Shown: one piece after another, positions 1-37,730 of the stretch
How the letters are laid out: every line of letters begins with the position of its first letter
How positions within the stretch are numbered: the stretch's first letter is position 1
Source: an archaeon
Lineage (GTDB): Archaea > Micrarchaeota > Micrarchaeia > Anstonellales > Bilamarchaeaceae
Length of the DNA stretch: 37,730 nucleotides
Direction of reading: 5' to 3'
NCBI GenBank assembly: GCA_020052735.1
Contig: JAGVON010000067.1
Span: 1 to 37,730, forward strand
Translations under genes and position numbers: made by a program
Notes under the pieces: generated by a model
Database searches by the model: none
What the model saw: the letters and a program-made list of their open reading frames with translations, nothing else
Told to the model about the DNA's origin: nothing

Positions 1-561
1 AAGATGCACACTTCGCGCAGGGATGCATTCCAATCGGTGAATGTTCCGCCGCTGGCTAAAGTGGATTACAGGAGCGGGCTGATAGAGCCATATATGAAAT
101 ATAAGGAAAGGGGCGGGAAGCTGAAGTTTGACAATAGGGTAAATGAGAACGTTGCGATGGTTTATACGTATCCGGGGATACATCCGGAATTCGTGGACAA
201 ATTGTCGGATTATGATGGGATAGTTATTGTAGGGACCGGAATAGGGCACGTGCCCACCAACCCCTTCGGGGACAAATTGGCGAAGAGGATAACCCCGAAC
301 CTTAAGGCGCTCGTGGATTCCGGAATACCTGTTGCATTTGCATCCCAGTGCATATTTGGGCGCATAAACATGGATATGTATGCGGCGGGAAGGATGCTGC
401 AGGATGCGGGGGTGTTCGGGCATCTGATGGACTGGACTCCGGAAACGGCTTATGCGAAGATGTGCTGGGTGCTTGGGCATGAGAAGAAAATGGAGAAAGT
501 GAAGGAAGAGATGATGAGGAATATCGCTGGCGAGATTACGGAGAGGAGCGAAGTGCTATGA
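1..561 (+). CDS. gatD: Glu-tRNA(Gln) amidotransferase subunit D, C-terminal part (5' end lies outside the window)
   Basis: The reading frame is open to the window edge. It carries an asparaginase-type C-terminal domain (…YDGIVIVGTGIGHVP…, …SGIPVAFASQC…). Its stop overlaps the gatE start in ATGA (558-561), the usual archaeal gatD-gatE coupling. Confidence 0.8.
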   Translation, partial: KMHTSRRDAFQSVNVPPLAKVDYRSGLIEPYMKYKERGGKLKFDNRVNENVAMVYTYPGIHPEFVDKLSDYDGIVIVGTGIGHVPTNPFGDKLAKRITPNLKALVDSGIPVAFASQCIFGRINMDMYAAGRMLQDAGVFGHLMDWTPETAYAKMCWVLGHEKKMEKVKEEMMRNIAGEITERSEVL

Positions 562-2360
562 AGTGCGGCCTAGAGATTCACCAGCGCCTTGATACGGGCA
601 AGCTCTTTTGCAGGTGCTCTTCCGAGCTTGCTGAGCAGGAGAAAAAGCCCGGGGAAAAAGCAGAGGAGCGGAAGCCGGATTACAAATTCAGGAGGAGGTT
701 GCGCGCAAGCGCTGGGGAGATGGGCGAGCTGGACATCGCGGCGCAGGCTGAGCAGGAGAAGGAGAAGGAATTCCATTACGACGGATTCGTTGAGAGCTGC
801 TGCCTCGTGGAGGCGGACGAGGAGCCGCCCCTGGATATGGATGCGGAGGCGCTCCGCATTGTGCTGGGGATTGCGCAGCAACTGCACATGGACGTGTGCG
901 ACCAGCTGCACGTGATGAGGAAAATCGTCGTGGACGGGAGCAACACTTCCGGTTTCCAGCGCACTTGCCTCGTGGCTACGGGCGGATATTTGGATACTTC
1001 TAAGGGAAAAGTTAGGATATCCACGGTTGCGGTGGAAGAGGAAAGCTCCGGGATTGTTGCGGAGGAGGCGCACATAAAACACTATAGGTTGGACAGGCTG
1101 GGAATTCCACTTATTGAGCTTGCTACCGAGCCGGACATCGTGGATGCAGAGCATTGCAAGGAAACCGCGGAGAAGATTGGGCTGATTTTGCGTGCGACAG
1201 GGAAGGTGGCGCGGGGGATAGGGACGATAAGGCAGGATGTCAATGTTTCCACGGAGAAAGGGGCGCGCGTGGAGATAAAGGGCGCGCAGGACTTGAGGGC
1301 CATTCCGCTTTATGTGCAAAATGAAGTGGGGAGGCAGGAGGAATTGCTGAAGGTTATTGATGAAGTGAAGAAGCGGATTGGGGATAAGGAGATTAAGCCG
1401 AAAGTGATTGACCTTACGAAAACCTTTGCGAAGACGGATTGTGCGCTGATAACAAAAGGGCTGGAAGCCGGGGGGCACGTGCTCGGGATAAAATTGGAGG
1501 GGCACGAGGGATTGATTGGGCGCGAGTTGCTTCCGGGAAGAAGATATGGAACGGAACTTAGCGATTATGCGAAGAGCGCGGGAGTGAAAGGGATTATCCA
1601 TAGCGACGAGGATTTTGTAAAGTATAAGATTTCTGATGCGGAACGGGAAGCGGTGCGCAAGGCGCTGGGAGTGAAAAAAGGCGATGCGTTCGCGATGGTC
1701 GTTGCGCACAAATCCACCGCCGAGCGCGCATTGCACAAAGTGGTTGAGCGGGCGAACATGCGCCGCGTTCCTGAGGAAACGAGGAAGGCGAACCAGGATG
1801 GAACTTCCTCCTTCATGCGGCCGCTCGCTGGAAGGGCGCGCATGTACCCGGAAACGGATTTGCAGACGATAGAGATTACGGATAAATTGCTGAACGAAGC
1901 GAAACAAGCTGCGGGCGGAGGGTTGGAGGAGAAGGAGAAAAAGCTGCGCGGCATCCTGAACCCTGAGATGGCGGGCAGGATGCTGAAGTCCAGGAATCTG
2001 CAATTGTTTGAGGGGCTTGTGGATGCTGGAGCGGAGCCGATGCTCGCCGCGGGCACTCTTGAGCAGACGCTGGTGGAGTTGAGGAGGGAAGGATTGGAAT
2101 TGAGGAATCCGAAGGAGGACTTGGCTGCGCTGTTTGACGAATACAAACAAGGGTTGTTTGTGAAGGCGGCAATACCGGATGTTTTGCGCGGGATGTGCGG
2201 CGGAAAAAAGGTGCGCGAGGCTGCGAAGGGAATGGAAAGGATTACGGGCGCGGAATTGAAGAAATTGGTGAAGGAAAAGAAGGATTTCGGCGCGATAATG
2301 CGCGAGTACAGGTTGCGGGTTGATGCGGGCGAGCTGAAAAAGGCAATGGAAGGCCAATAG
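558..2360 (+). CDS. gatE: Glu-tRNA(Gln) amidotransferase subunit E
   Basis: 600 aa. The N-terminus MKCGLEIHQRLDTGKLFC is the characteristic GatE/GatB opening. Downstream it has …GIPLIELATEPD…, …RQDVNVS…VEIKG… and …RMYPETDL…. It is coupled to gatD. Confidence 0.9.
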   Translation: MKCGLEIHQRLDTGKLFCRCSSELAEQEKKPGEKAEERKPDYKFRRRLRASAGEMGELDIAAQAEQEKEKEFHYDGFVESCCLVEADEEPPLDMDAEALRIVLGIAQQLHMDVCDQLHVMRKIVVDGSNTSGFQRTCLVATGGYLDTSKGKVRISTVAVEEESSGIVAEEAHIKHYRLDRLGIPLIELATEPDIVDAEHCKETAEKIGLILRATGKVARGIGTIRQDVNVSTEKGARVEIKGAQDLRAIPLYVQNEVGRQEELLKVIDEVKKRIGDKEIKPKVIDLTKTFAKTDCALITKGLEAGGHVLGIKLEGHEGLIGRELLPGRRYGTELSDYAKSAGVKGIIHSDEDFVKYKISDAEREAVRKALGVKKGDAFAMVVAHKSTAERALHKVVERANMRRVPEETRKANQDGTSSFMRPLAGRARMYPETDLQTIEITDKLLNEAKQAAGGGLEEKEKKLRGILNPEMAGRMLKSRNLQLFEGLVDAGAEPMLAAGTLEQTLVELRREGLELRNPKEDLAALFDEYKQGLFVKAAIPDVLRGMCGGKKVREAAKGMERITGAELKKLVKEKKDFGAIMREYRLRVDAGELKKAMEGQ

Positions 2361-2366
2361 AAATCC

Positions 2367-2376
2367 TTTAAAAATA
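2367..2376 (+). promoter_or_regulatory. Candidate archaeal TATA box upstream of rpl11
   Basis: TTTAAAAATA lies in the gatE-rpl11 spacer. It is about 29 nt upstream of an in-frame TTG (2400) and about 41 nt upstream of the ATG at 2412. Confidence 0.35.
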
Positions 2377-2411
2377 CGTCCCAGAAACTATTAAGTTCAT
2401 TGGTAGATTCT

Positions 2412-2885
2412 ATGAAGAAGACGATTGATGCGATTGTTGAAGGCGGAAAGGCGACTTCGGGCCCCCCTCTGGGGCCTGCGCTTGGGCCCATGGGCATAAA
2501 CGCGGGCCAGGTCGTGGCTAAGATTAACGAGATGACGAAGGCATTCTCCGGCATGAAGGTGCCGGTAAAGGTCACCGTTAATACGGATGACAAGTCCTTT
2601 GAGGTCCATGTGGGCAGCCCTCCCACCTCCGAGCTTGTGAAAAAGGAGGCGGGGATAGAGAAGGGCGGCGCGACCGCGGAGGCGCCCGCAGGCAACATCT
2701 CCTTTGAGGGGCTCGTTAAGATTGCGAAGGGCAAAAAAAACAATTCCCTTGGCAAGAGCCTGAAGGACGTCGCGAAGGAGGTCGCAGGCACGTGCAAAAG
2801 CTTAGGGGTAACGATAGACGGGAAGAACCCGAAGGAAGCCATACGTGAGATTGACGGCGGGAAGCACGACTCTGTCCTGAAGTGA
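2412..2885 (+). CDS. rpl11: 50S ribosomal protein uL11
   Basis: MKKTIDAIVEGGKATSGPPLGPALGPMGINAGQVV… is the canonical L11 N-terminal motif. I chose the ATG at 2412. The ORF track starts at the in-frame TTG at 2400, which remains possible. Confidence 0.9.
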   Translation: MKKTIDAIVEGGKATSGPPLGPALGPMGINAGQVVAKINEMTKAFSGMKVPVKVTVNTDDKSFEVHVGSPPTSELVKKEAGIEKGGATAEAPAGNISFEGLVKIAKGKKNNSLGKSLKDVAKEVAGTCKSLGVTIDGKNPKEAIREIDGGKHDSVLK

Positions 2886-2889
2886 GCTG

Positions 2890-4446
2890 ATGAGGGGCGC
2901 GCTTCCGCTTCTATTGCTCCTTTCCCTCCTTTCATTTTCATTTGCGGGCGAGCTGTGGAGCTACAGGGTGGACGGGGCGGCGATTGTGCAGCCCGCGGTG
3001 GTGGGCGGCAACGCGGTGGTCGGCACCGGCAACGGTGCGGTTTATGCGCTCAGCCAGGGGCAGGCGAGATGGACGCAGAGGTTCAACGGCAGCGTGTACG
3101 CCATTTCAGCACTTGGGGACAGGGCGATTGTGGCTGTGGGAAACAAGGTTTATGCGATAGGGCCCACGGGCGCGGTCCTCTGGAACGCGGATGCGAGGGG
3201 GGTGCGGGGGATTTCCGCATCCGACAAAGTATATGTATCTTATGAGTCGGGGGTAAAGGCGCTGGACGAGAGGGGCCAGCTCTCATGGTTCTACAATGCG
3301 ACGTCGCCCACGGAGCCGTCCTCCGAGGCAGCCGGATACGTGGTGTTCGGGAGCGGGGACAAGGTCGTCGCGCTGAGGAGCGACGGGCAGAAGTTCTGGG
3401 AAAAGGAGGTGGGCACGTTCTGGGACGTGGCGCCCCTCGTATGGTCCGGGACGGTTTTTGCCGGGACCTCGGAAGGGAATTTGTATTCATTAAACCTCTA
3501 TACCGGGCAGGTCCTTTGGGAATACCGCGGGGGGGACATGATAACGACCACGCCGGCGCATGCGGGCGCATACATCATTTTCGGGACCGCGGGCGGAAAG
3601 GTGTATGCGGTAAATAACGGCGAACTGGCCTGGGCCTCCAGAGTGGACGGGATGGTGAACGGAAAAATAGTGGTTGATGGAAACGTGGCGTACCTTTCCA
3701 CGAGGAAGAGCTTGTACGCGATAAACGTCGCGGATGGGAGCGTCCTGATGCGCAGGCAGTTCATTGACTGGCCCAGCCCGCCGGCGCTTGCCGGGGGTGC
3801 GGTTGTGCTCGGGACCGCGGAAGGGAAGGTTTATGCGATAGATTCCTCGCGCGGATGCGGATTCATCTCCCCTGCCCCGGATTCCGTGGTGGGCAATGCG
3901 GACGTCCGGGTGCTTGGGAGCAGCTTCTCCAAATCCGCTGGTGTGAAGACATACCTGCGGCTGAACGGTGGGGAATGGGGCGAGGTTGGGGCGGAGGAAT
4001 GGGAATACACCCTTAATCCGTCTGCGTTCCCGTTCGGGGTGATTTCCCTTGAATGTTATGTATCCGATTCCGCGGGGCAGGAGAATGCGCCCTTCAGTTC
4101 TATCACTCTTATCAAGGGGGAAACAGCGGAGCCGGAGATGCGCGTGCAGTACCCCAGCGCCGCGAAGGAGGGCGAGCCCTTCACCATAACCGTCGTCGGG
4201 ATGGACGGGGAACCGCTGGAGGATGTGAGCGCCACCCTGGGAGGGCAGTCGTTTGAGGGGGACGGCGAGATAACCATCACCCCGGGCGTGAGCGGGCGCA
4301 GCGAAGTCACTGTCTCAAAAAGGGGCTATGAGGATGCGAAATTCACCGTGGATGTGAAGCCGCAGCCCACCCTTGCTTACGTGGCGGCCGCGGTTTTCCT
4401 TCTGGCTGCCGCTGGATATGCTTATTTCGGGTACATCAAAAAGTAA
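2890..4446 (+). CDS. Secreted, C-terminally membrane-anchored protein with PQQ-like beta-propeller repeats
   Basis: It has an N-terminal signal peptide (MRGALPLLLLLSLLSFSFAGE). G-x-VYA(L/I/V) blades recur roughly every 40 aa (GNGAVYAL, GNKVYAI, GGKVYAV, EGKVYAI). It ends with an Ig-like C-terminal region and a terminal TM helix (LAYVAAAVFLLAAAGYAYFGYIKK). The start is 4 nt after the rpl11 stop. Confidence 0.7.
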   Translation: MRGALPLLLLLSLLSFSFAGELWSYRVDGAAIVQPAVVGGNAVVGTGNGAVYALSQGQARWTQRFNGSVYAISALGDRAIVAVGNKVYAIGPTGAVLWNADARGVRGISASDKVYVSYESGVKALDERGQLSWFYNATSPTEPSSEAAGYVVFGSGDKVVALRSDGQKFWEKEVGTFWDVAPLVWSGTVFAGTSEGNLYSLNLYTGQVLWEYRGGDMITTTPAHAGAYIIFGTAGGKVYAVNNGELAWASRVDGMVNGKIVVDGNVAYLSTRKSLYAINVADGSVLMRRQFIDWPSPPALAGGAVVLGTAEGKVYAIDSSRGCGFISPAPDSVVGNADVRVLGSSFSKSAGVKTYLRLNGGEWGEVGAEEWEYTLNPSAFPFGVISLECYVSDSAGQENAPFSSITLIKGETAEPEMRVQYPSAAKEGEPFTITVVGMDGEPLEDVSATLGGQSFEGDGEITITPGVSGRSEVTVSKRGYEDAKFTVDVKPQPTLAYVAAAVFLLAAAGYAYFGYIKK

Positions 4447-4461
4447 GAACGGGGGCTGGGA

Positions 4462-4716
4462 TTACAGTTCAACCCTGTCCACGGAAGTGACCTGGACCTG
4501 GCTTACCCCTTCTATCGCAGCTATCTTTTCCTCAATCGCGTCCACGCCGTCCGCCTCTTCCATGAGGAAGCGTATGGAAAGCGCCTTCACCCCGAAGCCG
4601 ATGTCCTCCTCCTTGGATTCAACGACCTGGACCACCTTGGAGACCGCCTCCTTGAGCGCCTCAAGCGCGGAGGGGTCCTCTGGGAACACCTTGAGAGTTA
4701 CGGATACCTTTGCCAT
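4462..4716 (-). CDS. ef1b: Translation elongation factor aEF-1 beta
   Basis: MAKVSVTLKVFPEDP…IGFGVKALSIRFLMEEADG…IEGVSQVQV… has the typical size and sequence of aEF-1beta. I trimmed the track ORF to the ATG at 4716. Confidence 0.85.
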   Translation of the reverse strand: MAKVSVTLKVFPEDPSALEALKEAVSKVVQVVESKEEDIGFGVKALSIRFLMEEADGVDAIEEKIAAIEGVSQVQVTSVDRVEL

Positions 4717-4720
4717 CCTA

Positions 4721-4867
4721 TCACGGACCCTCAAACCCGCAGCTGCTCTTGTAGGGGTTCCTTATCTCCCTGCAGTGGTTGCACCTTATTATCCTCTCTT
4801 CGCATTGGGGGCACGGGAACTCCGCGTAATCCTTTGCCAGCCTTCCGCACGTTGAGCATCTCTTCAT
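4721..4867 (-). CDS. Small Zn-ribbon protein (the type usually found just upstream of aEF-1beta in archaea); not in the supplied ORF track
   Basis: My manual translation of the minus strand gives MKRCSTCGRLAKDYAEFPCPQCEERIIRCNHCREIRNPYKSSCGFEGP* (48 aa; CxxC…CxxC…CxxC…C). A GGTGA Shine-Dalgarno motif (plus-strand TCACCT at 4872-4877) lies about 5 nt upstream. The stop is 4 nt before the ef1b start. Confidence 0.65.
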   Translation of the reverse strand: MKRCSTCGRLAKDYAEFPCPQCEERIIRCNHCREIRNPYKSSCGFEGP

Positions 4868-5077
4868 TCATTCACCTAATTTGCTAAAAAGTATAATGAA
4901 GTTGGTGGGATATGTTTTTAATAACTTGTCTGCCATCCGAATGTCAAGAAATCCGTGTCATTCGACCTCCGCCCGGATTTTACGTCGGGCGCCAGCCGAA
5001 CTTTCAGGGCGCGGATGAATTGGCCACCCTTTTCCATGTTTGATTACTGGCATCACCGGAGGGGAGGTCTCCCCTTG

Positions 5078-5085
5078 TTTATAAA
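5078..5085 (+). promoter_or_regulatory. Candidate TATA box for tnpB
   Basis: TTTATAAA lies about 28 nt upstream of the ATG at 5109, consistent with a leaderless or short-leader transcript. Confidence 0.4.
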
Positions 5086-5108
5086 CAACCTTTACACCAA
5101 GTTCTTGT

Positions 5109-6251
5109 ATGGGAGCAAGAGCATGGAAGTTTCGCATCTACCCATCCAAATCCCAGGAGAAATGCCTGGAGCAGCACCTGTACGGCTGCAAGGAGTTGTG
5201 GAACCAGCTCTTAGAATACACAAAAAATTGCCATGAGGAAACAGGCAAATTCCCAACGCGTCGGCAGCTCTACCTGCAAACAAAAGGAACACCCGTGTTC
5301 TCCCAAGTCGCACAGAATGTCGCGGACCGTCTTTTCAAATCCATAAGAGGCATGATGCTCAAGAAGAAAGCCGGAAAAATTGCAGGATTCCCAAGGTTCA
5401 AGCCGATTGAAAGAATGAAATCCCTAACTTATCCACAGTTTGGCTTCAAACTTGATAGGCGTATTAACCTTTCTGGCATAGGAAGCATTCCAATCAAAAA
5501 ACACAGGGAAATTGAGGGAAATGTGAAGACACTTACTGTAAAGAGGATGCCATCAGGAAAATGGTTTGCTGTCTTCACCTCAGAAGTAGAAGGGATGCAA
5601 GCTCCCAAAAAACAGAGTTCTGCCATGGGCATGGATCTGGGAATTGAGCATTTCGCCTACTTGAGCGATGGAGAATCCATAGAAAATCCGAGGCACCTGA
5701 AAGCGGCGGAGCAAAGACTGAAGGATGCGCGAAAGCATTTATCCAAGAAAAAGAAGGGCAGCAATAATAAGAGGAAGGCAAGAATAAAGGTTGCAATTGT
5801 CTATGAGAAGCTTGCAAACAGGAGGAGAGATTTCCTGCACAAAACAAGCAGGAAGCTGGTGGAGAAATATTCTTTCATTGCAATGGAAAACCTGAATAGC
5901 GCTGGAATGGCGAAGGGTTTCCTTGCAAAGAGCGTACTGGACTGTAGTTGGGCAGAGTTCGCCGGCATGCTTCATTACAAAGCGGAGGAAGCTGGTTGCG
6001 AGGTCGTGCTTGTTGAGCCCGCCCATACTTCACAAATGTGCAGTAACTGCGGTTCGGTGCGCAAGAAATCGCTTGCAGAGAGGTGGCACAGGTGCGCATG
6101 CGGCGCATCCATGCATCGCGACCTCAATGCGGCGAAAAACATACTCAACAGAGCTACCCTAGGGCACAGGGAAAGTAACGCCTCTGGAAAAGAAACCTCT
6201 ACCCGCAGATGGGCAAGTGTCTTCTATGAAAGAGGAAGCTCCGCCCTTTAA
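5109..6251 (+). CDS. tnpB: TnpB (OrfB) RNA-guided endonuclease of an IS200/IS605-family element
   Basis: The N-terminus is WKFRIYPSKSQEKCLEQHLYGCKELWNQLL. RuvC-I is MGMDLGIEH, RuvC-II is FIAMENLN, the Zn finger is CSNCG…CACG, and RuvC-III is HRDLNAAKNIL. The tail (…GHRESNASGKETS…) is typical of archaeal TnpB. Confidence 0.88.
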   Translation: MGARAWKFRIYPSKSQEKCLEQHLYGCKELWNQLLEYTKNCHEETGKFPTRRQLYLQTKGTPVFSQVAQNVADRLFKSIRGMMLKKKAGKIAGFPRFKPIERMKSLTYPQFGFKLDRRINLSGIGSIPIKKHREIEGNVKTLTVKRMPSGKWFAVFTSEVEGMQAPKKQSSAMGMDLGIEHFAYLSDGESIENPRHLKAAEQRLKDARKHLSKKKKGSNNKRKARIKVAIVYEKLANRRRDFLHKTSRKLVEKYSFIAMENLNSAGMAKGFLAKSVLDCSWAEFAGMLHYKAEEAGCEVVLVEPAHTSQMCSNCGSVRKKSLAERWHRCACGASMHRDLNAAKNILNRATLGHRESNASGKETSTRRWASVFYERGSSAL

Positions 6252-6264
6252 GGTGGGGAGCATG

Positions 6265-7137
6265 TCACGGCTGCTTTTTCCGCCTTCGCGCGGGTGCGGG
6301 CGCCTGCGGCTCGGCCTTCGCCCTTTCCGCCAATTCAACGAGGTTCTCCATCAGCATTATGACGGTGAGGGGGCCCACGCCTCCGGGAACGGGGCTCACG
6401 TTCGCCTTCCTGCTCACGGTGTCAAAATCCACGTCGCCCACCATCTTTGCGCCCAATTTGGTGGTGCCAACGTCTATTATGTTCGCGCCCCCCTTCACCA
6501 TGTCGGATTTTATGAGGTAGGGGCTTCCCACCGCTACGATAAGAATGTCCGCCCTGCGCGTATGCTCCGCGAGGTTCTTCGTCTTGCTGTGGCAGAGCGT
6601 CACCGTGGCGTTGCGGTTGGTAAGAAGATAGGAGATGGGCTTGCCGACCATGTTGCTCCTTCCCACTACGACGGCTTCCGCGCCGGCTACGGGAATTTTG
6701 TAATAATCAATCAGGCGCATTATGCCCTTGGGGGTTGCTGAGGCGGTTGCAGGGCTTCCCTGCGCGAGGTTCCCCAAATTTAATGGATGGAGGCCGTCCG
6801 CATCCTTCCTCGCATCTATCGCAGAGATGATTTTGAGGGAATTTATCTGCTTGGGGAGCGGCATCTGCACTATGAAGCCGTGCACGGAATTGTCCGAGTT
6901 CAATTTTGAGACGAGGGATAGCAGTTCCTCCTCGGTCGTGGTCTCGGAGAGGTGGTGCAGCCTCCCCCTTATCCCTATGTCCCCCGCCTTGTTCAGCTTC
7001 TTCTCAACATAGGTGCGGGAGGCGGGGTCGTCCCCAACCATCACTATGTCCAGGCCAGGCGTGAATCCGAGTGCATCCACCCTCTTCTTGAGCTCCTCCT
7101 CTATTTCGGCCGCGACCGCCTTTCCCGAGAGTATCAT
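6265..7137 (-). CDS. folD: Bifunctional methylenetetrahydrofolate dehydrogenase/cyclohydrolase
   Basis: MILSGKAVAAEI…PGLDIVMVGDDPASRTYV…HGFIVQMPLP…DADGLHPLNLG…VVVGRSNMVGKP…PVPGGVGPLT are classic FolD motifs. Confidence 0.9.
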   Translation of the reverse strand: MILSGKAVAAEIEEELKKRVDALGFTPGLDIVMVGDDPASRTYVEKKLNKAGDIGIRGRLHHLSETTTEEELLSLVSKLNSDNSVHGFIVQMPLPKQINSLKIISAIDARKDADGLHPLNLGNLAQGSPATASATPKGIMRLIDYYKIPVAGAEAVVVGRSNMVGKPISYLLTNRNATVTLCHSKTKNLAEHTRRADILIVAVGSPYLIKSDMVKGGANIIDVGTTKLGAKMVGDVDFDTVSRKANVSPVPGGVGPLTVIMLMENLVELAERAKAEPQAPAPARRRKKQP

Positions 7138-7144
7138 ATCCCAA

Positions 7145-8389
7145 TCATGCCCTTAAATCTTTATATATGGGGAACCTGGTGCAGAGCGCGAGCACGTCCT
7201 TCTGTATGGATGCAAGCGTGTCCGCGTTGTCCTTGTTCTTCAGCGCCTTCATTATGAGGGCGGCCACTTCTTTCATTTCGCTTTCCTTCATGCCCCTTGT
7301 GGTCATGGCGGGCGTGCCCAACCTTATGCCGCTCGTTATGAAGGGCTTCTGCGTATCATAGGGAATGGTGTTGCGGTTGCAGATTATGCCCGCGCGCTCA
7401 AGCACGGTCTGGGCGTCCTTCCCGGTTATGCCCAGGGAAGTCAGGTCAACGAGCACCATGTGGTTGTCCGTCCCTCCGGAGACCAGGCGGAGCCCGTGCG
7501 AGTTCAGCTCGTCCGCCAGCATCTTTGAGTTTTTGACAATCTGGTGCGCGTAGTCCTTGAAATCCTGCTGCATCGCGTTGTGGAAACACACGGCCTTTGC
7601 GGCGGTGACGTGGTCAAGGGGGCCGCCCTGCGCCCCGGGGAAAACCGCCTTGTCTATTTTCTGGGCGAAGTCCGCCTTGCACATTATGATTGCGCCCCTC
7701 GGGCCCCTCAACGTCTTGTGCGTGGTGGTTGTGATTACATCCGCATATTTGGCGGGCGAGACGTGGGAGCCGCCCGCAATCAATCCCGCGATGTGCGAGA
7801 TGTCCGCGAGCAGGAATGCGCCGCACGCGTCCGCGATTTCCCTGAACCTGTCAAAATGGACTGTCCTTGGATAGGCTGTGTATCCGCACACGATTACCTT
7901 GGGCTTCTGCTCCATGGCCTGCTTCTTTATGGTGTCGTAGTCCAGCATCTCCGTCTTCCTGTCCACCGCATAGCTCACCACCTTGTAGGTCTTGCCCGAG
8001 AAATTTACGGGCGAGCCGTGGGTTAGGTGCCCCCCCTGGGAGAGTTCCATGCCCATGAACGTGTCCCCGGATTCCATGATTGCGGCATAAGCGCAGTAGT
8101 TCGCGGTTGAGCCGGAATGCGGCTGGACGTTCGCGTGGTCCACCCCGAAGAGCCTCTTCGCGCGGTCTATCGCGATGTTCTCCACCTGGTCTATGAATTC
8201 ATTCCCTGCATAATAGCGTTTTCCTGGGTAGCCCTCGGAATATTTGTTTGTGAGCACGGAGCCGGTCGCCTGCAGGACTTCAACGGGCGTGTAGTTCTCG
8301 GAAGCGATGAGGTCTATGCACTCCTGCTGCCTCTTCAGCTCCTTTTCCACCAGCGCGTGTATTTCCGGATCCCGTTCCCTCAGTGACAT
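7145..8389 (-). CDS. glyA: Serine hydroxymethyltransferase
   Basis: …LIASENYT…TNKYSEGYPGKRYY…VQPHSGS…TTTTHKTLRGPRGA… includes the PLP-lysine motif. 414 aa. Confidence 0.93.
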   Translation of the reverse strand: MSLRERDPEIHALVEKELKRQQECIDLIASENYTPVEVLQATGSVLTNKYSEGYPGKRYYAGNEFIDQVENIAIDRAKRLFGVDHANVQPHSGSTANYCAYAAIMESGDTFMGMELSQGGHLTHGSPVNFSGKTYKVVSYAVDRKTEMLDYDTIKKQAMEQKPKVIVCGYTAYPRTVHFDRFREIADACGAFLLADISHIAGLIAGGSHVSPAKYADVITTTTHKTLRGPRGAIIMCKADFAQKIDKAVFPGAQGGPLDHVTAAKAVCFHNAMQQDFKDYAHQIVKNSKMLADELNSHGLRLVSGGTDNHMVLVDLTSLGITGKDAQTVLERAGIICNRNTIPYDTQKPFITSGIRLGTPAMTTRGMKESEMKEVAALIMKALKNKDNADTLASIQKDVLALCTRFPIYKDLRA

Positions 8390-8418
8390 GAAACCACATG
8401 CAGATTTGGGGACGAACC

Positions 8419-8425
8419 TTTAAAA
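8419..8425. promoter_or_regulatory. Candidate shared TATA element in the divergent glyA / mscS spacer
   Basis: TTTAAAA (core TTTAAA is palindromic) lies about 26 nt upstream of the mscS-like ATG at 8448 and about 33 nt from the glyA start at 8389 on the other strand. Confidence 0.4.
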
Positions 8426-8447
8426 CAATTGCATACAAAATTGGTGC

Positions 8448-9584
8448 ATGGCTTCCATAGAAGAGGTTCAGTCGTTCCTGCTGGGGCTTCCCGGCGGGCA
8501 GATAACGCTTGCGCTGGTTGTGTTCGTGGTTTCCGCATTTGTATTGTACTACGCGGCGATACTGCTTATCGCCCTGTTCAAGAAGGTGAGCTCAAAGACC
8601 AAGACCACGCTGGACGACATACTCGCGGACAAGGTGAGGAGGCCGCTGAAGCTCATATCCATTGTTGTTGCCGCTTTCCTTGCATCCGGGGCCGCGTACC
8701 CGGACGCGGTGCTCGCAGGGCATTCCACGGTTGAGATATTCAAAGTGCTGCTGATGCTCTGTGCAATCATCCTCATAGACGCGGTCGTGGACGGGCTGCT
8801 GATATGGTACGGGAAGGAGATTGCGCCCAGGACCTCCAGCAAGTTTGACGACGAGGTGTTTCCCCTCTTCAGGAAGGTCGCGCGCGTGCTCATATACGTG
8901 CTGGGCATACTCATCATACTTAGCGAGCTGGGCGTGGAGATTGCGCCCCTGATTGCGGGATTGGGGATTGCGGGGTTGGCGGTTGCCCTTGCGCTGCAGG
9001 ACACGCTGGGGAACTTCTTCGCCGGGGTGTATATGCTCGCGGACAAGCCCATCCGGCCGAACGACTACATAAGGATAGACGGGACGGAGGTGGAGGGCTC
9101 GGTGGTGGAGGTGGGCTGGAGGAGCACGAAGATACTCACCCTTGCGAACAATTACGTTTTTGTGCCGAACTCAAAAGTGGCGCAGAGCATAATAATCAAC
9201 TATTATAGCCCGGAGAGCCGGCTGGGGTACGTGATGGACTTCACGGCTAGCTATGATGATGAGCCGGGGAAGGTGGTGGAGGCGCTGCTGGAGGCGGCGA
9301 AGGAGGTGGAGAAGAGGACCGGCAAGATAACCTCGGGAGGCGGGGTCACCTGGGCGAGGCCGGACACCTTCGGGGAAAGCGCCATAAACTACAAGGTGGG
9401 GGTGCAGGTTCCCACCTATGTGGACAAGTATGCGGTGAAGGGGGAGATGGTGAAAGAGGTCTATACGCAGTTCAGGAAGAGTGGTATCACAATCCCTTTC
9501 CCCACACGGACTGTTTATCTGAAGGGGGACATGGATACGGGTAAAGGCAAGGAAATTAGAATAAAGAAAGGAAGGGGCGCTTAG
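8448..9584 (+). CDS. MscS-family small-conductance mechanosensitive channel
   Basis: There are TM helices followed by the pore-helix and beta-domain signature …LAVALALQDTLGNFFAGVYMLADKPIRPNDYIRIDG…GSVVEVGWRSTKI…VFVPNSKVAQSIIINY…. Confidence 0.85.
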   Translation: MASIEEVQSFLLGLPGGQITLALVVFVVSAFVLYYAAILLIALFKKVSSKTKTTLDDILADKVRRPLKLISIVVAAFLASGAAYPDAVLAGHSTVEIFKVLLMLCAIILIDAVVDGLLIWYGKEIAPRTSSKFDDEVFPLFRKVARVLIYVLGILIILSELGVEIAPLIAGLGIAGLAVALALQDTLGNFFAGVYMLADKPIRPNDYIRIDGTEVEGSVVEVGWRSTKILTLANNYVFVPNSKVAQSIIINYYSPESRLGYVMDFTASYDDEPGKVVEALLEAAKEVEKRTGKITSGGGVTWARPDTFGESAINYKVGVQVPTYVDKYAVKGEMVKEVYTQFRKSGITIPFPTRTVYLKGDMDTGKGKEIRIKKGRGA

Positions 9585-10033
9585 TCTTCCGCGCCCGCCT
9601 TCTTGAAGAGCTTCACTATCTTCGTCTTTATGGTGGTCGGGATTGGCACCGCCATCTCCACGAACTCCACCACGAGCTCGTCCTTGTTCTCGTTCACCTT
9701 GGTCACGCGGGCTTTCTCCCCCTTGAACGGCCCGCTCTTTATCTCCACGGTGTCGCCCACTTCCACGACCATGGAGGCCGGCTTCTCAACCGTGACCATC
9801 TTCTGTATCTCCTCTATTGTTATGGTCTTCTTGAGCATGCCCTTGACGTGCCTGGTGTTGTGCGCGAGCTTCGCCGCGTCCTCGTCGCTTGCGACCTCCA
9901 CGAACACATAACCCTTCACGTTCTCCGGGACCAGGAGGGAATAGACCGCGAGGCGCTGCACCCTGGCTTTTTTTTCAAGCATCTGCGAGACGATCTTTTC
10001 CTGCCCTGTTGTCACCCTGAATATGTATATCAT
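9581..10033 (-). CDS. spt5: Transcription elongation factor Spt5 (archaeal NusG)
   Basis: The NGN domain is MIYIFRVTTGQEKIV… and the KOW motif is GDTVEIKSGPFKGEKARVTKV. I trimmed to the ATG at 10033. The track's GTG at 10042 abuts the secE stop. Confidence 0.88.
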   Translation of the reverse strand: MIYIFRVTTGQEKIVSQMLEKKARVQRLAVYSLLVPENVKGYVFVEVASDEDAAKLAHNTRHVKGMLKKTITIEEIQKMVTVEKPASMVVEVGDTVEIKSGPFKGEKARVTKVNENKDELVVEFVEMAVPIPTTIKTKIVKLFKKAGAED

Positions 10034-10042
10034 GCATGCCAC

Positions 10043-10198
10043 CTAGATTACTGTGAATATCACGAACATTATCACGCCAACCACGCCCACGATGAGCATC
10101 CCGGCGCCCGCAATCTTCATTATCTCGTCCAGCTCCCGGTTCGTCGGCTTCCTTGCTATACGCAGGATCCTTATGCAGCGGGATATCAGTTCTTTCAT
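10043..10198 (-). CDS. secE: Preprotein translocase subunit SecE (Sec61 gamma); not in the supplied ORF track
   Basis: My manual translation gives MKELISRCIRILRIARKPTNRELDEIMKIAGAGMLIVGVVGVIMFVIFTVI* (51 aa). It has the ARKPxxxE motif plus a single C-terminal TM helix. It sits immediately upstream of spt5, as in the conserved archaeal ftsZ-secE-nusG order. A GGTGA Shine-Dalgarno motif lies 4 nt upstream of the ATG. Confidence 0.7.
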   Translation of the reverse strand: MKELISRCIRILRIARKPTNRELDEIMKIAGAGMLIVGVVGVIMFVIFTVI

Positions 10199-10199
10199 A

Positions 10200-10218
10200 T
10201 TTTCACCTTCGGTGAAAA
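10200..10218 (-). promoter_or_regulatory. Perfect 8-bp hairpin containing the secE Shine-Dalgarno sequence
   Basis: The plus strand reads TTTTCACC-TTC-GGTGAAAA. On the mRNA strand this is UUUUCACC GAA GGUGAAAA, ending 1 nt before the secE AUG. Confidence 0.4.
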
Positions 10219-10301
10219 GACTGACAAAATTCTGCCCGATTTTCGCATCGGCGAAAATGGGCGCATTTTTCCTTCTGGAAAAATAGCGCGGAATTTTATC
10301 A

Positions 10302-11399
10302 TCATCCTATCACGTCCAAATCTATATCGTCTGTCGGCGATGGGTTCTCGCTCTCCACCGAATACTTGGGGAACTTCACCCCTCCCAGCACGACCAGCAC
10401 CTTTATGGATGCCTTCTGGAGGTTCGGCTCAATCCTGGAGCCCCAGATTATGTGGGCGCCGGGGTGTATCCTCTTGCTTGTCTCGGATACTATCAATTCC
10501 GCCTCCTTTAAGGTCATGTCCTCGCCCCCGATTACGTTCACGAGGGCGCGGCTTGCGCCTGAGATGTCCGCATCCAGCAGCGGGGAATTGAGCGCCGTTT
10601 CTATTGCAATGGTGGAGCGCTCCTCGCTCTTCGCATCCACGGACGCCTCGCCCAATCCGATTACGGAGTAGCCCGCGCCGGAAAGGATGGTCTTGAGGTC
10701 GGCGAAATCCACATTTACCAATCCGGATTTTGTGATTAGCTCTGCGATGCCCTTTACCGAGCCCGCGAGGACCTCGTCGCAGACCTTGAACGCCGTGTTC
10801 AGCGGGAGGTCGGGGGCGATTGTGAGCAATTTGTTGTTTCGGATAACTATGAGGGTGTCTGTGTTCTTCCTGAGCGCCTCCAACCCGGCGAGCGCGTTCT
10901 CCATCCTCACCCTTCCTTCGGAGTTGAAGGGGAGCGTTACTACCGCTATTGTGAGGGCGCCCATTTTCTTGGCTTCCTCCGCGATTATGGGTGCGCTTCC
11001 GGTGCCGGTTCCGCCGCCCAGGCCGCAGGTGACGAAGACCATGTTTGCGTCCTTTATCGCATCCTTTATCTCTTCCATGCTCTCCTTTGCGGCGCTTGCG
11101 CCGATTTCGGGGTTGCTCCCCGCGCCCCTCCCTTTTGTGAGCTGCTTGCCGATGAGGATTTTCCTGTTCGCGCGCACCTTGAGGAGGTGGCGGGCATCCG
11201 TATTTACGCCTATGAGGGTAACGCCGTCCACGCCCAATTCAAATAACCTGTCTACTGTGTTTGTGCCGCTGCCGCCAGCGCCCACGACGTATACGTGGGG
11301 CTTGGATTCCTCTATGAATCTCAGTATCTCCTCGTCCTCCTTGGAAACGGGGGCGGATGAGAGTTCCTTTATCTTGTCCTCAATCGTCACATGGCACAC
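10302..11399 (-). CDS. ftsZ: Cell division GTPase FtsZ
   Basis: It carries the tubulin signature GGGTGTGSAPIIAEEAKK, together with VVGAGGSGTN, LTKGRGAGSNPEIG and NVDFADLKT. Confidence 0.93.
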   Translation of the reverse strand: MCHVTIEDKIKELSSAPVSKEDEEILRFIEESKPHVYVVGAGGSGTNTVDRLFELGVDGVTLIGVNTDARHLLKVRANRKILIGKQLTKGRGAGSNPEIGASAAKESMEEIKDAIKDANMVFVTCGLGGGTGTGSAPIIAEEAKKMGALTIAVVTLPFNSEGRVRMENALAGLEALRKNTDTLIVIRNNKLLTIAPDLPLNTAFKVCDEVLAGSVKGIAELITKSGLVNVDFADLKTILSGAGYSVIGLGEASVDAKSEERSTIAIETALNSPLLDADISGASRALVNVIGGEDMTLKEAELIVSETSKRIHPGAHIIWGSRIEPNLQKASIKVLVVLGGVKFPKYSVESENPSPTDDIDLDVIG

Positions 11400-11449
11400 C
11401 CTAAAGCTAGTAGTGGATAATACTTCTTTGCAAAGATTTTAAATAATGC

Positions 11450-11456
11450 TTTAAAC
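11450..11456 (+). promoter_or_regulatory. Candidate TATA box for the tRNA-Arg gene
   Basis: TTTAAAC is centred about 27 nt upstream of tRNA position 1 (11480). Confidence 0.4.
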
Positions 11457-11479
11457 GTAATATTGCTGTTATCTGGTTA

Positions 11480-11553
11480 GCCCTCATAGTCTAGCTTGGA
11501 TAGGACGCAAGCTTGCGGAGCTTGGAACCGGGGTTCAAATCCCCGTGAGGGCG
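11480..11553 (+). tRNA. tRNA-Arg (anticodon GCG)
   Basis: I folded the cloverleaf by hand. The acceptor stem is GCCCTCA/TGAGGGC (7 of 7 paired). The D-stem is GTCT/GGAC. The anticodon stem is CAAGC/GCTTG with loop TTGCGGA. The T-arm is CGGGG-TTCAAAT-CCCCG. The discriminator is G. It is 74 nt long and CCA is not encoded. Confidence 0.85.
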
Positions 11554-11557
11554 TATC

Positions 11558-11562
11558 TTTTT
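11558..11562 (+). terminator. Oligo-T tract directly after the tRNA
   Basis: TTTTT begins 5 nt after the tRNA 3' end, a typical archaeal termination signal. The overlapping TTTTTAATTA may also act as the TATA box for the AAA+ gene, whose ATG at 11588 is about 26 nt downstream. Confidence 0.35.
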
Positions 11563-11587
11563 AATTACTAGAGAAGATTTTGGGGGT

Positions 11588-14278
11588 ATGCAGGGTGCGG
11601 TAGGGCGGAGCCTTAACGAGCAGAAAGTCTTCTCCTATGCGAAACTCGTGGAGAAGAGCGAGGGCTTCTGGAATTCCATTCTCGTATTTTTGGGGGCGCT
11701 TTCCCTCCTTTCCGCGATTCCATTCTATCCGCTTCCCGTCGCGTTCGTGGCTGCGCTGGTGTGCGGGGCGATTGCGTTCAAGGCGCCGCATTTCGGGGTT
11801 GCGCTGGGCGTGCTCCTTGTGCTGCCGGCGCTTGCTTATCAGTCTACTATACTGGCGTGGATAGGGTTGCTCCTGTTTGCGCTCGTGCTCTTTGAGATGT
11901 TTGACAATTGGGGAGTGATTGCGCTGCTGGAGGTGGTGTGCCTCGCCCCTTTTGCGGCTTATCCGTTTGCGATGTTCGCCGGTTTTATTTACCTGATGAT
12001 GGCGTGGGGAAGCCTGCATTTCGGCTCGCACAAGAGCGTCATCATTTCTGTCCCTGCGGTGCTGCTCATACTGCTATTGTCCTCGTTATGGTTGGTGCAG
12101 AACAACGCGTATTTCCCGGTAACCATGAGTTTGTACGAGCCGGGGCTGGAGTCCCTGATGGTCTCAAAGCCGGCGATGGGCATGGGGGATTTTGCGGGTG
12201 CTATCGGGCCCGCGCTGGCGAATGCGTTCAACTTCGCCGGGGCGCGGGACATATTCCCGGCGATGGGGAAGATTTGGGACAACCTGATGCGGCTCCTGTT
12301 CATGGACTTCGGGCTTTTCCAGATAGCGGTTTGGGCGATTGCGCTGTATGCGGTGGGATGGCTGCCCGCGCAATTGAAGGGAAAGTGGACGCAGGCGGCG
12401 TCTGCGGCTGCGCTGCTGATTGTGCCTCTCCTTTATTTCGCCATGGGCATCGTGATGAGGTTCCCGTTCAATCCTATTATGCTGTTCTATGTGCTCGCAT
12501 CCATACTGGTGCTTGCCGCCCTTGATTTTGTTGGAGTTAAGGTTTCCAAGGAGAAGCAGATAAGGGCGAAGGAAAAACTGAAGGGCTTCGGCAAGCTGGG
12601 CGTGCAGGATTTGCGGCTGGGCGCGGGGGAGCGCGGGCTGGGCGACGTGGGCGGATATGAGGACGTGAAGAAGGAATTGAAGGATTCCATCATCACTCCA
12701 TTGCAGGAGAGGGAATTGGCGGATGCGTACGGGCTGAAGCCGCCTTCCGGGATACTTTTGTTCGGGCCGCCCGGCACTGGAAAGACGATGCTGATGAGGG
12801 CGTTCTCCAAGGAACTGGGATATGGATTTTATTATGTGAAAACTTCGGAGATTTTGAGCAAGTGGGTAGGCGAGAGCGAGAAGAACGTGAGCGAGATATT
12901 TGACACGGCGAGGAAGAGCGCGCCTGCGATAATATTCTTTGATGAGCTGGATGCGATAGGGAAGAAGAGGAGCGAGAGCGGCGTGGACGAGGTGGGGCCG
13001 CGCGTGCTCAGCACGCTGTTGCAGGAGATAGACGGGTACAAGGACGACAAGAAACCGGTGATTGTCGTGGGCGCCACAAACGTGCCGAACAAGCTGGACC
13101 CGGCGCTCATGAGGCCGGGGAGGTTTGATAAAATAATCTATATGCACCTCCCGGACCTGGAGGCGAGGAAGGCGATATTCAAAGTCCATATGTCCGGGAT
13201 ACCTACCGCGCCGGACGTGGACATCAACGCACTGGCGAAGAAGACGGACAGGTATTCCGGAGCGGACATAAAGAACGTGGTCACGGAGGCGCTGAACGCC
13301 GCGGCGCAGAAGGCGAAGGAGGCGAAGAAGATAATACCTGTGGGGATGGCGGACCTGCTCAATGTGCTGGGATACACGAAGCCGAGCACCACTTTTTCGC
13401 AGCTTGAGGATTATGAGGAGTTCAAGACGGACTTTGAGCGCTCAATCGCGAAGGAGGTGAAGCCCACCCAGGAGGAAAAGAAGGCGGTGGGCTGGAAGGA
13501 CGTCGCGGATTTGGAGGACGTTAAGGGCGCCTTCAAGGAGGCGATTGAGGTTCCGCTGCTGCATCCGGAGCTTATGGAAAAGTACGGGGTGAAGGCGACT
13601 GGCGGGATACTCATGTTCGGGCCGCCCGGCTGCGGGAAGACGCTCGTGGTGAAGGCGGCTGCGAACGAGATGGACGTCACCATGCTCACGGTTAGCGGGG
13701 CGCAATTGATGAAGAAGGGCTACGGGCACGCGGTGAATGTCATAAAGGAAACGTTCAACAGGGCGAGGGAGAATCCCCCGGCACTGGTTTTCGTGGATGA
13801 AATAGAAACAATAGCGCCATCAAGGGAAATGGGGAGGGCGGATGTGGTAGGGCAGTTCCTTACGGAGATGGACGGGCTGAAGGAACTGAAAGGGGTGGTG
13901 GTCATAGGGGCGACAAACAAGCCGTCCATGCTTGACCCGGCGATATTGAGGCCGGGGAGATTTGATAAAATATTTTACATCCATCCTCCGGATGCGAAAG
14001 GAAGGGAGCAGCTTTTTGCAATACACTTCGGGGAATTTGCGAAGGGGTTGGACTTGGCGAAGCTCGCACGGCTCTCTGAAGGGTTCTCCGGTGCGGACAT
14101 AGCGGCGCTCGCGCAGGAGGCGAAGATGCAGATGGTGAGGGACCGGCTTGCCGGAAGGGAGCCGCACACGAGCACGGACGATGTGCTGAGGATGCTTTCA
14201 ATGAGGAGGCCATCCATAACCGCGCAGGCGCTGATGGAGTACGAGGACTTCCTGCACGAATACGGGGAGAGGCATTAG
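11588..14278 (+). CDS. Membrane-anchored tandem AAA+ ATPase (CDC48/VCP-like D1-D2 fused to a polytopic N-terminal domain)
   Basis: The first roughly 330 aa are strongly hydrophobic, with about 8-10 predicted TM segments. Two complete AAA modules follow. D1 has Walker A GPPGTGKT (about 12763-12786) and Walker B IIFFDELD. D2 has Walker A GPPGCGKT (about 13621-13644) and Walker B LVFVDEIE. Both carry …PGRFDK… second-region-of-homology motifs. Confidence 0.85.
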   Translation: MQGAVGRSLNEQKVFSYAKLVEKSEGFWNSILVFLGALSLLSAIPFYPLPVAFVAALVCGAIAFKAPHFGVALGVLLVLPALAYQSTILAWIGLLLFALVLFEMFDNWGVIALLEVVCLAPFAAYPFAMFAGFIYLMMAWGSLHFGSHKSVIISVPAVLLILLLSSLWLVQNNAYFPVTMSLYEPGLESLMVSKPAMGMGDFAGAIGPALANAFNFAGARDIFPAMGKIWDNLMRLLFMDFGLFQIAVWAIALYAVGWLPAQLKGKWTQAASAAALLIVPLLYFAMGIVMRFPFNPIMLFYVLASILVLAALDFVGVKVSKEKQIRAKEKLKGFGKLGVQDLRLGAGERGLGDVGGYEDVKKELKDSIITPLQERELADAYGLKPPSGILLFGPPGTGKTMLMRAFSKELGYGFYYVKTSEILSKWVGESEKNVSEIFDTARKSAPAIIFFDELDAIGKKRSESGVDEVGPRVLSTLLQEIDGYKDDKKPVIVVGATNVPNKLDPALMRPGRFDKIIYMHLPDLEARKAIFKVHMSGIPTAPDVDINALAKKTDRYSGADIKNVVTEALNAAAQKAKEAKKIIPVGMADLLNVLGYTKPSTTFSQLEDYEEFKTDFERSIAKEVKPTQEEKKAVGWKDVADLEDVKGAFKEAIEVPLLHPELMEKYGVKATGGILMFGPPGCGKTLVVKAAANEMDVTMLTVSGAQLMKKGYGHAVNVIKETFNRARENPPALVFVDEIETIAPSREMGRADVVGQFLTEMDGLKELKGVVVIGATNKPSMLDPAILRPGRFDKIFYIHPPDAKGREQLFAIHFGEFAKGLDLAKLARLSEGFSGADIAALAQEAKMQMVRDRLAGREPHTSTDDVLRMLSMRRPSITAQALMEYEDFLHEYGERH

Positions 14279-14345
14279 CAAGAAATCAGGCACTATTATT
14301 TAAAGGCTAATCTGAGTATGGGTATGACTGTTAGGGGTTGGTGCT

Positions 14346-16844
14346 TTGAAAAAAGACTCTAGTTTAGATGGCGAGCACTTAAACTTTGCCATAGTTCCAA
14401 AAGCACATACTCCGATGTATTTGATGCACAAATACTGGGCTAGAAAGCCGCATAATGTTGTTAGTGAATACGTCAAGAATTATTCAAAAAAGGGCGAAAT
14501 TGTTCTGGATCCTTTTTCTGGAAGCGGCGTTACTGCCATAGAAGCGATTAGGGCTGGAAGAAAAGCTGTGGCATTTGATTTGAATCCGATGTCAATCCAG
14601 ATAACTAAAATGACTGCGATGCCTGCCGACATATCCAAAATCAAGTCAACTTTTGATGAAATCAAATGCAAATGTAAAGAAGACATCACCAATTTGTATC
14701 TAACGAGATGTAAAAAATGCTCCAAACCTGCAACGATATTGGCAACCATTTGGGATAAAACAAAGAACAAACCAGTGGAACTGAGATACTATTGCGACAC
14801 ATGCAAATCAAGAAGTTCTAAAGAGCCAGAAAATGAAGATTTGGAGTTATTGAAAAAAATAGAAAATATGAAGATACCGTTTTGGTACCCAGAAACCAGG
14901 CTTGCTTACAATGGCAAGGATTTTGTTAAGAAAGAAAAGTCGGATTATATTAAAGACCTCTACACAAAAAGAAACTTAGTCGCACTATCAATATTGCATG
15001 ATCAGATTGAAAAAATCAAGGATTCTAAAACTCAGGAATTTTTCAAATTCGCTTTTACTTCCATGGTCCATCTAGCGAGTAAAATGTGTCCTGTTGCAAA
15101 ACCAAGCGAACGTTCGCATTGGAGTAAGTTCAGCTCAACATCCTTCTGGGCTTTACAGAGCTACTGGATCCCGCCAATAAATATGGAATCAAATGTATGG
15201 ATGCTTTTCGAAAGTGCGATATGTGGAAAACAGGGGTTAATAAACGGAAAAACAGACTCAAATGAGACTATTGCGCGGTACAAGGAAGCAAAACAGTTTG
15301 AAGATCTAAATGATGATTCAAATATTTTTATCAAAAGACAAAATGTATTGGAGCTAGATCGAGCAATTCCTGCAAATTCAGTGGATTACATCTTCACTGA
15401 TCCACCGTATGGTGGTGCTGTCCAATATTTCGAATTGAGTACATTATGGGCGTCTTGGTTGAGATTGGATATGGACTACTTGGACGAGATAACTATAAAC
15501 TCTCAGCAAAGCAAAGATTTCGATTACTATCACAATATGCTCAAAGCGGCATTTACCCAGATGTACAAGATCCTTAAACCCGGCAGATATCTCACAGTCA
15601 CGTTCCATAGCACTGACATAAAGATTTGGAATTCCATCTTGAAAGCAGTGGTGTTTTCTGGGTTTGATCTTGAAAAAATTGTATATCAGCCTCCGGCGAG
15701 AGCATCCGCAAAAGGTCTTATGCAGCCGTACGGCAGCGCAGTAGGAGATTACTACCTTAGGTTCAGAAAGCCAAAAACAGAGAAACTTGTCACGGACAAG
15801 CAGCTTGACCATATGACATATGAAAGAACGGTAGTAAATGCAGCGACACGGATAATCGAAGAACGTGGCGAGCCGACTACGTACCAGCATATACTGAATG
15901 GCATTATGGTACAACTCAACGGAGGGAGAGATGCGCCACTGGGCGCACGTGGACTAGAAGACGTCCTCAAAAATAATACGGGTGAAGGCAAAAAGCTGTC
16001 AGTAGTTAATGTGACCGATGAGAAAGGGAAGAGAATGAGGATGTGGTGGCTCAATGGAGTCCCACTTACGCGCATGCGGCCGGCGTTATCTGAAAGAGTG
16101 GATCGAGCGGTTGTGGATGTTCTCAAGAGGCGTATGAAAGCAAGTTTTGATGATGTTCTTCAGGAGATTTTCATCCAATTCCCAAATGCGGTAACACCTG
16201 ATACTGATAGCGTTATCTCATCACTGGAGGAGTATGCAGATAAAACTCCGGATGGGATGTGGCGCCTTAAGCCGAAGGTTGTAGAACGGGAATCCCAACA
16301 CACTTCTATGATTTATCTACTCGCAATGATTGGTAAGAGATGCGGTTATGACGTATGGATTGGGCATAAGGAACAGGCTGATTCTTATCAAGGCAAGAAA
16401 CTTTCGGATTTATGCGACTTTGATTATGAGCCAAATATCAAGCTGGGTTTAACTAGCCACGAAATGGAACGGGTAAAACAAATAGATGTCATTTGGATCG
16501 ATAGGGGTACTCCGGAATACGAATTTGAAGTGGAGAATACAACTGGTATAACCGAAGCATTTGTCCGAGGTTCAAATCTGCCGCAAACAACTTACCCAAT
16601 GAAGAGATACATCGTTCTGCCAGACGAGCGCGAGCATTTGATGAGAAGGAAAATGAAAGAGCCGATGATAACTGAAGCAATGAAAGAAAACGGCTGGAAA
16701 GTTCTTTATTATGACGCTCTTCTCGCATTTTCTGAAAAAAACAAGAATGCAAAGAAGATGGATGCTAAAGAAATTGAGAGTCTTGTCTCAAAATTCAAGA
16801 CCGAAGATGAACATAAACAGACAAAGCTCTCAGAGATGTCATAG
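14346..16844 (+). CDS. Large alpha-type N6-adenine/N4-cytosine DNA methyltransferase with a Cys-rich insert and a C-terminal nuclease-like domain
   Basis: It has HKYWARKPHN. The AdoMet motif I is LDPFSGSGVT (14508-14528). A roughly 300-aa insert follows, with CxC…CxxC…CxxC. Catalytic motif IV is IFTDPPYGG (DPPY at 15399-15410). The C-terminal roughly 190 aa contain IDVIWIDRGTPEYEFEVEN (16485-16538). The start codon is uncertain: the track uses a TTG at 14346. Confidence 0.8.
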   Translation: MKKDSSLDGEHLNFAIVPKAHTPMYLMHKYWARKPHNVVSEYVKNYSKKGEIVLDPFSGSGVTAIEAIRAGRKAVAFDLNPMSIQITKMTAMPADISKIKSTFDEIKCKCKEDITNLYLTRCKKCSKPATILATIWDKTKNKPVELRYYCDTCKSRSSKEPENEDLELLKKIENMKIPFWYPETRLAYNGKDFVKKEKSDYIKDLYTKRNLVALSILHDQIEKIKDSKTQEFFKFAFTSMVHLASKMCPVAKPSERSHWSKFSSTSFWALQSYWIPPINMESNVWMLFESAICGKQGLINGKTDSNETIARYKEAKQFEDLNDDSNIFIKRQNVLELDRAIPANSVDYIFTDPPYGGAVQYFELSTLWASWLRLDMDYLDEITINSQQSKDFDYYHNMLKAAFTQMYKILKPGRYLTVTFHSTDIKIWNSILKAVVFSGFDLEKIVYQPPARASAKGLMQPYGSAVGDYYLRFRKPKTEKLVTDKQLDHMTYERTVVNAATRIIEERGEPTTYQHILNGIMVQLNGGRDAPLGARGLEDVLKNNTGEGKKLSVVNVTDEKGKRMRMWWLNGVPLTRMRPALSERVDRAVVDVLKRRMKASFDDVLQEIFIQFPNAVTPDTDSVISSLEEYADKTPDGMWRLKPKVVERESQHTSMIYLLAMIGKRCGYDVWIGHKEQADSYQGKKLSDLCDFDYEPNIKLGLTSHEMERVKQIDVIWIDRGTPEYEFEVENTTGITEAFVRGSNLPQTTYPMKRYIVLPDEREHLMRRKMKEPMITEAMKENGWKVLYYDALLAFSEKNKNAKKMDAKEIESLVSKFKTEDEHKQTKLSEMS

Positions 16845-16863
16845 CAAAATGAACTCGTTTCAA

Positions 16864-17433
16864 TCATATCTGTTTTACCGCGATTACTCCCGCCTGCGTT
16901 TTGAAGAATTTGTAGCCCGCCCTCATGAGCACCCTTTCGGTTTTGGTGCCCCTCTGGGCGACTATCTCGTCCAGGTTGCCGTCCGGGTTAAGGGGCGTCG
17001 TGAGGGTGACGGCGAACTGGAACTCATGGGCCCTCCCCTCCATCTCGCGGTGGTCCACCAAGAGTTCGCGCAGCCCCTTCCCCTCATATGGGAGGAGGAC
17101 GGCATCGTCCTCAAGGAAAATGGCATTAGTATAGCCGGTTTCCAGCTGGAGATTTGTAGGGTTATATGCGGTGCCCCATGCGAGCCCCACGGCGACGAGC
17201 ATCCTGCCAACATATGCGCCGTAGCTCATGTTGCGCTTCAGGACTTCCTTCACCTCGTCCTCGGTGACCGCGAAGAGGCACTTCCTCATTATGTTGGTGA
17301 CCTCCTCCGCGTCTTCGGGGGTGAGGCGCTTTATCTCCGCCTCTTCCATGTCTATGGGTGAGCGCACGCGCATCTTGGGGGATGCCTTCTCCTCCTTGTT
17401 CTCTTCAATTATGGCGCTCTTGAAGTCGCTCAT
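16864..17433 (-). CDS. Putative GNAT-like acetyltransferase
   Basis: I trimmed the track ORF to the ATG at 17433 (MSDFKSAIIE…), because the longer form would overlap the upstream Zn-ribbon gene. …AIFLEDDAVLLPYEGKGLRELLV… resembles GNAT motif A. The functional call is weak. Confidence 0.45.
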   Translation of the reverse strand: MSDFKSAIIEENKEEKASPKMRVRSPIDMEEAEIKRLTPEDAEEVTNIMRKCLFAVTEDEVKEVLKRNMSYGAYVGRMLVAVGLAWGTAYNPTNLQLETGYTNAIFLEDDAVLLPYEGKGLRELLVDHREMEGRAHEFQFAVTLTTPLNPDGNLDEIVAQRGTKTERVLMRAGYKFFKTQAGVIAVKQI

Positions 17434-17494
17434 CAAATGGATAATGCGAAGGAGGAGTTTTAATCTATTGCGATGGGGGCTGGGTGCGGGATCC

Positions 17495-17830
17495 TTACAT
17501 GAACCTGGTGCCGCACACCGGGCATTTGGTATAAAGAGTGTCCATCTCATATCCGCAGATGGGGCACCTCCACACCTGCTTCTTCGCGCGGGCAATTTCG
17601 GCCTCAAAATCATAGTCCCCTTTCACGCATTTCTTGGCGTCCAGCTCGTTCAGCTCGCCGCACTTGGGGCATTTCTTCCTGAACATGGACTTTATGCGCA
17701 CCCCGCAGGAGGGGCAGCGCTCCATGTCCAGCGTGACCTTTGCGCCGCAGGAGGGGCACTTGTAGTCCTTGTCCGCAAGCGTGGATTTCTTCTTTGAAAG
17801 CCCCTGCGTTATCGCGTCTAATAATCCCAT
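17495..17830 (-). CDS. Multi-zinc-ribbon protein
   Basis: 111 aa with five CPxC pairs (CPSC, CPSC, CPKC, CPIC, CPVC) arranged as about three Zn ribbons. Its start overlaps the stop of the upstream secreted-protein gene by 13 nt. Confidence 0.7.
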   Translation of the reverse strand: MGLLDAITQGLSKKKSTLADKDYKCPSCGAKVTLDMERCPSCGVRIKSMFRKKCPKCGELNELDAKKCVKGDYDFEAEIARAKKQVWRCPICGYEMDTLYTKCPVCGTRFM

Positions 17831-18837
17831 CTATACACCACGAGGGCGAGCGGAAGGAGGGCTGCGAGCACGAATGTGGACGGGCAGAAGGGCTTGGAGC
17901 CGTTTGTGCCGGTGTTCCCGGCCCCGGGGGAATCCGTTCCCGTGCCTGTATCCACTGTGACCGGGACCTCTCCTGCCTCAACATCCTCAACCTGCGCCCC
18001 GAGGCACTGGGAGGACATCGCGCTGTTGAGCGCGGCAAGGCTCGGCTCGTAGTTGCCGCCGCGGACCGCGGTCTTGAGCGCGGCTATCTGCGTGGCGACG
18101 TTGCCGGAGTTGCACACGCGGGAGTTTGCGAGGTCCTCCGCGTTCTTTATCTCCGCAAGCGCGGCTGTGCACGCTGGCGCGTCCTCATTTATGGAACGGA
18201 CGGTGTTTATCGCGCCCTCAACGAGCATCCTTGCGCCGTCCACCTGGCAGTCCGTGAGCAGGGCCGCGGATTCCCCCTCAATCCCTATGAGGGAGTCCCT
18301 GTCCGCCTTAAGCTTGCAACAGGTTGAGCCGCCGGGGCCGCAGAGGGAGAGCGGCTGCACCGAGGCGTACTCCTCAAGGAAAACCTCGGTCTTGTTCGCG
18401 ACTATGAGCTCCTTCGCGGTCGGGAAATGGTTGAGCGGGACTTCAAAGATGGCCTCGTAGGTGGTTGCGCCCTGCGCCATCGTCACCTTCGCTATCTCAA
18501 GGGATTCCACCTCCTCGCCCCTGCCTCCCAGGTAGATCGGGATGCGCACGTTGCACGTCTTGCCGAACTCAAGGACCGGGCACTCCGTATCAACCAGCGC
18601 CCACTCGCCGCTCGTGAAATTCTTGTAATAGAAATATGCGATTGTGCGCTCGCCGAACGGGTTGTTCACCCATATCCCGAGCGTCACGTACTCCGGGCCG
18701 TCCCCGCCCGCGTCGCAGTTATGGACGATGACGTCCGTGGACACGGCCTGGGAGTTTATCGTGCTGAGCTCGGGCTCAAAATCCTCCGAAAAAACAAAAC
18801 CTGAAACCAATAGCAACGCCAATAGGACGGCTTTCAT
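17818..18837 (-). CDS. Secreted, C-terminally anchored Cys-containing surface protein (unknown family)
   Basis: It has a signal peptide (MKAVLLALLLVSGFVFSE). N-x-S/T sequons are present. A Thr/Gly-rich linker (TVDTGTGTDSPGAGNTGTNG) precedes a terminal TM helix (FVLAALLPLALVVY). Confidence 0.7.
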   Translation of the reverse strand: MKAVLLALLLVSGFVFSEDFEPELSTINSQAVSTDVIVHNCDAGGDGPEYVTLGIWVNNPFGERTIAYFYYKNFTSGEWALVDTECPVLEFGKTCNVRIPIYLGGRGEEVESLEIAKVTMAQGATTYEAIFEVPLNHFPTAKELIVANKTEVFLEEYASVQPLSLCGPGGSTCCKLKADRDSLIGIEGESAALLTDCQVDGARMLVEGAINTVRSINEDAPACTAALAEIKNAEDLANSRVCNSGNVATQIAALKTAVRGGNYEPSLAALNSAMSSQCLGAQVEDVEAGEVPVTVDTGTGTDSPGAGNTGTNGSKPFCPSTFVLAALLPLALVVYRWDY

Positions 18838-18856
18838 GATGGGGATTTGCAGGAAG

Positions 18857-18866
18857 TATTTATATA
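18857..18866. promoter_or_regulatory. Single TATA box shared by two divergent transcription units
   Basis: TATTTATATA sits in a 50-nt spacer. It is centred about 25 nt from the minus-strand ATG at 18837 and about 26 nt from the plus-strand ATG at 18888. Confidence 0.5.
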
Positions 18867-18887
18867 CTTTACAGAAGAGTGGAAAAG

Positions 18888-20171
18888 ATGCGGGGTTGGC
18901 TGTTCGCGTTCGTACTGCTTGGGCTAGCCTTCGCTGCTGCCCCCGAAGTGCACCTGCCTAACCTGGACCCGTTTGAGAACCCGCTGCTCATCGGGGCGAT
19001 GATTCTTCTGGCGGTCTCGTTTTCCGCGCTGGCATACGCCGTGTCCACCGCCATACAAAACCCCTCCGCAATCGCCTGGAGCAAGGACATGGTGAGGGAA
19101 ACCATAGCGGGCGTGATAATAGTCGCAATAGTGTATGGGGCTGCGGTCACCGCGAACGGGATGATAGTGGGCATGACCGGGTACGGAAGCCTTACCGAAG
19201 TGGGCTCGGGGCCGACCGAACTCGGCTCGGCCGCCCTTGACCCGCTTCTTGGGGACCTGGAGATGGTCTACGGGAAGGTCGCAGAGGCGTATTTCTCCGT
19301 GGCGGTGCAGCAGGGCACCTCCATGAGCGTCACGTTCTCCGTGCCCCCTGTAAAATTCTTCTTCCTGCAGCCGGCGATATATTACGCGAGGGACATGATG
19401 CCGTATTACGGGATGGCGCCCATGCTGCAGTCGCTAACCCAGAGCTCCTACCAGCTCACGATACAGATGCTGAGCCTGAAGATGGTGAAGGTTTTCCTGG
19501 TGTATATCGGCGCGGTGGTGCCCGGCTTCCTGCTCCCGCTCGGCTTCGTGTTCAGGATTTTCCCGCTCACCAAGAAGGCGGGCGACACGCTGATAGCCCT
19601 GAGCCTCGGGGGCCTGTTCATGCTGCCGGCGTCCCTCATAGTGGTCAAGGAGATGCGGGACCTGGCCGGCTTCGGGAACGCGGGGAGCGCGGTCGGCTTC
19701 GTGAGGACCGAGAAATTCTACGATAACGTGGAGCCGACGCTGTTCTCGCAGCAAAGCGCGGCGCTGGTCAGCGGGCTGTGCCAGAACACCGCGGTAAAAG
19801 TGATATTCGGGTTCGGGGAGATGTTCTGGGGGATCCTCTACGCGCTCATAATGCTGCTGATGCAGAACTATGATTTCTTCGGGAATTTCAACACCTTCGT
19901 GAGCCAGATATGGCCATGGATAATATACGCGCTGCAGATGCTTTATGCGACCGTGCTCACCGCGATAGCGGAAAGCGCCGACTCGGGGGCCATGTATGAC
20001 CGGACGATACAGCCCATAGTGCAGTACCTGTTCCCTGCGGTCAGCGAGATAACCGCCTTCTCCATCATTTCCATAATCATGATCGCGGTGATAACATACG
20101 GCGGGACAAGGGCGGTCTCAACCGCGCTGGGCGGCGAGTACTCATTCGCCGGCATAACGAGGATGGTATGA
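18888..20171 (+). CDS. Polytopic membrane protein, paralog A of a six-member family (unknown function)
   Basis: It has a signal-like N-terminus and then TM1, which ends in ALAYA. The post-TM1 motif is NPSAIAWSKDMVRE. The core motif is LPLGFVFRIFPLTKKAGD (19533-19586). The C-terminal tail is LGGEYSFAGITRMV. I preferred the ATG at 18888 over the track's GTG at 18879. Confidence 0.8.
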   Translation: MRGWLFAFVLLGLAFAAAPEVHLPNLDPFENPLLIGAMILLAVSFSALAYAVSTAIQNPSAIAWSKDMVRETIAGVIIVAIVYGAAVTANGMIVGMTGYGSLTEVGSGPTELGSAALDPLLGDLEMVYGKVAEAYFSVAVQQGTSMSVTFSVPPVKFFFLQPAIYYARDMMPYYGMAPMLQSLTQSSYQLTIQMLSLKMVKVFLVYIGAVVPGFLLPLGFVFRIFPLTKKAGDTLIALSLGGLFMLPASLIVVKEMRDLAGFGNAGSAVGFVRTEKFYDNVEPTLFSQQSAALVSGLCQNTAVKVIFGFGEMFWGILYALIMLLMQNYDFFGNFNTFVSQIWPWIIYALQMLYATVLTAIAESADSGAMYDRTIQPIVQYLFPAVSEITAFSIISIIMIAVITYGGTRAVSTALGGEYSFAGITRMV

Positions 20172-21049
20172 TGAGGGGAATTGCGATTATCATGGCTCTC
20201 GTCTCCTTTTCCTCGGCCGGCTGCGGCATAATGGACACGGACGCCAACGTGGCGTTCACGCAGGCGCTCCCGATCATAGGCGCGGCGATCGCGCTTTCCA
20301 TCGCAGTGGCGGCGCTCGCCTACATGGCGGGCAGTTTCATGAGGAACCCCAACCTGCTCGTTTTCAGCAAGGACCAGATATTCCACACGTTCGTTTCTGT
20401 GCTCCTTGTTATCTCAATAGAGGGGATATTCTATGGGACGTGCATGTTCGCCAGCAGCGCGGCCGGCAGCGACCTGCAGTCCGCTTCCCTCAATTACATG
20501 CGGGAACTGCGGGTGGACGGCGGCCAGATGCTCGCCCAGATAATGAAACGCTCAATTGAGTATAAGTTTGAGGCAGCGTATTATACGGCATACCAGGTCC
20601 CGTACATGGGAGGGGAGGCCTATTGGTGGGAGGCATACAACAACGCATACGCCCGCAACCTGGAGATGCTGTTTGACTTCGTGATGGTGGGGTATGTCAG
20701 CGCGGGCGTGCAGTACAACCTCCTCGGGATGCTGCCGCAGATTGCGCTGGGCGTGATGGTGCCGATGGGGCTCCTGCTGCGCTGCATCCCTAAGGCGAGG
20801 GAGGCGGGAAACATGGTGATGGCGCTCGCCCTTGCGCTTTATGTCGTGATTCCGTTCTGCTACGCGGTCGCATCAACCATGAGGGAGACGGAGGTGCCGT
20901 GGTTCACCGGAGCGCCTGACGACACGGGCATCTCTTTTGAGGACGCGGGGCTGTACCTGTTCCAGACAATATTCCTGCCGAACCTCGCCTTGGTCGTGTT
21001 CGCGACCGCGGTGGGCGGGCTGATGAAGGTGGCTAAGGTGATACCATGA
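20168..21049 (+). CDS. Polytopic membrane protein, paralog B (shortest member)
   Basis: It overlaps A in ATGA. It has a lipobox-like SSAGC, then AALAYMAGSFMRNPNLLVFSKDQ. The core motif is VPMGLLLRCIPKAREAGN (20759-20812). Confidence 0.8.
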   Translation: MMRGIAIIMALVSFSSAGCGIMDTDANVAFTQALPIIGAAIALSIAVAALAYMAGSFMRNPNLLVFSKDQIFHTFVSVLLVISIEGIFYGTCMFASSAAGSDLQSASLNYMRELRVDGGQMLAQIMKRSIEYKFEAAYYTAYQVPYMGGEAYWWEAYNNAYARNLEMLFDFVMVGYVSAGVQYNLLGMLPQIALGVMVPMGLLLRCIPKAREAGNMVMALALALYVVIPFCYAVASTMRETEVPWFTGAPDDTGISFEDAGLYLFQTIFLPNLALVVFATAVGGLMKVAKVIP

Positions 21050-23337
21050 GGGCTGCACGCATATTCCTGCTCACATTCGCATTCCTCCTTGCCGCGGCCT
21101 TCGCGCAGGGCAGCGCGGGGGAGATACTCGCAGGCGTGCAGGAGCAGCCCGGGCTGCTCGGCAGCATAGCAAAGGACTGGCAGGTCTATACTGTGGCAGT
21201 GATGCTGCTGATGGCGGGGCTTGTGGCGCTCGCGTATGCGATAGCGAACTCGTTCTCGCTGCCCGACCTGAGGGCATGGGCGGACGTGGAGCTGGGGGAG
21301 ATATTCGCCAGCGCGCTCCTGCTGATGTTCATAATAGGGATAATATCGTTCATAGACGTGAGCGCCGCAGGCATACTCGGCCCGAGCTTCCCGAGCTCCT
21401 GCGAAAAGCCGGGCTTCTGCCCCGCGAACATCGCCTCGGACTACCTGGACAGCTACCTGAAGGCCGCGAATTCCGCATACAGGACAACGATGGTCAACAG
21501 CATAGACACCGCGAACGACGCGTTCGCGGGCAGCACGGTCGGCATACAGGACCTTATATACGGCTACCTCACGTACAGGTTCAGGGACAACCCCGAGAAG
21601 ATGATACAGGTGGAGATGTACGACCAGGTCCTGCAAAACCTCTCCGCAGTGCTGGCCTCGCTCGGGATGCAGAAGTTCATGCTGAAGTTCATGACATTCA
21701 GCGTAGCGCCCGTTGCGATATTCCTCGGCATTGTGCTGCGCTCTTTCTTCCTCACGCGCAAGATGGGCGGCCTCCTGCTTGCGTTCGGGCTGGGCTTCCT
21801 TGTGGTATACCCCCTCACTTATGCGCTGGCGTGGTACACGCTGGATGCGGCGATTTACGGGGCGCAGAAGGGCCCGAGCGGTACGCTGAACCCCTGCCCG
21901 AAAGTGTGCCTGCCGTTCTCCAAGGTGGTTGACCTTTCGGAAACGCCGCTCGTGGAGGTGCCCATGGAAACGGTGAGGGAGGACTTCCATGGCCAGTGCA
22001 TGGCTGAGCTGGAGAGCGACGGCATAGGCGAGACGGGCCGCTCAAACACCTGCATGGACGCATGCAGGGATGATGTGGATTCAACAGGGCGCTCGGATAG
22101 CTGCATGGACGGATGCACCGCAGGGATAGATTCCACGGGCAGGAGCGTACCGTGCATGGACGGCTGCATGGGGCAGTACTTCTTCAACTGCCAGGCAAGG
22201 TGCGCGGAACAATGCACCGAGGCGGGCTATGAGATGCCCGCGGCGGAGTTCCCGGACCCCGCGGTTGTCGCCAGGTGGGAGGAATGCATGGACCCGTGCA
22301 TGGAAGCGGAGAACTGCGACGCGACTGGGGTGGAAAGGACATCTTATTGCCAGGCAAACGAATGCCCGGTCGTGATAGGGGAGCTGGCTAGCGGGGTGGA
22401 ATACTGCCAGGCAACGGAGTGCGGCGTGCTGCCAGGATACACGGGCGAAGAAACGGCGTACTGCGAAGGGCAGTGCACCCCCCTTGAAGGGTTCGGGGGC
22501 AGCAGCGAGGAGTATTGCGACCATGAAACGGATGGGATGGTGGCACGGCTGGGGAGAACGGGCGGGGTGGCGGTGGGGAGCGGGGCGGATTACCACTCAT
22601 ACGGGTATTGCCCTGTGGACCCGTGCGGGTTCCCGATACCCTACCAGAAAAAGGAGTGCCTCGGATACACCGGAACCCCTAACATATGCAACACAAGGCC
22701 GTTCCAGCCCGACGACCCGGCATATGCGATGATGGACGCGAGCGAACTGGTGGACGGGTGCCCCGCGGAATGCAGGACGCTTGCGCCGATGGCGCCTGGC
22801 GCTGAATGCTTCAACCGGAAGAGCATACGGCAGGATGACGGGACGTACAAATACGAGCCGCTATGCCCGTCGCAATGCATGTGGATAACCACGGGCGGGG
22901 AGACGGACCGGACGTGCCCGGACGAATGCAGGGAATTCTATCCGGCACACCCGCAGGAGCTCTGGGACGCGAAGGCCTCGGACCAGACCTGCGTGTACAT
23001 AATACCTGATGTTGTTTTTGACGAGCCGGACACGTGCTCGCAGTGCGCGTTCGTTGCGGAGAAGGGGCTCACGATGGAGCCCGCGATGATATGGGACTGC
23101 ACCGCGTTCTGCGGCGCACCGAGTTCAACGGTGATGGGGCAGGACCCGGCCACGATGACGAACAACATAGGCGGGATGCAGGGGCCGACTGATGTCATAG
23201 CGGTGAGCAAGCTGATGGTGCCTGCCTTCGTGCTCCCGATTTTCTGCCTTGCGGTGACGCTGATGTTCGTGATGTCGCTTTCGCCCATGCTTGGCGGCGA
23301 CATAGACATACCTGGGATGATGAGGATGATGCAATGA
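21046..23337 (+). CDS. Polytopic membrane protein, paralog C, with a roughly 400-aa Cys-rich ectodomain insertion
   Basis: It overlaps B in ATGA. It has VALAYAIANSF…LRAWADVELGE. The core motif is IFLGIVLRSFFLTRKMGG (21718-21771). After the core hairpin comes a Cys-rich insert (about 21892-23115). The terminal TM helix is followed by the tail LGGDIDIPGMMRMMQ. Confidence 0.85.
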   Translation: MRAARIFLLTFAFLLAAAFAQGSAGEILAGVQEQPGLLGSIAKDWQVYTVAVMLLMAGLVALAYAIANSFSLPDLRAWADVELGEIFASALLLMFIIGIISFIDVSAAGILGPSFPSSCEKPGFCPANIASDYLDSYLKAANSAYRTTMVNSIDTANDAFAGSTVGIQDLIYGYLTYRFRDNPEKMIQVEMYDQVLQNLSAVLASLGMQKFMLKFMTFSVAPVAIFLGIVLRSFFLTRKMGGLLLAFGLGFLVVYPLTYALAWYTLDAAIYGAQKGPSGTLNPCPKVCLPFSKVVDLSETPLVEVPMETVREDFHGQCMAELESDGIGETGRSNTCMDACRDDVDSTGRSDSCMDGCTAGIDSTGRSVPCMDGCMGQYFFNCQARCAEQCTEAGYEMPAAEFPDPAVVARWEECMDPCMEAENCDATGVERTSYCQANECPVVIGELASGVEYCQATECGVLPGYTGEETAYCEGQCTPLEGFGGSSEEYCDHETDGMVARLGRTGGVAVGSGADYHSYGYCPVDPCGFPIPYQKKECLGYTGTPNICNTRPFQPDDPAYAMMDASELVDGCPAECRTLAPMAPGAECFNRKSIRQDDGTYKYEPLCPSQCMWITTGGETDRTCPDECREFYPAHPQELWDAKASDQTCVYIIPDVVFDEPDTCSQCAFVAEKGLTMEPAMIWDCTAFCGAPSSTVMGQDPATMTNNIGGMQGPTDVIAVSKLMVPAFVLPIFCLAVTLMFVMSLSPMLGGDIDIPGMMRMMQ
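22033..22167 (+). repeat. In-frame 51-nt (17-aa) tandem repeat inside paralog C
   Basis: TGRSNTCMDAC, TGRSDSCMDGC and TGRSVPCMDGC start at aa 330, 347 and 364, an exact 17-aa period. At nucleotide level each unit is ACxGGxxGxxxxxxxxxxTGCATGGACGxxTGC. Confidence 0.8.
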
Positions 23338-24404
23338 GGCAAACTGGACGGCTGTTGCTGTTGCTGGCGCTCCTTTCGCTCTCCTTCGCGGCCGGCGAGT
23401 CCCCGGACTGGGTTCCAATTGCGCTGCTCGCCGCCTTCACCGGGCTCGGCGTGCTTGTGATATTCTACCTCATCAGCTATGTTGTTGAGGCGGACCAGAT
23501 GAGGTCCATGGCCATTTCCGAGATGTGGCAGGTCGTCATAACCGCGGTGATGATCGCAGGGTTGATCGGGGCGCAGGCGCTGGCCACGGAGTTCGGCGCG
23601 GGGATGGCAGGCGATTTCGGCGCAGAGCCTGGCGACACGCAGCTGGATTTCGCAGTGAAGGTCACCCAGGCGACCGTTGAGTACCAGTGGGGCACCCTGA
23701 TGGATTATACAAACAATGTAGTGCTGCCGATGGGCGACCTCGCGTCCCTCTCCGGGAACTGCTGGCTGTTCGGGGTGGCATTCACATATTCAGGATGCGC
23801 GAGCATAAACGTGCCCTTCTCCTCAGCGTCCCTCGCGGCGAGGACCATGGCGATGGCGATACTGGCGCTGAACTCGCAGCTGGTGCTTCTGAAATTGGCG
23901 GGCAGCTTCTTCTTCCCGGTGCTGCTGCCGGTGGGGCTGTTCATGCGCACTTTCCACGTTACTAGGGGCACCGGGGGCTTCCTCATCGCGTTCGCCGTGG
24001 CGTTTTATTTCGTTTATCCCCTTGCAACGGTGCTCACGAAAGGGATGGCGGACATGGTCCCCCTCTCCTCAACCGGCGCCTCCTACCCTGGCATAGACCA
24101 GGTGTACGCGGACGAGACATGGGAATTCAGCAACGTTTACACATTCACGGTGCCGGCGGAATGCGACCCGTTCAAGACGTATGATTACCCGGAGACGGAC
24201 GAGTTTGAGGGATTCGGATACACGCAGAACCAGGTGAACAACCTGCTGAACGAAAACCTGATGGACCCGCTGCTGTTCATCTTCATGATAGAAGGGATAT
24301 TCAGCCCCGCGCTGAGCGTGCTGATTACGCTAGCGGTGCTGCGGCCCCTGACAAGGGCATTCGGGACCGAGGTTGACGTTTCGGCCCTAGGGAGGGTGTC
24401 TTAG
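23334..24404 (+). CDS. Polytopic membrane protein, paralog D
   Basis: It overlaps C in ATGA. The core motif is LPVGLFMRTFHVTRGTGG (23925-23978). The tail is FGTEVDVSALGRVS. Confidence 0.8.
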   Translation: MRQTGRLLLLLALLSLSFAAGESPDWVPIALLAAFTGLGVLVIFYLISYVVEADQMRSMAISEMWQVVITAVMIAGLIGAQALATEFGAGMAGDFGAEPGDTQLDFAVKVTQATVEYQWGTLMDYTNNVVLPMGDLASLSGNCWLFGVAFTYSGCASINVPFSSASLAARTMAMAILALNSQLVLLKLAGSFFFPVLLPVGLFMRTFHVTRGTGGFLIAFAVAFYFVYPLATVLTKGMADMVPLSSTGASYPGIDQVYADETWEFSNVYTFTVPAECDPFKTYDYPETDEFEGFGYTQNQVNNLLNENLMDPLLFIFMIEGIFSPALSVLITLAVLRPLTRAFGTEVDVSALGRVS

Positions 24405-25556
24405 ATGGTGTGCGCGGACATAAGCTGGCTGTATTCCCTTTCCGTGCTTTCGCTTGGGGTCACCCTAGTGGTCCTGGGCTTGGCGTACGCGCTGGGGCAG
24501 CTCCTCAGCAACCCCCAGTTCAACGTATGGGCAAAGACGGAGATGTTCCAGGTGTTCATTTCGTTCTTCCTGGTCCTGCTCGTGCTCTTCATGAGCGGCT
24601 CAATGTGCCACTTTAAGTATGCGGACCTTGCCGGGCTGGGCCCGGCAAGCAGCAACCCGCTGGACCTCTCCGCAAACCAGTACGCATACACGCATCCGGA
24701 AATCCTCCCGGAGGACAATATGATAAATGCGTCTGGGAAATACCTCGCGAACGTAGCGTATTTCATAAACACCGAAATGAGGGCGGCACGCGCCCTGTAC
24801 GGGATTTCGGACGAGGCGTCAAGGTATTCGCGCACCCCGTGCATGCCTGCCGCGACATTCTGCCTGTACGGGACCAGCGGATACACCGTGAGGCCGTACT
24901 CCGGGCTGAGCAGCTGGTCGCAGATACTCGGGTTCTCGCTCTACACCGACACCGCCTCATACCTGACCGTCCTCATACAGATGGCTCTGCTCGCGTTCAT
25001 ATCCGGGGGAGGGATAATGGCGTACCTGCCGCTTGCGATAATACTGCGCTCGCTCCCGTTCATGAGGCAGCTCGGGGGCGGATTGCTGGCGATATGCATA
25101 GCCCTGTTCATCATCTACCCTGCGCTGCTCACCGTGGAGTCCCTGTTCTGGAACCCATACCAGATGATTGGGGACGGCTGGGGCACGCTTGTGGATGCGG
25201 CGAACAGCATGGGCAGGGGATTCTCGTATGTGAGCGCGGGGGCGTATGCGGAGACCATGGCCGCGGCGCTTCTCCTGGCGGGCGCTCTTCTGGACCTGGC
25301 CGCGATAATAGCCGTGGCTGTTTCGGCTGGGTTTGTGAGCGCGGTGCTCGCGATAGTAAGCGCGGCGGGCGGCCAGTGGACGCTGGACACGTTCAATGCG
25401 GCGGTGCAGGTGAGCATGCAGGCGTCTTCCATATCCTTCTTAAGCGCGACGTTCCTCCTTTCGCTGAACATAATAGCCATAGGCGCGTCCGCACGGGAGA
25501 TTGGAAGGCTGTTGGGGCAGGAAGTAGACCTGAGCAGGCTTATGCAGGTGTTGTGA
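24405..25556 (+). CDS. Polytopic membrane protein, paralog E
   Basis: Its ATG directly abuts the TAG of D. It has LGLAYALGQLLSNPQFNVWAKTEMFQ. The core motif is LPLAIILRSLPFMRQLGG (25026-25079). The tail is LGQEVDLSRLMQVL. It has no signal-like prefix. Confidence 0.8.
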   Translation: MVCADISWLYSLSVLSLGVTLVVLGLAYALGQLLSNPQFNVWAKTEMFQVFISFFLVLLVLFMSGSMCHFKYADLAGLGPASSNPLDLSANQYAYTHPEILPEDNMINASGKYLANVAYFINTEMRAARALYGISDEASRYSRTPCMPAATFCLYGTSGYTVRPYSGLSSWSQILGFSLYTDTASYLTVLIQMALLAFISGGGIMAYLPLAIILRSLPFMRQLGGGLLAICIALFIIYPALLTVESLFWNPYQMIGDGWGTLVDAANSMGRGFSYVSAGAYAETMAAALLLAGALLDLAAIIAVAVSAGFVSAVLAIVSAAGGQWTLDTFNAAVQVSMQASSISFLSATFLLSLNIIAIGASAREIGRLLGQEVDLSRLMQVL

Positions 25557-26564
25557 ATGGCTGCGGAGGATTTGTTCCACTGGGCGTTTGCGGGCTGGGG
25601 AGCCGGCGGGTTCTGGTTCGTAAACTGCATACTTGCGATACTCATAACCGCGGTGGTGATGGGGACCATCTACATAATCTCATACGCCTTCAACATGGGC
25701 GGGCTGAAAAGGTTCGCGGTGTCGGAGTTCTACCAGCTTGCGGCGACGGCGGTGCTGGTCATTTTCCTGGTCGTGATAGTTGAGAACGGGCAGGAGTTTT
25801 TCCTTTCCAGGTACCCCGGCGGGATAATCTGCCAGGGCGCGGTGGTGCACAACACCGTGGAGGCTGCGATGTGCCGCACCGAGGAGCGGCTCACGTATTT
25901 CAGCAACGCGTTCAATAGCATACGGGACAGCAGCGACCTCGCGGACAAGGAGCTCAGGTACTATTCATCCATGTCGCTGTTCGGCATAATATTCTGGCAG
26001 GGGAACTTTGACGCCAGCCTGCACAAGTACGTGGAGACGCAGCACGCGATAGCGTACAAGCTGGTTTCGCTGATGATTTCGCTCAACAGCCAGGTTTTCG
26101 TGCTTAAATACATATTGGAGAACATGCTGGTGTTCTTCCTTCCGCTTGGGATAGTGCTCAGGACCCTGCATTTCACGCGCGGCATAGGCGGTTTCTTCAT
26201 CGCGCTCGCGGTTTCCTTGTATTTCATCTATCCGGGCATGCTCTTCATAATGGACGCGTCATACGGCCCCGCCGCGCCGGAGATGCCGTCCTCAATATCA
26301 AACCGCGCGGACTTCTGCAACATACCTATATTCTCGGGGATGTCGCTGGGGGCGGCCACGCCAGAGGGGCAGAGCACGAGGAGCGCGGCGTCAATATCCG
26401 TAAGCACCTCCAACCTTGCGTCGTTCATGTCGCAGGTTTTCGTGAAGCTGTTTTACGACAATATGGTTGCGCTTTCAATAGCGGTCGTGGCAATGAGGTA
26501 CATGACCATGCTGCTCGGTGGGGACAGCAGCGTGTTCCTGCAGATGATGGGGAGGTGGGTGTGA
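25557..26564 (+). CDS. Polytopic membrane protein, paralog F
   Basis: Its ATG directly abuts the TGA of E. The core motif is LPLGIVLRTLHFTRGIGG (26139-26192). The tail is LGGDSSVFLQMMGRWV. Confidence 0.8.
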   Translation: MAAEDLFHWAFAGWGAGGFWFVNCILAILITAVVMGTIYIISYAFNMGGLKRFAVSEFYQLAATAVLVIFLVVIVENGQEFFLSRYPGGIICQGAVVHNTVEAAMCRTEERLTYFSNAFNSIRDSSDLADKELRYYSSMSLFGIIFWQGNFDASLHKYVETQHAIAYKLVSLMISLNSQVFVLKYILENMLVFFLPLGIVLRTLHFTRGIGGFFIALAVSLYFIYPGMLFIMDASYGPAAPEMPSSISNRADFCNIPIFSGMSLGAATPEGQSTRSAASISVSTSNLASFMSQVFVKLFYDNMVALSIAVVAMRYMTMLLGGDSSVFLQMMGRWV

Positions 26565-29500
26565 TGAAGGGCATTTTCTTTGTCTTGGCTTTCGCTTTCG
26601 TGATGGGGGCGCTCGTGCTTCCGGGCTGCGTGGCGCCGCAGCCGTCGTTCAGCAACTGCTGCATGTATGCAAACGCGAGCGAGGACGGGCGCTGCATAAC
26701 CGCAGACCGCACGGAATACGAAATAGCCGGAGAAGGGTGCGACCTCCTCAACATGGCATGCAACGTCACTCTCGGGGAGGGGGATGAGGCGCACGACGAG
26801 CTCCTGCCCATCTGCCCGAAGTCCGAGCTGCTGAAGTGCAACAGCAGCTGCGTAGGGATGTTCTGCGGCTCCTTTGAGTTTGACCCCAGGCCGCCGATAT
26901 CGCTTGACGCGGAGGACATGAACGATTCCCGCGACACCGGGGATGCGGACACGGGCCAGTTCGGGGGGACTGACAGGGGCGGGGCGAAGGGATTGTACAA
27001 CGGGGAATGCAAGTTCCTGAACATGAGCCCGGCCACCCTGCGCGCCACCGCCAACACGAACGGGGGCTTCGCGCTCAACAGCTTCAGGTTCGGCGTCGGA
27101 GATTCGTTCGCGGATTTTGACGAGGCGAGCATGTACTACCCGCTGACGGACTTCGCATGCAAGATAAACCTGCTCGGCACCACGGACAGGTATGCGAACT
27201 ACGCGATACCGAACGTGCTCGTATCCGGGAAGATATGCAGCCCTCCGAGCCCGGGGGACAACAAGTGGATGTGCATACCCTCCACTTCTCCTGGAGAGGA
27301 GCCCATCTGGGCATATTCCTATTTTGACTGCGCGACGAAGTGCCTGCTCCAGTGGCAGGGCGATTATGCGGGGATAGACCCGGACAGCGCTTACCTCACG
27401 GAGAGGAACGGGCAGGCGCTGGGGAACCCGTTTGCCTACGGGGCAGCCGCGGCATCGCCCTGGGGGCCGCTGATAAACGACAAGGACTACAAGAGCGCCG
27501 TGGTGGAAAGCTCGTTCTACGACGGATATCCGCTCGGCTATAATTATTATGGCGCGGATTTTGAGAGGGACGACCGCCAGCTGGGCCCGGACAGGGGAGG
27601 GATAGATGGGCTGCTCGCGGAGCAGGGAAGCGGGGAATTTATTGTGCAGGGCGATGTGATGGACTATTATGCGGGCGCGGAGGCGGATTTGCCTGTCATG
27701 GAGTGGGACAGCCTGCTTGAGAATTTCGTTACCGTGGAGAGGGAGCCGCACAGGATGTACAACTTCCTGCTCACTTACCATTCAGTCTATTCAAGGCAAT
27801 TCCAGGACGGGCACTACCTGGCGGACGGCTCCTGGGCGAATGGGGCGGAGTTTGAGTGCACGCTTGAGAACAACGGCTGCCTCTCGGGCTACTGCAACAT
27901 ATTTGACTACTCGCGCGGTGTTTGCCAGAACATGGACGACCTGGCGAAGGATGCTAACTGCGACTGCATGTATGATTTCAACGAGGGGGGCGTAGTGTGC
28001 ACCGGAAAGAAATTGCTGAATTCCGCTTCCTGGGACAGGTACGGGGATGCCACCTCCAACATAGAAGTGGCGACCACCCTTGCGGCGCCGATAGACCGGA
28101 TAGGGGACTCGCCCTTCACGCACACCTCCATGCCTTCCAAGGGGAGGATTGTGAAATTCAACCTGGACAACCCGGACTACATAAGCGGCATAGCCGAGGC
28201 GGACCGGAACGACATAGAGAGGCCCTTCCTCGTAATATTCCTTGGCGGCGAGGACACCGTGCCGCAATATACGGTCCGCACAGGGGAAGGGGGCACATCA
28301 TACGGGGACATGGCGGGTGAGGACGTGAGGTGGGACACCCTCACGATACCGCAGGTGCTCTCAAGGGAGAAGTGGGACGGGTGCGGCGGCGACTGCGGGA
28401 AATTCTACACCACGTTCGTGGACCAGTGCGTGCCCACTTATGAGGAAAACCCGGGGTTCTATGCGGACAGCTTCAGCGTGTGCTATGCCGGGGATAACCC
28501 GAGGACCGGATGGCGCGGCATGTACCTGGACACGGACGGGACAATCAAGGACGAAAATTGGAACTGCCAGGGGCTTGAGCTCTTCAACAGGCAACACGTG
28601 GACGGGAAGGGTGACGGCAGGTCGTGGCAGGTGTATTGCTACGCGCGGGACGAGGACGGGAACTGCGAGGCGTATTCTGTTTCCGCGCTCGTGATAAGGG
28701 GAAAGGACGTCATTTACACGGACGCGGATGGGAACGAGGCGGAGGGGCAGGCGTTCGGGAAGTGCCTGCTGGACGGGAATGGGAACCTCCTCACAAAGAC
28801 GTATGGCTACTGCGAACAGTGCGGCTACCTGACCATGGCGAAGGACAGCGTGGTCGCCCTGCCCGAGGAAAAGGACGACCCGGGATACGAGGCGCTGCGC
28901 GGAAGCGGCGGGAGCGCGCAGCGGAAGGACAATAAGTATTGCCCCTCGCTCATGATAAGCACCATTTATTCGCCTGCCGCCTCTTCGTCCATAGAAAGCG
29001 CGCCCCCTCCGCTCGTGGAATGGGAAGGGGAGGGCGTGCATCCTTCAAGCGATGATGAGGATGATTCGTACTACAGGAGCCAGTGCACGATGCCGGACGG
29101 TAGCGAAGTCGGGATGGAAGAGGCATGGCCGGACTACCTTCCGAATGCGTATTACCTGAAGTCAAAGCTGCAGGATTACCTTCAAAGGAACATAATGCCC
29201 GTGCTGTTTGCGGACGACGATGGGCTGTATCGGGCGAGGACTTCGGACAGCGAGCCGTACAAGGACAAGCCCGTGCTGCAAATCGGATTCACAGACCATT
29301 ATGAGGAGATACAGGCGGCCACGACCACTCATCCGCTGCTTGCCGAGATGTGGAGCCGAAATCCGTCCACTTCATATTTTGACAAATACGCGCAGGCAGG
29401 GGACCAGCCGTATGCGTACAGCACGCAGGGAACATATCTTGCGGATTCGGTGATGGACCTGGGCGCCGGGATAATAGTTGTGAAGAACCTGAGCGCCGAT

Positions 29501-30799
29501 TTTGTGGAGGGCTCTGGCATCACTACCGGGCTGGGGTGGAGGTCCGGTTCGGTGAGGGCAATGTGCCCCAATTGCATGGTCGCGGTGGCGGCAGGCTACG
29601 ACGAGGGGAAGGGCTCGCATGAGGAGAAGATGCGGCTGGTTTCACGGCTCTTCGGGTACGGCATGAGATATGGGTCAGGGGAGCCGCTCTGGGAGGACTA
29701 CTCATACAACATGTCCTGCGCAAACGGGGAGGTCCCGTGCCTGTATGAGCGCCTGGATTATGCGGACGTGATTGCGGTGGACTGGACGCTGGGGGGGAGG
29801 AACTCCCACTGCGACATTGAAGGCCAGGACGAAAGGTTCGCCGCGATACTGGCGGACGAGATGGAGTTCGGCTCAAAGATGCTCAGCAGGTTCGGGAAGC
29901 CGCTTGTGGTTACGGACCTCACCATAATACGGCGCGAGGGTGCGATTTATGACGAGGGGGTTAGGGACTGCTGGGACGAGGAGAGCGCGGCGAGGTTCGT
30001 TGGATACCTCGGCCAGCATACGGAAGACCTGATAAGGAGCGGCCATATCGGCATCATTTATGGGGATTGGAGCTATGGGCATTCAAGTGGCACCTCCGGC
30101 CCCACATACATAAGGACGCAGGAGAGCATAGCCGGAGGGAGCGTGGGCGGATACAGGGGCCCGCTCTACGAAGGCACCCTGTTCGCCGCAAGGGACTTCT
30201 CGGGATACGGCAGGATGATTTCATTGATAGAGGTGCCTGTGAAGGAGAGCTGCGCCTGCGTGCCATGCACATCCACGGACCCGGCGGAGATATGCAACGG
30301 CCAGTACGCGGGGAGCGGGGCGCTGTGCGAATGGGAGGGCGCGCGCGTGATGGTCAAGTGGCCAGACGACTGCATAACCGGGGATGCGTGCATGCCCGAG
30401 GGCGAGATTGCGGGATACTTCATGGACTGCACGATAGTGGCGGGCGGGCAGGAAACCTCGTTCAGCGCGGATGGTGCCGATGTCGCGGCTAACCCCGAGC
30501 TTTACAAACAGATGATAGCGTCCATAAGCAACACGGTGGAAAGGCCGTGCTTCATGGGAAAGACATACGGAAAAACAGAGATAACGCGGTTCCTCTCCCA
30601 CCCCGTGCTGTTCAGGACGGACGGGAACCTGAGCTATACATGCAACCCGCTTTCCGCGGCAGAGGGGGCGCTTTGCGGCCCCACGCCCAGCCTGGACCTA
30701 GGGCAGATGGACTGCACGCTGAGGCCGAAGATGGGCGGCATTGTTCCCGGGGGCGGCATTCCGTTCCCTGACCTGCCCAGCGGGCCGATAGGAGGATAA
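26564..30799 (+). CDS. Giant (about 1411 aa) Cys-rich secreted or lipoprotein-like protein, unknown family
   Basis: The ATG at 26564 shares one base with the TGA of F (TGATG); the track lists an upstream GTG at 26555. The signal peptide MKGIFFVLAFAFVMGALVLPGC has a lipobox-like Cys. I counted about 50 Cys by eye. There are many N-x-S/T sequons and no further TM helix. Confidence 0.8.
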   Translation: MKGIFFVLAFAFVMGALVLPGCVAPQPSFSNCCMYANASEDGRCITADRTEYEIAGEGCDLLNMACNVTLGEGDEAHDELLPICPKSELLKCNSSCVGMFCGSFEFDPRPPISLDAEDMNDSRDTGDADTGQFGGTDRGGAKGLYNGECKFLNMSPATLRATANTNGGFALNSFRFGVGDSFADFDEASMYYPLTDFACKINLLGTTDRYANYAIPNVLVSGKICSPPSPGDNKWMCIPSTSPGEEPIWAYSYFDCATKCLLQWQGDYAGIDPDSAYLTERNGQALGNPFAYGAAAASPWGPLINDKDYKSAVVESSFYDGYPLGYNYYGADFERDDRQLGPDRGGIDGLLAEQGSGEFIVQGDVMDYYAGAEADLPVMEWDSLLENFVTVEREPHRMYNFLLTYHSVYSRQFQDGHYLADGSWANGAEFECTLENNGCLSGYCNIFDYSRGVCQNMDDLAKDANCDCMYDFNEGGVVCTGKKLLNSASWDRYGDATSNIEVATTLAAPIDRIGDSPFTHTSMPSKGRIVKFNLDNPDYISGIAEADRNDIERPFLVIFLGGEDTVPQYTVRTGEGGTSYGDMAGEDVRWDTLTIPQVLSREKWDGCGGDCGKFYTTFVDQCVPTYEENPGFYADSFSVCYAGDNPRTGWRGMYLDTDGTIKDENWNCQGLELFNRQHVDGKGDGRSWQVYCYARDEDGNCEAYSVSALVIRGKDVIYTDADGNEAEGQAFGKCLLDGNGNLLTKTYGYCEQCGYLTMAKDSVVALPEEKDDPGYEALRGSGGSAQRKDNKYCPSLMISTIYSPAASSSIESAPPPLVEWEGEGVHPSSDDEDDSYYRSQCTMPDGSEVGMEEAWPDYLPNAYYLKSKLQDYLQRNIMPVLFADDDGLYRARTSDSEPYKDKPVLQIGFTDHYEEIQAATTTHPLLAEMWSRNPSTSYFDKYAQAGDQPYAYSTQGTYLADSVMDLGAGIIVVKNLSADFVEGSGITTGLGWRSGSVRAMCPNCMVAVAAGYDEGKGSHEEKMRLVSRLFGYGMRYGSGEPLWEDYSYNMSCANGEVPCLYERLDYADVIAVDWTLGGRNSHCDIEGQDERFAAILADEMEFGSKMLSRFGKPLVVTDLTIIRREGAIYDEGVRDCWDEESAARFVGYLGQHTEDLIRSGHIGIIYGDWSYGHSSGTSGPTYIRTQESIAGGSVGGYRGPLYEGTLFAARDFSGYGRMISLIEVPVKESCACVPCTSTDPAEICNGQYAGSGALCEWEGARVMVKWPDDCITGDACMPEGEIAGYFMDCTIVAGGQETSFSADGADVAANPELYKQMIASISNTVERPCFMGKTYGKTEITRFLSHPVLFRTDGNLSYTCNPLSAAEGALCGPTPSLDLGQMDCTLRPKMGGIVPGGGIPFPDLPSGPIGG

Positions 30800-30800
30800 A

Positions 30801-30807
30801 ATTTAAA
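30801..30807 (+). promoter_or_regulatory. Candidate internal TATA box ahead of the last large gene
   Basis: ATTTAAA lies in the only real spacer of the operon (32 nt), centred about 28 nt upstream of the ATG at 30832. Confidence 0.3.
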
Positions 30808-30831
30808 GGTGAGCATATCCATAACGAATAC

Positions 30832-33800
30832 ATGAGGAAGGGTTTGCCAGCCGTGGTTATTCTGGTTGCGGCAATCCTTTCCATGGTTCCGGGCATCGTT
30901 TGGGGGGAATATGGAGGAGGCCCTGCGCCCGGCATCTCAAATCCGCTCATCCGCGTGGACATAACGGGGGTGCATGTGATAAGCCCGCAGGAGGTCTGCC
31001 CTTCGTGCAGCATATTCACTACGCAGCCTTTTATGGCGCCGTCCATAAACGAGGAAGAGGAAACCGTCTCCGTGAGCATGGGGGTCATAGATGCGGGCGG
31101 CCTGAGCCCGGTGGAGGGCGCCACGATTTTCGCATATGTGCAGAGGCAGGATGGGAGCAATGCGCAGGCACCCTGCAGGGTATACACCAATGAGAACGGG
31201 AGCGCAAAAATCAGCTACAACCCGGAGGAATGCCGGGATGGGTGCACGACGAAGTTCTTCTTCTGCTGCGCAGACCCGGTCGCGCTGGCATGCGTGCTGG
31301 AGCCGTGCCTCGGCCAGCCGGTTGCCGCATACACGGACATACCCGCATGCGCCGGATACGGTGGGGAATGGCCATCCCCTGCAACCATAGATGGGGAGGA
31401 GGTACAGCTATATCCCACGCTTGAGACTGCATTCATCCCGCCCCAGACGGTGCTGCCGGAATTTGACTACACGTTCACCTTATGCTTCCCGCTGCTGGTG
31501 ATATTCGGGTTCCTGGGGGCTGCGATGTACGCTTCGGGGAGGGACCCGTTCGCGATGTTTTCATTCTATACCCCCAGGTTCACGAGGGGGGCCGAGAGGC
31601 CGATACAGGGAAGGGGATACACCATACCCGGCTCCTCAATAATAAACGTCGCGATGAAGGCGACCGACCTTGCGACCGGTAAGACAACCGCGAAGGAGAT
31701 GTTCACCAGTTCCATGGAGCAGAGCTCCATGATAGCGAAAACAAAGGGCGCCACGGGCGAGCTTGGCTCAGGCACGGGCAGCAGGGCTGCGGCTGGCAGG
31801 GCAGGCGCTGCGGCAGAAGAAACCAGCAGGACCTCCGCAGACCGCATGGCGGCGGGAGGAGGTTCCGGTGCGGTGCTGGGCATGAGCCTCGGGGTGTCAG
31901 AACAGATGATGCGCCCCGGCGCGGCTGGGGTCGGGGTGGGGACCGCGCTTCTTGCGCTGCTGGGGATAATGCTTAGGTTCTCAAACGCTCCCTGGCTTAC
32001 GGGCGGGCTGGCCCAGAAATTGATCGGCATTGCTGAAGCGTGGCAGGCGGAACGCGTCGCGAGCTATGCGCAGACTTATGCGGCGCCAATATCCTCAACC
32101 GTTCAGACGCAGTTTGACTCCGAGGGATATGTGGCAAAACTCACTTACAGGGACCCGCAAAGCGGCCAAACGATTGTTGTGGAGGGGCGGGAGGCATGCG
32201 CAGCGTTCATAGATTCCGTTACGACGGGCCTGTATTTATCCTCCCAGGCAGGAAGCAATGCTGCAACCGAACTCATGAGCAACTTCAACGAAAGGATTGC
32301 AAACCTCCAGCACCCCACAGCAGGGGCGAGGGAGCTGCTCAGGGTGGAAGTGGTCAGGGCTGAGGGGCCTGCCGAGGTCCTGGATGCACTGGGAACCCTG
32401 GCTGACCTGAACTCCTCGGCTGCAAAGAGGCGCGAGGCGCTGGAGATTGTCGCCGGCTCCGACCAGGTTTCGGAAGATGTGAAGATAGCCGCCTTCGTTG
32501 CAGCCACGGAAGGCATGACGTACCACCAGTTTGCGCAGTTCGTTGGCGCGGAAGGAACGGCCGCGAACAGGATATTTTTGGAGCTCGTCTCCAACTCCGC
32601 GGCGCTCAATGAGAGGCTGGACGGGAAGATTGACGGGAACATGCTTGGGGCGCTTGGGGCCGCCGCGGAGCGGCTTGAGCAGCTTAACGGAAGCAGGAGG
32701 GAGGGGCAGGCGGACAGCCTGGGCTTGGGCACGAGTGTCGTTGCAATAAGAAGCGGCATTGGTGAATGCCACGGGGATGCGGATACGTTCGTATTCAGGC
32801 AGGGCACCGAGGAGGCCGCCGCGAAGATGGCTGCTATGGGATTGTCCGGTGCTGCGCTGGACACGCGCATAAGTTTTGATGAAATAGGGGGGCAGCGGGT
32901 TGTTCTCGGCCACATACAGGATGACGAAGTGCGCGCGGAGATTGAAGCAGCCACGGACAGCGAGGGAAATATAGACATATCAAAGCTAAGCGGAAAGGCG
33001 AGAAGCGAGTTGGGAGACGTGATTAACTACCAGCTCAGGGAGGCGGTGGTCAGCGAGTACAATACAGCATATTCCGTGCAGCAGGAGGCGGATTTCAAGA
33101 ACGGGGATTCGGACGAAGCGAAGGCGGTGAGGGCCTTCCAGGATGCGCTGGGGAACTACGAGGCGGCTTCGCAAAGCTCCTATTCCCTTATTGACAGGTA
33201 CGTGACCGGGCCTGCTATGGCTGAGGTTGGCGGGTTGCTGGATAGCAATCCGAATCCTGTGGATAGCCAAGGAAGGTTGACAACGATGGTGCTGCCCGAG
33301 CACCTTGCAGCGGATGACGTGAAGAGGATAATGCAGGACCATGGCGTGGACCCGGAGCTGGCCAGCATAGTCGCAGGCATCAGCGGGGCGGAGGCGCAGG
33401 CGAATTTTGCAACCGGGCTTCGCGAGGGGCTGGGGTCGCTGACGATGGGGCCCGCGGAGTTTCACGGGCAGAATGCAGACAAAGCATATGGCGACATTGG
33501 CGAAGTGGACCGCCAATTGGCAGAATTCAATGCCGCTGTGCAGACGCTCCAAAACCCGGATGCAACTGCAGAAGCGAAAGAGCAGGCGAGGGGCATCGTG
33601 GCTGCGGGCGCATTGATTGTGGCGGACCACGTGCCGGATGATATGGGCAATCTAATCCCGGTAACACTGTGGGAGCATGTGCAGGGGGAGGCAAGCCGCA
33701 TCATGGGCGACCAGAATGCGAGCCAGGCGGACAAGCAGTGGGCGCAGGAGGTCAGCGGCATAAACCCGGAAACGGCGCTGAGTGACGAAAGGCAGGTGGC

Positions 33801-34908
33801 GGTGCTTTGGCAGGAGTACAACACGCATATGGGGGAGCAAAAGGACGCGCTGAATGCAGAGATGGAATCCAGCAGGAATATGGAAACCATATTTGCGCTT
33901 GGGCCGCCCCTTGACCATCCCCCTTCCAATGAACAGGAAAGGATTGTGGCGCAGGAGAGGGAAAGCGCGCTGCGGGCTGCGGTAGAGCAATACGCAACCT
34001 CGGCGTATTCACAAGCCGAAGCAGGTGTAACGCCAGATATTGGGCAAATAATATTAGGCACCATGTACGGAAACCCGAATGAACGGGAGATGCTGGACGA
34101 GGCGAGGTCAGGCCTGCCCCCTGCTGTTCAGGGACAGCTTGACGTGTTCCTTTCGGATACAGCGTCAGATGAGGAGAAATCATCCGCCTTGACTGTGCTC
34201 GTGCCTGCCTTGGATACTTATTACAGGTATGCCGAAAATCCTGCTGACGACCGGCTAACCGCAGCGGACCGCGGAGATGCCCAGTGGGCGGTGCATACGC
34301 TCCAAAATTCGGAGGACCTTGCGGCAAGGGCGCAGGCAGCGGATGTCCTAAAAGGGCTTAGGGGCGTCTCGGCAGAGGCGCAGCCGGGGATAGATGCGCT
34401 GGTTGCCACGGCGAACGTGCCGCCCTCGCAATTTAGCGAGGAGCAAAAGGCAAGCCTTGGCACAGCAGCACCAGTTGTCCAGGAAAGGCTGGATATATAC
34501 TTTGATACTGTGGGGCTTGACAGGGCAGTTTCGGATCCGGATGGGACCCGGCTCGGGCTGGCAAACGACTATGCCGCAGGCCGCCAGACGGAACTGGAAC
34601 AACTCAGGCAATATGCACTTGATGGCGGCAGTGCTGTGGGCAGGGCCCAGTACGAGAACGCACAAATACAGATTTCCCTCCTTGGGAATGAGGCGATAGA
34701 AAAGTTCTATGCGGATATGAACAGGAACAGGGAAATCGCGGAACAAGCTGCAAAGAGCATATCGGAACACAGGCCCGAGGGCGGAACCGGGGAAGGCGCA
34801 GGCGGCGCCGGAGGGCAGGGAGGCGGCACGGCATACAGCTCGGCCGCAAGAAGGACTTCCGAATCCAGGAGCCAGGGGCAAGTGCCGGATGAGGAGATAC
34901 CTAGGTAG
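30832..34908 (+). CDS. Giant (1358 aa) bitopic or two-TM protein, unknown family
   Basis: It has a signal-like N-terminus (PAVVILVAAILSMVPGIVWG) and a roughly 190-aa Cys-containing ectodomain with a prealbumin/CarboxypepD_reg-like stretch (GATIFAYVQRQDGSNAQAPCRVYTNENGSAKISY). TM helix 1 is LCFPLLVIFGFLGAAMYA. A Ser/Ala/Gly-rich loop follows. TM helix 2 is VGVGTALLALLGIMLRF. About 950 aa of Ala/Glu/Gln-rich, probably helical sequence follows. It ends in a Gly-rich tail. Confidence 0.8.
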   Translation: MRKGLPAVVILVAAILSMVPGIVWGEYGGGPAPGISNPLIRVDITGVHVISPQEVCPSCSIFTTQPFMAPSINEEEETVSVSMGVIDAGGLSPVEGATIFAYVQRQDGSNAQAPCRVYTNENGSAKISYNPEECRDGCTTKFFFCCADPVALACVLEPCLGQPVAAYTDIPACAGYGGEWPSPATIDGEEVQLYPTLETAFIPPQTVLPEFDYTFTLCFPLLVIFGFLGAAMYASGRDPFAMFSFYTPRFTRGAERPIQGRGYTIPGSSIINVAMKATDLATGKTTAKEMFTSSMEQSSMIAKTKGATGELGSGTGSRAAAGRAGAAAEETSRTSADRMAAGGGSGAVLGMSLGVSEQMMRPGAAGVGVGTALLALLGIMLRFSNAPWLTGGLAQKLIGIAEAWQAERVASYAQTYAAPISSTVQTQFDSEGYVAKLTYRDPQSGQTIVVEGREACAAFIDSVTTGLYLSSQAGSNAATELMSNFNERIANLQHPTAGARELLRVEVVRAEGPAEVLDALGTLADLNSSAAKRREALEIVAGSDQVSEDVKIAAFVAATEGMTYHQFAQFVGAEGTAANRIFLELVSNSAALNERLDGKIDGNMLGALGAAAERLEQLNGSRREGQADSLGLGTSVVAIRSGIGECHGDADTFVFRQGTEEAAAKMAAMGLSGAALDTRISFDEIGGQRVVLGHIQDDEVRAEIEAATDSEGNIDISKLSGKARSELGDVINYQLREAVVSEYNTAYSVQQEADFKNGDSDEAKAVRAFQDALGNYEAASQSSYSLIDRYVTGPAMAEVGGLLDSNPNPVDSQGRLTTMVLPEHLAADDVKRIMQDHGVDPELASIVAGISGAEAQANFATGLREGLGSLTMGPAEFHGQNADKAYGDIGEVDRQLAEFNAAVQTLQNPDATAEAKEQARGIVAAGALIVADHVPDDMGNLIPVTLWEHVQGEASRIMGDQNASQADKQWAQEVSGINPETALSDERQVAVLWQEYNTHMGEQKDALNAEMESSRNMETIFALGPPLDHPPSNEQERIVAQERESALRAAVEQYATSAYSQAEAGVTPDIGQIILGTMYGNPNEREMLDEARSGLPPAVQGQLDVFLSDTASDEEKSSALTVLVPALDTYYRYAENPADDRLTAADRGDAQWAVHTLQNSEDLAARAQAADVLKGLRGVSAEAQPGIDALVATANVPPSQFSEEQKASLGTAAPVVQERLDIYFDTVGLDRAVSDPDGTRLGLANDYAAGRQTELEQLRQYALDGGSAVGRAQYENAQIQISLLGNEAIEKFYADMNRNREIAEQAAKSISEHRPEGGTGEGAGGAGGQGGGTAYSSAARRTSESRSQGQVPDEEIPR

Positions 34909-34916
34909 GTCTGTAC

Positions 34917-35225
34917 ATGCAGGAAACACGCCCGCTCAGGAGGTTGCGCAGGCACCTTTCAATAGAGAATTTGTGGCTCTATATCTTATCATTAATCAAG
35001 AGAGAGGAATGCTATGCATACACCCTCCCTGAGCAAATAGAGAAGGAGTATGGGTTCAAGCCCAGCCGCGTGATGGTGTATATCGTATTGCACATGCTGG
35101 AGGGCGAGGGGCTCATAAGGGGCGAGCAGAAGGAGAGGCGGAAGTATTATACGCTCACGGAAAAGGGGGACGAGACGCTCAAGGAAGCAAAAAAGGAGAT
35201 GAAAAGGCTCTCCGAAAAGTTATGA
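34917..35225 (+). CDS. PadR-family winged-helix transcriptional regulator
   Basis: 102 aa. …ENLWLYILSLIKREECYAYTLPEQIEKEYGFKPSRVMVYIVLHMLEGEGLIRGEQKERRKYYTLTEKGDETL… matches the PadR pattern. It starts 8 nt after the stop of the giant gene. Confidence 0.75.
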   Translation: MQETRPLRRLRRHLSIENLWLYILSLIKREECYAYTLPEQIEKEYGFKPSRVMVYIVLHMLEGEGLIRGEQKERRKYYTLTEKGDETLKEAKKEMKRLSEKL

Positions 35226-36251
35226 AATCCTGAAGCGGAGGAGGGCTGCAATCCCGCCGAACCCTTTAAGCTTGTGCGCGGATTCGCCTTTTGCGGAATA
35301 GAAGATTATGTCCGCCCTCTTTGATTCCGCATTCTCGGTTATCTTCTCTATTTCCTTGTCCTTGCGGAGTGCGTCGTCCAGGACGAGGAGCGTATCCACG
35401 GCGGACGCATCCACCGCCTGCGCCACTTCCTTCTTCCCGTAGGCGGCGAGGCCCGCATCCCTGTGCACGCGCACCATGAACTCCTCAAAGGATTTTTCCT
35501 CCTTCTCCATCTGCGCCTCTCCAGCTATTTTTTCTATTACTCCCTTCTTCATCAATTCCGCGATTCCGCTCCTCTCTGCGTATGAGCAGCTCTCAAATGT
35601 GATGCGGGAAAGGAGGGCGGGATATTTCTTATTGATGAAATCCTTCAGCCCGTCCTTTGCGAAGCCCGGGCCGGCGGCTATGAAGCGCTCGTCCGATTTT
35701 GAGATGTAGGCAGCCACTTCCCCATAATATTGCTTGAGCTTCTCCTCGTAATTGTCCTCCCTTTTGCTTCCCCCGAACCAGAAAGTGGGGCCGTAGTCCA
35801 GCCCGTATCCGCGGAGGATTGCGGTGAGCGCTTTTTCTTCGTCCATCACTATTATGCGAAGGGTGGGGCGGGAGGTTTCTTTTACGGCTTTTTCCAATCT
35901 TGAGATTTCAAAGTTCTTCCAATCTTTTATCACTTTTACGGTGTCCCCGGACTCCAAATCAAATGTGTGGTGCCTTCCCTTCTGCACGAATTCCTCCGGG
36001 TCCCCAGCGAGGATTATGCCGGAGATGCGTAGGCGGTTGGCGGCCTCGGCGAATTCCACATTTTCAACGCGGAGGGTGATGAAGACCGGCTTCTTTTCCT
36101 CCTTTCCCTCGCCGAATTTAACGCTTCTATACGTCCTTGCTTCCACCACGTCCCCTTCCTTGAGCACCCTTTCCAGGTGCCAGAGGTCCTCCAGCCGCTG
36201 GAGCATGAGCTTCAGCTCGCCGTTGCGGAGGTCGCGGTGGACTATTCGCAT
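35220..36251 (-). CDS. pelA: Pelota (aDom34) ribosome-rescue / mRNA surveillance factor
   Basis: The N-terminus is MRIVHRDLRNGELKLMLQRLEDLWHLERVL…GDVV. It has an eRF1-like central and C-terminal architecture. 343 aa. Confidence 0.88.
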   Translation of the reverse strand: MRIVHRDLRNGELKLMLQRLEDLWHLERVLKEGDVVEARTYRSVKFGEGKEEKKPVFITLRVENVEFAEAANRLRISGIILAGDPEEFVQKGRHHTFDLESGDTVKVIKDWKNFEISRLEKAVKETSRPTLRIIVMDEEKALTAILRGYGLDYGPTFWFGGSKREDNYEEKLKQYYGEVAAYISKSDERFIAAGPGFAKDGLKDFINKKYPALLSRITFESCSYAERSGIAELMKKGVIEKIAGEAQMEKEEKSFEEFMVRVHRDAGLAAYGKKEVAQAVDASAVDTLLVLDDALRKDKEIEKITENAESKRADIIFYSAKGESAHKLKGFGGIAALLRFRIS

Positions 36252-36273
36252 ATTGAAGGATAGGAAGAATAGA

Positions 36274-36284
36274 AAATATAAATA
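36274..36284 (-). promoter_or_regulatory. Candidate TATA box for pelota
   Basis: The minus strand reads TATTTATATTT, centred about 27 nt upstream of the ATG at 36251. Confidence 0.4.
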
Positions 36285-36293
36285 GGATTCCGG

Positions 36294-37730
36294 CTACCGC
36301 TTCATGTTCCTTATCGTGTTCCAGAGGTTCTTGAGGGCCAGATGAACATTGACCATCCCGTGGTAGATATTGTCTGTGACCAAGATGACTTTCCTCAGTG
36401 GGGATCTCCTTGCCTTCACCGGCTTCATTATCCCATTCTGCAGCTCAAGATAGCTGTCAATGGATATCTTGGCGCCGTAATCAGCGCCATCGCGGGTGAA
36501 ATGCGTCTGCTTGCGCATCAGGTACACACAGTCGCTGGCCCTGAAAGCGAACCCCCTGTGGAACAGCTCCATCGCGTCGTTGGAGAAGTGTATGACGGTG
36601 CGCGCGTAGGCGAGCGGGCTGACCACTCGCGTGTATGTCCTAACTCCCTCGTAAACATGCAGGTCCGAGTCGGCATACTGCCTCTTCTTGAAACCATTTT
36701 CCTTCTTGCAGTGCATGGAGAATGCGATGGTTATGTTCTTCTGGTCCAGCGTCGCCTGAGTTCCCAGATGTTTCCTCACAATCATCTCAAAGAAGGCCTG
36801 CGTATCGGGGTCTTGGGGGGATGCCAACTTGTCCGGGAATGTGAAGTTGCCGCTGCCAACCAGGTCAATATGGCGCTGGATGAAATCCAGAACCTCGGAT
36901 ATTGACCGTTCGCGCTTTTCCGGGTCGTTGAGAGGTCCTACGCCGACCTGGCCTATCCCTACGTTTATTATCCCGTATACATGCGCCCCGCGCACGGCGA
37001 TGCTGTTGGTCTCGCGCCCCTCATCCAAGATTATTAGCACTTCGTCCTGGTCAATGCGTGGTGCCATGCCCGGCATGTCAAGAGTCCTGCCATTTAGCAC
37101 CTTGTCCCAGAAATCAAGTGCAGTGTGCAGGTCTTTGAAATCAATGTTCAGGTGCATTCCGTTGAGCGCTAGCGGATTCTTCGCGGGAAGGGTGAGCTCA
37201 AGCGAAGGCACCTTCAGCATGCCAGCAGCATCTTCCATATCTGCGATGTCCTCGAAATGTTGCGCATTAATCCAGTTATGGTAGCCCGTGGCGTCAATGT
37301 CGTAATGCCAGAGCATCATCTCGCGGAGTATGTGCATGCGGGAGGAAACGCCGTCGTCCTTGCCGCCGTTCTCGCCCCAGTGACCATGCATGCACGCGTA
37401 TCGGGTGTTCGTGTCTTTTGCCGCGGCAGTTTTAAGGACTGCATCTTTCACTTCGCTAACCCACTCATCCTTCACCTTGGAAGAAGAAAACCTGCGCATG
37501 AGCTGGCGCTTGGAAAGTGCCTTGCCGCCGTCTTCCCGCGAAGGGTCGGTGAAAAGCACCTTTGTGCGGCCAAATAATGAAGTTTTCACAAATACGAAGA
37601 AGTTGGAGTCGCCGGGGACGTCTGGGTTCAGCCCGCGGTTGAGGATTATCTCTCCGCGCTTGCATAACCTCGGGTCGTCTATTACCCCATAGCCGGAACG
37701 CACCAGCTCATCTACGAGCTTCTGCCTCCT
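36294..37730 (-). CDS. Conserved-looking protein of unknown function (N-terminus lies outside the window)
   Basis: The long ORF stays open in frame past the track's GTG at 37703 to the window edge (…RRQKLVDELVRSGYGVIDDPRL…). Its amino-acid composition looks protein-like. I recognised no family motif. Confidence 0.6.
   Translation of the reverse strand, partial: RRQKLVDELVRSGYGVIDDPRLCKRGEIILNRGLNPDVPGDSNFFVFVKTSLFGRTKVLFTDPSREDGGKALSKRQLMRRFSSSKVKDEWVSEVKDAVLKTAAAKDTNTRYACMHGHWGENGGKDDGVSSRMHILREMMLWHYDIDATGYHNWINAQHFEDIADMEDAAGMLKVPSLELTLPAKNPLALNGMHLNIDFKDLHTALDFWDKVLNGRTLDMPGMAPRIDQDEVLIILDEGRETNSIAVRGAHVYGIINVGIGQVGVGPLNDPEKRERSISEVLDFIQRHIDLVGSGNFTFPDKLASPQDPDTQAFFEMIVRKHLGTQATLDQKNITIAFSMHCKKENGFKKRQYADSDLHVYEGVRTYTRVVSPLAYARTVIHFSNDAMELFHRGFAFRASDCVYLMRKQTHFTRDGADYGAKISIDSYLELQNGIMKPVKARRSPLRKVILVTDNIYHGMVNVHLALKNLWNTIRNMKR

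Follow-up and report, generated by a model that had tools for sequence, protein, structure and literature searches.

A conserved Micrarchaeota gene module that may build a multi-subunit cell-envelope machine

The stretch of DNA analyzed here (37,730 nt, referred to as the window) originates from a Micrarchaeota (DPANN) chromosome and carries a tightly packed set of about 12 genuine genes. Nine of these lie on the plus strand. Six encode paralogous proteins, designated g1 (18888–20171, 427 aa), g2 (20168–21049, 293 aa, the family's minimal form), g3 (21046–23337, 763 aa), g4 (23334–24404, 356 aa), g5 (24405–25556, 383 aa) and g6 (25557–26564, 335 aa). These are followed by a secreted giant protein, g7 (26564–30799, 1,411 aa), a second giant, g8 (30832–34908, 1,358 aa), and a PadR-family winged-helix regulator, g9 (34917–35225, 102 aa). 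The reading frames can be opened at either 18879 or 18888 for g1 and at either 26555 or 26564 for g7; for g1, the ATG at 18888 is a more likely start than the GTG at 18879. On the minus strand are u1 (17818–18837, 339 aa), a Cys-rich anchored secreted protein, u2 (17495–17830, 111 aa) of the double zinc-ribbon type, and u3 (16864–17433, 189 aa), a cytoplasmic protein. A bidirectional promoter occupies the 50 nt between u1 and g1 (18838–18887).

Overlaps of the form ATGA occur at 20168 (g1/g2), 21046 (g2/g3) and 23334 (g3/g4), and the other junctions are TAGATG at 24402, TGAATG at 25554 and TGATG at 26562, with gaps of 32 nt 5′ of g8 and 8 nt 5′ of g9. Genes g2 through g7 are each preceded by a purine-rich string resembling a Shine-Dalgarno (SD) sequence. 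The nine same-strand open reading frames (ORFs), junction strings and TATA box listed in the initial annotation were all exact, and the ORF and junction check bore out a single co-oriented, tightly coupled cluster. The ORFs were accepted as genes rather than chance occurrences because orthologs of each are found in the same order on about 20 other Micrarchaeota contigs. The initial annotation was right about the nine genes, but it omitted the three divergent genes at 16864–18837.

The sequence TATTTATATA (18857–18866) is a near-palindromic TATA box, and this single box is common to u1 and g1. It lies ∼20 nt from the u1 ATG (18837) and ∼21 nt from the g1 ATG (18888), distances which imply that mRNAs would be leaderless in both directions. 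A spacer of 50 to 53 nt with a central TTTATATA-like box separates u1 from g1 in the window and in nine other lineages; the variant in lineage L010 is TTTTTATC. This conserved 50-nt spacer is a clean example of a bidirectional promoter in archaea that appears leaderless both ways. The notion of one TATA box driving nine genes is correct as to the presence of the box, but the box also serves divergent u1, and in the window's lineage g8 may have an AT-rich element of its own.

That g1 through g6 are paralogs was borne out for all 15 pairs, with profile-profile probabilities of 98.8–99.9%. Profiles of the ortholog groups aligned using hhalign with E values from 1e-16 to 5e-35. The motif LPxGxxLRxFPxTRxxGGxLIA...YP and the C-terminal tail LGGExDLxxxxRV are common to all six proteins. 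Each has five transmembrane (TM) segments with a positive-inside pattern and constitutes its own orthologous group, and their order is fixed. The cytoplasmic loop R..P.TR..GG, which carries conserved charged residues, is invariant in the paralogs. In g1, a signal-like N-terminus is followed by a TM hairpin, a helical ectodomain, the TM3-loop-TM4 motif, a second ectodomain (111–139 aa), TM5 and the conserved tail. An AlphaFold2 model of g2 is all-helical (pLDDT 68.8), and that of g4 (pLDDT 82.3, pTM 0.78) contains five TM helices and an ectodomain bundle of three helices, such that long helices would project out of the membrane into the bundle. The family comprises 2,877 cluster representatives and has no Pfam model.

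The g3 protein differs from its paralogs in its Cys-rich second ectodomain, and the whole window protein contains 41 Cys. Over orthologs this insert ranges from 281 to 508 aa and holds 20 to 46 Cys, and its median identity to the window protein is 15%, versus 37% for the core. Forms of 1,114 to 1,284 aa with CxxCPxxC[RK] repeats exist in other species, and ectodomain length varies about four-fold among family members. The core motif RSFFxTRKxGGLL is nearly a signature of the phylum.

Both giants are exported proteins and are always present with the six paralogs. The g7 gene is always directly 3′ of g6, and its product has 53 Cys, ∼34 of which are invariant among 17 orthologs. Using the criterion L-x-[GA]-C closing a signal peptide, a lipobox-like L-P-G-C was located at residues 19–22, with G21 and C22 invariant in the 17 orthologs, and by this motif g7 is a candidate lipoprotein. 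No Pfam or PDB match was obtained with any g7 ortholog. The g8 protein begins with a signal peptide and a conserved Cys-containing ectodomain, followed by a TM segment, the conserved Arg-rich stretch ASGRDPFAMFSFYTPRxTRGAERP, another hydrophobic segment, and a fast-evolving acidic region of ∼950 aa. Its gene lies 3′ of g7 in most loci, and upstream together with PadR in locus L026. The g9 protein matches the PadR domain (PF03551) over profile positions 1–75 of 75, scoring 51.9 bits where the cutoff is 27 (E 7.5e-14). Its linkage survives rearrangement, with the gene either divergent from g1 or adjoining u2-u3.

Of the upstream genes, u1 is divergent from g1; its product has 11 Cys and, as judged by hydropathy, is anchored by a TM segment at the C-terminus. 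Its orthologs occupy the identical position in 10 lineages and are absent from some (L013 and L023). The u2 protein has several CxxC pairs, and its orthologs carry precomputed matches to PF12773 (DZR). The u2 gene adjoins u3 in 57 of the 60 loci recovered with u3 as an independent probe, and no locus among the 60 bears the name of another phylum. In 47 of them, paralogs or g7 are found no more than 6 kb from u3, in three gene arrangements, and PadR, u2 and u3 stay linked to the cluster through all three. Gene linkage indicates that the module is larger than nine genes, with minus-strand u1, u2 and u3 traveling with the cluster. The u3 sequence is strongly conserved, being 38–94% identical across the phylum. 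A GNAT-like signal was faint (Acetyltransf_1, PF00583, matched 2 of 13 orthologs, E 0.019), and a PDB profile search with u3 gave no match.

About 20 diverged species preserve the gene order g1-g2-g3-g4-g5-g6-g7(-g8). Four independent probes recovered 25, 68, 86 and 60 loci, the 86 coming from a motif scan across 185,579 species genomes, and none of these loci is titled for another phylum. Locus titles were Micrarchaeota, Micrarchaeia, Micrarchaeales, Bilamarchaeaceae, Anstonellales, ‘ainarchaeum’ or unclassified ‘archaeon’. Among the matches found so far, the module is restricted to Micrarchaeota. Note that the cluster was not among the matches for the cultivated Micrarchaeota (Micrarchaeum, Mancarchaeum and Microcaldus ARM-1). 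The neighborhood FolD-SHMT-MscS-Spt5-FtsZ-Cdc48 ... Pelota is kept in distant relatives and, judged by this synteny, the module is resident and vertically inherited, as had been claimed. The gene-neighborhood check also found that cluster genes, including PadR, co-localize across the phylum. The GC content of the cluster is 0.57–0.63, versus 0.53–0.58 for flanking core genes. Mobile DNA is present nearby, namely a TnpB gene (5109–6251) and a low-GC methyltransferase island (14346–16844). Strict conservation beside core genes fits a housekeeping envelope role and host contact equally well.

All eight structural products are membrane or secreted proteins, as initially annotated, since each has an N-terminal signal-like segment and/or TM segments. 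Also upheld was the statement that they fit no known family, using Pfam, NCBIfam, PHROGs, PDB profiles, hhalign, and Foldseek on the two AlphaFold2 models. The g4 model had no Foldseek match in PDB or BFVD, and the PHROG search returned no matches for cluster proteins. ABC and MFS permeases and oligosaccharyltransferase were rejected, as no permease, ATP-binding or STT3 match was seen for the eight proteins in Pfam/NCBIfam at E up to 1. Archaeal S-layer proteins were judged by the presence of PF05123 and low Cys content, after the Micrarchaeum harzensis S-layer protein, and were rejected because g7, g8 and 17 g7 orthologs have no PF05123 domain and g7 is rich in Cys. Membership in the VirB6/TrbL channel family was not supported, as PF04610 matched neither the window proteins nor 111 family members, and hhalign comparison was at noise level. 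Since no described family was matched, the cluster probably builds an undescribed cell-surface machine.

The closest candidate relatives are type IV secretion system (T4SS) channels. The paralogs could be far-diverged VirB6/CedA/TedA-type channels with an N-terminal pilin-like hairpin, acting in Ced/Ted-like transfer of DNA or macromolecules between cells with an ATPase encoded elsewhere, a reading that we consider unlikely although several weak signals point toward it. The most recurrent matches among 65 g4–g6 orthologs were NCBIfam CedE (7 members, best E 2.2e-4) and CedA (4 members, best E 2.7e-4), which where mapped, as in g4, fall on TM3-TM4 (profile positions 108–197). However, these matches score 15–18 bits against cutoffs of 330 and 400 (CedA/CedE, NF041796 and NF053657), and the mapped CedE matches stem from three close relatives. 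The N-terminal hairpin gave weak matches to conjugative pilins, with PF18895 (T4SS_pilin) in 6 of 111 members, and in g5 at E 0.037, and an Mbov_0395 pilin-like family in 3 of 65. PF18895 is one profile used in seeking VirB2-like pilins in Patescibacteria (PMC12102498), and the hairpin matches are colinear with the published layout of CedA and VirB6, a pilin-like N-terminus plus TM core (PMC9905601). Obligate intracellular Rickettsiales likewise carry tandem VirB6 paralogs, some with giant extensions (PMC7648143, PMC2653234). Foldseek ranked R388 TrwI/VirB6 first for the g2 model with a probability of 0.91, at a non-significant E of 0.05, but with the better g4 model (pLDDT 82) VirB6 was only rank 6 (E 3.2, probability 0.14). 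Aligning the family profile to a 116-sequence VirB6 alignment using hhalign gave P 0.097 and a probability of 0.6%, in the range of reversed-sequence controls (P 0.41–0.47) and of unrelated g8-versus-paralog comparisons. No ATPase of the VirB4, HerA, CedB or TedB type (HerA-FtsK clade) was found in the 37.7-kb window or in the flanks of ∼25 related loci, where the ATPases are Cdc48 and small AAA_18 kinase-like proteins only; nor was a small stand-alone pilin gene of the VirB2/CedA1/TedC type found in the cluster and flanks of these loci. The recurrent sub-threshold hits mean that the paralogs may belong to the VirB6 superfamily, but such membership failed every significance test run.

A housekeeping scaffold or biogenesis system is likewise considered unlikely. 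Such a complex would anchor or organize the S-layer and pseudoperiplasm, or would insert envelope proteins or modify them, and would not itself take part directly in host contact. The cluster is widespread over Micrarchaeota lineages and adjoins core genes, these archaea have an S-layer and a 20–25-nm pseudoperiplasm (10.1101/2021.04.28.441871), and the long g8 region beyond the membrane segments could serve as a spacer. The Micrarchaeum S-layer protein is reported to carry PF05123 (10.1101/2021.04.28.441871), however, whereas g7 and g8 do not and are Cys-rich, which is atypical of S-layer proteins, and the g3 ectodomain evolves fast and varies in length, as is more typical where a protein faces a partner that itself changes. 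Rather improbable is an uptake system, in which a membrane platform and large extracytoplasmic proteins extract lipids or nutrients that reduced-genome cells cannot make. DPANN archaea do depend on hosts, and the core is all-helical and polytopic with conserved charged residues on a cytoplasmic loop, but no transporter signature, ATP-binding or substrate-binding protein emerged in any search, and no point favors uptake specifically. Finally, the nearby TnpB gene and methyltransferase island might suggest an integrated mobile element or provirus remnant encoding envelope proteins. Against this, cluster GC equals that of the host, distant species carry the cluster at the same chromosomal site, and there is no PHROG match, BFVD fold match, or integrase, replication or capsid gene; due to the synteny this reading is effectively refuted.

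We tentatively favor, at somewhat below even probability, a resident Micrarchaeota module that builds a hetero-oligomeric, multi-subunit cell-envelope machine with variable Cys-rich ectodomains, probably for cell contact. The six paralogs would form one membrane platform of fixed stoichiometry, whose invariant loop (R..P.TR..GG) and C-terminal tail (GGExDLxxxxRV) may dock a cytoplasmic partner; u2 and u3 would be the sole candidates for this partner within the module. On its outer face this platform would carry g7, g8 and the fast-evolving Cys-rich domain of g3. The likeliest role would be contact with another cell surface, meaning host attachment, recognition or exchange, and PadR probably modulates transcription, perhaps by acting on the 50-nt promoter that u1 and g1 share. 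A bolder version, which we consider improbable, is a new class of envelope-spanning nanomachine that arose independently of T4SS and all known secretion and conjugation systems, with a ring of six paralogous subunits and giant disulfide-rich caps for host docking and material exchange, possibly forming a ∼21-nm nanotube-receiving barrel. The ARM-1 envelope contains an unassigned barrel of 21 nm at the sites where nanotubes from the host dock (PMC11329633), and Micrarchaeota in cultivation depend on hosts; because the cluster was not matched in cultivated Micrarchaeota, a link to the published cryo-ET is speculative.

Like the paralogs, Ced/Ted and VirB6/TrbL components are helical, polytopic proteins of the membrane that begin with a two-helix hairpin, which in the paralogs may resemble conjugative pilins, and for Ced/Ted as for the cluster a role in cell-to-cell contact is plausible, but there is no significant sequence, profile or fold match, and Ced/Ted loci lack the six fixed paralogs and two giants of the Micrarchaeota cluster (PMC9905601, PMC11868833). 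The Rickettsiales rvh T4SS shares tandem polytopic membrane paralogs, some with very large extra domains, in a reduced-genome organism whose association with a host is obligate (PMC7648143, PMC2653234). Its VirB6 proteins, however, are recognizable PF04610 members encoded with VirB4, VirB8-11 and VirD4, none of which is detectable in the cluster. Patescibacteria (CPR) are similarly an ultra-small episymbiont lineage retaining a conserved envelope machine, but their T4SS has clear VirB4, VirB6 and VirB3 homologs, whereas the cluster has none above threshold. Giardia VSP-type proteins are variable Cys-rich surface proteins with CxxC-rich ectodomains. The g3 ectodomain and g7 appear analogous in being Cys/CxxC-rich, extracytoplasmic and membrane-anchored, with length and sequence varying between species; we know of no homology between these proteins and g3 or g7. 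In contrast to the VSP type, the Cys-rich domain of g3 is inserted in one subunit of a conserved multi-paralog membrane core, and g3 is a single-copy gene rather than a switching family.

The means by which DPANN archaea attach to hosts and obtain material from them is a central question, and to our knowledge no dedicated host-attachment machinery has been assigned in Micrarchaeota. With its widespread presence in the phylum, exported or membrane-embedded products, fixed multi-subunit composition and one fast-evolving surface domain, the cluster is a concrete candidate for such machinery. Even should its role prove to be a housekeeping one, the cluster defines several large families of proteins without a Pfam model and supplies a sequence signature for the Micrarchaeota phylum.

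The initial annotation had described nine plus-strand genes at 18857–35225, preceded by one TATA box and joined with almost no spacers, and these features are present in the sequence. All nine ORFs were recovered: six paralogous membrane proteins (g1 to g6), two giants (g7 and g8) and a PadR regulator (g9). ATGA overlaps occur at 20168, 21046 and 23334, the following junctions read TAGATG (24402), TGAATG (25554) and TGATG (26562), and gaps of 32 nt and 8 nt precede g8 and g9, respectively. The TATA box at 18857–18866 reads TATTTATATA, and SD-like purine-rich strings lie upstream of g2 to g7 in the window. ORF listing of the window also returned numerous overlapping antisense ORFs. Because long chance ORFs are common in ∼59% GC DNA, gene reality rests on homologs. 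Orthologs of each product occur on other contigs in conserved order, and a gene-neighbourhood check of related genomes gave the same order in about 20 species. The cluster encodes co-oriented, tightly packed membrane and exported proteins.

The module exceeds the nine genes originally recognized, and three minus-strand genes upstream of g1 also belong to it. These are u1 (17818–18837, −), which is secreted and has 11 Cys and a C-terminal anchor; u2 (17495–17830, −), which carries zinc ribbons; and u3 (16864–17433, −), a cytoplasmic protein of 189 aa. Used as an independent probe, u3 retrieved 60 loci, with no other phylum among their names. In 57 of the 60, u2 adjoins u3, and 47 have paralogs or g7 at a distance of up to 6 kb. 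The u3-u2-u1 genes are divergent and face g1 in the window; the commonest arrangement is a co-directional g6-g7-(g8)-u2-u3, and a third is PadR(−)/u2-u3 followed by paralogs. The PadR gene stays attached following rearrangements. That these genes remain linked despite rearrangement is the best evidence obtained here that they form a functional unit. A search for a partner ATPase beside the rearranged loci yielded housekeeping genes only.

The u1-g1 spacer is 50 nt long in the window and 50–53 nt in ten other lineages. At its centre, about 20–25 nt from each ATG, is a TTTATATA-like box (TTTTTATC in L010, a related locus on another Micrarchaeota contig), which in the window lies within the near-palindrome AGTATTTATATACT. 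Archaeal TATA boxes are found about 25–30 nt upstream of the transcription start. Taken with this distance, the box geometry points to one putative bidirectional promoter for u1 and g1, from which leaderless mRNAs would be made both ways, and it favours ATG 18888 as the more likely g1 start. An AT-rich element, ATAAAATTTAAA, at 30796–30807 (about 25–35 nt upstream of the g8 ATG) is kept only in the closest relatives (locus L008, with a variant in L009). This element may be a lineage-specific internal promoter and is a candidate for a separate g8 start.

The six paralogs have one architecture. A signal-like N-terminus is followed by a TM1-TM2 hairpin with the short loop NPxLxAWxKxE, a helical ectodomain, and TM3, an invariant loop and TM4 (LPxGxxLRxFPxTRxxGGxLIA...YP), after which come a second, variable ectodomain, TM5 and the conserved tail LGGExDLxxxxRV. 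Ortholog profiles of g1 to g6 were compared using hhalign, and all 15 pairs matched with probabilities of 98.8–99.9% (E = 1e-16 to 5e-35). Tried as further diverged paralogs, g7, g8 and u1 gave hhalign probabilities <10% and are unrelated to g1–g6. For each array position in about 20 species, the best match is the corresponding window paralog; therefore, the duplications are ancient and every copy is retained. Retention of all six would be expected for distinct subunits of one assembly, unlike redundant copies. The AlphaFold2 model of g4, for which 111 sequences were used (pLDDT 82.3, pTM 0.78), has long predicted helices at residues 26–51, 54–93, 103–141, 156–205, 211–240 and 307–342, which can be read as five TM segments and an ectodomain bundle of three helices. 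Arg residues in the TM3-TM4 loop and in the tail are consistent with a cytoplasmic location of both.

Some Micrarchaeota MAGs carry two diverged g3-type copies with 32–58% identity (locus pairs L135 versus L149/L083, L014/L015, L043/L071 and L053/L127). In one case both copies are found together on a 54.7-kb contig (CAILMU010000061.1), so in some genomes the cluster is duplicated at least in part. In the most divergent lineage (isolate SKW190, locus L031), a 1,717-aa ORF without a Pfam match (L031:3673–8835, +) occupies the g1 position directly before g2 and g3.

A Cys-rich insert within the second ectodomain of g3 ranges from 281 to 508 aa with 20–46 Cys among 26 orthologs, whose median identity to the window g3 is 15% in the insert versus 37% in the membrane core. 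Other members of the paralog family are as long as 1,114–1,284 aa and contain CxxCPxxC[RK] repeats. The giant g7 has a single N-terminal hydrophobic segment, an invariant G21-C22 within a lipobox-like L-P-G-C, and about 34 invariant cysteines across 1,400 residues. It is always behind g6, even where divergence defeats phmmer. No Pfam domain was common to the 17 g7 orthologs searched. An assignment of g7 as an S-layer protein was rejected, as it lacks PF05123 and is rich in Cys. Residues ∼860–1200 of g7 (window 29100–30200) contain alternating short hydrophobic strands ending in D or W (VLFADD, IIVV, MVAVAAGY, VIAVDW, LVVTDL, IIYGDW). This pattern resembles that of a beta/alpha-barrel enzyme, but no HMM or PDB profile match backs it. 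Cys-rich DUF7107 repeats (PF23416, E = 5e-16) are present in an ORF after g7 at another locus (L013:20317–21222, +) and in one g7 ortholog (E = 1.2e-8); this is the sole above-threshold Pfam family found in exported giants. The second giant, g8, has an N-terminal ectodomain that contains Cys and is conserved. Next comes a TM whose Arg-rich juxtamembrane segment is highly conserved; after another hydrophobic segment, the rest of the protein is long, acidic and poorly conserved. Exact peptide search of genome contigs found no g8 relatives.

Searched in full with HMMER, the paralog profile gave 2,877 cluster representatives (50% identity) at E ≤ 0.001 and 1,998 at E ≤ 1e-10. In the genomes of 185,579 species representatives, three independent motif-based scans detected 25, 68 and 86 loci. 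Their titles name Micrarchaeota or its sub-lineages (Bilamarchaeaceae, Anstonellales, Micrarchaeales), ‘ainarchaeum’ or an unclassified ‘archaeon’, and none names another phylum. Groundwater, sediment, lakes and marine sites are among the sample sources named in record titles. Complete genomes with the cluster include JBAZFC010000001.1 (1.03 Mb) and OY970229.1 (1.57 Mb). Note that cultivated acidophilic or thermophilic Micrarchaeota are absent from the matches, which, for motif-based scans, falls short of proof of absence.

The cluster had been considered resident, not acquired, and this holds. The rest of the window contains archaeal core genes (GatD/GatE, FolD, SHMT, MscS, Spt5, FtsZ, Cdc48, Pelota), and all named homologs of cluster proteins are from Candidatus Micrarchaeota or Micrarchaeia, two being filed as ‘ainarchaeum’. 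The 1.03-Mb contig JBAZFC010000001 and GCA_028686985 both have FolD-SHMT-MscS-Spt5-FtsZ-Cdc48, three minus-strand genes, six paralogs, two giants, PadR and Pelota. This shared neighbourhood indicates that the cluster is resident and vertically inherited, and a mobile-element origin was rejected on synteny. GC is host-like (0.57–0.63 in the cluster, 0.53–0.58 in flanking core genes). The real foreign DNA in the window is two low-GC islands. One holds a TnpB/IS605 OrfB-type gene (5109–6251, +; OrfB_IS605 and Cas12f1-like TNB domains; local GC dip 0.465). The other, between Cdc48 and u3, holds an 832-aa N6/N4 DNA methyltransferase (14346–16844, +; GC 0.42–0.44 versus about 0.57), which looks recently inserted because Cdc48 and u3 are directly adjacent in loci L001 and L003. 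A tRNA-Arg (GCG) between FtsZ and Cdc48 (11480–11553, +) is the sole Rfam/ARAGORN match in the window. Downstream of Pelota, a 469-aa ORF without a Pfam match (36294–37703, −) has a 491-aa ortholog in the equivalent place of the 1.03-Mb genome and so is another conserved orphan gene.

The families are undescribed, in keeping with the earlier failure to assign the eight structural proteins. Pfam, NCBIfam and PHROGs searches of all products gave nothing significant besides PadR, family alignments for the paralogs and for g7, g8 and u3 had no match in PDB profile searches, and Foldseek with two AlphaFold2 models (g2 and g4) against PDB and BFVD gave none at E ≤ 0.001. No description of this cluster was found in the literature searched. 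The sole lead points to type IV secretion. Below threshold, g4-type proteins match NCBIfam CedA and CedE, which are archaeal VirB6-like proteins (PMC9905601, PMC11868833), on the TM3-TM4 segment. No other family recurs as often among the 65 g4–g6 orthologs (CedE, 7 members, best E = 2.2e-4; CedA, 4 members, 2.7e-4), but scores are 15–18 bits against cutoffs of 330–400, and the CedE matches that could be mapped belong to three closely related sequences. Weak matches of the N-terminal hairpin to conjugative pilin families recur (6/111 and 3/65 members), and a pilin-like segment begins CedA and VirB6 (PMC9905601), so that the layouts agree; however, this hairpin matches unrelated two-TM families too. 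R388 VirB6 was the top Foldseek match of the lower-quality g2 model (probability 0.91, E = 0.05), whereas the better g4 model did not recover it (rank 6, E = 3.2). Hhalign against 116 VirB6 sequences (Agrobacterium-type alignment) gave P = 0.097, a noise level indistinguishable from reversed controls and unrelated pairs, and neither a VirB4/HerA-type ATPase nor a pilin gene was seen in or near the cluster at any locus examined. On these points the cluster was not filed as a T4SS, and descent of the paralogs from a very distant one is considered unlikely. The main rival apart from the T4SS is a purely structural envelope role.

The initial observation is confirmed and extended, and its interpretation as a whole is partly supported. 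The set has six distinct paralogous subunits, one fast-evolving surface domain, two giant partners that are always present, and small cytoplasmic partners and a regulator that stay linked. We infer that the paralogs would form a hetero-oligomeric platform whose conserved cytoplasmic loop and tail may engage u2 or u3, and whose ectodomains, with g7 and g8, may form a surface structure through which the cell touches another one. In published cryo-ET of a cultivated Micrarchaeon, an unassigned 21-nm barrel is seen in the envelope where host nanotubes dock (PMC11329633); this barrel is a candidate for comparison and does not count as evidence for the cluster's role. Allowing for a small but real chance of a distant T4SS derivative, we rate the system as new at three levels: sequence, fold and system composition.

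Follow-up and report, generated by a model that had tools for sequence, protein, structure and literature searches.

Six ancient, non-interchangeable paralogs specific to Micrarchaeota are probably the membrane core of a conjugation-like machine

In the genome of a Micrarchaeota (DPANN) archaeon, a tiny symbiotic organism, six consecutive genes (A to F) encode paralogous proteins that share a five-helix membrane chassis, an invariant R...TR..G loop on the cytoplasmic side and, at the C-terminus, a conserved tail. The six copies are ancient and non-interchangeable, and diverged before the radiation of the phylum. Together they probably form the membrane core of a conjugation-like machine (type IV secretion or Ced-like) that is as yet undescribed. 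The whole stretch of DNA that we analyzed, 37.7 kb in length, is referred to below as the window; the array and its neighbors are laid out in it as follows, with positions counted from its first nucleotide.

U3, 16864-17433, minus strand: 189-aa cytoplasmic protein; its true start is Met61 of the listed ORF.
U2, 17495-17830, minus strand: 111-aa multi-zinc-ribbon protein.
U1, 17818-18837, minus strand: 339-aa secreted protein with a C-terminal TM anchor, divergent from A.
U1-A divergent intergenic region, 18838-18887, no strand assigned: contains TTTATATA at 18858-18865.
A, 18888-20171, plus strand: 427 aa from ATG 18888, or 430 aa from GTG 18879; core motif at nt 19533-19601.
B, 20168-21049, plus strand: 293 aa, the minimal chassis; core motif at nt 20759-20827.
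C, 21046-23337, plus strand: 763 aa; core motif at nt 21718-21786.
D, 23334-24404, plus strand: 356 aa; core motif at nt 23925-23993.
E, 24405-25556, plus strand: 383 aa, without a signal-like prefix; core motif at nt 25026-25094.
F, 25557-26564, plus strand: 335 aa, without a signal-like prefix; core motif at nt 26139-26207.
G, 26555-30799, plus strand: 1414 aa with 53 Cys and one N-terminal hydrophobic anchor or signal.
H, 30832-34908, plus strand: 1358 aa, with an N-terminal signal or anchor, a small Cys-containing outer domain and two further TM segments.

Genes A to F are translationally coupled: A/B, B/C and C/D overlap by 4 bp, while D/E and E/F abut, and the overlapping stop and start codons imply that the six are co-expressed. 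The operon runs on past F into G and H (the overlap of F and G is 10 bp), a continuation that the first-pass annotation had missed. The sequence TTTATATA lies about 23 nt 5' of ATG 18888, and from its consensus and spacing we take it to be a likely archaeal TATA box. In all loci of the window type, that is, those in which A-F are followed by G and H, G comes directly after F, and H is conserved together with the cluster; its C-terminal region of ~970 aa is Ala/Glu/Gln-rich and, judged by composition alone, may be helical. U1 is present in the window-type loci that have upstream flank in the data. The U3-U2 linkage is kept in all loci, and U2 still adjoins the cluster in a rearranged locus, L017. 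Scans of Pfam, NCBIfam and PHROGs gave no significant family for any of A-H or U1-U3, and a sequence search of the PDB returned no match to G or H.

The claim that the six consecutive genes are paralogs is confirmed by comparison of ortholog-family profiles with hhalign: all 15 A-F pairs align, at 97.4-99.8% probability and with E values of 1.5e-11 to 2e-30. BLASTP among the six is also significant (D-F 4e-15, A-B 1e-11, E-F 7e-9), and the resemblance is thus better than chance. The neighbors G and H reach hhalign probabilities of at most 1.3%, and we rejected them as further paralogs. The core motif that had been read in every member is indeed there, since all six of the quoted strings occur verbatim at aa 195-247, and all six share its Arg, Gly and Ala. 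Over 99 diverse members of the family, R205, G214 and P229 (numbered as in D) never vary, and E63 and R211 hardly do. The C-terminal tail is likewise confirmed: within ortholog families no other part is as well conserved (55-75% identity). A signal-like prefix is found in A-D and is absent from E-F, as had been described. The motif assigned to TM1 and the residues that follow it proved looser than claimed: its Tyr alone is invariant, and the NP pair occurs only in A, B and E.

The composition of the loops is also informative. The TM3-TM4 loop is basic (14-25% K+R), whereas the variable loops contain 1-8% K+R, are net acidic and carry nearly all of the cysteines; this difference supports both the ectodomains and the cytoplasmic location of the basic loop. 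The description of variable ectodomains survives for these acidic, Cys-bearing loops but not for region 2 of A and E, which carries extra hydrophobic segments and is not a soluble ectodomain. Furthermore, conservation is lowest in the outer loops (25-38% identity), and the identity profile and loop composition together support a conserved chassis with diversified outer loops.

From hydropathy, positive-inside counts and AlphaFold2 helices, five TM segments are predicted, with the N-terminus external, the C-terminus cytoplasmic and a large outer loop joining TM2 to TM3. In such an arrangement, TM1 and TM2 would form a hairpin, from which an outward helical stalk with a beta-hairpin would extend before TM3; TM3 and TM4 would be joined on the cytoplasmic side by the basic, invariant R...TR..G loop; a lineage-variable outer domain would follow TM4, and the last TM helix would lead to the conserved cytoplasmic tail. 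The AlphaFold2 model of D (pLDDT 83, pTM 0.76) and that of C agree in their helices and in the order of these, and have a beta-hairpin in the stalk between TM2 and TM3. To this chassis C adds an acidic ectodomain of ~465 aa, which carries 38 of its 41 Cys; A has, besides its signal-like prefix, the extra hydrophobic segments in region 2.

The family is Micrarchaeota-specific: of its ~2,900 representatives (50% clustering), all those that carry a name are from this phylum. The family matches no Pfam model. The genome collection was scanned with D orthologs as the query. Among the loci examined, all the complete ones carry six adjacent copies, set in one of three cluster architectures: the window type, an ATPase type (described below) and a bare array. 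Orthology is one-to-one within window-type loci, and most database representatives fall cleanly into one of six subfamilies. In distant arrays, positions 2, 3 and usually 6 match B, C and F and position 1 matches A in some, with no clear assignment for 4 and 5; wherever orthology can be assigned, the order does not differ between genomes. We found no description of a six-paralog array in the Micrarchaeota and DPANN literature on secretion and gene clusters that we searched.

It might be supposed that A-F are redundant, or that they are alternative surface-protein variants used singly, for example against viruses or to match hosts. In favor of this idea are the low conservation of the outer loops and the discordant divergence of the whole A-H block between close relatives, a sign of possible cassette exchange. 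However, it is difficult to reconcile with the one-to-one orthology within window-type loci, with six adjacent copies in all complete loci examined, in an order kept wherever it can be assigned, with a split of the six paralogs that predates the radiation of the phylum, and with the co-expression implied by the overlapping codons; moreover, neither pseudogenes nor copy-number variation were seen among complete arrays. We regard it as very improbable. The proposal in the first-pass annotation that the six copies do not represent redundancy is upheld by their number, orthology, order and translational coupling.

In many Micrarchaeota loci, the array is directly followed by two membrane-anchored adaptors, which are paralogous 2-TM proteins of 277 aa, and by an ATPase of ~500 aa. 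This ATPase is highly conserved. In Pfam it matches DUF87 (1.5e-17), as well as AAA_10 and the TraG P-loop; in NCBIfam it matches CedD (9e-20), VirB4-like CD1110 (1.5e-18), CedB (4e-16) and HerA; its matches in the PDB include the VirB4 C-terminal domain (4ag5, residues 58-327). The HerA/VirB4 superfamily also takes in non-secretion ATPases. Located 5' of these ATPase-type arrays are one or two two-TM proteins of 115-130 aa, with a weak match to TrbC/VirB2 (E 0.015). In loci L066 and L069, arrays that best match subfamilies A, B, C and F are contiguous with the ATPase module, and the ATPase of Ca. Mancarchaeum, a cultivated member of the Micrarchaeota, belongs to the array-linked family.

At the window locus, G and H follow the array in place of the ATPase module. 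Neither the ATPase, nor the 277-aa adaptor, nor the pilin-like gene is found in the window at E<=1, and no contig of a window-type genome is among the best 120 ATPase matches listed; comparison of G, H and U1-U3 with the accessory genes of ATPase-type clusters detected no homology, and none of these five proteins contains a Walker A motif (P-loop). A gene for CDC48 adjoins many window-type loci. We rejected CDC48 as the motor because it is absent both beside the rearranged L017 cluster and beside the ATPase-type clusters, and its adjacency is treated as conserved synteny only.

The lack of an ATPase within the window would be expected if A-F were a channel for the uptake of solutes or lipids, supplying host metabolites, with no transfer of macromolecules and no dedicated motor in this lineage. 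Micrarchaeota do rely on hosts for metabolites (PMC5498576, PMC8975820), and the conserved intramembrane residues (Glu in TM2; Arg, Gly and Pro around TM3-TM4) could be accommodated in such a channel. On the other hand, no transporter family resembles A-F, the long outward helical stalks and giant partner proteins are unlike known permeases, and the arrays of other lineages are linked to an ATPase of the VirB4/HerA type, which acts on DNA or protein and not on small solutes. An uptake channel therefore seems to us improbable.

We return to the conjugation-like machine, and to the kinship of A-F with VirB6 and Ced proteins. When 99 diverse members were compared with 18,950 NCBIfam models, the only families matched more than once were CedE (7 of the 99; best 4.2e-5) and CedA (6 of the 99; best 4.8e-5), with all scores far below the curated cut-offs; in D, the sole member with a displayed alignment, the CedA and CedE matches both fall on TM3-loop-TM4. 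CedA and CedE are VirB6 homologs with five to six TM segments (PMC11868833). This remote connection was out of reach of the first-pass annotation. In a second set, of 36 array members from other loci, CedA was the sole recurrent family (2/36; best 1e-3), and the singletons include a conjugal pilin-like protein and TcpD. As a control, the same 99 proteins were compared with Pfam, and yielded singletons only and no TrbL/VirB6 match. There are also weak matches of hydrophobic hairpins, of E to T4SS_pilin (E 0.037) and of C to VirB2 (E 0.06).

The predicted topology of A-F is the same as that of bacterial VirB6/TrbL proteins (A. tumefaciens VirB6, R388 TrwI; 7o3v, 8rt9), and reportedly equals the topology established for A. 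tumefaciens VirB6. Sequence similarity to the bacterial proteins was, in contrast, undetectable: hhalign returned no match between the family profile and A. fabrum VirB6, and no reliable alignment in which to place the conserved, essential Trp of the central region of VirB6; two family profiles searched against PDB sequences also returned no match. Foldseek, a weak method for all-helical membrane proteins, found no significant match for the models of D and C. VirB6 is absent from the 50 matches listed for D. Among the 50 listed for C, TrwI/VirB6 (7o3v_F; E 2.2, r.m.s.d. 7.9 Å) has the lowest r.m.s.d. and the highest target TM-score, but this score of 0.33 is below the fold-level threshold and the match is not significant; neither is that to 8rt9_F (target TM-score 0.30). 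The best Foldseek E values (0.2-0.3) are those of TTYH and ASCT2, which we discarded as meaningless at TM-scores of 0.06-0.17. Weak but concordant signals suggest that A-F may be members of the VirB6 group.

A-F might instead constitute a Micrarchaeota-specific complex that is unrelated to VirB6 or to type IV secretion systems (T4SS), such as a scaffold for the anchoring or export of G and H, or an S-layer anchor; the ATPase would then power a new kind of machine. Consistent with such a complex, the family has no significant Pfam or PDB match, the array in the window lineage is coupled to G/H and not to the ATPase, and the accessory proteins of the ATPase-type clusters (102, 129, 243 and ~806 aa) match no known T4SS component. 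How the S-layer protein of Micrarchaeota is anchored is also unknown (bioRxiv 10.1101/2021.04.28.441871), but G and H have no S-layer domain and no Pfam match, and we rejected an S-layer reading of them; the S-layer protein of the Ca. Micrarchaeum harzensis type is a separate ~101-kDa PF05123 protein (bioRxiv 10.1101/2021.04.28.441871). Also pointing away from an unrelated complex are the CedA and CedE matches, which are the sole recurrent ones across two separate samples, the best named relatives of the ATPase (CedD, VirB4 and CedB), the pilin-like two-TM genes 5' of arrays, and a topology as in VirB6. We take this alternative seriously, although we think it probably is not the answer.

The Ced system (CedA/CedE; NF041796, NF053657) resembles A-F in that its polytopic proteins have five to six TM segments and a similar core size, and it works with a VirB4/HerA-type ATPase (CedB/CedD) and VirB2-like pilins (PMC11868833). 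Partner genes of these kinds (ATPase, pilin-like) also flank six-paralog arrays in other Micrarchaeota, and are absent from the window. Ced has one or two such proteins, whereas those of the Micrarchaeota array number six, each distinct; the long outer stalk, variable ectodomains and conserved C-terminal tail of A-F have no counterpart in Ced proteins, and the system is crenarchaeal and UV-induced. Bacterial VirB6 is an oligomeric inner-membrane platform beneath a pilus or stalk; in the solved bacterial system (R388) it is said to be a homopentamer, not a heterohexamer.

Arrays of VirB6 paralogs are found in the Rickettsiales: the rvh T4SS has five adjacent copies (RvhB6a-e), Anaplasma and Ehrlichia have virB6-1 to virB6-4, and the remaining T4SS genes lie dispersed elsewhere in the genome (PMC2653234, PMC7648143). 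These organisms are likewise obligately host-dependent, with reduced genomes, and their paralogs, conserved in a short core only, have highly divergent, sometimes huge, flanking domains. They differ in being bacterial, with recognisable VirB6/TrbL domains, four or five copies and an outer-membrane complex; the comparison with A-F is an analogy, in which the ancestry of the duplications is not shared. The clearest precedent for a hexamer is offered by Mce operons, with six paralogous genes in fixed order: in mycobacteria, MceA-F reportedly assemble, one copy each, into an envelope-spanning heterohexamer. Mce, however, is a lipid transporter with an unrelated fold (a single TM plus the MCE domain) and an ABC ATPase; no MCE domain was found in A-F with Pfam or NCBIfam, and no sequence or structural similarity to Mce was found. 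The SPEARE proteins of Nanohaloarchaeota, another DPANN lineage, contain VirB4/TraG-like ATPase domains within giant surface proteins that are proposed to act on the host (PMC10266531); that is another architecture, with no six-paralog array reported there, and G and H, as noted, lack a P-loop.

On balance we lean towards the reading in which A-F, as six ancient and non-interchangeable paralogs, make up a hetero-oligomeric VirB6-like platform of a T4SS-like envelope machine, and in which the family is either very distantly related to VirB6/CedA or, at the least, its counterpart in function. The linkage to ATPase, adaptor and pilin-like genes, together with the recurrent CedA/CedE matches, makes a VirB6-like platform the best reading. 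With one copy of each paralog, the ring or platform would be hetero-oligomeric and, in the simplest case, a heterohexamer, which is plausible in view of the fixed number six, the equimolar-looking operon and the linkage, in relatives, to a normally hexameric ATPase superfamily. This platform would serve an ATP-driven apparatus that spans the envelope, as its channel in the membrane or its site of assembly; the motor or adaptors would dock on the cytoplasmic loops and tails, and the variable outer domains, with the giant G and H proteins, would contact the exterior, presumably the host cell. A bolder version, which taken as a whole we think rather unlikely, has A-F as a heterohexameric VirB6-derived translocon, a hallmark organelle of Micrarchaeota that with G and H would form a bridge for exchange of DNA, proteins or metabolites with the host, the A-H block being a host-specificity cassette swapped between lineages.

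Cryo-tomography of DPANN-host contacts shows tubes and bridges, for which the genes on the symbiont side are unknown (PMC11329633). The locus described here is a concrete candidate for a DPANN apparatus of host attachment and material uptake: it is phylum-specific and found across the sampled Micrarchaeota lineages, its products are membrane and surface proteins with a fast-evolving outer face, and in many lineages it is wired to a highly conserved VirB4-type motor. It also offers structural biology defined targets in cultivated Micrarchaeota such as Ca. Mancarchaeum. Should the six paralogs form one ring, they would show a homomeric T4SS platform evolving into an obligate hetero-oligomer. If the translocon reading is true, this would be the first T4SS membrane core built asymmetrically from six different subunits, and would provide a molecular handle on DPANN-host connections.

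The six adjacent membrane-protein genes A-F run along the + strand from 18879/18888 to 26564, each overlapping its neighbour by 4 bp or abutting it. We favour ATG 18888 over GTG 18879 as the start of gene A, in keeping with the first-pass annotation, because a TTTATATA box (18858-18865, inside the 50-bp divergent intergenic region) lies ~23 nt upstream of ATG 18888. That these genes are paralogs was the central claim of that annotation, and it is borne out. BLASTP among A-F shows similarity far above chance, with E-values down to 4e-15; when ortholog alignments built for each gene from related loci were compared profile to profile, all 15 of the 15 pairs were linked (probability 97.4-99.8%, E 1.5e-11 to 2e-30). 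In the same comparison the two giant-protein genes directly downstream, G and H, reached ≤1.3% probability against A-F. Each of the quoted 23-residue core-motif strings was found verbatim in its own protein (aa 195-247). Two details needed amendment: the motif described at and just after the end of TM1 does contain an invariant Tyr, but this is its sole invariant residue, and NP occurs in only 3/6; and where the other paralogs have a soluble loop, additional hydrophobic segments are found in A and E.

AlphaFold2 models of D (pLDDT 83, pTM 0.76) and C (pLDDT 67) have an identical order of elements. TM1, a tight turn and TM2 are followed by a long outward extension of TM2, a return helix and a β-hairpin, and a long helix that goes back into the membrane to form TM3; the invariant R...TR..G motif sits on the five-residue loop that comes next, ahead of TM4, a variable region, the final TM helix and a short terminal tail. 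Charge and cysteine counts back this topology: the TM3-TM4 loop of A-F is 14-25% Lys+Arg and almost without acidic residues. The long loops are 1-8% Lys+Arg, net acidic, and contain nearly all of the cysteines (38/41 in paralog C). Because of this distribution of charge and cysteine, we predict a cytoplasmic location for both basic loop and tail, with the variable parts outside. In 99 diverse members R205, G214 and P229 are invariant, and E63 and R211 nearly so (numbering of D). Conservation within each ortholog family parallels this layout:

TM3-loop-TM4: 60-66% identity
C-terminal tail: 55-75% identity
Outer loops: 25-38% identity

When 1.84 billion representative proteins were searched exhaustively with a profile, the paralogs proved to belong to a family whose representatives number 2,908 at E<=1e-3, of which 1,855 reach E<=1e-10; all those with a named organism are from Micrarchaeota, except for one labelled 'Marsarchaeota'. 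Most of the best 150 representatives fall cleanly into one of six subfamilies, and no Pfam model covers the family. Some large members (P0099, P0137; L022 15026-17542) carry CARDB or Ig-like domains before or within the conserved chassis, additions that are consistent with adhesive outer domains.

The A-H block is flanked in the window by archaeal housekeeping genes (GatE, SHMT, FolD, Spt5, FtsZ, CDC48, pelota/eRF1-like), and the closest database relatives of the studied genes bear the labels Candidatus Micrarchaeota or Micrarchaeia. This places the window on the chromosome of a DPANN archaeon in the phylum Micrarchaeota. Three features of the upstream flank concern us here:

5109-6251, + strand: TnpB/IS605 OrfB-type gene (OrfB_IS605 plus Cas12f-like TNB domain), in a lower-GC region
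14346-16844, + strand: N6/N4 DNA methyltransferase, 832 aa, between CDC48 and U3
16864-17433, - strand: U3, a cytoplasmic protein of 189 aa (ORF-list version 16864-17613, 249 aa)

We assign the shorter version of U3 because its orthologs begin at Met61 of the listed ORF; the protein has no family match. The methyltransferase gene looks like a recent insertion, since CDC48 directly adjoins U3, with no intervening methyltransferase, in three related loci (L008, L009, L018). It lies in a stretch of low GC content (0.43, versus ~0.58).

Among the loci examined we found three cluster architectures, and the six paralogs are present in all of them. The window type, seen in more than 10 species-level loci with one-to-one orthologs in unchanged order, has U3-U2-U1 divergent (U2 being a multi-zinc-ribbon protein and U1 a secreted protein with a C-terminal TM anchor), then A-B-C-D-E-F-G-H. 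In a rearranged version (L017), H lies upstream on the opposite strand and U2-U3 come after G, so that U2 and U3 remain linked to the cluster even there; a protein of 590 aa carrying a Lon protease C-terminal domain (17772-19544) comes directly after them. A bare array, in L023, consists of the six paralogs alone with housekeeping genes on either side. The ATPase type, found in acidophilic Micrarchaeaceae and many metagenomic loci, is arranged as follows:

Slot 1: two-TM proteins of 115-130 aa, one or two in number
Slot 2: 243-aa polytopic protein, in some loci
Slot 3: the six paralogs
Slot 4: a pair of paralogous 277-aa proteins, both having two TM segments plus a cytoplasmic domain
Slot 5: ATPase, ~500 aa
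Slot 6: 102-aa protein, then a TM-containing zinc-ribbon protein of 129 aa
Slot 7: 243-aa protein, ~50-aa protein, ~806-aa protein

Even in the distant arrays, B, C and F remain the best-matching subfamilies at positions 2, 3 and usually 6, and in some of these arrays A is matched at position 1, positions 4 and 5 being ambiguous; because these positions are kept, the six-fold duplication and its gene order are older than the radiation of the phylum. The array and the ATPase module can be separated, since the module stands without the array in other loci (L037, L039, L045, L085-L101). In three of the distant relatives (L089, L092, L094) it sits between FtsZ and a CDC48-like gene and comprises proteins of 277 aa, the ATPase, 102, 129-141, 243-260 and ~900 aa. 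The FtsZ-CDC48 interval of our window (11400-11587) holds only a tRNA-Arg (11480-11553), and none of the ATPase-type accessory genes occurs in the 37.7 kb.

Around window positions ~18837-19200, conservation of the A-H block departs from that of its flanks. Relative to the window, L009 and L018 show 90-95% amino-acid identity in CDC48, U3 and U2 and 76% in U1, but only 33-55% in A-H; L008 is less related in the flanks (84-87%), yet closer in A-F (49-70%). Nucleotide identity between the window and L018 drops from 73-91% to ~50% near 19130, within gene A. Because these identities disagree, the A-H block appears either to have been exchanged between lineages, by cassette replacement, or to be evolving very fast, and we read the discordance as one more indication of surface or host interaction.

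The ~500-aa ATPase is a member of the HerA/VirB4 superfamily: among named proteins it is best related to CedD, a VirB4-like conjugal ATPase, CedB and HerA, and its residues 58-327 align with the VirB4 C-terminal domain 4ag5. It is unusually conserved, retaining 56-88% identity across the phylum (L021 12937-14454; L027-L108; including Ca. Mancarchaeum acidiphilum), whereas the six paralogs at comparable distances retain only ~25-50%. Among its neighbours, one of the 277-aa proteins has a weak match (E 0.03) to the N-terminal region of a mycoplasma VirB4. The 130-aa protein has a weak match to TrbC/VirB2 (E 0.015) and shows the expected two-TM hairpin.

The topology of A. tumefaciens VirB6 is established, and that predicted for A-F equals it. 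Searched with 99 members, the 18,950 NCBIfam models gave only two families matched by more than one member, CedE (7/99, best 4.2e-5) and CedA (6/99, best 4.8e-5); in D, the sole member with an aligned region shown, both matches fall on TM3-loop-TM4. CedA was again the sole recurrent family when 36 further members from other loci were scanned, and a control Pfam scan of the same 99 returned singletons only. Both CedA and CedE are VirB6 homologs required for DNA transfer in Sulfolobales (PMC11868833). Furthermore, in a Foldseek search with the C model, TrwI/VirB6 ranked first of the 50 matches listed by both rmsd (lowest) and target TM-score (highest), although this match is non-significant (E 2.2, TM 0.33). 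Profile matches, gene neighbourhood, topology and structure thus point concordantly, if weakly, to a link with VirB6/CedA. On the other side, hhalign against one bacterial VirB6 and PDB sequence searches with the family were negative, and no VirB6 was among the 50 Foldseek matches listed for the D model; for these reasons we do not file the family as a VirB6 member. It probably works like VirB6, and it may descend from VirB6.

In the lineage of the window the array is coupled to the two giant proteins. G (1414 aa, 53 Cys) has a single N-terminal anchor; in H (1358 aa), three hydrophobic segments are accompanied by an acidic region of ~970 aa, rich in Ala/Glu/Gln, which is read as helical from its composition. 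No known domain was found in either, and our guesses at their roles are an adhesin or conduit, or a cytoplasmic scaffold. After a TM segment of H (214-232), residues 245-257 (31564-31602) read 'FYTPRFTRGAERP', resembling the family's F-x-TR-x-G cytoplasmic loop; hhalign detects no homology between H and A-F.

We found no description of the six-paralog array or its associated ATPase cluster in the full-text literature on Micrarchaeota or DPANN, nor in the genome papers on Mia14 and Ca. Micrarchaeum harzensis. There are published accounts of T4SS-type ATPases in giant proteins of nanohaloarchaea (PMC10266531) and of chromosomal T4SSs from Patescibacteria (PMC12102498).

Bearing in mind that six distinct subunits are co-translated, that their number stays at six with order kept wherever orthology is assignable, and that a conserved cytoplasmic loop and tail accompany variable outer domains, we hypothesize that A-F would form an obligate hetero-oligomer, most simply a ring that contains each protein once and lies beneath a hexameric motor. 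Mce1A-F, six paralogs that form a heterohexamer, offer a precedent for six paralogs acting as one assembly. For VirB6 arrays in host-dependent cells, the precedent is Rickettsia, whose five VirB6 paralogs combine a short core that is conserved with extensions that diverge, while their partner genes are scattered (PMC2653234). The six-paralog VirB6-like platform of the Micrarchaeota, whose function we infer, is real, conserved and specific to the phylum.

Follow-up and report, generated by a model that had tools for sequence, protein, structure and literature searches.

In the Ced systems, CedA and CedE are VirB6-like and CedB and CedD are VirB4-like, and archaeal lipoproteins bearing a lipobox depend, in Haloferax, on AliA/AliB. 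CedE has been described as a five-transmembrane (5-TM), VirB6-like protein (bioRxiv 10.1101/2024.09.27.615246). The rvh type IV secretion system (T4SS) of Rickettsiales has tandem VirB6 paralogs, some of them well over 1,000 residues long (PMC2653234, PMC7648143). In DPANN archaea, lipoproteins are predicted to be common (PMC12462473), and the S-layer protein that has been identified experimentally in Micrarchaeota, SLP_Mh, has a mass of 101 kDa, almost no sulfur-containing residues, and Pfam S-layer N-terminal homology (bioRxiv 10.1101/2021.04.28.441871).

We analyzed a 37,730-nucleotide stretch of DNA, referred to as the window, from a DPANN archaeon of the Micrarchaeota. It encodes a module consisting of six ordered 5-TM paralogs (A–F), a predicted lipoprotein (G), a giant membrane protein (H), and a PadR-family regulator, and we found no published description of G or its module in the literature. 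Our proposal, which we consider about evenly poised between right and wrong, is that G would serve Micrarchaeota as the lipid-anchored, disulfide-stabilized extracellular subunit of an envelope machine resembling Ced and type IV secretion systems, with A–F and H as the membrane core of that machine. The operon and its upstream flank contain the following features:

17818–18837, minus strand: "up1", a divergent gene whose 339-aa secreted product contains 11 cysteines and is anchored by a C-terminal TM segment
18859–18866, no strand assigned: TTTATATA, a TATA-box-like element located ~26 and ~25 nt, respectively, from the start codons (ATG) of A and up1
18888–20171, plus strand: paralog A, 5-TM, first gene of the operon, with a conserved ATGCGGGG start at 18888 (the mechanically called ORF runs from GTG 18879)
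20168–21049, plus strand: paralog B, with its own lipobox-like SSAGC
21046–23337, plus strand: paralog C, with a 41-cysteine ectodomain inserted between TM4 and TM5
23334–24404, plus strand: paralog D, with weak matches to CedE (aa 196–240) and CedA (aa 156–232)
24405–25556, plus strand: paralog E
25557–26564, plus strand: paralog F, whose stop codon overlaps the G start
26551–26557, plus strand: GGAGGTG, a Shine-Dalgarno-like site read from the sequence, 6 nt 5′ of the G ATG, within the terminal part of gene F
26564–30799, plus strand: gene G, a cysteine-rich predicted lipoprotein
30832–34908, plus strand: gene H, a 1,358-aa membrane protein
34917–35225, plus strand: a regulator of the PadR family that closes the operon and is kept in homologous loci

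The ORF of G encodes 1,411 aa, and the mature protein would be acidic (pI 4.3) with a mass of ~151.5 kDa. G is translationally coupled to F, and the shared base on which the original prediction drew can be read directly: the stop codon of F (TGA, 26562–26564) and the start codon of G (ATG, 26564–26566) have one nucleotide in common (gtgTGATGaag). Overlap or abutment of the two genes recurs at homologous loci, where the spacing is −1, −1, −4, 0, or +41 nt, and the GGAGGTG within the end of F may act as the ribosome-binding site of G. Because full-length homologs (97%–100% coverage) are found in ten independent assemblies, the ORF is not a fusion created by mis-assembly, a concern that had been attached to the original prediction.

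Upstream, up1 and the operon have a promoter region in common. The inverted repeat GAAGTAT/ATACTTT flanks the TATA-box-like element, and such an element lies 5′ of A in 11 of 12 loci examined (W, L001–L005, L008, L014–L017), with an exact TTTATAT core in ten of these 11 and the variant TTTTTATA in L004; we infer a promoter role for it. Downstream of G, H combines a signal peptide, a cysteine-containing ectodomain, TM segments at 214–232 and 363–381, and a long Ala/Glu/Gln-rich region, and it accompanies the six-paralog array in most array types examined. The neighbors of the module are housekeeping genes, for example, those for Cdc48, Pelota, FtsZ, and KsgA-like and TBP-like proteins, with SecD/F in one array type.

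Five regions can be distinguished in G:

26564–26629, plus strand: signal peptide and lipobox (aa 1–22, ending LVLPG-C22), the only hydrophobic segment, with G21/C22 invariant
26630–27343, plus strand: N-terminal hallmark domain (aa 23–260), defined by the G HMM and alignment
29141–30208, plus strand: (β/α)8 TIM-barrel-like domain (~aa 860–1215), from the AlphaFold2 (AF2) model and Foldseek
30209–30733, plus strand: C-terminal β-rich domain, in which 12 cysteines are invariant, those of CxCxxC at 1230–1235 among them
30734–30796, plus strand: Gly/Pro-rich tail, pLDDT <50

G had been predicted to be secreted and perhaps lipid-anchored, to carry about 50 cysteines, and to lack a C-terminal anchor, and each of these expectations held. 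The N terminus, MKGIFFVLAFAFVMGALVLPGC, is the sole hydrophobic segment of the protein, and its portion MKGIFFVLAFAFVMGALVLPG, directly followed by C, has the makeup of a lipobox lipoprotein: a basic n-region, a hydrophobic h-region, Gly at −1, and Cys at +1. The G21-C22 pair is invariant in 16 of 16 close homologs and in 25 of 25 sequences once nine distant ones are included. G is a secreted, probably lipid-anchored protein. It shares with described lipobox lipoproteins the positively charged n-region, the hydrophobic core, and (L/F/V)-x-G-C with its invariant cysteine; unlike the canon (A/S/T/V/I at −2), it has a Pro at that position, which is variable within the G family, and its 1,411-aa size and cysteine content are unusual. 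The tail is neither hydrophobic nor conserved and is not an anchor.

Cysteines number 53 in G, or 3.76% of residues, compared with 0.79% across a set of 12 housekeeping proteins encoded in the window (binomial P ~5e-20), and all but one of them (52) are invariant among 11 homologs at 41%–75% identity. They are scattered over the whole 1,400 residues, and those after the lipobox cysteine come to 52, an even number; both the spread and the even count fit disulfide pairing. Two other expectations about composition fell away. The supposed abundance of N-glycosylation sequons amounts to 8 observed versus 6.6 expected from composition, and the Asp/Gly stretches suggested to bind Ca2+ have a mean column identity of 0.44–0.48, versus 0.57 for the whole protein, and low pLDDT. 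The best-conserved part of G in distant homologs is the hallmark domain, which combines CC at 32–33 and ten early cysteines with the motif LNxFRFGVGxSFxDF(D/E)xAxxY(Y/F)PxTDxxC...DR(Y/F). At nine distant loci, the G HMM gave domain matches at HMM positions 1–230 (i-E-values 1e-17 to 1e-29), and N172, R175, F176, G177, G179, S181, F182, P193, D196, R209, and Y213 are invariant. For the N-terminal 835 residues of G, AF2 yielded no usable model (pLDDT 51).

Orthologs of G do stand beside the same paralog set, with the F-G coupling and the A-F-G-H order holding across loci. The full order A-B-C-D-E-F-G-H recurs in loci from NCBI, Logan, and GTDB and is kept across loci whose G proteins share ~30% identity or less; at ten distant JGI loci, F is followed by a G homolog of 1,320–1,720 aa with 66–100 cysteines and the same GC...YVPCC start. 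Some six-paralog arrays are without G. Paralogs A–F are true paralogs (cross-HMM E-values 1e-9 to 1e-34), each holding its position in the array, and their family comprises 2,965 representative clusters, with every named match carrying a Micrarchaeota or close DPANN label. C-type orthologs reach 1,100–1,680 aa, with 80–140 cysteines and fast-evolving ectodomains. The module was absent from viral contigs; it is a phylum-wide feature of Micrarchaeota and seems to belong to a core passed on by vertical inheritance. Strict synteny and the F/G start-stop overlap are retained even between very divergent loci, which points to partners working in a fixed stoichiometry. The original prediction of G as cargo held by the paralog complex stands as regards the tie to the paralogs, with "extracellular subunit" the better wording.

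The module resembles the Ced/Ted systems of Crenarchaeota and T4SSs in its polytopic 5-TM core and in weak matches of several family members, and of paralog D of the window, to CedE and CedA in the same helical hairpin (in D, TM3-loop-TM4). Among 59 diverse A–F family members, the most recurrent NCBIfam matches were CedE (four members, best E 4.2e-5) and CedA (three members), with an integrative conjugative element (ICE) pilin-like family (two members) ranking after HacB_Meth; the most recurrent Pfam match was T4SS_pilin. The CedA/CedE matches, in 7 of 59 members, lie far under the curated cut-offs (16 bits versus 330–400). A further likeness is the CedB/CedD/VirB4-class ATPase that directly follows six paralogs in three related arrays, L062, L063, and L066 (best matches CedB 6e-19, CedD 8.5e-19, VirB4 7e-17). 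Arrays of the L066 type also encode two 275-aa proteins with 2–3 TM segments and no family match. The A–F family profile matched nothing among PDB sequences, and comparison by hhalign with R388 VirB6 (one sequence) likewise gave nothing.

In contrast to Ced/Ted, the module has six fixed paralogs rather than one or two, its giant partners G and H have no counterpart there, and every similarity score is far under family thresholds. Neither the window nor any G-containing locus has a VirB4/CedB-type ATPase; the sole ATPase near the module is a Cdc48-type AAA protein, whose adjacency is confined to one lineage. A separate small two-TM, VirB2-like pilin gene was not recognized, and weak T4SS_pilin and VirB2 matches occur inside some paralogs. 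The rvh T4SS offers an analogy only, in its tandem four-to-six VirB6-like paralogs, giant extensions, and occurrence in host-dependent, genome-reduced organisms; it belongs to another domain of life, its VirB8-11 scaffold is absent here, and the extensions of the module are extracellular cysteine-rich inserts. We speculate that the A–F core is a remote relative of VirB6/CedA/CedE channel proteins, in which case the complete module would amount to a derived apparatus for contact or transfer between cells.

The TIM-barrel-like fold that the original prediction placed at aa 1000–1150 has a counterpart in AF2 model m837e6a6e9850 (mean pLDDT 72), in which ~aa 860–1215 form eight β/α units at a pLDDT of mostly 75–90. 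The top Foldseek hits in the PDB were all TIM barrels, with clan GH-A at the head of the list (GH53, GH2, GH51, GH10, GH5, GH1), although the scores are weak: the best match, GH53 6gp5_B, has an E-value of 3.8e-3 (probability 0.99), and TM-scores are ≤0.38. Across 25 sequences, residues Y864, D1068, G1160, G1163, Y1166, and W1169 do not vary, and Y1166 and W1169 are aromatics at a strand end. The accompanying suggestion that G is a hydrolase was not supported. G and six divergent homologs had no match in Pfam or NCBIfam, and G had none among PDB sequences. The clan GH-A catalytic Glu/Glu pair is also missing: strand 4 reads IIVVKNL in place of Asn-Glu, lacking any Glu and having an Asn that is not conserved, and strand 7 reads VVTD in place of Glu, with its D1118 replaced by Lys in nine distant homologs.

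These observations bear on whether G could be a free-standing glycoside hydrolase or polysaccharide-processing enzyme, engaged in scavenging or remodeling of its own envelope and not physically joined to A–F. The predicted fold, the GH-headed Foldseek list, and the invariant W1169 and Y1166 speak for such an enzyme, but the absent sequence-model match and catalytic residues speak against it, as do the strict synteny and F overlap and the fact that the barrel covers only ~350 of the 1,411 residues; we regard it as quite improbable. Far more doubtful is that the cysteines serve metal binding, sulfur handling, or electron transfer rather than a disulfide scaffold. G does contain three CxxC motifs (CEQC 750, CPNC 1001, CVPC 1232), an invariant CxCxxC...C cluster at 1230–1244, and a chance-level ferredoxin match at 1231–1307 (E 0.74), yet it has no CxxCH heme motif and no significant match to Fe-S or metal-binding families, and the spread and even count of its cysteines fit disulfides.

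G might instead be a structural coat, either an S-layer or an associated sheath, with A–F and H as anchors and assembly platform and no role in transport or contact. Large archaeal S-layer proteins are of similar size, and G, like SLP_Mh (Micr_00292) of the same phylum, is a large, acidic, secreted surface protein; it is also presumably membrane-tethered and co-expressed with membrane proteins, and it has no enzymatic signature. SLP_Mh is, however, a different kind of protein, as G has 53 cysteines and no Pfam S-layer domain was found in it, and the lack of G in some six-paralog arrays and the CedB/VirB4-class ATPase in related ones also weigh against a coat, which we judge improbable. We hold equally low expectations for an envelope-biogenesis or division complex unrelated to T4SS/Ced, such as a lipid/protein insertase or membrane-remodeling machine with G as its periplasm-like ectodomain. 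The setting among housekeeping genes, absence from viral contigs, seemingly vertical inheritance, and lack of a VirB4-type ATPase at G-type loci would suit such a complex, whereas the Ced/T4SS-themed weak matches recur across family members, an ATPase of that class directly follows the paralogs in three loci, and the huge, fast-evolving, cysteine-rich ectodomains have the look of modules for surface interaction, not of machinery for biosynthesis.

If G is instead the extracellular subunit of a Ced/type-IV-secretion-like machine, Cys22 would be lipid-modified after Sec export and the signal peptide removed, and the remaining 52 cysteines could pair into as many as 26 disulfides, stiffening an acidic ectoprotein of 150 kDa. 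The hallmark domain, close to the membrane, would dock on the ecto-loops of an A–F hetero-oligomer, and the membrane-distal TIM-barrel-like and cysteine-rich β domains would bind a glycan polymer of the partner-cell envelope and might also cleave it. A broader version, tentative and on balance unlikely, is that A–F, G, and H are the Micrarchaeota-side cell-contact or transfer apparatus sought for DPANN symbionts: a hetero-hexameric VirB6/CedA-derived channel capped by G as a disulfide-knotted lipoprotein of 150 kDa, with the barrel on the host envelope and the ATPase of an ancestral Ced/T4SS-like system either lost or provided from another place in the genome.

Like other DPANN archaea, Micrarchaeota combine very small genomes with dependence on host cells, yet to our knowledge hardly any of the proteins behind their attachment to hosts and their exchange of material with them have been identified. 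The module is a deeply conserved unit of eight to nine genes without Pfam or NCBIfam family assignment, with a paralog family of ~3,000 representative clusters and with cysteine-rich surface proteins taking >5,000 of its codons, and it offers first, still weak, hints of kinship to Ced/type-IV-secretion channels. In size and disulfide content, G would rank near the top of the predicted archaeal lipoproteins. Should the Ced/T4SS link prove true, the module would be a concrete candidate for a symbiont contact or transfer machine and would represent a second independent expansion of VirB6-type paralogs in host-dependent microbes, after that of the Rickettsiales.

G carries a lipoprotein-type signal, a single N-terminal membrane segment, and an extreme, invariant cysteine content. 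Its reading frame is uninterrupted on the forward strand, running from an ATG at 26564 to 30799 and yielding a 1,411-aa product. The mechanical ORF opens at a GTG three codons before this ATG; we take the ATG as the fitting start because every homologue begins M(K/R)G. A GGAGGTG (26551–26557) lies 6 nt 5′ of this ATG. As anticipated, the start codon shares one base with the stop codon of F, the last of the six upstream paralogue genes: the TGA of F (26562–26564) and the ATG of G have the A at 26564 in common. Homologous loci likewise show the two genes overlapping or directly abutting (gaps of −1, −1, −4, 0, and +41 nt). The sole hydrophobic segment of G is a signal peptide ending in LVLPG-C22, and Gly21-Cys22 is invariant in 16 of 16 homologues. 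G contains 53 cysteines (3.76%, versus a mean of 0.79% in 12 housekeeping proteins from the same window; binomial P ∼5e-20), 52 of which are invariant among the 11 closest homologues (41–75% identity). Without the lipobox cysteine, 52 remain, an even number that fits up to 26 disulfides, in a pairing that we infer.

The original prediction thus described G largely correctly in its ORF, start/stop overlap, signal peptide, and cysteine richness; two of its claims about composition failed. It had seen many N-glycosylation sequons, and N-x-S/T occurs 8 times against 6.6 expected from composition, leading us to reject enrichment. It had also proposed Ca2+ binding by Asp/Gly-rich stretches; these have a mean column identity of 0.44–0.48, versus 0.57 for the whole protein, and sit in low-confidence, probably disordered segments of an AlphaFold2 model. 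The possibility raised there of a mis-assembly fusion can be set aside, since ten full-length homologues come from independent assemblies with 97–100% coverage.

We searched G, as a sequence and as a profile, against 5.8 billion protein clusters, using a word prefilter that limits reach. Both searches gave an identical set of 16 proteins, none with a Pfam domain and with a DPANN label as the only informative name. A scan of species-representative genomes found G in 12, of which 11 bear a Candidatus Micrarchaeota or Micrarchaeia label and one is "Candidatus ainarchaeum sp." Nine further distant homologues were recovered only via their neighbours, by fetching loci through paralogue C. These proteins are 1,320–1,720 aa long with 66–100 cysteines, and each of the nine begins with a lipobox, after which comes Y(V/I/L)PCC. 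The resulting 25-sequence alignment has 72 invariant columns, ∼45 of them cysteine. Most similarity to the distant homologues lies in the N-terminal 210–230 residues of G (i-E-values 1e-17 to 1e-29), where the non-cysteine invariants include N172, R175, F176, G177, G179, S181, F182, P193, D196, R209, and Y213.

G holds a fixed, tightly coupled position after the sixth paralogue gene, downstream of a putative promoter that is conserved 5′ of A. The window's GatD/GatE, Spt5, FtsZ, Pelota-type eRF1-like, and Cdc48 genes mark an archaeon. In the window, six membrane-protein genes, A–F (18888–26564), precede G, and H (30832–34908, +) and a PadR regulator gene (34917–35225, +) follow. The 1,358-aa product of H combines a signal peptide and a cysteine-containing ectodomain with TM segments and a long stretch rich in Ala, Glu, and Gln. 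All close loci share the order A-B-C-D-E-F-G-H(-PadR). This order persists in ten distant JGI loci as well, and there every paralogue is still matched best by the HMM built for its position. Divergent from A is up1 (17818–18837, −), which encodes a secreted 11-cysteine protein. The two genes share a 50-nt intergenic region (18838–18887) holding TTTATATA at 18859–18866. This element lies ∼26 nt from A, measured to its conserved ATGCGGGG start, and ∼25 nt from the up1 start, and the inverted repeat GAAGTAT/ATACTTT flanks it. Of 12 loci examined, 11 have a TATA-like element 5′ of A (exact core in ten, variant TTTTTATA in L004), and the intergenic region is nearly identical across genomes in which G identity is 41–50% (L001, L002, L003, and L008). 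This region would serve as a bidirectional archaeal promoter producing leaderless transcripts, and it perhaps includes a candidate operator for the operon's own PadR. No tandem DNA repeats occur within the operon. Neither G nor paralogue C has a relative among IMG/VR viral contigs, and we therefore reject a viral or mobile-element origin. The GC content of the operon is that of its surroundings; the module appears to be a chromosomal, vertically inherited system.

Elsewhere in the window, an 832-aa DNA methyltransferase gene (14346–16844, +; N6_N4_Mtase and D12-class matches; GC 41% versus ∼58% around it), possibly encoding a fused restriction-modification enzyme, is flanked by the Cdc48 gene and the 190-aa up3 gene. 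The syntenic loci L001, L003, and L004 lack a gene at this position, which suggests a recent insertion. A TnpB/IS605 OrfB-type gene (5109–6251, +; OrfB_IS605, Cas12f1-like TNB, and HTH domains; GC 48%) is inserted between a PQQ beta-propeller gene and folD. The Cdc48-type double-AAA ATPase (11588–14278, +) has an unusually long N-terminal region, ∼380 aa before the first AAA domain. Its gene adjoins the module in most close loci, not in L005 or distant loci, and the L004 orthologue (1–1458) bears an intein (Intein_splicing, LAGLIDADG_3). Rfam over the window returned only a tRNA-Arg (GCG; 11480–11553, +) between the ftsZ and Cdc48 genes, which is also the sole ARAGORN match. Beside the Pelota gene, a 469-aa protein gene (36294–37703, −) has no Pfam match and keeps its position in L001 and L002 (492–496 aa).

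A–F are genuine paralogues (cross-family HMM E-values 1e-9 to 1e-34), each with five TM segments and the hallmark hairpin LPxGxxLRxFxFTRxxGG...YP. Against 1.84 billion representative proteins, their profile matched 2,965 at E ≤ 1e-3 and 2,136 at E ≤ 1e-10, and all named relatives are from Micrarchaeota, Anstonellaceae, or "ainarchaeum"; a word-indexed search with the paralogue profile returned close relatives only. Paralogue C (21046–23337) carries a 41-cysteine ectodomain insert and a threefold (D/E)(S/T)(T)GRSxxCMDxC repeat. The C-type ectodomain, between TM4 and TM5, enlarges in other Micrarchaeota to give proteins of 1,100–1,680 aa with 80–140 cysteines (long members among P0035–P0166) and repeated CPxxC(R/K) motifs; none of these long members has a Pfam domain. 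In paralogue B (20168–21049), the signal peptide spans residues 1–19 and terminates in SSAGC, a lipobox-like sequence, and this part of the membrane core may be lipid modified.

The fetched loci comprise at least four array types. Types i and ii are close and distant forms of A–F with G and H. In type iii, the six paralogues are joined by a pair of mutually paralogous 275-aa membrane proteins, a P-loop ATPase of 512 aa, and other large proteins, among them one that is secreted and cysteine rich.

Coordinates of the type iii arrays
L062, 2010–15473, type iii array
L063, 2998–19534, type iii array
L066, 9512–25353, type iii array

Some type iii paralogues bear LLSGC lipoboxes of their own. After the paralogues come the 275-aa pair, a 512–514-aa ATPase of the CedB/CedD/VirB4 class, a 265-aa protein rich in Lys and Glu, a protein of 800 aa bearing an N-terminal TM segment, and a secreted cysteine-rich protein of 730–780 aa. 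Type iv has six paralogues, a divergent 2,000-aa H-like gene upstream, SecD/F downstream, and no G. It was observed in L048, L053, L055, L059, L061, and L069; the H-like product is ∼2,060–2,140 aa in L055, L059, L061, and L069 and 1,691 aa in L048, and in L053 the contig ends within the gene. SecD/SecF lie directly 3′ in L053, L055, L061, and L069. Types i, ii, and iv all contain the conserved core of H, which comprises the first TM segment and the juxtamembrane stretch; most arrays examined therefore pair the six paralogues with H. G occurs widely alongside them, though not in every array.

Does this core descend from a known translocon? We scanned 59 diverse paralogue-family members singly against NCBIfam and Pfam. 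The commonest NCBIfam matches were to components of Ced, the crenarchaeal DNA-exchange system: CedE in 4 members (best E 4.2e-5) and CedA in 3, followed by HacB_Meth and a Mycoplasma integrative conjugative element pilin-like protein, in 2 members each. The commonest Pfam match was T4SS_pilin. In paralogue D (23334–24404), the CedE (aa 196–240) and CedA (aa 156–232) matches coincide with the hallmark hairpin. In crenarchaeal DNA import, CedA serves as the VirB6-like channel (PMC9905601), and CedE is its 5-TM paralogue (bioRxiv 10.1101/2024.09.27.615246). The N-terminus of VirB6-like proteins resembles VirB2 pilins (PMC9905601), which would explain the pilin matches. The type iii ATPase best matches CedB (6.1e-19), CedD (8.5e-19), and, at 6.9e-17 and weaker, VirB4 families. 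By analogy, the nearest known arrangement would be the rvh system of Rickettsiales, whose VirB6 paralogues lie in tandem and carry giant extensions (PMC2653234, PMC7648143).

A less likely rival reading is an envelope-biogenesis complex unrelated to Ced or type IV secretion systems (T4SS). The Ced/T4SS signals agree in theme, but each is weak singly and all fall far under curated cut-offs. No curated family claims A–F, and paralogue-profile searches of PDB sequences gave no match. An hhalign comparison of the 59-member profile with R388 TrwI/VirB6 also gave no match and is uninformative, the target being one sequence. On balance, we lean slightly toward a relationship between A–F and Ced/T4SS.

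Sequence methods were silent on what G itself might do. Pfam and NCBIfam scans of G, H, A–F, up1–3, and six divergent G homologues gave no significant family, and against PDB sequences no query (G, its profile, H, or either of two paralogue profiles) gave a match better than chance. AlphaFold2 modeling of residues 836–1411 from a 16-sequence alignment (mean pLDDT 72, pTM 0.61) produced eight successive strand-helix units at ∼aa 880–1215, then a beta-rich domain with 12 invariant cysteines. The top 50 Foldseek matches in the PDB were all TIM-barrel proteins, led by GH53 galactanase 6gp5_B (E 3.8e-3, probability 0.99, target-normalised TM-score 0.38) and including GH2, GH51, GH10, GH5, and GH1 enzymes and DERA aldolases; a viral library gave similarly weak GH5-like matches. 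Residues 1–835 modeled poorly (pLDDT 50.8), and their Foldseek matches were noise (probability 0.04 or less).

The early TIM-barrel impression therefore holds weakly at the level of fold, which is also what would speak for the less likely reading of G as a stand-alone glycosidase, but the clan GH-A catalytic signature is absent: strand 4 lacks Asn-Glu, and the strand 7 Asp (D1118) is Lys in distant homologues. The invariant barrel residues (Y864, D1068, G1160, G1163, Y1166, and W1169) are no less compatible with binding a carbohydrate than with catalysis. Less probably than our favoured reading, G could be a structural coat protein; we reject a canonical S-layer identity, as the S-layer protein known from Micrarchaeota shows S-layer domain homology and contains hardly any sulphur-containing residues. 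A metal or redox protein, which the cysteines and three CxxC motifs could suit, is the least likely reading. CxxCH motifs number zero, ruling out a multihaem cytochrome, and the even cysteine count fits disulfides.

We favor a lipoprotein subunit facing outward from the paralogue complex. G would be exported by Sec and lipid modified at Cys22; predictions indicate that lipoproteins are widespread in DPANN archaea (PMC12462473). The 150-kDa acidic ectoprotein would be cross-braced by disulfides, its conserved membrane-proximal N-domain docking on a hetero-oligomer of A–F, possibly with H. That six paralogues are kept in fixed order argues for one copy of each. The distal barrel and beta domain would contact a glycan-bearing surface, most plausibly that of a partner or host cell. 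More speculatively, the whole machine may derive from a Ced/T4SS-like translocon. Literature on Iainarchaeota, DPANN, Micrarchaeota surface, S-layer, and Cys-rich proteins, and VirB4/VirB6 yielded no account of the module; a DPANN cryo-ET paper ascribes the nanotubes it describes to the host, with no mention of genes of this kind. The proposal that the paralogue complex holds an adhesin or enzyme has partial support and can be sharpened: judged from sequence, G would be the lipoprotein ecto-subunit of a phylum-wide, cysteine-rich Micrarchaeota envelope machine with hints of Ced/T4SS ancestry.

Follow-up and report, generated by a model that had tools for sequence, protein, structure and literature searches.

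The 37,730-nucleotide stretch of Micrarchaeota contig JAGVON010000067.1 (assembly GCA_020052735.1) that was analyzed here in its whole length, called the window below, carries six paralogous genes for polytopic membrane proteins, a gene for a Cys-rich exoprotein (G) and then a gene for a giant protein, T (Table 1). What is such a giant doing next to a set of membrane paralogs? An earlier note on this DNA had suggested that T is a two-TM protein in which an FTRG tetrapeptide resembles the core loop of the paralogs and may dock at the same site, with a very long helical domain that could serve as a stalk, a ruler or a cytoskeletal tether.

T is the last gene of a conserved operon

The reading frame called in the earlier note is real and open throughout, without an internal stop, and an ortholog search recovered T in 37/41 related genomes. 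Among 20 loci that were fetched, one was a 5-kb contig with T alone, and T adjoined A-F/G genes in all of the informative ones (19/19), which bears out its suspected tie to the paralog operon: T directly follows G in 16/20 fetched loci, is separated from it by a 5.5-kb insertion in 1/20 and lies divergently next to A in 2/20. All six A-F genes were retrieved with the HMMs of F and D. T was shown to be the terminal member of a conserved A-F/G/T operon.

The PadR gene just past T suggests one possible role, in which T would be a contact sensor whose ectodomain detects a surface event and whose tail holds or releases this regulator. PadR lies directly 3' of T in 10/21 loci, and in L026, where T now lies on the opposite flank of the operon, PadR still stands directly after it. 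However, there is no PadR next to T in the other 11/21 loci (in L027, it adjoins A instead), none of the tails showed a signalling domain, and a second giant protein carrying the same N-terminal module (S2, see below) has no PadR in its neighborhood, making a sensor role very unlikely.

Table 1. Features of the T locus, in coordinates of the window
Feature	Position	Strand	Basis and remarks
Genes A-F, six paralogous polytopic membrane genes	18879..26564	+	Translations
Gene G	26555..30799	+	Translation; Cys-rich exoprotein of 1414 aa, immediately preceding T
Gene T	30832..34908	+	ORF with translation; 1358-aa bitopic giant protein, last operon gene
Signal-peptide-like helix, residues 1-25	30832..30906	+	KD 2.57 (residues 5-23)
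Disulfide-rich Ig-like (MG/Big_1-type) beta-sandwich ectodomain, residues ~60-205	31009..31446	+	AF2, structure matches
TM1, residues 214-234	31471..31533	+	KD 2.07 (214-232); AF2 helix 218-234
Juxtamembrane motif SGRDPFAMFSFYTPR, residues 235-249	31534..31578	+	Conserved in 21 orthologs
FTRG, residues 250-253, clade-specific	31579..31590	+	[FY]TRG in 7/21 genome orthologs
Ser/Ala/Gly/Thr-rich linker, residues 263-362	31618..31917	+	Composition
Lineage-specific hydrophobic helix (candidate "TM2"), residues 363-383	31918..31980	+	KD 2.02 (363-381)
Acidic, Cys-poor, Lys-poor, mostly alpha-helical tail, ~965 aa	32011..34905	+	AF2, composition
Small beta-meander, residues ~425-451	32104..32184	+	AF2; closes conserved N-terminal part
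Right edge of variable cassette, last 100 nt of T	34808..34908	+	blastn
PadR-family regulator, 9 nt past T	34917..35225	+	Pfam PadR E 7.5e-14

The conserved part of T is an N-terminal module with an Ig-like ectodomain

The N-terminal architecture previously read from the translation stood up well: the signal-like helix and TM1 are both hydrophobic peaks, the Cys-containing domain of about 190 aa corresponds to a 188-aa segment (residues 26-213) with 10 Cys, and the peptide RDPFAMFSFYTPRFTRGAERP is present in the translation. Aligned ortholog N-termini run from a basic n-region through a hydrophobic core to (S/A)-x-(A/S)-Q-like ends, and the helix of T would be a putative cleaved signal peptide. 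The beta stretch noticed in the ectodomain appears in an AF2 model of the N-terminal part as a beta-sandwich with a pLDDT of ~90. Its top VIA match was the invasin Big_1 domain (Z 9.3, rmsd 2.0, 84 aa), and further matches, with Z 8.1-8.7, were to MG domains of C5, C4, C3 and bacterial alpha-2-macroglobulin, a range of scores that allows the claim of a common fold only. The ectodomain differs from Big_1 and MG domains in that T itself has no Pfam or NCBIfam match and in its extra conserved cysteines, with a CxxC near its start; the conserved Cys columns of the ortholog alignment are C59, C138, C145 and C159. A relative of T, P0153, carries 20 tandem copies of the T-type ectodomain, which Pfam assigns to MG2, bMG3, Big_1 and MG4.

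Conservation continues through TM1, where Cys218 is invariant and Pro220 near-invariant, and into a juxtamembrane motif with the consensus SGR(N/D)P(F/L)xxFxFxxPR. The alignment of 21 orthologs has invariant columns at C59, G123, C218, L228, G236, P239 and F243 and near-invariant ones at P248 and R249, and the dN/dS of TM1 plus motif was 0.04 (window versus L013). The AF2 model places the strands of the beta-meander at tail residues 31-34, 40-46 and 53-57, and several orthologs display a comparable G-x-V...G pattern in the alignment. Altogether, the conserved design of T is a signal peptide, an Ig-like disulfide ectodomain, one TM and then a tail, and the widely conserved part was shown to be the N-terminal module only (signal peptide, ectodomain, TM and motif).

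No support for FTRG as an echo of the paralog loop

The docking idea started from the letters FTRG directly after the TM1 region of T, since paralogs F and D carry HFTRGIGG and HVTRGTGG. These letters are indeed there and they are rare: the long ORFs of this genome (257,015 aa) contain [FVL]TRG 10 times, an expectation of ~0.05 per protein of the size of T, and (F/Y)TRG is retained in every close relative (7 orthologs from the genomes plus 11 homologs from databases). However, [FY]TRG after the conserved PR was found in only 7/21 genome orthologs, which belong to the own genus and a single sister genus, and in 13/93 representative proteins (those in which the motif pattern was found and the tail is at least 300 aa long). 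The earlier note had itself made conservation in orthologs the test of its idea; since FTRG is absent from most of them (14/21 genome orthologs), the echo fails by that note's own criterion and this part of its model is refuted. Profile comparisons agreed: with hhalign, the N-terminal profile of T gave a probability of 0.4% against paralog F and of 35% against paralog D, the latter from signal peptides only and neither with a loop match, while the control comparison of F with D reached 99.9% (E 1e-36). Judging by the alignments, the truly conserved element of T is TM1 plus SGR(N/D)P(F/L)xxFxFxxPR, not FTRG.

A shared module does exist, but it is TM1 plus SGRNPF..PR in common with S2, and not the paralog loop. 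The N-terminal profiles of T and S2 matched with a probability of 99.4% (E 8.8e-22) over 146 columns that include the sandwich, the TM and the motif, showing at the profile level that S2 is a second giant with the N-module of T and an unrelated tail. S2 has one TM and a C-terminal CxxC..CxxC element; it adjoins a second set of six paralogs in other genomes and is not beside paralogs in the own genus. Most genomes of the order contain both T and S2, and a giant with the N-module stood beside six paralogs in 6/6 loci examined outside the own genus. Across the phylum, the paralog family was detected in 135/151 genomes and an N-module profile match in 62/151; two families with paralog matches in 45/45 and 25/25 genomes had no N-module match, so that paralogs do occur where neither T nor S2 is detectable.

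The tail is probably cytoplasmic

A second hydrophobic segment is present in the window, as the "two-TM" description had it, but this does not hold for the family: only the window, L013 and L014 have a hydrophobic stretch here, relatives from the genus being amphipathic there, and a second segment with a KD above 1.6 is missing in 13/21 genome orthologs and in 72/93 representative proteins. The tail-outside topology that two TMs would imply is thus contradicted by the single-TM orthologs. The loop in front of this segment is Ser/Ala/Gly-rich as described (residues 263-372, 110 aa: A 18%, G 17%, S 12%, T 11%), and the linker differs in length from ortholog to ortholog and is difficult to align.

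In the 21 orthologs taken together, the 15 residues before TM1 contain 15 K/R and 33 D/E and the 25 residues after it 94 K/R and 27 D/E, while Cys accounts for 0-0.4% of the tails versus 3-6% of the ectodomains and G. Because of this charge bias and Cys depletion, we infer that the tail of T probably faces the cytoplasm, T being a type I protein (N-out, C-in). Extra N-terminal decorations in relatives are of extracellular types (DUF7107 Cys knots, NosD/beta-helix, 20 MG/Big_1 repeats), and tail Lys content in 15/21 lineages is 6.5-13%, matching cytoplasmic proteins. What counts against a tail inside is that tails of the own genus are Lys-poor (0.7-2.8%) like the exoproteins of the organism, whose cytoplasmic proteins have 8-10%. 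In the subclade of the window, the segment at 363-381 could be a true second TM, and the tail would then be outside.

The tail is a fast-evolving, mostly helical region that stays long

The long, acidic, low-hydrophobicity helical region predicted earlier was borne out: hydrophobicity does not peak again within the 965-aa tail (maximum KD 0.95), which has a net charge of -75 and 2 Cys, and the run GGTGEGAGGAGGQGGG is present near the C-terminus of T. When set against 633 long ORFs from this genome, its composition is rich in A (1.62x), Q (2.47x), D (1.35x) and E (1.2x) and poor in K (0.34x) and C (0.16x). AF2 modeled it as mostly helical, in helical hairpin bundles (mean pLDDT 66.2, pTM 0.59), with 181/964 residues at a pLDDT below 50. 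Neither this model, in which the longest helix has 49 residues, nor a crude heptad score, which did not rise above that of shuffled sequence, supports one long stalk or ruler. No known family or fold was found for the tail, including SMC and tape-measure proteins, Pfam gave no match, T has no Walker A motif and tblastn in phages or plasmids returned nothing; the viral or plasmid context that the earlier note had named as adverse to its reading was looked for and did not appear. With the motif refuted, most orthologs single-spanning and no long helix, docking through FTRG by a two-TM protein with an outward or stalk-like domain is highly improbable.

Could T be mainly a membrane anchor or adhesin whose Ig-like domain holds G or the S-layer, with the tail as a spacer under little constraint and with no specific partner? 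The adhesin-type fold of the ectodomain (invasin and MG matches), the position of G, which has no C-terminal TM, directly upstream of T, the skewed composition of the tail and its low-pLDDT residues would all fit, and a preprint describes S-layer protein anchoring as unknown in a cultivated Micrarchaeon. But a spacer would not be expected to stay at 700-1800 aa in every ortholog, as the tail does, and most of it forms packed helical bundles in the AF2 model. In addition, the tail dN/dS was 0.13-0.14 (dN 0.24-0.30) compared to 0.10-0.12 for the paralogs, figures that are rough because dS values are near saturation. By these ratios the tail is under purifying selection, and because of this we take it to be functional. 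We consider the spacer reading unlikely.

The tail is also the fastest-evolving part of the operon and can be aligned within the genus only. Proteins of the cluster are 41-55% identical between genomes while flanking genes are 89-96% identical, and the operon behaves as a hypervariable cassette, with an ancestry at odds with that of its flanks. When the window was compared with L017 from the nearest genome (G001), DNA homology resumed at the right edge of the cassette with 83% identity (blastn), and a C-terminal peptide ..GQVP.EEIPR is common to T, L017, P0006 and P0012 and absent in L013. Such variability, together with the acidic, Lys-depleted tail of the own genus, the possible second TM in the subclade of the window and the presence of one module in two giants whose tails are unrelated, much as in modular polymorphic proteins, is what one would expect if the tail were a polymorphic domain directed at a partner or host, exposed or delivered via the machine, with the N-module merely an export or anchoring handle. 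Against this stand the near absence of Cys from the tails when all clearly extracellular parts have 3-6% Cys, the cytoplasmic-like Lys content of most lineages, a dN/dS that indicates purifying rather than diversifying selection overall, and the absence from most orthologs of a second TM or other export signal past TM1, so that we hold a polymorphic effector-like tail to be fairly unlikely. For a cytoplasmic tail, its fast change and the exchange of the whole operon as a cassette suggest that it probably carries specificity rather than catalysis.

Relation to known secretion systems

The paralogs bear a weak resemblance to VirB6/CedA-like proteins at the profile level: CedE was matched by 3/19 members of the D family (best E 0.0029) and CedA by 2/19. 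Immediately 5' of the gene for an intein-containing ATPase stands a 13th paralog; this ATPase has matches to NCBIfam CedB (E 9.5e-24) and to a VirB4-like model (E 1.9e-18), and the same adjacency was found by coordinates in G007 and G012. These likenesses recall the Ced and Ted DNA-import systems of Crenarchaeota and the inner-membrane parts of bacterial T4SS (VirB6, VirB4). Unlike these, the T operon contains no ATPase gene and no recognizable pilin, and the CedB-like genes of relatives are more than 100 kb away from the operon. The architecture of T is not that of any described Ced, Ted or T4SS component, T matches none of their models, and a six-fold paralogy with two giants is not described for these systems in the accessible part of PMC11868833. 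According to the same portion of that source, archaeal systems lack the VirB3 and VirB8 connectors between channel and ATPase, a gap that a T-like protein might, by analogy, fill in principle.

The closest architectural parallel is with the SPEARE-type giants of Nanohaloarchaeota, which, in the accessible text of PMC10266531, have ~75 Ig-like ectodomains, one TM and a huge cytosolic region with a helical/coiled end and are proposed to be part of a type IV secretion-like apparatus. T is likewise a protein of a DPANN symbiont with an Ig-like ectodomain, one TM and a very large helical region placed inside, and the tandem Ig-like copies of P0153 add to the likeness. T differs by its one ectodomain, by having no VirB4/TraG-like ATPase domain, by its SGRNPF..PR motif and by its tie to six polytopic paralogs, and no sequence relation between T and SPEARE-type proteins was found. 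In Patescibacteria (CPR), a T4SS is needed for epibiotic growth and its variable surface parts are thought to fit different hosts, as stated in the available sections of PMC12102498; there too, an ultra-small symbiont keeps a chromosomal, divergent T4SS-like system. That system is of a bacterial monoderm type with recognizable VirB4, VirB3, VirB6 and VirB2, and those sections mention no counterpart of T. The six-paralog set that accompanies T, the proposed core of an envelope machine, is undescribed.

A model for T

We give about even chances to T being a lineage-specific bitopic subunit whose N-module plugs into the paralog complex and whose tail serves as a cytoplasmic platform. Counting against it are the paralog families with no detectable N-module, the position of S2 away from paralogs in the own genus, the weakness of the CedE and CedA matches and the lack of an ATPase gene in the operon, besides the Lys-poor tails of the own genus and the possible second TM in the subclade of the window. 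T would then be a type I subunit of a Micrarchaeota envelope machine with the six paralogous polytopic membrane proteins as its core. The N-module would act as a plug that seats T, and likewise S2, in or beside the paralog complex, and the ectodomain would contact Cys-rich exoproteins outside the cell. In the cytoplasm, the tail would offer a system-specific platform or adaptor for partners, which may include a CedB/VirB4-like ATPase encoded elsewhere, or cargo.

T closes a run of Pfam-less genes in an operon found across the order

The gene T encodes a giant protein and closes a run of genes without Pfam matches, which starts with a secreted protein encoded on the opposite strand and continues with six paralogous polytopic membrane proteins (A-F) and a Cys-rich exoprotein (G), while a PadR regulator gene lies directly behind T. 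This run sits on a contig (C10) of a 1.09-Mb genome that is 88% complete, and Pfam searches identified housekeeping genes on both of its sides: GatE, L11, SHMT, FtsZ and Spt5 on one side and Pelota on the other. Related genomes and the loci fetched from them showed that the operon is present across the order. All named database relatives of T come from Candidatus Micrarchaeota/Micrarchaeia MAGs and are annotated "hypothetical protein". The only public sequencing run containing DNA of the window was a groundwater metagenome, in which 0.26 of the sampled words were present, and no RNA run with the window sequence is listed.

The PadR gene remains directly behind T in one related locus (L026), where T is relocated to the other side of the operon, and it is absent beside T in 11 of the 21 loci. 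Within the window, an IS605-type OrfB/TnpB gene (with OrfB_IS605, Cas12f1-like TNB and HTH domains) is found amid housekeeping genes, and a CDC48-family double-AAA ATPase, the first ~350 residues of which have no Pfam N-domain match, is encoded 3.5 kb upstream of the operon. A DNA methyltransferase gene in a stretch of low GC content (0.43 vs ~0.58 around it) lies between this ATPase gene and the upstream neighbours of the operon. It looks like an insertion, since the spacing from SHMT to the flanking gene x249 is ~2.2 kb shorter in the related genome G007, and the ATPase gene would be nearer to the operon if this insertion were discounted.

Coordinates of the features discussed in the window, on other contigs of the same genome (C27, C86, C104) and in one related locus (L026).
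Feature	Location	Strand	Length or remark
OrfB/TnpB gene	window 5109-6251
CDC48-family ATPase	window 11588-14278
DNA methyltransferase	window 14346-16844
Secreted protein, start of the Pfam-less run		opposite	339 aa
A-F, six paralogs	window 18879-26564
G, Cys-rich exoprotein	window 26555-30799		1414 aa
T	window 30832-34908	+	1358 aa
Lys-depleted tail of T	window 32011-34905
PadR regulator	window 34917-35225
PadR regulator in L026	L026:16903-17235
S2, second giant protein	C104 (L036):2285-7165	-	1627 aa
Cys-rich secreted protein behind S2	C104:1-2372	-	runs off the contig
Second run of six paralogs	C27:99-6931	+	open frames of 394, 351, 436, 420, 343 and 335 aa; then unrelated convergent genes
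13th paralog, membrane ORF, intein-interrupted ATPase	C86 (L037):14057-18790	-	ORF 259 aa; ATPase 1025 aa

The conserved element of T is a membrane helix with a short motif

The translation of T bore out the architecture listed in the earlier note: a signal-like helix, a Cys-containing segment (188 aa, 10 Cys) and a membrane helix (TM1) at 214-234 are followed by RDPFAMFSFYTPRFTRGAERP and by an A/G/S/T-rich loop of 110 aa, and a glycine-rich run near the C-terminus is also present. That note had further likened an FTRG tetrapeptide directly behind TM1 to the core loop of the paralogs, R..H(F/V)TRGxGG. Within the F family, R208 and G209 of this loop never vary, and T207 hardly does. We collected T orthologs and their neighbourhoods from 20 further genomes and aligned their N-terminal parts (alignment A2, 21 sequences including the window). 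An [FY]TRG sequence after a conserved Pro-Arg was found in all 11 close database homologs of T and in only 7 of the 21 orthologs (the window, five members of the same genus and one of a sister genus), the other 14 carrying FSMG, FKRA, FITG, PPTG, LSKH and the like at this position, and in 13 of the 93 representative proteins where the motif pattern matched. Comparing the T profile with that of paralog F (A3) by hhalign gave a probability of 0.4%, and comparing it with that of paralog D (A4) gave 35%, coming from the signal peptides only with nothing at the loop; a control comparison of F with D reached 99.9% (E 1e-36). Non-conservation in orthologs, which the earlier note had itself named as refuting its reading, is thus what we observed. 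Considering also that [FVL]TRG is rare in the proteome of this organism (~0.05 expected per protein of the size of T), the resemblance is a mild coincidence and not homology. Membership of T in the A-F family, with its proposed VirB6/CedA-like core loop, was rejected on the lack of profile similarity and of TRG conservation among T orthologs. A predicted complex of T (residues 55-284) and the F and D paralogs scored 0.00 in a run without controls and says nothing for or against binding.

The element that is conserved in T comprises TM1, where one Cys is invariant and one Pro nearly so, and then S-G-R-(N/D)-P-(F/L)-x-x-F-(D/S)-(F/L)-x-x-P-R, in which G236, P239 and F243 never vary among the 21 orthologs and P248 and R249 hardly do. 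Archaeosortase signals of the PGF-CTERM type place their signature motif before a C-terminal TM, which is then followed by a short basic tail. Such a sorting signal was rejected for T on position, since its motif comes after the TM with ~1100 residues still to follow.

T most likely exposes its ectodomain and keeps its tail in the cytoplasm

T had previously been read as a two-TM protein, and a second hydrophobic segment does exist in the T of the window (363-381), but it is not a family-wide feature: a hydrophobic segment after TM1 (KD hydropathy >1.6) is missing in 13 of the 21 orthologs, and its distance from TM1 varies where it is present. No second segment was seen in 72 of the 93 representative proteins either, and relatives from the same genus have amphipathic sequence with Lys, Glu and Asp at the position of the "TM2" of the window. 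In all 21 orthologs taken together, the stretch of 15 residues ahead of TM1 contains 15 K/R vs 33 D/E and the stretch of 25 residues behind it 94 K/R vs 27 D/E. Cys makes up 0-0.4% of the tails and 3-6% of the ectodomains and of G, and the extra N-terminal domains of relatives belong to types found outside cells (DUF7107 Cys knots, NosD/beta-helix, 20 tandem Ig-like domains). Taken together, the share of single-TM proteins, the charge bias, the Cys content and these N-terminal extras argue that the ectodomain is most likely outside and the tail in the cytoplasm. The side of the tail is less certain in the subclade of the window, because of the hydrophobic helix found there. The Lys content of the tail calls for further caution, being 0.7-2.8% in this genus, as in exoproteins, and a cytoplasmic-looking 6.5-13% in 15 of 21 lineages. 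Among the window and the orthologs L013-L018, the Lys depletion, accompanied by 5.6-8.3% Arg, is confined to the genus of the window, the tails of the sister genus (L016) and of all other genera examined being Lys-rich.

The ectodomain is predicted to adopt an Ig-like fold

An AF2 model of the N-terminal part, built from the 21-sequence alignment (mean pLDDT 74.8), contained a beta-sandwich at ~60-205 with a pLDDT near 90 and a TM helix at 218-234, the motif being a low-confidence coil. Foldseek found nothing in the PDB at E <=0.001 for this model, only weak generic sandwich matches. An exhaustive VIA search, with matches over model residues ~61-205, ranked invasin Big_1 first (Z 9.3, rmsd 2.0, 84 residues), ahead of the macroglobulin domains of C5, C4, C3 and bacterial alpha-2-macroglobulin (Z 8.1-8.7). 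This agrees with the Pfam labels (MG2, bMG3, Big_1, MG4) given to a 2554-aa relative (P0153) that carries the T-type beta-sandwich 20 times in tandem. The T ectodomain thus resembles MG/Big_1 Ig-like domains in its predicted fold but differs from them in lacking a Pfam match of its own, even at E up to 10. Another relative (P0154) has a NosD/beta-helix region ahead of its N-terminal module.

A second giant protein shares the N-terminal module of T

Searching the phylum with the N-terminal profile of T gave matches in 62 of 151 genomes, most of which had a second match in another giant ORF that covered only TM and motif, with or without the sandwich. In the genome of the window, this second giant protein (S2) starts with a signal peptide and a Cys-containing ectodomain, followed by one TM, the motif TGRSPASLLDITTP and an unrelated tail ending in CxxC..CxxC, and it matched neither Pfam nor NCBIfam. 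By hhalign, the N-terminal modules of T (A2, 21 sequences) and S2 (A5, 12 sequences) matched with 99.4% probability (E 8.8e-22) over 146 columns. From these two alignments we defined an N-module family, composed of a signal peptide, a Cys-containing sandwich, a TM with C-x-P and an SGR(N/S/D)P..(F/L)(D/S)..P motif, into which T fits. The tail of S2 is far better conserved than that of T: S2 is 81% identical to its G007 counterpart over its full length, while T matches G007 within residues 46-336 only. The Cys-rich secreted protein behind S2 contains the letters YES and GLMQTE, which we take to recall lytic-transglycosylase motifs, and it had no Pfam match at E up to 0.01.

The six paralogs and an N-module giant occur together twice

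HMMs of the paralogs detected 13 copies across the genome, of which six lie in the window, six stand consecutively on C27 and one is on C86, directly upstream of a membrane ORF and of an ATPase containing an intein. This ATPase matched the NCBIfam models of CedB (E 9.5e-24), VirB4-like proteins (E 1.9e-18) and CedD (E 7e-16), and coordinates indicate that a paralog also adjoins the ATPase in the related genomes G007 and G012. In relatives, the CedB/VirB4-like ATPase is ~480-530 aa long, with one to three copies in each of five examined genomes; the VirB4 N-terminal domain (PF03135) had no match in the genome of the window, which is 88% complete. Direct sequence evidence that the paralogs are VirB6/CedA-like is weak: of 19 D-family members, 3 matched CedE and 2 matched CedA.

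In three genomes of the same order but other genera (G037, G059, G031), S2 adjoins six paralogs and has a Cys-rich exoprotein behind it. An N-module giant also stands beside paralogs in three genomes from outside the order (G071, G118, G128). In the genus of the window (G000, G007), S2 and its Cys-rich neighbour lie away from the paralogs. These loci indicate that a unit of six paralogs, a Cys-rich exoprotein and an N-module giant exists twice, and this double occurrence is the best evidence here tying the N-module of T to the paralog complex. Most likely, the conserved N-module docks T to the six-paralog machine. The paralog family is wider than the N-module (135 vs 62 of 151 genomes), and two families in which every genome has paralogs (45 of 45 and 25 of 25; one of these genomes, G063, is flagged unpublished) gave no N-module match.

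The tail is helical, free of known domains and fast-evolving

The remaining 965 aa of T form a tail without further hydrophobic peaks and with a net charge of -75. Compared with 633 long ORFs of the same genome, it is rich in Ala (1.62x) and Gln (2.47x), mildly so in Glu (1.2x), and poor in Lys (0.34x) and Cys (0.16x). An AF2 model from 9 sequences (mean pLDDT 66.2, pTM 0.59) consisted mostly of helical hairpins after a small beta-meander at the start, its longest helix having 49 residues and 181 of 964 residues falling below pLDDT 50. Foldseek returned nothing from the PDB at E <=0.001 for this model, and a wide VIA-align search gave generic helical hairpins with a best Z of 8.8, below the meaningful level for helical models. 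T matched only two PDB chains by sequence, of a FAK-paxillin fusion (E 0.22-0.26), which we dismissed; the ESM Atlas offered no usable match for T or S2, and self-BLAST of the tail revealed no internal repeats.

The heptad score of the tail was 0.50, compared with 0.51 for the 95th percentile of shuffled maxima, the score being a crude, home-made one and not COILS or Marcoil, so that neither this test nor the AF2 helices spoke for a long, uninterrupted coiled coil. A Walker A pattern ([AG]xxxxGK[ST]) is absent in T and S2 and occurs in 7 of the 21 T orthologs at non-corresponding positions. T as an SMC or other long coiled-coil protein was rejected given the missing Walker A, the missing Pfam/NCBIfam match and the missing heptad signal. 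A phage tape-measure or mobile-element origin was likewise discarded: Pfam gave no match, tblastn of T against 50,697 phage and 72,556 plasmid records found nothing, the neighbours are chromosomal housekeeping genes, and the operon occurs across the order. The matches that the earlier note had considered damaging to its reading were thus looked for with these tools and not found. None of the 20 ortholog tails reached a Pfam cutoff (the sole match, to DUF6082 in L015, had 16.5 bits vs a cutoff of 26.7), and among the tails of 33 representatives only two proteins had matches, all below cutoffs.

By BLAST and iterated HMM, the tail can be aligned only within part of the genus; among 32 tails, the iterated HMM reached 14 sequences, all of this genus. 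Comparing the window with L013, the relative with the closest cassette, gave a dN of 0.24-0.30 in the tail vs 0.10-0.12 in the paralogs and a dN/dS of ~0.13-0.14 in the tail and 0.04 in TM1 plus motif, ratios that are rough because dS is near saturation. These values point to a tail that is constrained yet fast-changing.

The operon behaves as a cassette

Judged by its housekeeping and flanking proteins, the genome of the window is closest to G007 and G001. Their A-G proteins nevertheless share only 41-55% identity with those of the window, and their T proteins match in the N-terminal fifth only. A third genome (G003) is more distant by markers (Pelota 85%, SHMT 82%, S2 49%), and its operon is nonetheless the most similar one, with 75-85% identity for B-G and 66% for T.

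Protein identity of markers and S2 between the genome of the window and its two nearest genomes.
Protein	G007	G001
Pelota	96%	92%
x249	94%	89%
SHMT	92%	92%
GatE	92%	about 90%
S2	81%	80%

At the DNA level, homology to G001 ends ~220 nt into gene A (19099) and resumes at 34808, 100 nt before the stop codon of T; flanks are 83-88% identical to G007/G001, while the interior (about 19100-34808) aligns in patches only, at 65-77%. In contrast, G003 aligns contiguously over the operon interior, at 76.5%. These DNA and protein comparisons make T the last and fastest-evolving gene of a ~15.7-kb cassette whose ancestry differs from that of its flanks, and they suggest an exchange of whole-operon alleles between species.

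Discussion

On the whole, the observation made in the earlier note is largely real, except that its FTRG echo and two-TM reading found no support. T is an uncharacterised, Micrarchaeota-specific bitopic giant, and its family is without a described relative. No paper on the family or the operon was found in the main texts of openly available literature, and the sections consulted of two papers on a cultivated Micrarchaeon do not mention them. An S-layer identity for T or G was rejected, since the S-layer protein described for that organism is a 101-kDa protein with S-layer domains and almost free of sulfur amino acids, which T and G are not like. The closest described architecture is that of the SPEARE-type giants of Nanohaloarchaeota, which, in the sections consulted of their description, are built from Ig-like repeats and a TM, with a VirB4/TraG-like ATPase domain in the cytosol and a coiled-coil end (PMC10266531). 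T is like them in having an Ig-like ectodomain, then a TM and then a probably cytosolic region, but it is unlike them in lacking an ATPase domain and any sequence relation; no P-loop family matched T, 20 orthologs or 33 representatives in Pfam, nor T in NCBIfam.

According to the sections consulted of PMC11868833, on the Ced system, archaeal systems have no VirB3 or VirB8 to connect the VirB6-like channel with the ATPase. From our own analysis, we propose that T or S2 may substitute for such a connector. A fuller scenario, which we hold to be rather unlikely as a whole, would make T and S2 interchangeable inner arms of two paralogous, Micrarchaeota-specific cell-to-cell conduits derived from T4SS/Ced systems. 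There, six VirB6-like paralogs would form a ring, and a universal plug, made up of the Ig-like domain, the TM and the SGRNPF..PR motif, would position beneath it a giant tail specific to each system, which would select cargo or hand it over. The ~15.7-kb operon, with the T tail as its fastest-changing part, would be swapped between species as a cassette setting partner or host specificity, in the manner of mating-type or surface-antigen loci.

Like other DPANN archaea, Micrarchaeota are attached to the cells of their hosts. The operon of T, which is conserved, occurs in duplicate and varies strongly, is a good candidate for the machinery of this contact. Compared with a vague "two-TM helical giant", what is gained is a defined docking module with a short invariant motif amenable to mutagenesis, a second protein with the same N-module and a predicted membrane side for the tail. 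The cassette-like exchange of the locus is what would be expected of a specificity determinant. Should T stand in for the connector that is missing between channel and ATPase, it would illustrate the rebuilding of a T4SS-like machine in a lineage whose genome is minimal.
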